A DNA stretch of 33,191 nucleotides from assembly GCA_002633005.1 (NCBI GenBank), contig NMRA01000366.1, positions 264,562 through 297,752 of the forward strand. The letters run 5' to 3'. Below, one piece after another: positions 1 to 33,191 of this stretch (positions are counted from its first letter, which is position 1; each line of letters starts with the position of its first letter). Source of the stretch: Phoronis australis (lineage: Eukaryota; Animalia; Phoronida). The notes under the pieces were generated by a model. The model made no database searches, was not told the origin of the DNA, and saw nothing but the letters and a program-made list of their open reading frames with translations. The translations under genes were made by a program, and so were the position numbers.

Positions 1-1714
1 TGCCATTCACATTTCTCCAGGGCCACTGACTTGCACATTGTGCCATGCAGCACTGCTGGTGTGTGGAAGTGCTGTGAGAAGAGAACGGAGTAACAAAGCT
101 TGTCTATGATACAGCTTGAAGTGGCCTTAAAATGTCACTGAACCTGGAACAAATATTGAAATATGAATAATTAAGTACTCCAGATTGGATCAAAAATTTT
201 ATCCCTGTTTTTCAAAAATATATGGTGATTGGTCTACAGTTTCATATAAAAGTAAATAATTACTATTTTCAGAAACCAAGGGTGTATATAATGAGTATTG
301 CATAAAACCGTGTCTTTATTTTTATCCCTAGCCATAACAATTCTTTAAACGCATTACGTGTCTGTAAAATATACAAGTTTTTTTAGACAACTTCAAACTT
401 TTGTTACCCTTTTTCAAGACTTTTTAATTTTGATACTTTCAGCAATTTTAAACTCAGATTACAGGTTCATGGGTCTGTCAAGCATACTTCTAGCCTAAGG
501 TTGAGGGAACCGTTTTTCTTCTAATAGAAGGTATGAAGACTTGGGTCATGGATAATCTTTCTGTTGTTTAAGAGTAATTACAAATCGTAAGGCACCATCA
601 AAAATGCAATTTTCACAAAAATGGCAGTCATTTGAATTTATAACGACTTGCAAAATTTCAAGGCATGAGTTAAGACTATTCAGTCACTGTGAATTCGGAA
701 AATGTAATATATTTTCATGAAATCAACTTGAAGGGACTTCGTGAAGGTTAAGAATTACCTCACCATGCTCTTTTCCCCAAACATGTAGTATTACCTGTTA
801 TTTCCACAAATTCAGTTGTACCAAATATTACAACCCCCCATGCCAACCCCCCCTCGGCACCTGAATAAGTAATTTAACAAATTGACTTTAAAAATAGCTG
901 TTCCTTTTCAAAGGCTTTGTTCGTTGTCTCCAATATTGAAAGTAGGCTTTGACAACAGATCTGCACTGAATGGGAAGATCTTGTTGGTTATCTGCGGTCA
1001 AATGCTAAAAACCAATTTTTGTCCATTCAGGGACGGTGCAGAAGCGATGCATATCTCCCCTGCACGGTACAAGCCTTCAAACCTAAAAACCAAAGGTTAC
1101 GTGAAAACTGACGTGATAGATTTCCATTTCAACGTGTAATAGATTTCCAGAAGACATATGATATGGAGTAAACAAATAGTCTAATGCAATGGATATTTAT
1201 CACTCACGTAACCTTTGCCATTGGGATTGGATTGTAATCTTAACTCATTAACCTGTATCGAGTTGACAGCATAAACATTCAGCATTGATTGATGTAACTG
1301 TCACTGACAAACTTTTAGAAATCATTCCAAACAATAATAATGCTTTGATGTACGAAAAGATCCAGATTGCTACGTCAAGTATCGTATCACATATCACAAC
1401 ATACAAAGATTAACGAGACTCAGGCTGGCGACTGACTGCTGCGAAGTCGACATCGGCGAGTACTGCCTCAGTTAACAGGCATCGGTAGAATAATCATGGA
1501 ATAATCGTTAAAATAATCACAAACCTTACCTTTGTATGAGGTCGTGCTTACTTCCTCTCATAGAAGCACCCTTTCTACGCAATCTCAGATTCAGTTGGCA
1601 CGGCTGCAAGCCATTTCACCATGTATTTAAAGGGCTCGCGAAATCGAGGCTGTTAATTTATCACCACTAGTACACGCACGCCCTCTAGTTATTGTAGATT
1701 TTCCGAATAGCCCC
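1..1714 (-). mobile_element. ISL2EU-type DNA transposon, copy 1 (right part; runs off the window start), with decayed SAP and YqaJ-like exons
   Basis: 713-1718 is nearly identical to 18844-19848. It ends in TTTTCCGAATAGCCCC followed by AT. The minus-strand exon ending at 1530 (AAG|GTAAGG) reads QLNLRLRRKGASMRGSKHDLIQR (SAP-like). Bases 1-143 minus contain TPAVLHGTMCKSVALEK, resembling the YqaJ/lambda-exonuclease motif TxAMxxGxxxExxA. Confidence 0.75.
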
Positions 1715-1776
1715 ATTGGTTACCATTTCATGCCCGGTCTAAGATGATTAGAAGCTCTGCGAGACGTGATATGTAC

Positions 1777-2262
1777 GGCGTTTTCCCGTTGCTCCCAACT
1801 TCGATTCTATGGCCCAACAACAAGTTGGGAAGATCACCCCTGTAGCCAATATCTTACACGACCGATTAACTCCATTCTGGCATTTATGGTTGGAGGGCCA
1901 GCTCTCTTTTGTTCGATAATTGCTCTAATTTCCGATCAGATCGCATCTAGCCTGACTGGGTTGTGCTGCTAAAAATGAAAGTTAAGTTATAACATATTGG
2001 AACAAACCAATATCATTTCTGAATTGCTTGTCAAATGCTGATCATGTTTAGTTTTTGAATCACCAAAATCGCCCAACTACAACAGAAGTTAAGACTATCC
2101 AATCTGCCAGGTTTCAGTAACCCTTTGAAGCCTGGTAGGTAATTGTCCTGCTTGTTATCATGCGGGACAATAGACTGTGCTGGACAGTTAACAAAGGAGC
2201 CTGTTGTTATCGCACGTTCAGGACCCCTCACTTCTGGAAAAGTTACTGAACGACAAAACGCC
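1777..2262 (-). mobile_element. Diverged inverted fragment of the Kolobok-type family at 7585-9531
   Basis: The reverse complement aligns by eye with about 8294-8806, including shared blocks AAAAGAGAGCTGGCCCTCCAACCAT and GTGTAAGATATTGGCTACAGGGG. Confidence 0.8.
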
Positions 2263-3570
2263 GTCATGTGGTCGCGTTTTCTTTTTTTTTGTTTTGTTTT
2301 CTTTTTCTTTTTTTTTGTTTTTGGCTTTCAAACTCGCCGAAACAACTCTCTTAATTTCAAAAATAGGGAAAAGACAGCCGACCTCACGGCCAGACTCGTT
2401 TGTCTTGCAGGTCAGCTCTTGTGTTTAGATCGAGTTGAGCTTTGTGTGTAAACAAAACATCACGTGATTGGCCTAATGAATATTCAATTCCAAGTTCATG
2501 CATTCGCGAGGATTCCAAGTTCACGCACAGCAGACATTCTCGTCCCCAAACCTCAAGATGAGCGCTCAAATGGCTAAACCGATCAGCGCCATCTTGAGGC
2601 TTGAGGGAAGAGGCTGGCTGGGTGGAAGGGGTTGTGGGTCTAGGGAGTAGGGGGGGNGGGGGGGGGCGTAGGGCTTTAGAACAATCCAGGTAAACTAGAT
2701 CGAAATTATAGTCAGCAGTAGGTACACAGTTCATTGCGATGCACCCCACGGGTCAAGAGACTAATATACTGAAGCAACTAACTAGAAAATGTAGAATAGA
2801 AACCGAGCCCGTAGTTTAATTGTGCCGAGAGTATGAGATCGAAACAGTGAAACGTTAAATCACCGATAAAATTAATGAATTTGAATGAGCATTTGCCGTG
2901 AGGTTATTCGAGACTGGGTGCATTCGTTCTCAGTGGTCGTATGCATGCAGACGCACTCTCAGGCTCGTTTGTGCCATTAAAGACATGAATAACATTTTTA
3001 TTTGTCAAGGATTTAGAAAATGTTTAATTTTATGGACTGGAAATTAACTGTTGCTGGAAAACAAAATATCTGGAGAAAAGTGAAAAAACTACATGAAGAT
3101 TGACAATTATTTTTAAAGCTGCATTTCGTCCTTTTTATCTCAGTCTCTAAAACAAAATGGCTTCTGTCCTCTATGGAAATCGTTCTCATAGTATTCCTTA
3201 CGTCAGGTGGGTTCTATTCCAGCTATCAAAAAGAATATGGATTAAGCCAATAGCGACTCCAAAAACGCTTCATAGTTCACCGGAATTGGGTTACCCTAAA
3301 ATTGCGAATTCGAAAATGGCGCATTTCCGTATTGCTTAGTCATGGGAAATGGAATCCTACAACAGTCTGGATATCATGAAAACAATTTTGTGAAAGTAAA
3401 AGACATAATTCGATTTTGGTTTTTGTGTCACAGGCTATAATAACCAAGTTGCAGTATACTCCAGCTTCTGCTGTGTAAAGTGGCGGATTTAGGGGAGGGG
3501 CAAAAGGGCCATGTCTCCCCTAAAATTCTCAGATTCCATTTGGTAGTTCGGTGTGCGAATTGGTGACTGG

Positions 3571-3727
3571 CACATGCGCTCATCTAAGGGGCTCGGGGGG
3601 CGGAATACACAATGCATATCCTTGAACAAACCCCGTTTGCCGTTTTTTTTTTTAGTTATAAGGTCCACAAACCCAAAAGTAGTAGACCCCCTACATCCCT
3701 TCATTTTAGGCTGGGTGCGCGCATGTG
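3571..3727. mobile_element. MITE-like element
   Basis: Terminal inverted repeat CACATGCGC(T/G)CA. The right end GGCTGGGTGCGCGCATGT resembles GGCTGAGTACGCGCATGT near 15825-15842. No TSD found. Confidence 0.5.
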
Positions 3728-4076
3728 GTGAAATTCTGGTTATTCCAGTGCCNCCCCCCCCCCCCTTAACTCAAAATTGCATACACTGTGCTCTATGCAC
3801 TAGGAGAGATGGCTATTTTCTTATACAGCGGCGGCGACAACATTCTAAATGGCAGCGACTGCAACGCTTACAACATCACGTAGACCGGCTACTATTGTTC
3901 GACTAGAGTAGTACTGTGGCTGTACATAGTACTCAAAGTGTTTCCTTAAACCAGTGCTTTACTGTACATTTGTGTATGCCATACGCAAAAAATGCATATA
4001 CACACCAGGTGCCGTTTTACGAAGAACGTGTAACTGTAGCCAAGAAACAAAATAAAATCGGTTTCGACATTTTTCG

Positions 4077-6784
4077 TCAATGAAAGATAGATGGTATTTT
4101 GACTTGATGAATCTCGTCTTTAAAATCGTCCTCTTTTTCTTTTTCCTTTTCTTCCGCGTGATAAGCCCACTCTGGCTCCATTTCGGACAACTCTTGGCGC
4201 TTTAACCGCTCCCGCTCTTCTTTTTCTTGTATAGCTCGCTTTTTCTTCTCAAGCTCTTTGTCTACTTTTGACTTCCATTTTTCAGCGTCTTTTAGATTTT
4301 GCTCTGCAAGTTTCTTGCGCCTTTCCTCCTCTGCTTTCAACCGTTTTTCCAAGTCCTGCTTCTCCTTTCTGTATGTTTTAATGGCTTCATTATCAACATC
4401 ACCTTGTGATGATGTCAGAAGCGCCCTAAGCTTAAAAAGTCTTTTCTTCTTTTGGTCCGCTGATTCCCCTTCCAAGCTATCGAGGTCACCAATTTGATAC
4501 TCTTTAATTCCACGAGCCTTCATAAGTTTTGCCACTCTTTTCCGTTTGTCTGCCTTACTTTCGCCGTCTAGTGTTGCCCATGATCCAATGCTAAACTGAT
4601 CGGCATCCATTTTGCTTGAAGTGCTCTCCTTTGCATATTTCTTTCTCACGTCTATGAAACGATACATTTTGTCTAAATACGATTCCCCTGCTAACGAGTC
4701 TAAATCGCTTTCATTGTACTTGACGCCTTTCTTTTTCAACATGTTCGTTATACGAGCTTTCTGTTGCTGGCTACTTTCACCTTTCAACAAAGTCCACGAA
4801 CCAAGCTCGCTGCTCAAAGCGCCGGCACCGGCTAATAACCCGTAATTGGCTCTCATTTTATGCAGCCTAACTTTCATTTCATGGCGTGTTTCTCCCGCGA
4901 GAGCCTCCAGGTCGTGTTCGTCAAATTTCAGTTTTCGCATTTGCATTTTCTTTGCTACCCTTTCCCTTTTCGCCTTCAGACTTTCTCCAGGCAAAGACGC
5001 CCAGGACCCTATGTCCTCTTCGCCCGATAAACCCATAGTTTGTCTGAGGAGTACGAGCCTTTCTATTCTGGCAAGGTGTGTTTCATCTCTCCTGTGATCT
5101 AGAACTCCGGTATCAAAATTACTAAATCCAATTTCTTTTAGTTTTTTCGATATTCTTTGCTTCAATTCATCGATAGTTTCTCCGTTTAGAGACGTCCATG
5201 ACCCCAATTCTCCCCTTGTTGTCAATCCGTATCTCTTCCTCAAGGCCACTAGCCTATGCTTCTTTTGTTCGGAAGTTTCACCAGGAATGTTTTCTAGTTC
5301 AGATCTGTCAAATCCTTTAATGCCTCGAGCATTCAGTTCATTTGCGACCCTGGCTATCTTTTTCTCAGGTGACTCGCCGTCTAGTGTTGCCCAGGATTCC
5401 ACGCTCCCATCATCGTCTTTCAGCGCCGGTGCGTTGTGAGCTGTCGACAGTCCATAATCAGACCTAAGGTCAATCAATCTGGCTTTTTTTTCGTCCGCTG
5501 TTTCATCCACTTCGCTATTCAATTCGTCAGAGTCGAACGACGAAAAACCCCTTTCTCGCATTTGCTTGGAAATGCGTGCTTTCTTTTGCTTTGCCGTTTC
5601 TCCTGGTTGCGTACCCCATGAACGTAAAGACCCTTCACCTGTACGGTGATGATGGGATTTGTTTTCAGTTCGTTTTGAGTAAATAAGATATCCACAGCAC
5701 ATGAGTAGTAGAATTCCAACAGCTCCAGCTGCTATCATTATGTACATAGTATAATCGCGTTTCTCATGTTCTCCATGAAACTTTCCTGCAATTGGATCAT
5801 AACCTTCAGTCCAGGTTCCTGTTTTGACATCAAACTCTTTGTGGTAATTTCCAGTTACAGGGTTCCAACCCAACTTCCATTTATTCTGACTCCAGTCAAA
5901 CATCCCAGCAGAATTGGGCGCCGTATTTGGATCTGCATAACCGTCTTTCCATCTTTGGTTAATAGGATCGTATCCAGGAAACCATTCACCATTAGTTCCA
6001 AACTGGTTGTTAAATCCTTCTTTCCATCTGCCGTTCATGATGTCCCAACCCGGGTTCCATTGATTAATTTCGTACAAAAAACCAGGGGAATACCTTTTCG
6101 TTTTGTCACTTGTACCTCTGTTAATTATAGGGCTTTTATATCCCGGCTCCCACTGCGAAGTTTGCTTGTTGTATCCTGGTGAAAATACTTTCAAAACGTC
6201 GTCATAGCCCTCCGATGATGTGTCTCCTTTCTCGCTGCGAGAAGCCAAATCCCAACCATCCCGCCACTGATTTTTCGCAAAATCGAAGCCCAGTGAGTTA
6301 CCTGGATTGTAATAATTGCCCTGCCATTGACCTTTGCTAGGATCGTACCCAGGATACCAATCCGCGAACTGTTCGTTCCAATTATCATTCATCCCTCCAG
6401 CTTCCATTGGTGATACGCCTTGAAAAGTGTTTGTACTGGGATTGTACCCGTCTGTCCATCTGTTTCGAGACCTACTCCAAAAGGGATTCCAAGAGTTTTT
6501 TACCATGTTAAACCCAGGATACAGTTCCCCTGTTTTGGGGTCAAAAGGACTCTTGAAGCCAGGTCTCCAAGCCCGGTTATCCTTATCATATCCTGGATAC
6601 CACCTCCTAGCAGGAACATTCCAACCTTCGCTGTACCTGTTTTCTTCTGGGATATATCCTTCTACGTATTCGTTATTACTGCCGGGTTTGATAGGAGAAT
6701 AAAAGTTGGGCTTCCATCGCTTTTTTACGTTGTCCCATCCGATAACGTAGTTGTTGGCTTTTGTGTTCCACGTGTTTTTTTCGT
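4077..6784 (-). CDS. Coding exon 4 (2.7 kb, terminal): extracellular aromatic/Gly repeats, TM helix (about 5747-5679), six cytoplasmic repeats, coiled coil
   Basis: Uninterrupted 902-codon frame. Acceptor ttgtcatttcag|AC is phase 1. TM segment MYIMIAAGAVGILLLMCCGYLIY is followed by basic KR. The ORF track's start at 6821 is a non-ATG codon inside the intron. Confidence 0.93.
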
Positions 6785-9700
6785 CTGAAATGACAATCAA
6801 TAACGATGTTGATGTAGACAAGGAAGGAAATTTTCGAAATGTCGGTTTTAGACAATGCTATCCATCTGGATGAAGCTGCAGTAATGTTAATAGTGTTACT
6901 GTCCTAGCTTTAAGCATCCTATTTACATGTAACTACGTTTTTCTCAACCTTTTCCACTTACACTAAATGTGCATGTGCTTGAGAACCCTATCTGTTTTGT
7001 TTTTAACTCTAGGTGAGGATTTATTTCCCACAAGGTTCAAAAGTAAACTTCTTGGCATTCAAGAGATGAGAGGCAAACAAAGTTCGTCAATAGATCTTTT
7101 TTCAATTGATTGAATATGACACCAGATTCACATGGGCCATCTGAAAGTTACTGGCCTTGCTGTAAATCCGCTGGCCAAGGGCCACCGGGCTGTTATGTTA
7201 TGGACATACACCCACGACGTCATAGACAGTAGTAACACAAGACGTGTTATGCAAGGCACAGTCCTCTGATAAGTTAAATGAGTCTCCGGACATAACATTT
7301 TGACCCACAAAGCTTGAAGCACTAACTTTGAATGAAACACGAAACACTAGTTTAAAGTGTTAAGAGACTCTTCAATTTTTCATATTTTAGTGGCGAGTTC
7401 TCGGATTACAAAGGCTTAAAAGAAAATCTCGGATGCCTTTTTGTAGGTGAGTGTAGCAGATAGATAGATTTGCAAGTGCGAAAGGTTTCAACCAGAAAGA
7501 GCAATCTATGTGAAACCCACTTTCTAAAAAATAAACACTTTATTTTTTTTTCTGTAATGCGCTGAGATAACTAAGGGTGTTTAAAGGCAAAGGCAACATT
7601 TTTCATGTCATCTTCAGTAAAAATAAGGTTCGTTAATTATCTCGGACATGTTTTTCAGTTAATTACGGCTTCTCGCAATGTAATTAATTACTCGTGCCAT
7701 ACTCCGGTAGTGACGTTTAGGGAATCGAGAACTACGCGCCAATTTTGTTCTGCGTTCGAGTTTACTGTGAGGATCTGTATCACCACTTCCTATCTATGAG
7801 CATTCTCCGACAAGTTAGGTTGTTAGAGAACTCAGATACAATGCATTTAGGGATTGTTTAGATTGTAGTAACTTGAAAATGGCTGGAGTCTCCTACCCAT
7901 TTCACAGTGACCGTAGTGACGTGAGTGACGGAGAATTTTGTTCACAGCAGTGGTGACGAAGAAGTTCTCATGGACAGTCAGTGGGTGGGTATACGTTTGA
8001 GCCCGAGTATAATGAGGCAGATTACGCACGGCCACAGGCAGCTGTTCTGAGGAATGACAAAGAGACTAAGGACAGACGTGGTGGAATGCCTTGGTGCAAA
8101 TGCACGGTGTGCACTGTTATGCCGACCTCAATGGAATGGCTATGCTGTTCAGAGTTCGACGAGGCCAAGCGACTACTGGAATCTGTATATACTTTCCATG
8201 TACCTTGATTGACACAGCGCATCCTGACTTAGGTGTCCATTTGAATGCTGGTGTGCTAGGCACCTTCTTTAGAAGTCACAGAGCTAACTCAAGGCGGTTT
8301 TTTTCCCATTCAGTGACTTTTCCAGACGTAGAGGGTGGTTAGCGTGTGATAACATTTGGCTTCTTTGTTAACAGCCAAGCACTGGTATGATAACAGGTAG
8401 GCCAATTATGTACCAGGCTTATTACAAACCACGTGTGAACACAGTCAAACCCAGAGCGGAATGGAAAACGTTCGGAAAGAATAGAATGTCATGACTTCGG
8501 TTGTAGCTAGGCGATTGTGGCGATTCAAAAATTAAACATGATCACTATTTGACGAGGATTTCAGAAATATTATTCGTTTATGTTCAAATACGTTATAACT
8601 TAACGTTTATTTTTAACAGCACGGCCCAGTCAGGCTACTGAGATTGGAGATTATAGAGCAATCATCGAACAAAAGAGAGCTGGCCCTCCAACCATGAATG
8701 CCAGAATGGAGTTAATCACTCGTGTAAGATATTGGCTACAGGGGCCATCTTCCCAACTTGTTATTGGGCTATAGAGTCGAACAAGTTGGGAGCAACGAGA
8801 ACACGCCATCATGTGGAGGAGATTTCCCAATGCAAAGGGTCTGGCGGAAGCCGTACGCGGGATGCGTAATTAAAAATATAGCCATTCTGATTGTAAATCC
8901 TGCTAATATGTCCAAATTTGTTACCCCACCATAGTTTCCTCGCAGCATTTAGCCTACGGCAGTAGTGTATTCCTCAAGATTTCACCTTCCGGTACTTTTA
9001 TGACTAAATAAATGCATCCTACTTCAGGGTTTTTGGTGCGAAATGGACGCCGCCACAATTTTGTTTTTCATTTTTTTTTTCAGGCGTTGTTTTGCAAGGA
9101 AATTCATCAATTCAGCGTACATCTCATTCGTAATCTGACGGTAGAAAATGCTGGCCACACACTCGGTAATTCTCCACCGCTTTGTAGGTTGCGTGGACGG
9201 GTAACGCTGCGTTCTTCACACGAACGAGTCAAGTACGGGGACGTGTGTAATTTTTCGGAAAGCGATGTAATGGTACACCCAGAGTGCGCGTGAGACGATA
9301 ATGAGTACATCCCGGTACGCAGCAACTGTGCGACATATTGACTGACTCGTAAACATGCAACGACCAAACTTAACACAACCGAGGTAGAAAAATGACTGAC
9401 GCGACAGCTCACACATTCAGACTATATGAAAAGAAAACTACCGTAATTATTGACTACCAAAACGTCACTTCCGGAGTTTGGCATGAGTGATTAATAGCAT
9501 TACGAGCAGCCTTAATTAACTGAAAATTATGTGTGGGATAATCCCCTGCCATATGCCACACGGTGGGTTGTGCAGGAGGAAGTTGACAACATGTTAAAGT
9601 GTGGAGTCATAGAACCATCTGATACACCCTACAATTCCCCGGTGGTCTTAGTGAAGAAGGACGGTTCAAATCGATTCTGCATCGATTTTCGTCGTTTGAA

Positions 9701-12700
9701 CGCCATTACCAAGTTTGACTCGGAACCGATGGGCAATCCTGATGACATCATGGCTGAGATCAGCAAAGACCAGTATTTTACGAAGATTGATCTAAGTAAA
9801 GGGTACTGGCAGGTCATTGTCGCCGAAGAATCACGACCCAAGACCTCGATTGTAGTACCAAGTGGTTGCTATAAGTTCGTAAAGATGCCATTTGGTCTGG
9901 TAAATTCGGCAGCGACCTTCAACCGCATGATGAGGAAGATGTTGGCAGAAGCACATAATACAGAGCATTATGTGGATGACATTCTTTGCCGTAATAAGAC
10001 CGGGACTGAACACCTTGCCACCTTGCGAGACACCTTCCAATGTGTGCGAGAGGCTGGACTAACGATTCGACCCACCAAGTGTTCGGTTGGATCTCGTTCC
10101 GTCGATTTCGTTGGACGTGGTTGGTGAAGGACACCTGGCAATGGATGAAGAAAAGCTGGGACGTATCCGAGATGCACCACGACCCAGAACGAAGAAACAA
10201 GTTCGTTCTTTTCTTGGGTTGGCTGGATACTGCAGGAAGTTCATCCCAAACTTTGCTGAAATTGCCGTCCCGATTACTGAGCTCACAAAGAAGAAACAGC
10301 CTAACAGCGTGCAATGGGAAGAAACTCAGCAGCATTCATTCGACACTCTTCGAGACCTGCTGACGAGAGCACCCATACTGAGATTACCTGATTTCAGTAA
10401 ACCTTTTATTGTTCAGACTGATGCGTCAGATACTGGTATAGGTTGTATTTTGTTGCAGGAGTATGATGATGGCAGGTTCCCAGTGGCATGTGCTAGTAAG
10501 ATATTGTTACCTCGAGAACGGAATTACTCCGTCATAGAGAGGGAATGTTTGGCTATTGTATTTGCCATCAGAAAATTTGCAAAGTACTTTTACGGTAAAG
10601 AATTTATCATTCATACTGACCATCAACCCGTGGCTTACATTCAAAAAAGTAAGTTAGTCAATGGACGCATCATGAGGTGGGCCGTGTTTTTGCAAAACTA
10701 TCGATTTAAGGTTGAAGCTATCAAAGGCTCAGAGAATGTTGGTGCCGATTACCTGAGTAGGTGAGAGTATTGAAGATTCATGGAAATTGGGTAATAGATC
10801 TAAGTGTTAATCAATATTTAAGTCTTCCATGTTGAGAAAATCTTAACAAGTATTTTCTTGAGGAGGGGCTTATTGTCAGAATAAATATTGATTGAGTAAT
10901 TAGTAAGAATAGATCCATTTTAAGTTGCCCATAATTTGTGAATATGTACTTTTAAATCATGGGGTCAGACTTGTTGACATGTATTTTAACGTCAAAATCT
11001 ATTTTTAGATGGTGTTTACAACTTTGGGTTCTGAAGTCAAAGTACTCTAGAGATTCTAGAATATTCTGAAAACAAATTGTAACAGCCAATAATATGAGTG
11101 GGTATGATCATGTGATTTTATTAGCCAATCACTAAATAAGTAGAATGTTACAATATGGGCTGAAATTAACAAGATAATTAGATGCGCTATAGTAGTTGAA
11201 GCATAAAGACTTGCTACAGTGTACAGAAGCAATTGTACAACAGAGCAATCTCGTGGAAGATTCTAGAAAGGATCTTGGCAAGGGCAAGGGTTAACGAACA
11301 GGACGTTATCTAAGAGCTTGTCACTTGCATTGTGGGTAGTAAGATACTACTTGAAGTCTTGCGTCATCAGCCAGAGACTGTGACCAGCAAGAAGAGTCGC
11401 GGGTAGAAGAAATTGCCTGCAAGTGTTGCATCACCAGACACGGTGACCAGCAAGTACACTGTCGCTATACAGTGTGTGTAGTTCGAAGATTCACCAGCAG
11501 GACAGACATCCAAAAAGTGGAGAGTCCTAGCTTGGATAGCAGATAAGACACTTGATTGTTTTGGTTGTTTGATTAAAGTAATCTTTAAAGAGGGCGCTAG
11601 CGTAGTTACTCTTTGTAGTAGATTACTTAATTAACAATAGGTTTCATTTGTCTAATTAGGGGTTATCATATAATAAATTAATTACTGGATTTGATCGTTC
11701 ACTCTCCATCGACGCACAATCTCAAAGCATAGCTACCTTTTAAACAAACCCACAGTCAATCGTCTGACACTGTCATTTAAACAATATTCCTGGCCAGGTG
11801 TACCTTTCTTAAAAAGTCAAAAGACTTGGGAGTGTTTAGAAAAAGATATTGTGAATCAGAGGAGACCATAATTCGTGCAAACTAGTCGTAGGTTTTGGCG
11901 TAAATCGCTCTTTAGACTCTGAGTAAAAAGCGTCCTCAGTTACGACATTTAGTGAAATGGTTCACCTGGGTTCTGCTTTACTAAGACTTCAATGTAGAGT
12001 TTCTGTGAGTGGAGTAACTTATAGTTTACGCGAATGAGTGTACAGTACCCGAAGTTCACACTCGATCAGCCCTAGATTAAATCCAGAAACCAAACGTAAA
12101 TCTCCAGCTCTCGAGTAAAAATCGAGACTTCGAGCTCAGACTAGAACTTATACTCTATAATTTTAAGTTGCAGTCATCCACCAAGCCATAGTGTAGAAGA
12201 ATTATTGTATTCTAGTACACAATAATAGAACCTTACCTTGAGTAGTACATGCATAAAAGAAAGTGAGAAAAATACTTTGAGTACGTTTTCGAGTAACAAG
12301 TTTAGACCCCGGTTCCATGCCTTTTAGTTTATTGAATTCTATCTCTAACATTTGAAATGACCGGATGTAGTTTCAAAGTAAATGTTAGTATTTCCTGAGA
12401 GCAATTTCAACCTGAATTTTTATCTGAGGTAATCGAAATCGCATATTGGTTTTGGTGGCGCCATTTTAAGTCCCACTAAGCAAATTAGATCAACGAGTTG
12501 GCATGACATATCGTCCACGTGATTTGGCCTCCGAAAACCGCTAAGTGTCTCAATGCATGCCCGTACCCAACATGCGACTTGTGGGCGCAGCTACAGGAAG
12601 CGGACCAAACATGGACTTCAAAAAATCGATGTAAACTACTACCCTCAGTCACGTGATTAACAGGGTTGAAACGATACATTGTACATCGCGAACTGATATT

Positions 12701-15700
12701 TGCCAGTTTCTTGGTTTCAACATCGCAGCTCAAAATGCAACAGTACAAGTTATCGTGACTTTCTTGTGTGCATAAAAAGAAGCAAGACAACTAAAGTAAT
12801 TTGACTAATATCTTGCATTAGAATGGGAGAGCTGTTGGGCTATTTCAGTAGGGGTGGGGCCTATTACTTTGTTTGCCCCACCACATTACATATTTAAAAT
12901 AGTGAATGAATTAGTTTCAAGGTGTTACGGGCCTAGTCACACAAGTAAAGCAAATTGCATGATGCCTGGTGTGTCTTCGTATGATTCCTGTCACATGATT
13001 GACCATAGGAAAGGATGGCATTCTATGTTCTTGGACTCGAATGTCATATCATTGGAATTACGCTTTCTTTGAGTTGTTTACTGGCCACATGTCATACCTT
13101 ATTTAGTCATCTGTATCGTCATTCTCCGGTGTATATCGTCGCTCTCCGGTGTATTTATATACCTCATTCCCTTATCTTATAGTTGCATATAATTTCATTC
13201 TCTCGGTGTATTTTGTTTTCTCTTACATAAGACACTTAGCCATTTTGTCTATTTATTTTGTCCTTTTCATTGATCATAATTTTTATATTTTAGCCTTATA
13301 TTATGTTTAGTCTTATCCGTTACCGCCACTACACTAGGGTGAGCTCACACCTGGCAGTAACCGTACCTCCCGTCGCCCTTCAGCCTTGGCCTCTGGAGTC
13401 AGGGTCGGGGTATCCGGCTGACAGTGTTTTGTAAGAATGTAAATCTATTCAATACAACTATTTACCCCTTTCTTATTTGGTTTGTCTCCGCGGATGGGTA
13501 TGAGCTCTCTTACACCATCTCTTGTGGCGATTTTTATTGGCCATCTTTCCAGTGATTATTATTTTACGTGTATATATTATTTTGCGTTCATATTTTGGAA
13601 CGTTATGATGTCACAATAAATTACCTTTATTTCGCCTATATACGGTATCCTTTATATCTCTGGAAATTGAGCTTGCAACGCAACTACCATTTTTGGGTCA
13701 TGTGTCGAACATAAAATGTATGTCTCAAAAAGATATTCATGATACGTTCTAGTGTAATACTACACTTACCGCCACATAAATGTCCTGTGCAATCCTCATC
13801 CTCCACCTCTTTTTTCATCAACTTAAGCGGACACTGAGTCGTTGTGCAGAAGATTCGGTGTCGTTCTATTTTACAATCCAGTTTACACGGCCCATATGCT
13901 GACCACCTGGTCCAAGCGTTGGCTGGAAGGAACGCAAGAAAATAAATAGCTTCATTTTGCCAATTGGTGATCTTCAATGTATTCCATGCTTTGTCATCCG
14001 TCGTTCTTTATACACAACAGATTTAGTACCCTCTGGGTGTTTCTTTTTTTCTTTTTTTGATTTACCGAAGCACACATTTAAACCTATTTTCGTATTGAAG
14101 CTTTTCAGTCTGCTTCACCAATCGTGTAGCGAAAATAGAAACAATGCCTGCCTGTGTGACAAGTGCTTGCAGTCCCCTTTTGTATTGTGGGTATTGTACG
14201 TTCACAAGTGGCATCCATTTGTTACGTCTTAAGCGATGTTGAAAATAAAATTTAGTTTAAAGGTGTGTCCTTTGTGTAATGATCTTCGTTAAGATTATTT
14301 ATCTCCTAAAAGCAAGTTCATGGTACTTTTGATTTAATTTGTTTACTACAAAATAGTGTGGAACTTTCTAGAAGACTGAGGTCAGAACAGTGATGATGTA
14401 ATTTGTTTACTACAGTATAGATTGGAACTTTCTAGAAGACTCTAGCATGACAGTGATTAATGCAGTCTGGAATAATCTAGAGACTAGTACATGTTTGTAG
14501 AATAATTGGGTAGGTTCCAGAAAGTTCTGGTATGTGCTTGAATTGATGAAAAGTTCCAGAACATTGCATTAGGCTATAAATACACAAGCACGGGTTTGTG
14601 TTAGTCAGATTAAGTCAGTTGAGTCCAGGAAGATCAAGTCGGGAGATCAAGAGAAGATCAAGTAAGTTCAAGAAATTTAATCAGAAGAACTACAGTGAGT
14701 TGCAGTGAAGAGAATCAGCAGTTACAGCGATGGCCAGTAAGGAGCCAGCTATAGAGACAGCAGGTTATTGAACCAACGAGTGTTACAGTTGCTGGAAGTA
14801 TCTCAAAGTTCATAACAAGTCAAGGCTTCGCAGCACTGGCTGGAGCATAAACAGACATTACGTCGGACGTTTTGTTTGAGTAGGCTTGTGAACGTACGGT
14901 CGGGATTAATAAAGGATTAACTCGAACCAGTCTTCAGTCAATCTTCGCACCGAAAGCTATTAGCACCGGTCTGTAACAACCTGCGCCCACCCAGACACGG
15001 GGAAAAACGTGGCAGTGTGCATATTATTAAAATTCGAAGAAAGACATGAATTCATTATCAAAATGCAAAACGTGTGCCAAAATTGCATATTAATACTAGT
15101 TTTTGTAATAAGTGCCACACGGTGGCCTCATTACTTGAGAATAAATTGATTGAATGGGAGTGATTGGTGACTGTCTTGTTAGAAATGCACCTCTTATGGA
15201 GTCGCAGTCGTGTAAAATCTGGTTGGACAGAATTCCTTGGGTTTTGAATTTTACTCAAATTTATTTCTCAAAATGACATCTTGACAATACTTGTAGACAT
15301 TTTCAAATTTGATACATTGTGTGTGACTGACATATTGCGAAAAATTGCATGAAAAAACTACCAGGGTTTACAATTCAATTTTTTGTGAGAACTGTTCACA
15401 TAGGATTGACATTACTTGAAAAGTATGTGTGCCCTTTTAGTCCATATTTTCGTAAAGTAGGGTAGCGAACACAACTTGAAGATGCATTTGTTGAGTAGCT
15501 AATTCTTGAAAATTTGACGAACCTACTTATATATCTTGGGAGTGAAGTTAAGTCCCACGGTGAGAGAATTTGGCTTAACAATAATACTAGTAAAACACGA
15601 AAATCGTAAAATGGTTGGAAAAAGTCTTAAAGGACACCAAATCCGGTTTAGGTCCGTTAAAATATATTAAAAACGACATTTGCATTCAGTTCCTTGAAAC

Positions 15701-18700
15701 GAAATAAGGCTCTATGAAGTGCGTCCAGGGGGTGCTCGGGGGGCTCGGCCGAGCCCCCATTTTGCGAAGATGGGCCAAAAGGCCCGAACAAAAGTCCACT
15801 AAAAGGGAGGAACTACCAAAAGCCGGCTGAGTACGCGCATGTATAACATCCATTTACTTTTGCAGCTTACGAAATTTAAATGATGGATGATACCATTCTT
15901 GGGGTTCTGAATTACGTCAAGCTATGTTGGCCACGTGTGCACGATCTCATTTCAGTAACATGCAGAGGCGTAGTTGCTTCTGTGGGTCTGTGGGTCGGCA
16001 GTATGACAATCTCCAATAATATTTCTGACTTTGTTGGGAAAAGAAAAAAAATAGGCGCACTAAGAGGAAGTTGATCTACAAGAGGTCCCTCACAATCAAT
16101 TTTTTTCACACGTGTTGTTCTGCCTTTCACCCAAGAAAATAAACGGCACAAAAGGCTATCCTAAATTTTGGTCGAACTCTGTCAATCTCATTATCGAGGT
16201 AGGCCTACATGTATTGAGTAAGTTGCGGGAAGTATTTTTGTGTACGGCACAACTCAAGTTAGAGGAGCTTCACTGACACGAAAAACGTTTGTTCTGTGAT
16301 GGTATTACTGCGTCATTTTATTCCCCCTTGAGAATGAAACAAGTTTGTTTCGAAATACCATGTCTCTTGGTCACTGGGTCAGTTGCTTTACCTATATTCT
16401 GTTGAGTGTCGAACTTCGTTCCGGGGATACGAAGGGAACGGGATAAAGGTTGTGAATAACGACAATTGTCGTGTATCCAATCAATTTTAACATGCATGTT
16501 AACTCAAGCCCTAATTTTTTTAAAATCTTGCAAAATGCTAGCATTTCCTTTTTATGCTTTTCTCTACAATTCAGTATTTCTGCGAATGCAATAACAGTCT
16601 TGATCTTCTCCGCCTGTCGCGAGAAACCTCCCGAGGGTATTACACCAGTATTTGAGATACGTACATTTTACGATGACTAGAACTTTCACGTGTCACGTGA
16701 CACTCACCTAGGCAAACAGCCTCGTTGCAGTCTCTTGTATCCTTGTTTGCTCCGGAACACATTCCGGGCCGAGGGCAGACACGGTGCCTGGTTTTCTCTC
16801 CACCGCCGCAAGGTCTGGTGCAGGGTCCAAACTCTCCCCATTTACTCCAATTGAGTGCTGTTGACATAAAGAAATTTAATTAATGAGATACCGTACCGTC
16901 TGCTATTTTGCTCACATGACTACGATGTGACCAAGTCAGATGCAGTTCGGAGTTCGAGTCAATAACACGCCTTCAATTACACTCTGACTCTGATAAGAAT
17001 TTTTTAAAATGAAATTAGTTCCCTTTTGAATGGGGCTATTCGGAGAATTCTCCTCGCCGTGTCGCTGCTGTACTAGTGGTGATTGAATTGCGCATGCGTG
17101 GCTGTCTGCATGTAAACAACTGGTAAAAGATGGAATTTTTATCAAAATACGTCGTCGCGCTAAGCCTTATTACTGCTAATTTCCCTGTTGCAAGTCTTCG
17201 AAAGATGGACACAAATTCCCAAAAGACCTAAGGTTACTATATTCGTGGACAATTGCGGTCAACAGCTGAGGGTCAACTAACTGACAAAAAGTGTGTAGAT
17301 GCTGAAGCCCCGTGTGTGCTCTATGATTATGCAGTTCAATTCGGAGACTACACAACATTACTTAGTAAGTTTTTAGCAATCAGTTTCTATCAACATCGCT
17401 CGGTGATGTTATCCCCTCCAGTTACCCCACTGAATAACAGGTTTATTGAGTGGAACTAAGTGTTTCTTTTTGGAAACTCACCCGATGCCGGGTAGGCGCT
17501 AGCAGCACATATTCATATTGTCCTGGGTGAGAGTGCTCCCAAAATAAGAGGTGTATGGTACGTGATGCACAGAAGTCAAGAGTGACTTTTTCACAGCAGT
17601 TTCTCTTCAAAATTATGCTGTTTCCAATAAAATTCTCTAGATGAGTGAGTTTCCTTATTTTATCGTGAACCCCACCCCCAGGACTACCAGCTCAGTCATC
17701 GAATTAACATGGATAAGCCTTAATTCAGTAAATGTCGTAACATTGCATTGGAAAAATTCGACACCTAGAATGAATTTTACTTGCTGAGATCAAAAGCACA
17801 TTTTAAGTGTCATGAAAAATACACATTGTTAAATCAGTTTTAGCCCGTTTCACATATTTTAATTCAGATATTAAATAAGACTTGGGTACAAAGGTTATTA
17901 GTTTCTACACATAAACATGAACATGAAACGTCAAGTATGTTCTGCCTTACAAAAGTAGTTTTGTCTTGTCTTTTCTTTTACAATTTGCTAATATTTCTAT
18001 TTTGTTACAGGCAAGAAAAAGCAACTGAAACCAACCGCCTGACCATCTATTTTACCGTTGGACAAAGTGAAAAGCAATCCTTCAGCAATAACCTGAGAGA
18101 ATTGAGCGTAATTCAGAAATTCAGCACCTGATATGCCTGATTATGGACTCCCTCGCAATGTTGTTTCTTTCTGTGCTTTTTCAGTTTGCCATTTGTTTTT
18201 AAATACACTGATAATTGTTTATTCTCGAATCTTGTGCATAGCAGATTCTTATCCANNNNNNNNNNNNNNNNNNNNNNNNNNNNNNNNNNNNNNNNNNNNN
18301 NNNNNNNNNNNNNNNNNNNNNNNNNNNNNNNNNNNNNNNNNNNNNNNNNNNNNNNNNNNNNNNNNNNNNNNNNNNNNNNNNNNNNNNNNNNNNNNNNNNN
18401 NNNNNNNNNNNNNNNNNNNNNNNNNNNNNNNNNNNNNNNNNNNNNNNNNNNNNNNNNNNNNNNNNNNNNNNNNNNNNNNNNNNNNNNNNNNNNNNNNNNN
18501 NNNNNNNNNNNNNNNNNNNNNNNNNNNNNNNNNNNNNNNNNNNNNNNNNNNNNNNNNNNNNNNNNNNNNNNNNNNNNNNNNNNNNNNNNNNNNNNNNNNN
18601 NNNNNNNNNNNNNNNNNNNNNNNNNNNNNNNNNNNNNNNNNNNNNNNNNNNNNNNNNNNNNNNNNNNNNNNNNNNNNNNNNNNNNNNNNNNNNNNNNNNN

Positions 18701-21700
18701 NNNNNNNNNNNNNNNNNNNNNNNNNNNNNNNNNNNNNNNNNNNNNNNNNNNNNNNNNNNNNNNNNNNNNNNNNNNNNNNNNNNNNNNNNNNNNNNNNNNN
18801 NNNNNNNNNNNNNNNNNNNNNNNNNNNNNNNNNNNNNNNNNNNTTTCATGAAATCAACTTGAAGGGACTTCGTGAAGGTTAAGAATTACCTCACCATGCT
18901 CTTTTCCCCAAACATGTAGTATTACCTGTTATTTCCACACATTCAGTTGTACCAAATATTACAACCCCCCATGCCAATCCCCCCTCGGGACCTGAATAAG
19001 TAATTTAACAAAATGACTTTAAAAACAGCTGTTCGTTTTCAAAGGCTTTGTTCGTTGTCTACAATATTGAAAGTAGGCGTTGACAACATATCTGCACTGG
19101 ATGGGAAGATCTCGTTGGTTAGCTGCACTCAAATGCTAAAAACCAATTTTTGTCCATTCAGGGACGGTGCAGAAGCGATGCATATCTCCTCTGCACGGTA
19201 CAAGCCTTCAAACCTAAAAACCAAAGGTTACGTGAAAACAGACGTGATAGATTTCCATTTCAACGTGTAATAGATTTCCAGAAGACATATGATAGGGAGT
19301 AAACAAATAGTCTAATGCAATGGATATTTATCACTCACGTACCCTTTGCCATTGGGCTTGGATTGTAATCTTAACTCATTAACCTGTATCGAGTTGACAG
19401 CATAAACATTCAGCATTGATGGATGTAACTGTCACTGATAAACTTTTAGAAATCATTCCAAACAATAATAATGCTTTGATGTACGAAAAGATTCCGATTG
19501 CTACGTCAAGTATCGTATCACATATCACAACATACAAAGATTAACCAGACTCTCGCTGGCGACTGCCTGCCGCGAAGTCGACGTCGGCGAGTACCTCAGT
19601 TAACAGGCATCGGTAGAATAATCATGGAATAATCGTTAAAATAATTTCAAACCTTACCTTTGTATGAGGTCGTGCTTACTTCCTCTCATATAGAAGCACC
19701 CTTTTTACGCAATCTCAGATTCAGTTGGCACGGCTGCAAGCCATTTCATCATGTATTTAAAGGGCTCGCGAAATCGAGGCTGTTAATCTATCACCACTAG
19801 TACACCCACGCCCTCTAGTTATTGTAGATTTTCCGAATAGCCCCATTGAAGAAGGTTACGGAGGTAAGTAGCTTACTCATTTATTTTACTGTGATGAAAT
19901 CAAGAGGATCGTATGAAAAAACGGGAAAACGAGTGGTTCGAATGCCACCAGCTCAGAGGGGAGCCATAGCTTATTGGCCAGTACTGAACCCTACCAGCAC
20001 TGCCTCCCGTATCAGAAATTGCCCGTCATCACTGCTCCCTGCCAGCACTGCCCGCTGATAGCACTGCCACATGTGCACTACGACATCGTTTTTGGATTTT
20101 TTGTATGCATCGTCAAAATTAGTGTAGTGAACAGATGGAAGATATCATATTCCAGGGATAGAGTTCTATGATGTCAAATAAGTCCAGTATTGTTTCCTGC
20201 TCAAAACGCTTCTAGATTGACTGGGGGTCTTCGTACACTAGCAGTGACGTCAGAGTGTGAGCCCTGGGAACCAGGCGTGCGTTCAGTAGACGCTAGGACC
20301 TACGCTAGGACCTAGCTAAAATCAAGTCAAAGTCACGTGTTCTCATTTAAAATACACGGCAATATCTCTCGTAATCTCGCAAAGTCTTGCTTTTTAGCGA
20401 GGTCCTAGCGTTACTGAACGGGAGGCAGGTTAAGTCCAGTATAGATGCAAAATGTACTCCATGTTTTAGCTACTTGATGACTTGTTTAAGTTACATAGCT
20501 ATTGGGTGTTGTTTCTCAAATGTTCCAATTTTACATGCGCGGCTATCAAAATAGGGCTTTCTGTTCTGTGGGCCTGTGTCTTATCGTGGCGGAACAGCTT
20601 GTGTATCTAAGCGACATCTAGAGCTATACTGGCGGGAGTCATATACTTCCAGAAGGGTCACCCATGCCGGGCAGGTTTAAAGGCAGAGATCAGATCAAAC
20701 ACACCCTTTAATCTCCTAAGGTTGGTTCGCAATGGCAACGGTGGCTGCCAGTCTCTCGTCGTCCTGGTCGCCTTGAAAAGCGGAACGATGAGTAACTATT
20801 ATCTTCCTTCATTTGTACACGTATCCATCGGCCCAAAGTACAACAAACAAGCAAACAAGATCATTGGAGTGCTATGCTCACTAGTCAGTAGTACACAAGC
20901 TGTTCCGTTTTTTAGATGCGTAGTATACATCAATTCCTAACCACGGAGTCATCCAATTACATAGAGGAAATTTTATTATACTTAACAGTATTACTTGATA
21001 AGGATGACTACAACAGGAAGATGACTGATCTACTATCTAGCGGGTAGTAGGCCCTACAAGGAAGTAAAATATGACAAGACCAAGAGAGTAGAAAGAAAAA
21101 TCAAATCCCTCCTGAAAACTGTAGACAGTTCATTACCACGTGACACACTCCAGAGAATCAACCCAAACAACACAAAAGCCCCGCACATGTATGGTAAGCC
21201 TGAGATACACAAATCTGATATGCCGATGAGACCAATTATAAGCAACATTGGTTCTCCTTGCCACCAACTAGCTAGATTCCTCAACAACATCATATCCCCA
21301 CTAGTTGGAAAAACTGACTCGTACGTAAAGGACTCGAAGCACTTCGTGTCAATGTTGTCATCAGTCAGCATTACACCAAATGACACCATGGTGAGCTTTG
21401 ATGTCGAAAGCCTATTCACATGTGTACCAACAGCAGAGGTTCTCCCATTACTCAGGTCAAAGTTAGAACATGACCACAAGCCATCAGAGGATGTAAACCT
21501 CCCAATAAGCTCCATTCTGGAATTAGTGACATTCTGTGTCAATACCACCTACTTCCAATACCAAGACAAGTTTTACGAGCAGACACAGGGAATGGCAGTG
21601 GGTTCACCACTATCACCAGTCTTAGCTAACTTTTACATGGAGTGGTTTGAACAAACAGCTCTCAGCTCAGCTAACAAACCCCCGAAGATGTGGAAACGAT

Positions 21701-24700
21701 ACGTTGATGACACATTCACAATATTCAGCCAAGACTCAGAAAATCCATCAGACTTCCTTGACCATCTGAACAGCATAGCGCCTACAATTAGATTCACAAT
21801 GGAGGAAGAGACAAATAACAGTCTCTCATTCCTAGACGTACTAGTGACTTGTTGTTGAAGGACAGTTAGAAAAGGCGGTCTACTATACGAAGACCCACAC
21901 AGGACGATACCTCGACTTCAACTCCAACCACACCAAAGGAGTCAAGAAGGATATAATAAAATGCCTTGCATCAAGATCGCAAGAAATCTGCAGTGATACT
22001 TCACTCCAAGCAGAAATGATCAACCTGACGGAGACATTCGAAAGAAATGGCTACCTAAGGGATTTCATCAAGTCGGCTTTAACATCGCAGAAGAAAGACA
22101 AAGTGGCAGAAGAACGCCCACTGCAGACTATGTTCTTACCGTATATACCCGGAATAACCGAGAACCTAGGACGCATATGTAGAGAATTTAAAATAAGAAC
22201 GGTGTACCGCCGCTCAGACACACTGGGTCGGCAATTGACAAAAGTCAAACCAAGAACTTACATGGGAAAAAAGTAAAATGTCATCTATGAAATCCCATGT
22301 GAATGTGGTGAATCGTATATCGGTGAAACATTAAGACCGCTGGAGACAAGAATTGCTGAGCATAAGAGGTGTTGTAGAGAAGGTAATACCTCATCAGGAG
22401 TAGCAGAACACATGTCGTCGAAACAACACAACATCCAATGGAATAACATCCGAATACTTGACAGTGAAACAGGTTGGACCAAGAGAAAGATCAAGGAAGT
22501 CATGTACATGAAAGTACAAGGCAATGTCTTCAGTTAGTCAAGCAAACAACCAAGTGACACCTGGCTCAGTCTACTTAGGTAGGTTTAAGTATGATAAAAT
22601 TCCCTCTAAGTAATTGGAAGACTCCGTGGTGTAGTGGTTAAGGTGCTGGACCCGAATTATCTGTAGTTTCAGAAGTCGTGGGTCCAAATCCTGCCTTGCA
22701 CAAAAAAAATCACACCATGAGTGTACCACGTATCCGTGCTCGTTCTTCTAAGAACGCGGGAACACCTGACGATGGCCGGAGAAGAGTCCGACCGAAACGT
22801 CGTGACTGTGTATATAGACTAGAGGTCGGTGTAAATAGACCAAGAGATTTTAATAATAGTCGTAGTATGTATATTTCACAACTGAGATATCGGGATTACA
22901 TAACAGTCTATGAAATTTAAACAAAGAAGGACTTGCCCAGAGGCTCTCACTTATTAAGTTAACTCTGACTTCGGAAAAAGTGTCGCAAACTAACAAAAGG
23001 TAATATTCATCCTCAACACAATTCCTCGAGCATAATGTACACACTCTGTCTTGACATATAACATTTACGTGACGACCAGTTCCAACTGCCAGTCTATGGT
23101 TTGCACATCGAAAACGTGTAAAACTTTGCACGAACACTCTTGAAAGATTTTCAATTTCTAAATAGTTTTCATGTTTACCGAAACCTTTAAATTTTTGTAG
23201 TAGTTTAACTTAGAATCAACATCGGATTGCCATCTTTGCAAAGCACAGTCCTTAACCCGTTGAGAAAATATTTACAAACGACTCTTGACACGTGACTCCT
23301 TGGTTTACCCAAACATCATAGAAACCATACATTGACAATAAATTGCGGACTGAGCTTGCCCAATTACACATATGTCTACCATTTTCATCTAGTCTGTACA
23401 AAATGTTGTAAGCAGCCCTTAGATAACGTCCCTGTGGCATGTTCAAAATTTTAAATCAGTATTTGAAACAGCTAACAAAGTATCTCGTAAACATAGGGTA
23501 TCTGCCATTTTCACTCAATGCTGCAGCGTTAGAGCAAGAACTGCCAAGTCCCAGGGTCCATTTACAAAATTTTAAATGATTTTTTGTAAACACTCGTATT
23601 CTTTAAAATCCAAAATCTCGGCACCATAACACAATGTTGGGTACACCAGTTTATCAAATAACTGAAAGGCAAATGATGGGGGCATATCGCGACATCTGCG
23701 CCTGTAGTTTCAAAACACGTGATGCAGTTTTATTTGCTTGACAAGATAGTTTTTGTCGTTTTCGCCCATGACAATTTAGGTGTGATAAAAACACCAAGCT
23801 ATTTATAATGAGATACAGCATCAACCTGCTGTTTGTTAGAAGGACTACGTACACGTCGTTTTTCCAGCCTTCGCATTGGTCTGTTGTTATCACGTGCCTC
23901 GAGTTTGGTCAGCTCTCGGCTCTTATAGGCTGATGATTGTCACGTGTCTTTAGGGGCGTTTTTCTTTGTTATTGTAACCCCGCTTTCAATTCACGTCGTT
24001 CCGGCCACATTGTCGTACGTCAAAAACTCATTCAATTTTCCCACCCTCTTCCTCCCAGTTTTCGTCATTCTCTCGTACTTCCACGTGGCCGGCGCTTTTT
24101 AATGCCCATCTTACCAGAGATTACCTATTATACTTATTTACGTATATTCATTTTATTGTAATTGTACTAGTCATAATAAATGACCTTATATCGCATACAT
24201 CAGTCTCCTTTCATCTCTGGTAACGAGTTTGCGACGCACGTATCATTTATCTATTATCCGCGACATATGTCGATCATAAAAAACATTTCTCATAGTGTCT
24301 TAAGGGACCTCCATTTCTAAACACAATTATTTTGGTTTCCTTTAAATTCACAGCCATAACCCATGAATCTCAATAATCATTGAGACAATTCAACATACGT
24401 TACAAGTTAGACGCTGTTAGAAAGCACAAAACCATGTCATCTGCATGTAACAGTGAATTAATATTTGTAACATGCTCATCTAAGTAGATGCTATTCATGT
24501 CACAACGTGAATTGAGTTTTTCTAAAAACTCATTGAGATACAAAACAAATAGCAGATGGCTTATCATACATCCTTGACGAGTACCAATAGTGCAATTAAA
24601 TAAGTCTGTTAAACCATCACGTGTTTTAACACATGATCTCCACTTGCTATAAATGTTCATTGATCGCAGAATTGATAATGTATTACCATGAAAATTAATT

Positions 24701-27700
24701 TGCATTAGTCTGTGAAAAAGTAAAATATGTGGTACTCGATCAAAAGCTTTTGAAAAGTCAATAAATGACAACCTTTTTGTTGATGTGTTTCTGACATATC
24801 GCATACAAAGAAAATATATGACTCACAGTCGCGTAACCCTTGCGGAACCCTGCTTGGGCTTCAAAAAAGTGACCATTACTTTCTGCCCAGTTATACAATC
24901 GGTTATTCAGTATTCTGGTAAAGAGCTTTCCAATAGCCGACAGGAGCGAAATATCTCTATAATTATTCTCATCGTGCACGTTTCTTTGTTTAAACAACGA
25001 AATTAACATCGCATCACACGAAGTCTAGGGATACAAACCTGACTGGAAAATTACATTGAACAACTTCTGCGGAATCGGTAAAGTTGAATGTTTTGGTACA
25101 CTTAAACATTTCAAAAGTAACTCCATCAATACCAGCGGCCTTGCCATATGAGAGCGGATGATGGGTAAAACGGGATCATTCCGTAGCCTTGAATAAGCGG
25201 CTGAGTGCTTCGTGGCCATCGAATCCTGTCGCACCTTCCTTGGGGCGCCAAATATCTATCTCCGGCTTGGTGATACGGAAACCCTAGAGGACTGGCCATG
25301 CTGGTTTTTGAGCCTTAAAACAGTTTTGGCTGACAGTAGGCAATACGGAGCTTTGCTGGCTAAGAATTCTGGGGTCTGCCGCAGTGCACAGAGTAGCGTC
25401 TGTTGTACTAGGGGACTAGACTCTGCATGCTTAGCCCCGGGGGGTAGCGAGGTTCTGGCACTGGAGGTAGACATACCAAACCTTGGATAATTCATCTGTG
25501 GGGGCGGACTCTTACGCACGGAGCACTTGAGGAAACTGGGAGAGGGCGCTGTCGAACCTAGTGTTGGATCCCATAAGAACGTAATGCTGTAAGACCTAGA
25601 GGTCGTGCCTTGTTGCCACCTTATGGATGAGCTGAACGTGGACACGGACTTGAATCATGTATCTCTACACATAGACAATCAGCGTTTTTCTGTCCCTGCT
25701 GGTCGGGGCTCAACAGACCAAACCCAAGCACGATTGAATGTGGCTTCTTGATATCAGCAATCCAGATCTTGACGTGACAAAGGTCATCAGTTTGTGAGAA
25801 CAAACCAAGTGCACAGTACCCCCACCAAGGGTCTAACCTTTGTAATGGGGAAAATGCCTGGTTAGTGCTTAGGCAGTAGACTTCAAGCCTTACTCAGGTC
25901 TTGGCAGGGTCCTTTTTAAGATCAAGGCAAAGACGACTAAGCCCGTAGATAGGAAGTTTGATAATCTCGCCACGTCCACTGGGACTTCTGAGGTGGACGA
26001 CTCATCCACGGGAACGGGTGTGACGAGGTGGATAACACCAAGTCGACCGATGTGGAAGAAGGCGACGAAGCTGCCAAAGACCGTGTGGTGGCGAAATTGG
26101 TAATTTCTGGCCTTCATCCAGTTGTGGTAACAGGTGATCAGTCGCTTGCTAACGCCCCCACCTTAGTCGACCACAGTGCAACTTTTGCAGTGTCGGGAGA
26201 TCCTAGTGAGATGATGTATGTGAGTGACTGATGACATACTAGCACGCTTAATGATGAAGAGCAGTTAGTATTTTTATATTATCATTATGATGCCTTTTCT
26301 GATAGAGCCGTGATCTCAAAGTTTGGCAAATAAACCTGCATCATGCCAGCAATCCATCTGTTCTCCTGCAGCAAACTCTGAATAAAGAGACTTGCTATTT
26401 GCCTTTGATTCAGGAGCCACATTGTAAGGATAATGTCATGCTTAATGTTTCTAGAAATGCCAAATCATATACAGCACGGATGGACACCAATTTAAGGCCA
26501 AGGGCAACTGTTTTGGTATCCATAGACGTATCGTCAGGACCACTGCCAGACCTCTGTGACAGAGACTTAGTAGCTATAGCATGTGACCTTACTGGTCCGA
26601 ATGGACTTGTCCGCACTATTTGGCGGGTTTCGGCATACATGCCGGGTGACTCAGTTGAGGAACCTCCACCTGAGATGGTGCAGCACGTTACACAACATTG
26701 TAGCAACAATGGCATTCCATTGGTAATTGGCTACAATGCTAATCCACATCATAACGTGTGGAACAGTACTGACACAAACTCTAGAGGTGAATTCCTGTTA
26801 GAGTTCATTGTCAGCACTTCGCTGAATATTTGATATGCAGGCCACGAACCTACTTTTGTTGTTCAGAATCGCCAATAGATCCTAGATCTTACTTTGACTA
26901 GTATACGTGCAGATCTGGTGAAGAACTGAAGAGTTGACCCCTTGTCCTCCCTCTCGGATCACAGATATATCAGGTGTGAGATGGCCATTTTGTGTTATCC
27001 CTTTCTACACTGAGTACAGGGATATCAAGAATGCTGATTGGAACATCTTCGATTAAAAATGTTCCAACTCACTTGATAACCTCGACAGTGGAACTCTCAA
27101 CACTTTTACTGATTTTGATTCGCTTGCAAATAATGTCACAACTGGACTGCTTACTGGTATACCTAATCGCCAGATATGGTGTACCAAAGAGCTTGCATCT
27201 GTTCAGAAGACAAGAAAAGCTCATCGGATTGTCCAGTGAGCAGACACTGAAAAGGACTGGAAAGCCAACGGTCAGGCAAACATAATCTTCAAGTCTACTA
27301 CACGTAAGGCAAAAAGGAGCTCGTGGAGAAATTTTTGCCAGCAATCTTCAAGTTTGTCAGCAACGGCAAAACTTGATCTGAAGAAGGACAAGACTACTCA
27401 GTTGGAGACTGTCCAACGAAAAGACGGTTCATTCACCAGTTCACCTGGTGGAACTCTCAAGGCCATGTTGGATAAACACTATACCGGCAGTGTGATTCCC
27501 GGTAATGAAATTAGAGAAGTAGTACGTTACGGGCAAGAACGGCAAATCCATATGAACCTTCTTGATGAGATGGTTACTACTCATCTTGTTAAACTTACCC
27601 TCGTGTCTTTTAAACCATGGAAGGCCCGCGGGCCTGATATTTCCCGAGATGCTACAGGAAGCAGGAACCAAGCTTTTCCTGTCTAATCTTTACAAGGCCA

Positions 27701-30700
27701 GTCTTAGACTAGGCTACGTCCCAGGAACCTGGACTAAGGCGAGGGTTGTTTTTATTCCCAAACCTGACAAGGATTCTCACTTCAAAACTGTCCTCCTTCA
27801 GACCTATAACTCAAAATTCCTTCTTCTTGAAAGGTCTTGAGAAATTGGTTCTATGTCAGTTGGAAAGGCAAGATGTTATGAGCAGACTTCAGAGACATCA
27901 TTACGCTTACAGAACTGTCTTTTCTACAGAGACTGCTCTTCATTACGTGTCAGACAGCTTGGAAATGCTGTATACAAAAGTGTTTGCTCTAGGCGCTTTC
28001 ATGGACATTGCTGGTGCCTTCAGCTACATTAAACATGATGCTATCTATAGGGCACTTGTTCAATTTCGGATTGACAAAGGGCTTATTAGGTGGATTTTGT
28101 ACATGCTTGCAGGCAAACTGTAACAGCTAGCTAAGATTGAGGGAGTTAGTTTGACTGTCCGTCTCACTAGAGGTATTCCACAAGGTGGTACCTCTTCACA
28201 TGCTCTCTTCAATATGGTCATGGACTGTCTGTTAAGGCAGCTTTTGGCTAACATTGGGCAAGGTCTAGTTGTACAGGCCTATGCTGATGACATTGTCTTC
28301 TTTTTGTGAAGTGTTGATGCTTGCACATGCCGCAGCATTGTCCAGAAGGCACTTAAAATTCCTATCCGATGGACTGAGACAGTTGGCTTGGAGATCAATA
28401 ACAGTAAGACAGAAGTGGTGATGTTCACCTGGAAGCGAAAGGGGAATGTAAAACCATTAAAGCTCTATGGTACTGAACTCCCACTCCAACAAAGTCACCT
28501 ACCTATGTGTTACTCCCCACCATCGCCTTTTGGGACACCTCACGTGATGGACAAGAAAACCAAGGCCAAGTCGGCCCTGGCAAGGTGTAGCCCAGTGGTG
28601 GGTGAAACTTGGCGTCTCTCCACAAAAAATTCTCTTTGGATCTACGTTGGTGTTATCAGACCGATGTCAGCTTACGCGGCATCGATATGGATAGCATCTC
28701 TTGAACAGAACACTGTTAGAACTAAACTGACACAAAAACAGCGCTTATTTTGCTTGTGTGTTACTTCTGCCTTTCCGGGGACACTTACAGCTGTAATGGA
28801 AAAGCTTATTGGTTTGCCACCCTTGCATATTTACCTCAGCGGTGAAGCTGTGCTTGTAGCTTACTGTATGAGGTGTAATGGGCAGTGGAGTAATGTGCGA
28901 ATCACTGGTACTGTTTCTCACAAGAGCCATATTAATGTATGCAACAGGTTAATGTCAGAAACTGGAACACTTTTGGCAAAGCCAAGTGATGTTTTAATGG
29001 CGACCTTAAATCACAGACACAATTTCTATACAGATATTGGAGATGGTCACGAAATCATCGATTACAATGACCAACATTCCGTTTGTTACACTGATGACTC
29101 TAAACTTGACAACGGACTATCAGGATCAGGAATCTACTGTCCAGGCCCTGGCGGTGACGACAAAGGAAAGCTGGATCTCAGTGGGTAACACCGTTAGAGT
29201 CTTTCAAGCTGAAATTGTCCCTATTCACCAGGCTGCCCAACTGGCAAGGGAGCATGAAGCAGTCATTGATGAGGAACTCTTCATACTATCAGACAGTCAA
29301 GCAGCTATTAAAGCTCTAACTAAACCTAAAATCAATTCCCGTTGTGTCCAGACCTGTGCAAACGAGCTTAACCACCTATCAGCTAGTTGAACTGTTCATG
29401 TGTACTGGGTTAAAGCCCATGTTGGCATTGACAGTAACGAAGCTGCTGACAAACTTGCAAAAGAAGGAGCAAGAGCACCATGTTTTGTACCAGAACCCTG
29501 CATACCGGTTGCCTATGCATGCTGCAGAGCAAAGGTAAGGCACCGTGGGCGCAAACTATCCGTGGGTGCATGGAGAAAGCTCCCCGCCTGCAGACAAACC
29601 AAACAACTTTTTCCAAGTTAACCAAAAGGTTCAAAGAAACTGTTATGTTTAGATACGCTTCCATAAGGCAGCTGATACAGGTCATTATATTGTCCCAAAT
29701 GTGGCTTGGACTCCTCAACATCTGGTAGGGGTTTGCCTTGCCTACAATAGACACCATAATCTACTACTTGGTGGACACATAATCCGCCTGGTTAACATTG
29801 TTAGCTCATACAGGTTTAACAGTCTTACTATCTTTCTGAAACAAACAGGCAGATTGGAAGATTTTACCCGTGAGGAATCCGATGAAGTCGTGTCCTCATG
29901 AATCATAATTAGGTGATTAGTGTAATGAGTCCGGCCTTGTGGACTTAACACGCCTGATGTACCGCAAAAGGCACTTGCACCTTTTTTAAAATAGGACTTT
30001 TCTGAAAAAATAAAATATTGTATAAAACGAATACGAAATGGGTAACAGTGTTTTTGAAATTTCATCTTGAATATGTGAATCAATTTATTTGTTGTTATTG
30101 AAGCACAAATGCATAAGTTTTCAATCTCTCGCACTAGACCAATTAGCCACGTTCCTGTGTCCTATTCTGTACAGCCAGTGTTTCGTTATCATGCAAACTG
30201 AGGCAGTTGCAAAATATGCATCAATTTTATAGAATGCCGAGGACGTTTGCTGAGGAAGTGGTTTTATTTAGTGCAAGTATTACCTACTGCCTATACGAAC
30301 CCAGCAACGTTGCAGTTAGGCTGGCTAATTCTACAACTGTACAGTTTAAAGCCTCCAGGATTTAGAATTTTCAACAACCATTAACCCAGGGTACCACCAT
30401 AATGAAGGATGGTAAATGTTTGAATTCATGAACATTTAGCTTAATTCAGACTGGAAAAACAACTAAGTTGTAAAACATGCGTTACAGGGCCGAGTTACTT
30501 TAAAGAACACAAATAGTATTTTCAGTAGGCTAGTAGATAGATACATGTACATCTATCACAGACGTTACTTGCTTGTGCGAGGTGCGTAAAACAGTCAATA
30601 ATAACTGCAAAATCTAAAAGGGCATGCTGCATGTGTCATTAAGAAGATGAATGGCCATTGAATCACAAAGATGTGGCTTAACCTTCCACCAGAGACAACT

Positions 30701-31010
30701 AATGACATATTGCGTTACGCATTCGCCAACGTCCAATAAAAATGTAGCACTATATGTGTTTCCAAAGTCATTTGTAGAAGTAGTAGTATTAGTAGTTAGT
30801 AGTAGTAGCAGTAAAAGTAGTTGTAGTATTAGTAGTTAGTAATAGTAGCAGCAGTAGTATTAGTAGTAGTAGTGGCAGTAGCTGTAGTAGTAATAGTAGT
30901 AGTAGTCCTTTTCGTTGTTTCAAAATCTTTTCAATGATCTTACCTTCGGTGTTAAAACTATTCGCCAAAATTACAATAGCGAAAAAAGTTAACGAGTCCA
31001 ACTGCCGCAT
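4077..31010 (-). CDS. Four-exon gene, join(31010-30944,16857-16708,13922-13770,6784-4077): 1025-aa type I membrane protein (signal peptide, 2x TSP1, aromatic/Gly repeats, TM, cytoplasmic repeats, coiled coil)
   Basis: All three introns are GT-AG and phase 1. Exon lengths 67+150+153+2708 = 3078 nt give one open frame from ATG to TGA. The domain order is coherent for a type I membrane protein. Extra phase-1 exons cannot be excluded. Confidence 0.82.
7969..8800 (+). pseudogene. Decayed KolX / P2X7 C-terminal (ballast)-like Cys-rich protein
   Basis: YTFEPEY, WCKCTVCTVMPTSMEWLCCSE, then after a frameshift TAHPDLGVHLNAGVL. This matches the remembered pattern YxFEP..WCxCxxCxxMPTxxExxCCxE..CITxHPxF..LNxxVL. 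Confidence 0.75.
9110..9336 (-). pseudogene. THAP zinc-finger N-terminus of a transposase (not in the ORF track)
   Basis: ATG at 9336: MSHSCCVPGCTHYRLTRTLGVPLHRFPKNYTRPRT*LVRVKN...YRVCGQHFLPSDY. This is a C2CH THAP signature with a stop at the conserved Trp. Confidence 0.88.
9535..10764 (+). pseudogene. pol: Gypsy pol remnant: reverse transcriptase plus RNase H
   Basis: ORFs 9531-10127 and 10087-10764 join across one frameshift (VDFVG/VVGEG). The stop comes immediately after RNase H. Confidence 0.93.
10874..11769 (+). repeat. 3' LTR (896 bp), preceded by a polypurine tract at about 10860-10868
   Basis: Ends TGTCAGA...TCTGACA form a perfect 7-bp inverted repeat. GAGGAGGGG lies just upstream. 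AATAAA at 11672. Confidence 0.88.
13770..13922 (-). CDS. Coding exon 3: divergent thrombospondin type-1 repeat
   Basis: AWTRWSAYGPCKLDCKIERHRIFC...C...C...C has WxxWS, RxR and 6 Cys. Acceptor ttcttgcgttccttccag|, donor GCG|GTAAGT, 153 nt, phase 1-1. Confidence 0.88.
14220..14978 (+). mobile_element. Probable solo LTR
   Basis: Ends TGTTAC...GTAACA. TATAAATA near 14575 and AATAAA near 14908. Internal ~65-bp tandem duplication at about 14336-14460. No clean TSD. Confidence 0.65.
15714..15842. mobile_element. MITE-like fragment related to 3571-3727
   Basis: GC-rich hairpin GGGGGCTCGGCCGAGCCCCC and the shared end GGCTGAGTACGCGCATG. Confidence 0.45.
16708..16857 (-). CDS. Coding exon 2: thrombospondin type-1 repeat
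   Basis: LNWSKWGEFGPCTRPCGGGEKTRHRVC...C...C...C has the WxxW, CxxxCGGG and RxRxC motifs and 6 Cys. Acceptor tttatgtcaacag|, donor TAG|GTGAGT, 150 nt, phase 1-1. Confidence 0.92.
   Translation of the reverse strand, partial: HSIGVNGESLDPAPDLAAVERKPGTVSALGPECVPEQTRIQETATRLFA
17130..17362 (+). pseudogene. Decayed THAP domain of the ISL2EU-type transposase
   Basis: PYYC*FPCC, then frameshifted GHKFPKDLRLLYSWTIAVN and later VCS. This is the THAP HxFPxD...W...VCS pattern. Confidence 0.7.
18256..18843. other. Assembly gap (588 N)
   Basis: Run of N. Confidence 1.
20269..20431. mobile_element. Palindromic MITE-like element
   Basis: CGTTCAGTA(G)ACGCTAGGACCT..GCTAAAA occurs at the left and inverted at the right. 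The left arm has a 12-bp tandem duplication (ACGCTAGGACCT). Confidence 0.65.
20575..20705 (+). mobile_element. RTE-clade LINE 5'-UTR-like fragment
   Basis: TTATCGTGG..GCTTG..GAGCTAT..GGGTCACCCATGCCGGGCAGGT..CAGA resembles the conserved 5' region of RTE/BovB-type elements as I recall it. Hairpin GGGAGT-CATAT-ACTTCC at 20634-20650. Confidence 0.55.
22621..22702 (+). ncRNA. tRNA-like sequence / Pol III promoter remnant in the PLE 3' region (not a functional tRNA)
   Basis: A box TGGTGTAGTGG (22627-22637) and B-box-like GGTCCAAATCC (22681-22691) within a T-arm GTGGG/CCTGC. The acceptor stem does not pair. Confidence 0.6.
22763..22804 (+). ncRNA. Minimal type I hammerhead ribozyme
   Basis: CAC-CTGACGA-T-GGCCGGA-gaagag-TCCGACC-GAAAC-GTC-GTG: full catalytic core, stem II with one mismatch, palindromic minimal stem III, 3-bp stem I. 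Predicted cleavage after 22801. Confidence 0.85.
22870..25110 (-). mobile_element. Decayed LINE (RTE-X-like): RT and C-terminal Cys-rich domain, interrupted by an insertion
   Basis: NYRDISLL, QAGFRKGY, FIDFSKAFD, GTRQGCMIS, LLHADDMV, KETKIIVFRNGG, YK*LGV, and C-terminal FRCANHRL..GR..RVCTLC..EDEYYLLLVC. The clade label is tentative. Confidence 0.88.
23834..24265. mobile_element. ~430-bp insertion inside the LINE, possibly a solo LTR
   Basis: The LINE frame breaks between ...GPLRHYEKCF (about 24275) and QVDAVSHYK (about 23827). The insert has TG...CA ends but no exact TSD. Confidence 0.55.
25130..29990 (+). mobile_element. Near full-length decayed non-LTR retrotransposon of the LOA/R1 group (APE, RT, RNase H)
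   Basis: APE: QINLHH, LIQEP, SAYMP, NANPHH..WNSTDTNSRGE, SDHRYI. RT: FRPIT, FMDIAGAF, GIPQGG, QAYADDI. RNase H: YTDDSK, VFQAEI, SDSQAAIKAL, WVKAHVGIDSNEAADKLAK. Many frameshifts. Boundaries are approximate and ORF1 is not resolved. Confidence 0.9.
30775..30906. repeat. Imperfect (AGT)n microsatellite
   Basis: GTAGTAGTA/GCA runs about 40 bp inside intron 1. Confidence 0.95.
30944..31010 (-). CDS. Coding exon 1: signal peptide MRQLDSLTFFAIVILANSFNTE(A)
   Basis: ATG at 31010, hydrophobic core FFAIVILA, strong donor GAAG|GTAAGA, phase 1. Splicing to exon 2 creates T-E-A|L, a plausible signal peptidase site just before the TSP1 domain. Confidence 0.75.
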
Positions 31011-31398
31011 CCTGCAGATCGTGGTGGACGGGGTCGGAATGGTGCTTCACATTTTGTTCAGAAACGTATGTCGCTGATAATTTCTTGAACATTTCACGAG
31101 GAGATTTTGCAGCCTAAAACGTGTGACTACAGCAAGCAATACAGAATTGGATTAGTATACACGTGCAGTGACGTAGTTTTTGTCTAAATCAGGCTTCATG
31201 AAGTCACATGAAGCAACAGCCTAAGAATGAAACGTTCTGACTATGTGAAATTAGTTGCCTTCCAAACGACGTGATAAATGCACTCAGAATTAGTACGTGG
31301 CTGCAGCTTTCGCTTACTACGGTAAATATAAGAACATTCGTCAGCTACCAGTGCTGGATTCATCCTTTGTGGCCGTGGCCACGACATTTTTGTTAGGG

Positions 31399-31797
31399 AA
31401 CCCATACCAAAAAAGCCTTCCTGCAAACACTTGCCGCAAGCTTGCCGCAACGTTGCGGCAAGCTTGCTGCAAAAGTTTCTGCAAACCAGCCGCAAACACG
31501 TAGAATCAACTCTGACCAAAAAGTGGATGCAAATTTCCTGCAACCCAGCCGCAAACATTGCCGCAAGCTTGCGGCATGTTTGCCGCAAACATGCAGCAAA
31601 CTTTTACCATGCAAATGAAGTTTGCCGCAAGCTTGCAGCAAACATCTCTATGTCCTTATATGGAACAGTTCCTGCAACCCAGCCGCACACATTGCTGCAA
31701 GCTTACCGCAAACATTTCTATGTCCTGATATGGAACAGTTCCTGCAACCCAGCCGCACACATTGCTGCAAGCTTACCGCAAACATTTTCATGGGGTT
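31399..31797. repeat. MITE-like repeat built from GCAAGCTTGC-type palindromes, with a 70-bp tandem duplication
   Basis: Ends AACCCAT...ATGGGGTT. Repeated TTGC(C/T)GCAAGCTT(G/A)C units. 31639-31708 is duplicated at 31709-31778. Confidence 0.75.
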
Positions 31798-32559
31798 ATA
31801 TAGAAGTTTCTGCGAACCACCAGAAAAAATATTGGATGCAAGACTACAACATACTTGAATTGTGGCATGAATAATTTAATGTAGAAATGTCAGCTGACAA
31901 ATACATAATTTTTATTGCGGGCCCGCTTGTTGAAGCAAGAAAATACACAATCAGCTGCACACTGGATTTAACATGATAATTTTCAATATGATGTACAGTA
32001 TAATGACTAGAAATTAAAACAAAATCAGATGACAATGAATAACAGAAACTATAAAAGTGTCTATAGTGGCAATTAGTAATAATACTTGTATTACAATCAA
32101 AATTGTGTCTTGAGAGAACAACTTGAATGTATGCAAGCTTTAATTACAATATACCGAGATGTTTTCTTCTTAACGCACGACAAAATCTATAATTATTGCA
32201 ACAATGATGTTATTTACCTGACTAAACTAACATCAGCAACACTGAGCGTTGAAATGCACCCAACGGGGTGTTTATTAGCATTGAAAATGGCGCAAAATAT
32301 GTCGAATGCCAGTGGAGAAAACCATGAAATCTGACTTTCCCCCGTGGAAAGGCATGCTTAGAACACCATGTCGAGCATATTTAATCATTTTATTTTAAAT
32401 TACCTCATTACTTGTCAACAGAAAAAAATCACTCTTAACAATTATAAACATATTTATTTTTCCCATGTTCATCTAAAATACTTGAAAACTGTCGAATACT
32501 TCATCGATTACTATTTTTGCTTCCCAATATGGTTTCATGATACATCAGTCTACTGAATG

Positions 32560-33191
32560 GGCTATCATTGAACTTGTAGGCCTTTGTTGAAATTTGCAAT
32601 ATTTCGACTATAGCGATATCATCGAATAACATCATTCATTTATCTAAGGCATCAACCATAAATTATACCATTCTATTCTACAATATTACCATGGTGTTGA
32701 AAAGAACAACTACAGAGGTTATATCCAGTTATTACCATTCTAGTGGACGTTCTAAACACATTCTACTCCAGACTAATCTGCATTACAGCAATCGGAGGTG
32801 TTCCATAGGGTTCATATGGGATGATCGCTAGTGTTTTCATCCATGTTTGTTCGACTCAACCTTGAGATGCTGTGTACGCCATTTGTTCCAGTGTTTTCAA
32901 CTCAAACTTGTTGCCTCGTAACCTCTGCAGTGTCTCTGGCTTTCATCAAGTACATTATGTCACTCAATATTCACAAACCTAAAATATGAATGTCATTTCA
33001 CTTTCCACAAAAAAGCATTTGTGATAGCATTATTAGAATCTCAATTACGTTTTAAGTCGAACTTTTGCTCTTCTGCTCATGTATGAACAGACAGTTAAAC
33101 TTGTGTTCAATAGTTTGACTGCAGACTGAGAATGCGTATGACTGAAGGTGATGGCAGTTAAAACACCTACCAGTAGTTAAATATACAATAT
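32560..33191 (-). mobile_element. Possible highly decayed LINE endonuclease region
   Basis: Minus-strand MDENTSDHP near 32820-32845 resembles the APE SDHxP motif. Little else is readable. Confidence 0.35.

What the first reader, a model, noticed from the sequence alone, without database searches (positions are those of the whole stretch)
4077..31010. Unrecognised receptor/adhesin architecture: SP, 2x TSP1, aromatic repeat array, TM, six helical repeats, coiled coil
Seen: four exons spread over 27 kb of TE-filled introns splice in frame (all phase 1) into a 1025-aa type I membrane protein; the ORF track shows them as unrelated pieces. Known: TSP1 modules are typically phase 1-1 shuffled exons and mediate adhesion. 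Known single-pass TSP1 proteins (UNC5, semaphorin-5, THSD1/THSD7, apicomplexan TRAP) do not have these two repeat regions as far as I know. Inference: a lineage-specific surface receptor or adhesin coupling a multivalent extracellular binding array to a large non-enzymatic cytoplasmic scaffold. This is the best candidate for an undescribed system in the window.
Basis: partly seen in the sequence, partly recalled or inferred. Interest (0 to 1): 0.88.

Follow-up and report, generated by a model that had tools for sequence, protein, structure and literature searches.

The report
Orphan receptor with natural hairpin array
A real, spliced animal gene, active in two of three RNA samples, encodes a predicted cell-surface protein with no relative in the collections searched; it likely anchors cells to something outside through about 22 tiny predicted hairpins, and to the cell's interior through six predicted helical modules.

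Summary
Observation confirmed. RNA reads span all three GT-AG, phase-1 junctions exactly (35-111 reads each in X1 and X2, none in X3), giving a 1025-aa protein. TSP1 #1 passes Pfam; #2 is divergent. The 901 aa of exon 4 found no relative in 1.84 billion representatives, in profile searches, Pfam, PDB or fold searches; coverage of related animals was not controlled. Three additions. (1) The ectodomain array is about 22 units of 11 aa in the register of the chignolin/GB1 beta-hairpin (12 strong matches; 0 of 5000 motif permutations reach that); the fold itself is unproven (pLDDT 38). (2) The six cytoplasmic repeats are old and constrained (synonymous sites saturated), are predicted as a 63-aa three-helix module (pLDDT 81) with no clear structural match, and all 12 half-repeats carry the STPR Glu1-Ser/Thr2-Arg9 signature but fail STPR membership. 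(3) The 'coiled coil' looks more like a single alpha-helix. Most likely a sample-restricted adhesion anchor linking an outside polymer to the cell cortex; ligand and tissue are unknown. A new architecture within a known kind of protein.

The parts
31011..31103 (-). 5' UTR; transcript 5' ends at about 31103; holds two upstream ATGs
   Evidence: 11 (X1) and 5 (X2) molecules end at 31103; ATGs
30944..31010 (-). Exon 1 CDS: predicted signal peptide, aa 1-22
   Evidence: junction 16857/30944 in 69 and 35 reads
29868..30001 (-). Minor cassette exon, 134 nt, shifts the frame to an early stop
   Evidence: 3-5 reads per junction in X1 and X2; translation stops inside exon 2
16708..16857 (-). Exon 2: TSP1 domain 1 (WxxW, RxR, six Cys), phase 1-1
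   Evidence: Pfam TSP_1 E=5.4e-9, 36.6 bits vs cut-off 21.6; PDB thrombospondin-1 E=3.4e-9
13770..13922 (-). Exon 3: divergent TSP1-like domain 2 (WxxW, RxR, six Cys), phase 1-1
   Evidence: motifs seen; Pfam TSP1_CFP_C E=0.029 only, below cut-off; junction reads
4077..6784 (-). Exon 4: array, TM, six repeats, tail, stop
   Evidence: open frame; depth 89-141 in X1/X2, 0 in X3
5772..6773 (-). About 22 units of 11 aa (aa 128-461), chignolin/GB1-type beta-hairpin register, 18% aromatic, no Cys
   Evidence: partial hairpins in a low-confidence model
5679..5750 (-). Predicted transmembrane helix aa 469-492 with Cys-Cys near its inner end, followed by Lys/Arg
   Evidence: hydropathy; sequence
4407..5633 (-). 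Six 63-aa cytoplasmic repeats (5445-5633, 5220-5408, 5025-5213, 4830-5018, 4623-4811, 4407-4595), each two half-repeats with Glu1-Ser/Thr2...Arg9-hydrophobic10
   Evidence: model pLDDT 80.7, helices 14-27, 35-38, 46-59
4179..4397 (-). Charged helical tail aa 920-992, single-alpha-helix-like
   Evidence: 56% E/K/R, best heptad a/d 38% hydrophobic, 36 charge pairs vs 26.5 shuffled, p=0.013
4080..4178 (-). Acidic C-terminal end, aa 993-1025
   Evidence: sequence

Best explanation
This is a spliced four-exon gene, expressed in two of three RNA samples, whose predicted single-pass protein likely works as an adhesion anchor: outside, two TSP1-type domains and about 22 predicted aromatic beta-hairpins would grip an extracellular polymer with many weak contacts; inside, six predicted three-helix modules and a charged helix would tie it to the cell cortex. 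Shown: gene structure, splicing, on/off expression, TSP1 #1, both repeat periodicities, constraint on the cytoplasmic repeats. Predicted: signal peptide, TM, hairpins, three-helix module, single-helix tail. Inferred: the ligand (most likely a glycan or a secreted matrix, since exposed Trp/Tyr arrays commonly stack on sugars; my knowledge), the cytoplasmic partner (cytoskeleton or acidic membrane surface; the repeats carry net +12), and origin by shuffling of two phase 1-1 TSP1 exons in front of one large repeat exon.
For: Junction reads and strandedness. About 69 and 61 reads per kb per million in X1 and X2 (rough) against 0 in X3, while a neighbouring minus-strand transcript at 32096-33191 is present in X3. 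TSP1 #1 matches thrombospondin-1, properdin, semaphorin-5A and UNC5B repeats. Array register: 12 windows score 20 or more against chignolin vs mean 0.66 (max 4) in 2000 sequence shuffles, 0 of 5000 motif permutations reach 12 and the reversed motif gives 0. Cytoplasmic repeats: four-fold sites 20 of 76 identical (0.26; 0.28 expected at random) with 30-47% amino-acid identity; variable spacing 65-75 aa suits beads on a string. No catalytic family reached a cut-off.
Against: No ligand, partner, tissue or localisation was shown. The ectodomain model is poor (mean pLDDT 37.6; only blocks near the C-terminal units reach 58-67) and puts low-confidence helices on part of the array. Pro4 of chignolin is kept in only 6 of 20 units, and chignolin-like hairpins are common in proteins (over 13,000; PMC3438464 passages), so the unit says little on function. 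The signal peptide peak is weak. The cytoplasmic module matches no known cytoskeleton-binding fold above noise (best Z 4.4). Only three raw-read samples of one study, of unknown tissue.
Confidence: 0.45

Rival explanations
1. Gamete-recognition protein on sperm or egg: the TSP1 pair and the array bind the partner's coat.
For: TSP1 repeats occur in sea-urchin EBR1, ascidian Tast proteases, and TTSP-1 is listed as an ascidian sperm factor (PMC9265791 passages). All-or-none expression between samples and no relatives suit a sex-restricted, fast-evolving gene.
Against: Sample identity is unknown. A 530-aa constrained cytoplasmic part is not a feature of the gamete proteins named. Fast evolution was not measured: no orthologue.
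Confidence: 0.17
2. Membrane protein of a secretory granule or other organelle: the luminal array scaffolds secreted cargo (shell, cuticle, glue) and the tail handles transport.
For: Strong sample-restricted expression; only one N-glycosylation sequon in 468 luminal residues; G/W/Y/N-rich repeats recall secreted structural proteins (my knowledge).
Against: TSP1 domains usually act at the cell surface (my knowledge); no sorting signal was tested.
Confidence: 0.12
3. Pattern-recognition or sensory receptor: the array binds microbial glycans and the repeats recruit signalling adaptors.
For: Properdin-like TSP1 match; repeated aromatic units resemble in kind cell-wall-binding repeats (my knowledge).
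Against: No TIR, death, kinase or other signalling family in Pfam; immune cells would usually leave some reads in most tissue samples, yet X3 has none.
Confidence: 0.12
4. Member of an invertebrate family that exists in databases I could not reach; only apparently an orphan.
For: Repeats are old. The protein libraries are dominated by microbes, no animal positive control was run, the Atlas was unavailable and there is no AlphaFold DB here.
Against: phmmer read all 1.84 billion representatives with a 901-aa query and found 0 at E<=0.001; profile searches also blank.
Confidence: 0.09
5. Notch-like receptor: ligand binding releases the tail, whose STPR-like basic helices bind DNA.
For: Top PDB hit of the repeat profile is the FMBP-1 STPR domain (E=0.2). 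Arg9 in 12 of 12 half-repeats and a basic residue at position 6 in 9 of 12; Glu1, Ser/Thr2, Arg9 are the STPR hallmarks (PMC4856987 passages).
Against: E=0.2 is not significant; period is 31-43 not 23; Tyr16 and Arg20, which contact DNA in STPR, are 0 of 12; the paper ascribes the shared residues to helix stabilisation; the model packs into a three-helix unit, and STPR is not among the 50 listed fold matches.
Confidence: 0.05

Closest known systems
Single-pass TSP1 (TSR) proteins: UNC5, semaphorin-5, THSD1/THSD7, apicomplexan TRAP family
   Same: Signal peptide, TSP1 domains, one TM, cytoplasmic tail. TSP1 #1 matches semaphorin-5A (E=2.1e-5) and UNC5B (E=0.0026) repeats. TRAP couples an adhesive ectodomain with a repeat stalk to the cytoskeleton (recalled).
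   Different: No Ig, Sema, PSI, vWA, ZU5 or death domain in Pfam scans of exons 2-4; instead an 11-aa aromatic array and six 63-aa helical repeats with no family.
Chignolin / protein G B1 hairpin (designed 10-residue mini-protein)
   Same: Register Gly1-aromatic2-Asp/Asn3...Gly/Asn7-x-aromatic9: Gly1 15 of 20, Gly/Asn7 13 of 20, Trp9 14 of 20 units; best unit 6 of 10 identical. Motif as printed in PMC9054626.
   Different: A natural, near-continuous tandem array of about 22 units, not one peptide; Pro4 only 6 of 20; likeness is by structural convergence, not descent; folding unproven.
STPR domain of silkworm FMBP-1 (also ZNF821)
   Same: Glu1, Ser/Thr2, Arg9, hydrophobic 10 at the start of basic helices.
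   Different: Period 31-43 not 23; alternating A/B halves in a 63-aa unit; no Tyr16/Arg20; sits behind a TM helix.
Single alpha-helix (SAH, ER/K) domains
   Same: E/K/R-rich with i+3/i+4 charge pairs and no hydrophobic seam (criteria in PMC5812594 passages).
   Different: 16% hydrophobic residues remain and p=0.013 is modest; a weak coiled coil is not excluded.

Membership tests
TSP1 (TSR) domain, exon 2 | WxxW, RxR, six Cys; Pfam TSP_1 above cut-off | tested here: met
   36.6 bits vs 21.6; motifs
TSP1 (TSR) domain, exon 3 | WxxW, RxR, six Cys (pattern recalled) | tested here: met
   seen in sequence; phase 1-1 exon of 153 nt
TSP1 (TSR) domain, exon 3 | Profile match above cut-off | tested here: inconclusive
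   TSP1_CFP_C E=0.029, 15.3 bits vs 27; no TSP1 chain among 7 PDB hits at E<=10
UNC5 receptors | Ig domains outside; ZU5 and death domains inside (recalled) | tested here: not met
   none in Pfam scans of exons 2, 3, 4
Semaphorin-5 | Sema and PSI domains before the TSP1 repeats (recalled) | tested here: not met
   TSP1 follows the signal peptide directly, shown by junction reads; no Sema/PSI in Pfam
TRAP family | vWA domain and short acidic tail with a subterminal Trp (recalled) | tested here: not met
   no vWA; 530-aa tail ending in another sequence
STPR domain | Glu1, Thr/Ser2, Arg9 | tested here: met
   Arg9 12 of 12; Glu1 and Ser/Thr2 were the selection pattern, so only Arg9 and hydrophobic 10 (12 of 12) are independent; features
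STPR domain | Strict 23-residue repeat | tested here: not met
   spacings 31-43
STPR domain | Tyr16 and Arg20 DNA contacts | tested here: not met
   0 of 12 each
STPR domain | Binds the DNA major groove | not testable with these tools
   needs a binding assay
Chignolin-type beta-hairpin (motif, not a family) | Sequence register aromatic2/aromatic9, Asp3, Gly7 | tested here: met
   position 3 was partly fixed by my filter
Chignolin-type beta-hairpin (motif, not a family) | Folds as a hairpin with a Tyr2-Trp9 contact | tested here: inconclusive
   single-sequence model, mean pLDDT 37.6; strand-4 residue loop-strand on several units
Coiled coil (tail) | Hydrophobic a/d heptad seam | tested here: inconclusive
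   best register only 38% hydrophobic; simple count, no dedicated predictor

The most novel reading that the evidence does not exclude
A new receptor class built from two undescribed domains: an ectodomain of about 22 natural chignolin-type hairpins forming a new beta-meander binding surface, and six STPR-derived helical modules that, after cleavage from the membrane, bind DNA, making it a Notch-like receptor of independent origin. The weaker form (both repeats are new folded domain families, without nuclear signalling) I put at about 0.5, with interest about 0.65.
Probability: 0.05. Interest if true: 0.9.

Novelty: new variant of a known kind. Interest (0 to 1): 0.55.

Why it matters
It is a verified, well-expressed gene that a plain ORF scan breaks into unrelated pieces, carrying two repeat types with no family in the libraries searched. 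If the array folds as predicted it is a natural tandem polymer of the hairpin that protein designers made as chignolin, directly testable by CD/NMR on 11-, 22- and 44-mers and of use for the design of beta-repeat proteins and adhesives. The 63-aa module would be a new small cytoplasmic domain under long-term constraint. The biological question it touches (how animals build new adhesion receptors by exon shuffling plus internal repeats) is known in kind; without tissue and ligand it does not yet open a long-standing problem.

Tried and rejected
No whole genome is held, so paralogues could not be sought. No RNA holder was listed by the run index; the runs came by species label; X4 (contigs) shows nothing on exon 4 and is no evidence. 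Sequence searches, all blank: exon 4 by word search, 7995 candidates of 495-1577 aa; phmmer over 1.84 billion; six-repeat profile, 7992 candidates, none at E<=1; nine-segment array profile, 406 candidates, none at E<=0.01; viral, metagenome and prokaryote contigs; phage tblastn. The two TSP1 exons were not searched in these large collections. Weak hits rejected: Pfam LigD_N E=2.8e-6 summed over the repeats, no single stretch passing, 27.9 bits vs cut-off 31.1, and PBC E=1.9e-4 likewise; ATP synthase d and septin, E>=0.3; actinobacterial ribosomal protein S1 C-terminus E=0.046 over two 11-aa units, read as the same hairpin motif by convergence; NCBIfam and PHROGs hits far below significance. 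Fold searches with the 63-aa model: Foldseek PDB best E=2.4, viral best E=1.7, VIA best Z 4.4, 0 at Z>=5 of 48161; a missing match does not show a new fold. The ectodomain fold search used a poor model and is meaningless. Alignment A2 (tandem pairs) came out offset and was not used. The ESM Atlas and the complex predictor were not available. Rfam and tRNA scans blank. Earlier-findings look-ups gave nothing relevant. Literature searches for a like protein or a natural chignolin array: 1 unrelated listing; 0; 7 listings, none fitting by title/abstract; 0; generic; the library lacks most subscription papers, and supplements were not read.
Full report
Gene model. The long minus-strand frame at 4080-6857 and a TSP1-like frame near 13900 appear in a six-frame scan; a motif scan adds a second TSP1 near 16850 and a short ATG exon at 31010. 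The best GT-AG boundaries give exons 31010-30944, 16857-16708, 13922-13770 and 6784-4077, all introns phase 1, 1025 aa.

Expression. Four runs were offered by species label only. About 18-19% of each raw-read run was laid. Junction 6784/13770 is crossed by 111 reads in X1 and 62 in X2, 13922/16708 by 61 and 74, 16857/30944 by 69 and 35, each from 22-57 start places, none in X3. Exon 4 depth is 118-141, 89-112 and 0, with first mates on +, which in most stranded libraries means minus-strand RNA. This is roughly 69 and 61 reads per kb per million. X3 does cover a neighbouring minus-strand transcript at 32096-33191, so its silence is probably real, but the tissues are unknown and all three are one study. 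Transcripts start near 31103. A 134-nt cassette exon (30001-29868) is used in 3-5 reads per junction and leads to an early stop. The 588-N gap in intron 1 is skipped by the main isoform.

Outside part. Exon 2 is a TSP1 domain by Pfam (E=5.4e-9, above cut-off) and PDB. Exon 3 keeps WxxW, RxR and six Cys but scores below any cut-off. Residues 128-461 have aromatic autocorrelation peaks at lags 4, 7 and 11 (z 5.0, 3.6, 8.6) and split into about 22 units. The unit has the register of chignolin, a 10-residue hairpin designed from the protein G B1 peptide, in which Tyr2 contacts Trp9 around an Asp3-Thr8 turn (PMC9054626, passages). Twelve non-overlapping windows score 20 or more against it, against a mean of 0.66 and a maximum of 4 in 2000 shuffles; 0 of 5000 permutations of the motif reach 12 (maximum 11), and the reversed motif gives 0; at the laxer threshold 15, 6 of 5000 permutations reach the observed 16. 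Among 20 units Gly1 is 15, Gly or Asn at 7 is 13, Trp9 14, Pro4 only 6. Against: such hairpins are common, over 13,000 in proteins (PMC3438464, passages), and the single-sequence AlphaFold model is poor (mean pLDDT 37.6), with strand-loop-strand on several units, best (58-67) near the last four, and low-confidence helices elsewhere. So the hairpin array is a well-founded prediction, not a result. One search for a natural tandem chignolin array found no paper.

Membrane and inside part. One strong hydrophobic stretch, aa 469-492, with Cys-Cys at its inner end and Lys/Arg after it, fits type I topology. Six 63-aa repeats follow at spacings of 65-75 aa, 30-47% identical, with nine invariant columns. 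Four-fold degenerate sites between repeats are saturated (20 of 76 identical; 0.28 expected), so the duplication is old and the protein sequence has been held. Folded with its own six-row alignment, one repeat gives pLDDT 80.7, pTM 0.56, helices 14-27, 35-38, 46-59; no match stands out in three fold searches. Each repeat has two halves; all 12 have Arg at position 9 and a hydrophobic residue at 10 after Glu-Ser/Thr. The top PDB hit of the profile is the STPR domain of FMBP-1 at E=0.2, whose hallmarks are Glu1, Thr/Ser2 and Arg9 in a strict 23-residue repeat, with Tyr16 and Arg20 touching DNA (PMC4856987, passages). The period (31-43) and Tyr16/Arg20 (0 of 12) fail, so this is not an STPR; the shared residues are best read as a helix-start stabilising motif. 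The tail (aa 920-992) is 56% E/K/R, its best heptad is 38% hydrophobic, and it has 36 opposite-charge i+3/i+4 pairs against 26.5 in shuffles (p=0.013), which fits a single alpha-helix (PMC5812594, passages) better than a coiled coil.

Relatives. None for exon 4; no family above cut-off. Caveats: no positive control for how well these collections cover related animals; no genome, Atlas or AlphaFold DB; a summed LigD_N score (E=2.8e-6, below cut-off, no single stretch) is judged an artefact of repeats. Because the repeats are old, orthologues probably exist in relatives not held here.

Mechanism. Most likely (0.45) an adhesion anchor of one tissue or stage: TSP1 pair and aromatic hairpin array give avid binding to an outside polymer; basic helical modules and a spring-like helix tie it to the cortex. 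Gene structure, expression and repeat statistics are shown; folds are predicted; ligand and partners are inferred. Rivals: gamete recognition (0.17; TSP1 precedents in PMC9265791, passages), organelle membrane scaffold (0.12), pattern recognition (0.12), unreached known family (0.09), Notch-like release of STPR-like helices (0.05).

Comparison and verdict. It is laid out like the single-pass TSP1 adhesion proteins but fails membership of UNC5, semaphorin-5 and TRAP (defining domains recalled; absent). Papers found and 84 other than the five named were seen only as search listings with abstract starts. The host is an animal by its introns, TSP1 exons and retroelements; I did not determine the lineage. 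New variant of a known kind, with two undescribed repeat types; interest 0.55.

Noticed in passing
window 31011-31103 (-): Two upstream ATGs in the 93-nt 5' UTR: one opens a 44-codon out-of-frame uORF that overlaps the start codon, the other is ATG-TGA. Possible translational control.
   Followed up: partly
window 29868-30001 (-): Frameshifting minor cassette exon with canonical sites, 3-5 reads per junction; a likely poison exon or noise.
   Followed up: yes
window 32096-33191 (-): AT-rich stranded transcript in all three samples with several AATAAA; looks like the 3' UTR of the upstream neighbour gene.
   Followed up: partly
window 713-1718 and 18844-19848: 1-kb element in two copies, 96% identical, the second abutting the N gap at 18256-18843; reads pile on both strands, so a multicopy repeat.
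   Followed up: partly
window 26306-29387 (+): Decayed non-LTR retrotransposon: endonuclease and RVT_1 by Pfam, with an RNase H-like end by eye (not matched in Pfam).
   Followed up: partly
window 9516-10761 (+): Broken LTR-type pol (RVT_1, RT_RNaseH) in intron 3.
   Followed up: partly
window 21025-22273 (+), 22853-24822 (-): Further reverse-transcriptase remnants in intron 1; the first looks Penelope-like and the second CR1/L2-like by recalled motifs, untested.
   Followed up: no
window 31420-31810 and 30774-30906: Palindromic 11-nt-based repeat with a 70-nt tandem unit just upstream of the start site, and a GTA microsatellite just inside intron 1.
   Followed up: no
window 16708-16857 and 13770-13922 (-): Both TSP1 domains lack the Ser/Thr of the recalled O-fucosylation consensus (Pro and Asp instead) but keep WxxW, the recalled C-mannosylation site.
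   Followed up: no

Follow-up and report, generated by a model that had tools for sequence, protein, structure and literature searches.

A tandem array of eleven-residue repeats, predicted to form chignolin-like beta-hairpins, in a putative thrombospondin-repeat membrane protein of Phoronis australis

Introduction

Two described systems come closest to the protein reported here, one at the level of its repeat unit and the other at the level of its architecture. The first is chignolin, a designed benchmark of protein folding; the second comprises single-pass receptors with thrombospondin type 1 (TSP1) repeats, such as MIG-21, UNC-5 and the TRAP family, in which Ig, ZU5 or death domains occur. 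Chignolin is presented, in the sections of PMC3438464 and PMC9054626 that concern its structure, as a ten-residue hairpin with Tyr2, Asp3, Pro4, Gly7 and Trp9 and a pi-turn running from Asp3 to Thr8. Hairpins of this kind are widespread: according to the relevant passage of PMC3438464, proteins contain over 13,000 that resemble chignolin. Chignolin has also been elongated stepwise into binding proteins, and this work is offered, in an extract of PMC5622108, as a model of small foldable segments becoming proteins. As for the TSP1 receptors, the pertinent part of PMC12445740 describes MIG-21 and UNC-5 as acting in cell guidance and receptor partnerships, and the thrombospondin repeats of UNC-5 are stabilised by C-mannosylation (PMC6954052, in the portion dealing with these repeats).

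Other systems share single traits with the protein. Choline-binding repeats are about 20 residues long, 14 of them in a hairpin and 6 in a linker, and the ligand is held between consecutive hairpins by aromatic residues (section on the repeats in PMC4471590). A second family, WXXGXW, is named in a table row of PMC8078820. Lastly, the STPR repeat is characterised by a Glu1/Thr-Ser2/Arg9 signature and a strict 23-residue period (PMC4856987, in the part that defines the repeat).

Here we analyse a gene of the phoronid Phoronis australis in which an eleven-residue aromatic repeat recurs head to tail next to a predicted membrane helix.

Results and Discussion

A gene for a predicted membrane protein with two thrombospondin-type modules

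The window, meaning the whole stretch of DNA that was analysed (33,191 nucleotides of contig NMRA01000366.1), is eukaryotic, intron-rich and has a G+C content of about 40%. Its longest open frame, 926 codons from stop to stop, lies on the minus strand at 4077-6857 and belongs to the gene containing the repeat array. The parts of this gene are the following:

30944..31010, minus strand: candidate first coding exon of 67 bases, with an ATG, 22 codons, a hydrophobic core (predicted signal peptide) and a phase-1 GT donor.
16708..16857, minus strand: exon for thrombospondin type 1 module 1 (6 Cys, WxxW), identified by Pfam TSP_1 and by reads.
13770..13922, minus strand: exon for a divergent thrombospondin-like module 2 (6 Cys, WxxW), joined to 6784 by a GT..AG splice.
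4077..6784, minus strand: large last coding exon of 2.7 kb (901 codons plus stop), defined by the open frame and by stranded read depth.
5772..6773, minus strand: repeat array in 9 blocks of predicted short beta-hairpins, with neither Cys nor N-glycosylation sequon.
5679..5747, minus strand: single transmembrane helix predicted from hydropathy, having two adjacent Cys close to its inner end and followed by basic residues.
4392..5624, minus strand: six cytoplasmic repeats of 65-75 residues, predicted to be helical.
4080..4391, minus strand: Lys/Glu-rich, coiled-coil-like C-terminal tail, as read from the translation.

Expression was followed in three raw-read RNA runs (X1, X2 and X3) and a small contig set from 2015 (X4). 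Stranded read depth over 4204-6538 amounted to about 84-141 in X1 and X2 and to 0 in X3 and X4. The last coding exon was transcribed and spliced in two of the three raw-read runs, with a rough RPKM of 72 in X1 and 65 in X2. The GT..AG joint between 6784 and 13770 was crossed by 100 reads in X1 and by 56 in X2, and the consensus of the loose ends of 61 reads behind 13924 was placed exactly at 16710-16730, inside the module 1 exon. These data demonstrate the splicing of three exons and an on/off pattern of expression.

The first of the two modules matched Pfam TSP_1 with an E value of 5.4e-9 (36.6 bits, above the cut-off of 21.6); the second, in which the pattern of six Cys and WxxW is present, gave a weak match to TSP1_CFP_C (E 0.029, below cut-off). 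The sequence C-x-x-S/T-C, a site of O-fucosylation, was absent from both modules. One Kyte-Doolittle peak above 1.6 was found with a 19-residue window (maximum 2.35, at residue 348 of P0001, the minus-strand translation) and corresponds to the putative membrane helix, at the end of which lie Cys362-363.

The exon at 30944..31010 ranked second in hydrophobicity among 26 candidates that combine an ATG with a phase-1 donor, themselves drawn from 332 ATGs. The candidates ranked first and third lay antisense within a reverse-transcriptase remnant and had a weak donor. This candidate exon would supply a signal peptide, and its phase fits. Between it and the TSP1 exon lies a 588-N assembly gap (18256-18843), which could conceal an exon. 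With the candidate included, the four exons total 3078 bases, that is 1025 residues plus stop, and a type I membrane protein of approximately this length is the predicted product. The TSP1 exon upstream of the array and the membrane helix downstream of it would place the array outside the cell, as assumed in a preliminary description of this DNA. That description had spoken of a Cys-free extracellular region; the 342 residues of the array are indeed devoid of Cys, but the ectodomain has 12, six in each of the two upstream exons. These thrombospondin-type exons had been overlooked, as had the six cytoplasmic repeats.

The repeat pattern is maintained at the protein level

All six units quoted in the preliminary description are present in the minus-strand translation, in the segment extending from residue 12 to residue 335 of the array translation (P0002), which corresponds to 6749-5778. 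The motif proposed there, [WYF]x[PDE]G[YFW][DN], matched strictly at 10 places rather than 25, a number that is nonetheless far above that of 10,000 shuffles (mean 0.04, maximum 2). A looser hairpin pattern, [YFW][DN]x5[WFY], gave 17 matches (mean 1.99 and maximum 8 in 10,000 shuffles), and the autocorrelation of identity, like that of aromatics, peaked at lag 11 and then at lag 22. Registration by hand yielded 29 candidate units, 20 of which keep both aromatics, so that "about 25" is a fair count when degenerate units are included. The units are grouped in nine blocks of one to four, with linkers between them; the blocks align without internal gaps and, in leave-one-out HMM tests, each of the nine outscored all reported shuffles (263-300 of 300 reported). 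Thus, the existence of the repeats is demonstrated.

Shifting the register by three residues gave a better description of the unit, G-[YFW]-[DN]-x5-[WFY]-x-x. Among the 20 core units, both aromatics are present throughout, the Gly in 15 and Asp or Asn after the first aromatic in 17; Asn or Gly occupies the seventh place in 13, Trp serves as second aromatic in 14, and the last place is taken by Pro, Asp or Glu in 14. Spacings between neighbouring aromatics of the array are 4 or 7 in 36 of 62 cases. In composition the array is rich in aromatics (63, or 18%) and in G+N+P+S+Q (40%), with I, L, V or M at 30 of 342 positions.

Nucleotide identity between the 20 core units was 49, 40 and 30% at codon positions 1, 2 and 3, respectively. 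Identical residues were encoded by the same codon in 137 of 380 comparisons between core units (0.36), a value to be set against the 0.40 expected at saturation, and no DNA tandem repeat was called over the array. With third positions only 30% identical and synonymous codons saturated, the repeat is no longer visible in the DNA, so that the pattern is an ancient one preserved in the protein. Hence both earlier statements, that the DNA has diverged under a conserved amino-acid pattern and that this reflects selection on the protein, are supported. No second copy of the array repeat or of the cytoplasmic repeat was found elsewhere within the window.

Predicted hairpins and their likeness to chignolin and Kelch

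Modelling of the 48-residue last block with AlphaFold2, the other eight blocks serving as alignment, gave a mean pLDDT of 81.8 (81.8-59.0 over five models) and a pTM of 0.48. The model contains four pairs of two-residue strands at an exact 11-residue period, a short hairpin being closed by a four-residue turn in each of the four units; it covers 48 residues and was built from a nine-row alignment of the protein's own repeats. With the whole array as a single sequence, the mean pLDDT was 37.9 and 290 of the 342 residues fell below 50. Several units (for example at 65-72, 204-211 and 246-253) again showed short strand pairs in that register, and the confidence was highest in the last block (pLDDT 58-68).

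The self-alignment model and the profile matches to Kelch hairpins presented below both support the beta-hairpin units proposed initially, and each eleven-residue unit is predicted to form a short chignolin-like hairpin. A solenoid had been suggested along with them; the 48-residue model gave no fold match that would support it, although a small model with two-residue strands could be missed. Comparison of this model with the PDB, representatives and viral models gave no significant structural neighbour, a result that shows little for so small a model, and the low-confidence model of the whole array gave none either. Prediction of a two-copy complex scored 0.00, with the alignment unused and the fold of the copies themselves uncertain, and is evidence neither way.

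In the same register, the array unit shares with chignolin/CLN025 and with the Kelch sequence YDPxxxxW a Gly, an aromatic, Asp or Asn, a four-residue turn, one residue and a Trp. Identity of the units to chignolin reaches 6/10 at best and 0 at worst; Pro4 of chignolin is kept in 6 of the 20 core units and Gly7 in 5, Asn being found at the latter place in 8 more. A profile run over 177,635 PDB sequences returned 27 rows at E<=10; Kelch, Keap1 or SAKe propellers made up 20 of them. The others were five rows for ribosomal protein S1, one for luciferase and one for the artificial AFFinger p17 (E 0.56, a weak match), which we take to be of chignolin origin. The Kelch-type matches involved the YDPxxxxW hairpin alone, aligned over 9-12 positions at about 6 bits each in the three alignments shown.

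In Kelch proteins, the hairpin occurs once per blade of about 47 residues, whereas in the array it recurs head to tail every 11 residues, some 25 times. The full four-stranded blade or propeller is absent from the array, and Pfam gave no Kelch match. Chignolin, for its part, is a designed monomer, whereas the array is a natural tandem within an ectodomain. The likeness to both is one of local motif, most likely convergent rather than homologous, and the unusual feature is the bare tandem arrangement, not the hairpin motif. Among the open-access papers listed by literature searches, none was found to describe a natural tandem chignolin array, only artificial proteins being reported.

Comparison with choline-binding, WXXGXW and other families

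The array resembles the choline-binding repeats, a LytA-type beta-beta solenoid, in having tandem aromatic beta-hairpins that are extracellular and without disulfides, and it resembles WXXGXW in its W-x-P-G-aromatic words. The preliminary description had likened it to these families and to glucan-binding repeats. Membership is not borne out: neither Pfam nor NCBIfam gave a match to any of them, and the period is 11 residues against about 20. The array has a three-residue kink where the choline-binding repeats have a six-residue linker, with no profile or fold match between the two; it contains no WxxW, and its spacing differs from that of WXXGXW. In Pfam, the array translation matched no family at E<=1, and the nine blocks searched singly produced BA14K as the sole match (E 0.039). 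The WXXGXW model included in this library (PF12779, 26 positions, cut-off 18 bits) was matched neither by the array nor by its nine blocks, and the Pfam search yielded no well-known metazoan domain that would fit. NCBIfam returned holin alone (E 0.047, far below cut-off), and PHROGs gave no carbohydrate- or choline-binding match for the array. As judged by sequence, the array is outside every repeat family tested.

These results bear on a rival view that takes up the binding idea of the preliminary description, namely a lectin-like module with multivalent binding. The hairpins would fold as predicted, but exposed Trp and Tyr faces would pack against chitin or a different glycan, or would enclose choline-type cations between units, so that the cell is fastened to a cuticle, an egg coat or microbes. 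We consider this unlikely. Aromatics do account for 18% of the array and stand at fixed places, a single layer of hairpins would have to leave ring faces exposed, and there is the precedent of a ligand bound through aromatics between consecutive choline-binding hairpins (PMC4471590, same section). However, the unit has 11 rather than about 20 residues and no more than two aromatics, which are both taken up by the predicted cross-strand pair, and neither Pfam, NCBIfam nor PHROGs pointed to carbohydrate or choline binding.

A mostly disordered sticker-and-spacer sequence seems improbable to us; in it, aromatic stickers set among Gly/Asn/Pro/Ser-rich spacers would promote condensation or the building of a matrix, either on the cell surface or inside secretory granules. 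The composition (40% G+N+P+S+Q and 18% aromatics), the pLDDT below 50 in 290 of 342 residues of the single-sequence AlphaFold2 model and a low language-model recognition score are what such a sequence would give, but the fixed 4/7 spacing, Asp or Asn in 17 of 20 units and the gapless alignment exceed the constraint that stickers need, and the pLDDT rises to 82 with self-alignment. The possibility of disordered low-complexity sequence, raised in the preliminary description as one of two findings that would overturn it, is countered by an array entropy of 4.03 bits, which is not that of low complexity, though the single-sequence model is of low confidence; the other, assignment to a well-known metazoan domain, did not come about either.

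Searches for homologues

Word-indexed searches detected no homologue with the translation P0001 (7995 candidates scored), with the profile of the ectodomain, A1 (926 candidates among longer proteins), or with the cytoplasmic profile A2 (7994 candidates). A phmmer search with 800 residues against 1.84 billion representatives yielded no match at E<=0.001, and the ESM Atlas had no usable match for either half of the protein. None of 35 pattern matches in metagenome contigs was confirmed. The phage collection contained no homologue, nor did the PDB sequences when searched with P0002 and with the last block. Coverage of invertebrate proteomes in these collections is uncertain, so that empty searches are no proof of orphan status; the protein is best read as a lineage-restricted receptor. 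A plasmid match (E 5e-3) was rejected as a chance effect of a 33-base DNA tandem repeat whose translation happens to have a period of 11. The stretch in question, at 2018-2285 of an IncN plasmid, consists of eight near-perfect 33-base copies, is unannotated and is open in several frames.

Six cytoplasmic repeats

Each of the six cytoplasmic repeats is made of two halves of about 32 residues that begin with E-[ST]-x6-R, and alignment of the six revealed invariant S-W, G-E, R, L, E, R and R columns. E1, [ST]2 and R9 are present in all 12 half-units, which scored 57-79 bits in leave-one-out tests while shuffle maxima were 5-10. The ectodomain and cytoplasmic profiles are unrelated to each other. 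Pfam matches of the cytoplasmic part to LigD_N, PBC, CheR_N and LytR_C were all below cut-off and were rejected. No family or homologue was found, and the repeats appear to constitute a second undescribed repeat family within the same protein.

The half-units have the Glu1/Thr-Ser2/Arg9 signature in common with the STPR of FMBP-1, but they are spaced 31-43 residues apart and attached to the membrane, whereas the STPR period is 23. FMBP-1 was the top of two PDB matches to the cytoplasmic profile, with an E value that is not significant (0.14). It is thus very doubtful that the protein is a membrane-tethered regulator whose cytoplasmic repeats, cut loose upon a cue to the ectodomain, bind DNA in the manner of the FMBP-1 STPR: for all the 12 signatures out of 12 and the first rank of FMBP-1, the match is weak, the spacing departs from the strict 23, the cytoplasmic region is near neutral (79 K+R versus 69 D+E in 414 residues), and the signature is of the helix-capping sort, which may originate without common descent.

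A hairpin string as a proposed stalk for the thrombospondin modules

The reading that we favour, with a little more confidence than doubt, is that the array is the outer, membrane-proximal stalk of an adhesion or recognition receptor, a disulfide-free string of hairpins beneath two TSP modules. The best reading of the array's aromatics is that they are mainly structural. Given that the array is free of Cys and has 63 aromatics but just 30 aliphatic residues, the simplest reading is one in which the rings are the core. The aromatic that follows the Gly is predicted to pair, across the four-residue turn opened by Asp or Asn, with a second one seven positions further along. Through the x-[PDE]-G kink, this second aromatic would then be passed to the first of the next unit, four residues later, and a continuous aromatic spine would take the place of both disulfides and an aliphatic core. 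Because blocks of one to four hairpins alternate with linkers, the stalk would be jointed, and its variable turn residues would face outward. Such a stalk may lift the TSP1 pair off the membrane, its turns and ring faces forming a secondary contact surface, and the TSP1 modules at the tip may bind a partner, by analogy with MIG-21 and UNC-5. Inside the cell, the six basic-acidic helical repeats and the coiled-coil-like tail could anchor or cluster the receptor.

The thrombospondin-repeat transmembrane architecture and the WxxW sequences are shared with the single-pass receptors MIG-21 and UNC-5, as these are presented in the part of PMC12445740 cited above. There is no sequence relationship with either, and the protein differs from them in having its hairpin array and its six novel cytoplasmic repeats in place of Ig, ZU5 or death domains.

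A further proposal, which we put forward tentatively and at slightly less than even confidence, is that this is a natural protein made of about 25 chignolin-like hairpins placed head to tail, the first of its kind: a new minimal 11-residue beta-hairpin repeat fold, stabilised solely by an aromatic spine, in an orphan animal receptor with a second repeat family inside the cell. If so, the 25 or so diverged natural units would be a real case of the route from segment to protein as well as a library of natural hairpin variants. The catalogue of repeats would likewise gain a class with very short units, and design would gain a disulfide-free stalk. From the standpoint of zoology, an abundant membrane protein with on/off expression and two undescribed repeat domains is a candidate for a role in gamete, larval or epithelial recognition.

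Repeats and mobile elements around the gene

Six of nine frames scanned in the window matched reverse-transcriptase (RT), RT-RNase H or endonuclease families. Together with the TSP1 exons, these elements suggest the DNA of an animal, probably an invertebrate. An LTR-type RT and RNase H remnant lies in two frames at 9516-10764 (plus strand), within the last intron and antisense to the gene. The presumed first intron contains broken reverse-transcriptase or endonuclease-RT elements at 21025-22276 (plus), 24400-24822 (minus) and 26306-29390 (plus), presumably Penelope-like and non-LTR. A trinucleotide run (30774-30906) directly follows the candidate first exon, just upstream of which nested tandem repeats of 11, 23 and 70 bases occupy 31430-31787. 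Two near-identical copies of a repeat of about 1 kb, delimited by eye, were seen at about 720-1715 and about 18845-19845, with a related inverted stretch near 8450-8600. The copy lying below the gene (about 720-1715) had reads from both strands in all four runs.

Follow-up and report, generated by a model that had tools for sequence, protein, structure and literature searches.

An expressed, undescribed six-copy repeat in the predicted cytoplasmic tail of a single-pass TSR protein from Phoronis australis

Single-pass TSR proteins usually act via short tails and adaptors. Both secreted and transmembrane proteins belong to the TSR superfamily, and they act in protein-protein interactions (excerpts of PMC5446238). 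Among its members, the apicomplexan TRAP adhesins end a short acidic tail with a penultimate tryptophan (excerpts of PMC5262382). Two other described systems bear on the repeat that we report here. STPR repeats are strictly 23 residues long and are arranged head to tail; Glu1, Thr/Ser2, and Arg9 stabilise the start of each helix, and Arg6 and Arg9 contact DNA phosphates (excerpts of PMC4856987). In the splicing factor hPRP4, the residues used are Phe122, Gly123, Pro118, Arg113, Arg132, and Leu133 (excerpts of PMC13543012).

We analysed a stretch of 33,191 nucleotides from Phoronis australis (the window). It encodes a protein whose closest known counterparts, taken as a whole, are single-pass TSR proteins, namely TRAP and TRAP-related adhesins and the cnidarian TM-TSR-only proteins. 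Like apicomplexan TRAP and cnidarian TM-TSR (excerpts of PMC5262382 and PMC5446238), it starts with a signal peptide followed by TSR(s), a single membrane helix, and a tail predicted to be cytoplasmic, with the signal peptide and the helix identified by hydropathy only. The tail carries a real, expressed, and undescribed repeat. The excerpts of PMC9265791 and PMC6278862 contain nothing comparable; a generic TSP1 label in the supplements of invertebrate transcriptome or proteome studies could conceal the gene.

Gene structure, expression, and predicted topology

With GT-AG introns, TSR exons, and presumed retroelement-like frames, the window has the character of animal genomic DNA. The minus-strand open frame at 4077-6821 contains all six repeats. 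RNA reads extend it to a four-exon gene on the minus strand, within the window, with a single frame of 1,025 residues. The exons hold 67, 150, 153, and 2708 coding bases, and all of the introns are phase 1. The features are:

30944..31103, minus strand: exon 1, with the 5' leader, the ATG at 31010, a 22-residue signal-peptide-like segment, and a phase-1 donor (from RNA ends and hydropathy)
16708..16857, minus strand: exon 2, a TSR with six Cys, phase 1-1 (from Pfam TSP_1, a PDB match, and an RNA joint)
13770..13922, minus strand: exon 3, a divergent TSR-like module with six Cys, phase 1-1 (from the Cys pattern and an RNA joint)
5745..6784, minus strand: predicted extracellular part of exon 4, ~345 aa, Cys-free, with aromatic words (from composition and spacing)
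5676..5741, minus strand: single predicted membrane helix, from residue 472, with a Cys-Cys end and then basic residues (from hydropathy)
5445..5633, minus strand: repeat 1, 63 aa
5220..5408, minus strand: repeat 2, 63 aa, the copy used for modelling
5025..5213, minus strand: repeat 3, 63 aa
4833..5018, minus strand: repeat 4, 62 aa
4626..4811, minus strand: repeat 5, 62 aa
4407..4595, minus strand: repeat 6, 63 aa
4077..4406, minus strand: C-terminal 109 aa and stop codon, 56% K/R/D/E (from composition)

The RNA data were three raw runs (X5, X6, and X7) from one study with the same species label. Mapping covered 3760-18250 and 18844-33191 and used ~18-19% of each run. Across the repeat-bearing exon (bins 4244-6663), the depth was 104-159 in X5, 90-130 in X6, and 0 in X7. 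The first mate of these reads is nearly always on the plus strand, which is consistent with minus-strand RNA, given the usual stranded libraries. The splice joint 6784/13770 is crossed by 111 reads from X5 and 62 from X6, and the joint 13922/16708 by 61 and 74, respectively; both have CT..AC ends. Loose read ends at 30944 (72 in X5, 34 in X6) match the start of exon 2 (16857), and read ends fall at 31103 (11 and 5 molecules). The transcript level is roughly 60-70 fragments per kb per million. Among these three samples of one study, the gene is on in X5 and X6 and off in X7.

Some other features lie near the ends of the gene or in its introns. The 5' leader contains a 44-codon upstream frame (31092-30958, minus strand), which runs across the main ATG out of phase with it, and a minimal ATG-stop frame at 31052 (minus strand); these upstream frames could possibly exert translational control. 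A (CTA)n-type microsatellite (30769-30918) lies just after exon 1. A minor splice joins exon 1 (30944) to a minus-strand acceptor at 30001; it has 5 reads in X5 and 3 in X6 versus 72 and 34 for the main path. A candidate AATAAA is at 3002 on the minus strand. Broken intronic frames at 9531-10764 (+), 21187-21858 (+), 24400-24804 (-), and 26399-29390 (+) presumably derive from reverse-transcriptase, RNase H, and endonuclease-like sequences, and we take them to be retrotransposon-like. A joint at 17363-18010 with non-canonical ends is present in all three runs (47, 31, and 78 reads, first mate on the minus strand), and it probably reflects a repeat that is transcribed at another place in the genome. 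Also, a short element occurs in two near-identical copies, at ~1640-1690 and 19770-19820, whose translations match on both strands; RNA reads pile up on intronic repeats of this kind in both directions.

The start of exon 1 reaches a hydropathy of 2.93 over 10 residues and is signal-peptide-like by that measure only. Exon 2 scores 36.6 bits against Pfam's TSP_1 (cut-off 21.6 bits, E = 5.4e-9) and matches thrombospondin-1 in the PDB (E = 3.4e-9); this places the protein in the TSR superfamily, taken to require at least one TSP_1 domain over the Pfam cut-off. The best Pfam match of exon 3 is TSP1_CFP_C, with E = 0.029 (below the cut-off), and a WxxW plus six-Cys pattern is present. By these matches and patterns, the protein has one clear TSR plus a second TSR-like exon.

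The ~345 residues that follow contain no Cys, are rich in Trp, Tyr, Gly, and Asn (W+Y+F = 18.6%), and include at least 12 [WYF]xxG[YWF][DN] words, often at 11-residue spacing (12 observed versus a shuffle mean of 0.22 and a maximum of 2 of 2000). We predict that this region forms beta-hairpin repeats between the TSRs and the membrane helix. Homolog searches with this region (5745-6784) returned none. It is a second unmatched repeat within the same protein.

The best 19-residue hydropathy is 2.35, at 5741, and corresponds to the predicted membrane helix. Two adjacent Cys (5697-5692, minus strand) close this helix on its inner side and are possibly a palmitoylation site. Because the signal-peptide-like first exon and the TSR exons precede a single hydrophobic stretch, we predict type I topology, which would put the repeats in the cytoplasm. 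This supports the cytoplasmic location that was proposed in the initial annotation, as an inference from hydropathy and domain order. The membrane could be that of a secretory granule rather than the plasma membrane. The charged C-terminal 109 residues, for which Pfam gave nothing under E = 2.9, are predicted to form a single alpha-helix or a coiled coil.

The six-repeat array

The array spans 5633-4407 on the minus strand, or about residues 508-916. The initial annotation had placed it at 4416..5633; the array is indeed there, but the last copy ends at ~4407. All six of the quoted repeat starts are on the minus strand (with the Ser at 5621, 5396, 5201, 5006, 4799, and 4583), and the SW that was described as invariant is so in the six-copy alignment (S5 and W6). 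The other invariant positions in the aligned core of 62-63 aa are G11, E12, R20, L38, E44, R52, and R57. The repeats are 28-47% identical to each other, with periods of 75, 65, 65, 69, and 72 aa. In a leave-one-out HMM comparison, all six copies scored 59-79 bits, while the best shuffles scored 7-10 bits (500 shuffles per copy), which confirms that the six tandem repeats are real.

Each unit consists of two related halves of ~32 residues, A and B. The pattern [GD]E[ST]x6R[ILVMF], which was chosen from the data, occurs 12 times, whereas 5000 shuffles averaged 0.014 occurrences and never gave more than 1. Successive half-motifs are 32, 43, 32, 33, 32, 33, 31, 38, 31, 41, and 32 residues apart. 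The GE[ST] start that was initially proposed for every half is found in 10 of the 12, and the other two read DET; similarly, a K or R at position 6 of the half-motif was part of the proposed consensus and is present in 9 of 12 halves, not all of them. Profiles of the A halves scored the B halves over nearly all shuffles in five of six cases (B3 was reached by 128 of 1000 shuffles), and profiles of the B halves scored all six A halves over the shuffles (at most 1 of 1000 reaching), in a test that is biased by cutting the halves at a shared motif. Identity averages 42% among the A halves, 35% among the B halves, and 23% when an A half is compared with a B half. The Trp of the A halves and the Leu of the B halves occupy an equivalent position, and most halves are closed by a Gly plus a hydrophobic residue. 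These similarities suggest that a ~32-residue module probably doubled first and that the pair then multiplied to six. Across all 15 pairs of repeats, pS is 0.82 (0.59-1.00) and pN is 0.43 (0.38-0.49). Since synonymous sites are saturated and non-synonymous sites are not, the repeats are old and are held by selection on the protein.

We modelled one unit (repeat 2) with AlphaFold2, using the six copies as the alignment (pLDDT 81, pTM 0.56). The model has helices at 14-27, 35-38, and 46-59. The whole tail, folded alone from a single sequence, had a pLDDT of 49. In the predicted unit, a short helix separates two long ones, and Trp6 and conserved Leu/Ile/Phe/Tyr hold the structure together, and each long helix is predicted to begin with an STPR-like E-[ST]...R cap. 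The long helix has a net basic charge in 11 of 12 halves (+47 in sum over the 12 helices), and the linker that precedes it is net acidic in 9 of 12 (-24 in sum); the repeat region as a whole has a net charge of +8.

Neither the unit nor the array matched Pfam, NCBIfam, or PHROGs over the cut-off, and a fold search with the modelled unit found no match. A sequence search against 1.84 billion representatives gave 0 matches. Because these libraries lack even this protein itself, the orphan status of the repeat unit is unproven. The initial proposal of a new small helical domain is supported, within the reach of these searches, by the lack of family and fold matches and by the helical model of the unit.

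The closest look-alike is STPR, which the initial annotation missed, rather than PRP4. E-[ST]-x6-R, that is, the Glu1, Ser/Thr2, and Arg9 of the STPR helix start, is present in all 12 halves, and the same signature is found in STPR, PRP4, and ribosomal eL8. The top match of the unit profile in the PDB was FMBP-1, an STPR protein, at a non-significant E = 0.18; half-unit profiles matched FMBP-1 (E = 1.1-1.2) and eL8 (E = 0.98) over 13 residues, also non-significantly. Both STPR and this array consist of basic helices in tandem, each with Glu1, Thr/Ser2, and Arg9 at its start. But STPR repeats are 60-80% alike, belong to nuclear proteins, and line up one after another along DNA, which the STPR domain binds in the major groove of AT-rich sequence, while the halves in this array are 31-43 residues apart, alternate between A and B, have a hydrophobic Trp/Leu linker, and belong to a membrane protein. 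Given the spacing of 31-43 instead of 23 and the lack of a significant profile match to STPR proteins, we reject membership in the STPR domain; the STPR family was also not among the matches listed in Pfam scans of the array, units, and halves. Judging from these sequence features, the array uses STPR's helix-start device without being an STPR domain.

The faint likeness to the PRP4/PRP18 motif (PF08799) that was initially noticed is present and weak. Pfam's PRP4 model scored 14.9 bits (E = 0.02; the cut-off is 25 bits) against one of the six units (repeat 6), 14.6 bits (E = 0.024) against the whole array, and hit none of the 12 halves. The motif and the unit share Leu-x-Gly-Glu...Arg-hydrophobic at equal spacing, and the spacing of Gly123...Arg132-Leu133 in hPRP4 is common to the unit's halves. 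However, the residue before the G/D is P, V, D, P, N, R, P, A, K, A, D, and E in the 12 halves, so the anchor Phe is absent from all of them, and there is no equivalent of Pro118 or Arg113. Also, the motif is repeated 12 times here, in the tail of a membrane protein. We reject membership in the PRP4/PRP18 family, given the score below 25 bits and the missing equivalents of the anchor Phe, Pro118, and Arg113; PRP4 chains were not among the fold-search matches listed, though a shared fold is conceivable. The absence of the cyclophilin-anchor Phe favours convergent helix capping over kinship with PRP4, as had been suspected. Because one motif occurs in three unrelated proteins, what the unit shares with STPR, PRP4, and eL8 is probably convergent capping.

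Possible roles of the repeat tail

We tentatively propose that the six repeats are a multivalent basic-helix array by which what is likely an adhesion protein is anchored to acidic structures just beneath the membrane, and of the readings considered this is the one we favour, at rather less than even confidence. The acidic target would be the cortical cytoskeleton or phosphoinositide lipids, and the multivalent docking scaffold that was initially proposed is plausible. We favour cortical anchoring because the gene is expressed and encodes a TSR, the repeats are under purifying selection, and the unit is modelled as helical; because the STPR-type Glu1, Ser/Thr2, and Arg9 are in 12/12 halves, with basic helices and acidic linkers; and because Pfam scans of the protein matched no catalytic family and a scan of the tail found no NPxY motif. 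Outside the cell, the TSRs and the aromatic hairpins would bind matrix, glycan, or a partner cell. Inside, each unit would present two capped basic helices, and six units would give avidity on a repeating acidic cortical target (a filament surface or phosphoinositides). No adaptor would be needed for the array to hold the protein in place, and the charged helix at the C terminus would act as a spacer or a dimerisation arm. Against anchoring, the net charge of the region is only +8, and inside each unit the basic charge of the helices may be cancelled by that of the acidic linkers; the invariant Arg20, Arg52, and Arg57 may be structural; the topology is read from hydropathy only, and the membrane could be that of a granule; and the model has a pTM of only 0.56, from a six-row alignment, with the whole tail at low pLDDT.

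If the type I protein is instead in a granule or vesicle membrane, which the same topology would fit, then it might organise that membrane in a specialised cell type (such as gland or gamete): on the lumenal side, the TSRs and hairpins would order the cargo, and on the other the repeats of the tail would dock motors or sorting/exocytosis factors. The strict on/off expression (depth of ~90-160 in X5 and X6, 0 in X7) fits this idea, as do two YxxPhi matches and one dileucine-like match in the tail, although such short motifs arise by chance and these are not conserved across the six copies. Since TSRs are typical of surface and matrix proteins (excerpts of PMC5446238), we consider it unlikely. 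We give somewhat less credence to a mechanical spacer or shock absorber, in which marginally stable helical domains in series would unfold under load, with no repeated ligand. The variable linkers and the period of 65-75 aa point to a beads-on-a-string arrangement, the charged helical end might serve as a stiff rod, and the conserved positions are mainly hydrophobic core and helix caps; but three invariant Arg and basic helices in 11/12 halves exceed the needs of a spacer.

The best PDB profile matches, which include FMBP-1 (E = 0.18 and E = 1.1) and eL8 (E = 0.98), raise the possibility of STPR-like binding to nucleic acids, as an RNA or DNA tether at the membrane or upon entry to the nucleus after cleavage. 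The K/R at position 6 (9/12) and the R at position 9 (12/12) are the phosphate-binding positions of STPR. But the PDB matches are all non-significant and span just ~13-17 residues, the halves are spaced 31-43 aa apart where STPR has a fixed 23, the predicted unit is a pair of helices that enclose a hydrophobic core instead of end-to-end helices, and there is no evidence of cleavage, so we view this role as improbable. Slimmer still is the chance that the unit descends remotely from a domain already known (PRP4/PRP18, STPR, or some other small helical one) and lies beyond the reach of our searches. Pfam's PRP4 at E = 0.02 (repeat 6) and E = 0.024 (array) and the G-E...R-L spacing, as in Gly123...Arg132-Leu133 of hPRP4 (excerpts of PMC13543012), point that way. 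However, PRP4 is below the cut-off, in 1/6 units and 0/12 halves, and equivalents of Phe122, Pro118, and Arg113 are missing here; neither PRP4 nor STPR chains are among the fold-search matches listed, although they might still share the fold; and the same helix start occurs in the unrelated eL8.

A bolder extension of cortical anchoring is that the unit is an undescribed pseudo-two-fold helical domain, made by duplication of a 32-residue module and invented in an animal lineage as a direct grip on cytoskeleton or lipid, which together with the aromatic hairpin ectodomain, unmatched as well, would define a new class of adhesion receptor. We regard this as unlikely. If true, receptors of the new class would link matrix and cortex with no need of adaptor proteins, and would do so in a single specialised cell type.

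Comparison with single-pass TSR proteins

The combination that defines TRAP-like proteins, a signal peptide, a TSR, and one membrane helix, is found here (the signal peptide and the helix by hydropathy only). The tail differs: it is ~530 aa long, and its last Trp is 30 residues from the end. With no penultimate Trp and no short acidic tail, we reject membership in the TRAP family. Compared with the TRAP, TRAP-related, and TM-TSR-only proteins, it also differs as an animal gene with phase-1 TSR exons, in the lack of a VWA domain, and in the aromatic hairpin region that follows the TSRs and precedes the membrane.

Among animals with poor annotation, repeat proteins confined to one lineage are common, and this one is so far known from one gene in one genome. 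The 63-aa unit is small enough for NMR or crystallography, and the on/off expression should make it easier to find the cell type. The tail would show a lineage building an intracellular scaffold out of a simple capped helix. Where TRAP has a short acidic tail, this single-pass TSR protein has ~530 residues with six repeats, so that what it would add to a known kind of protein is a new small domain, in six units that are constrained, predicted to be folded, and unmatched.
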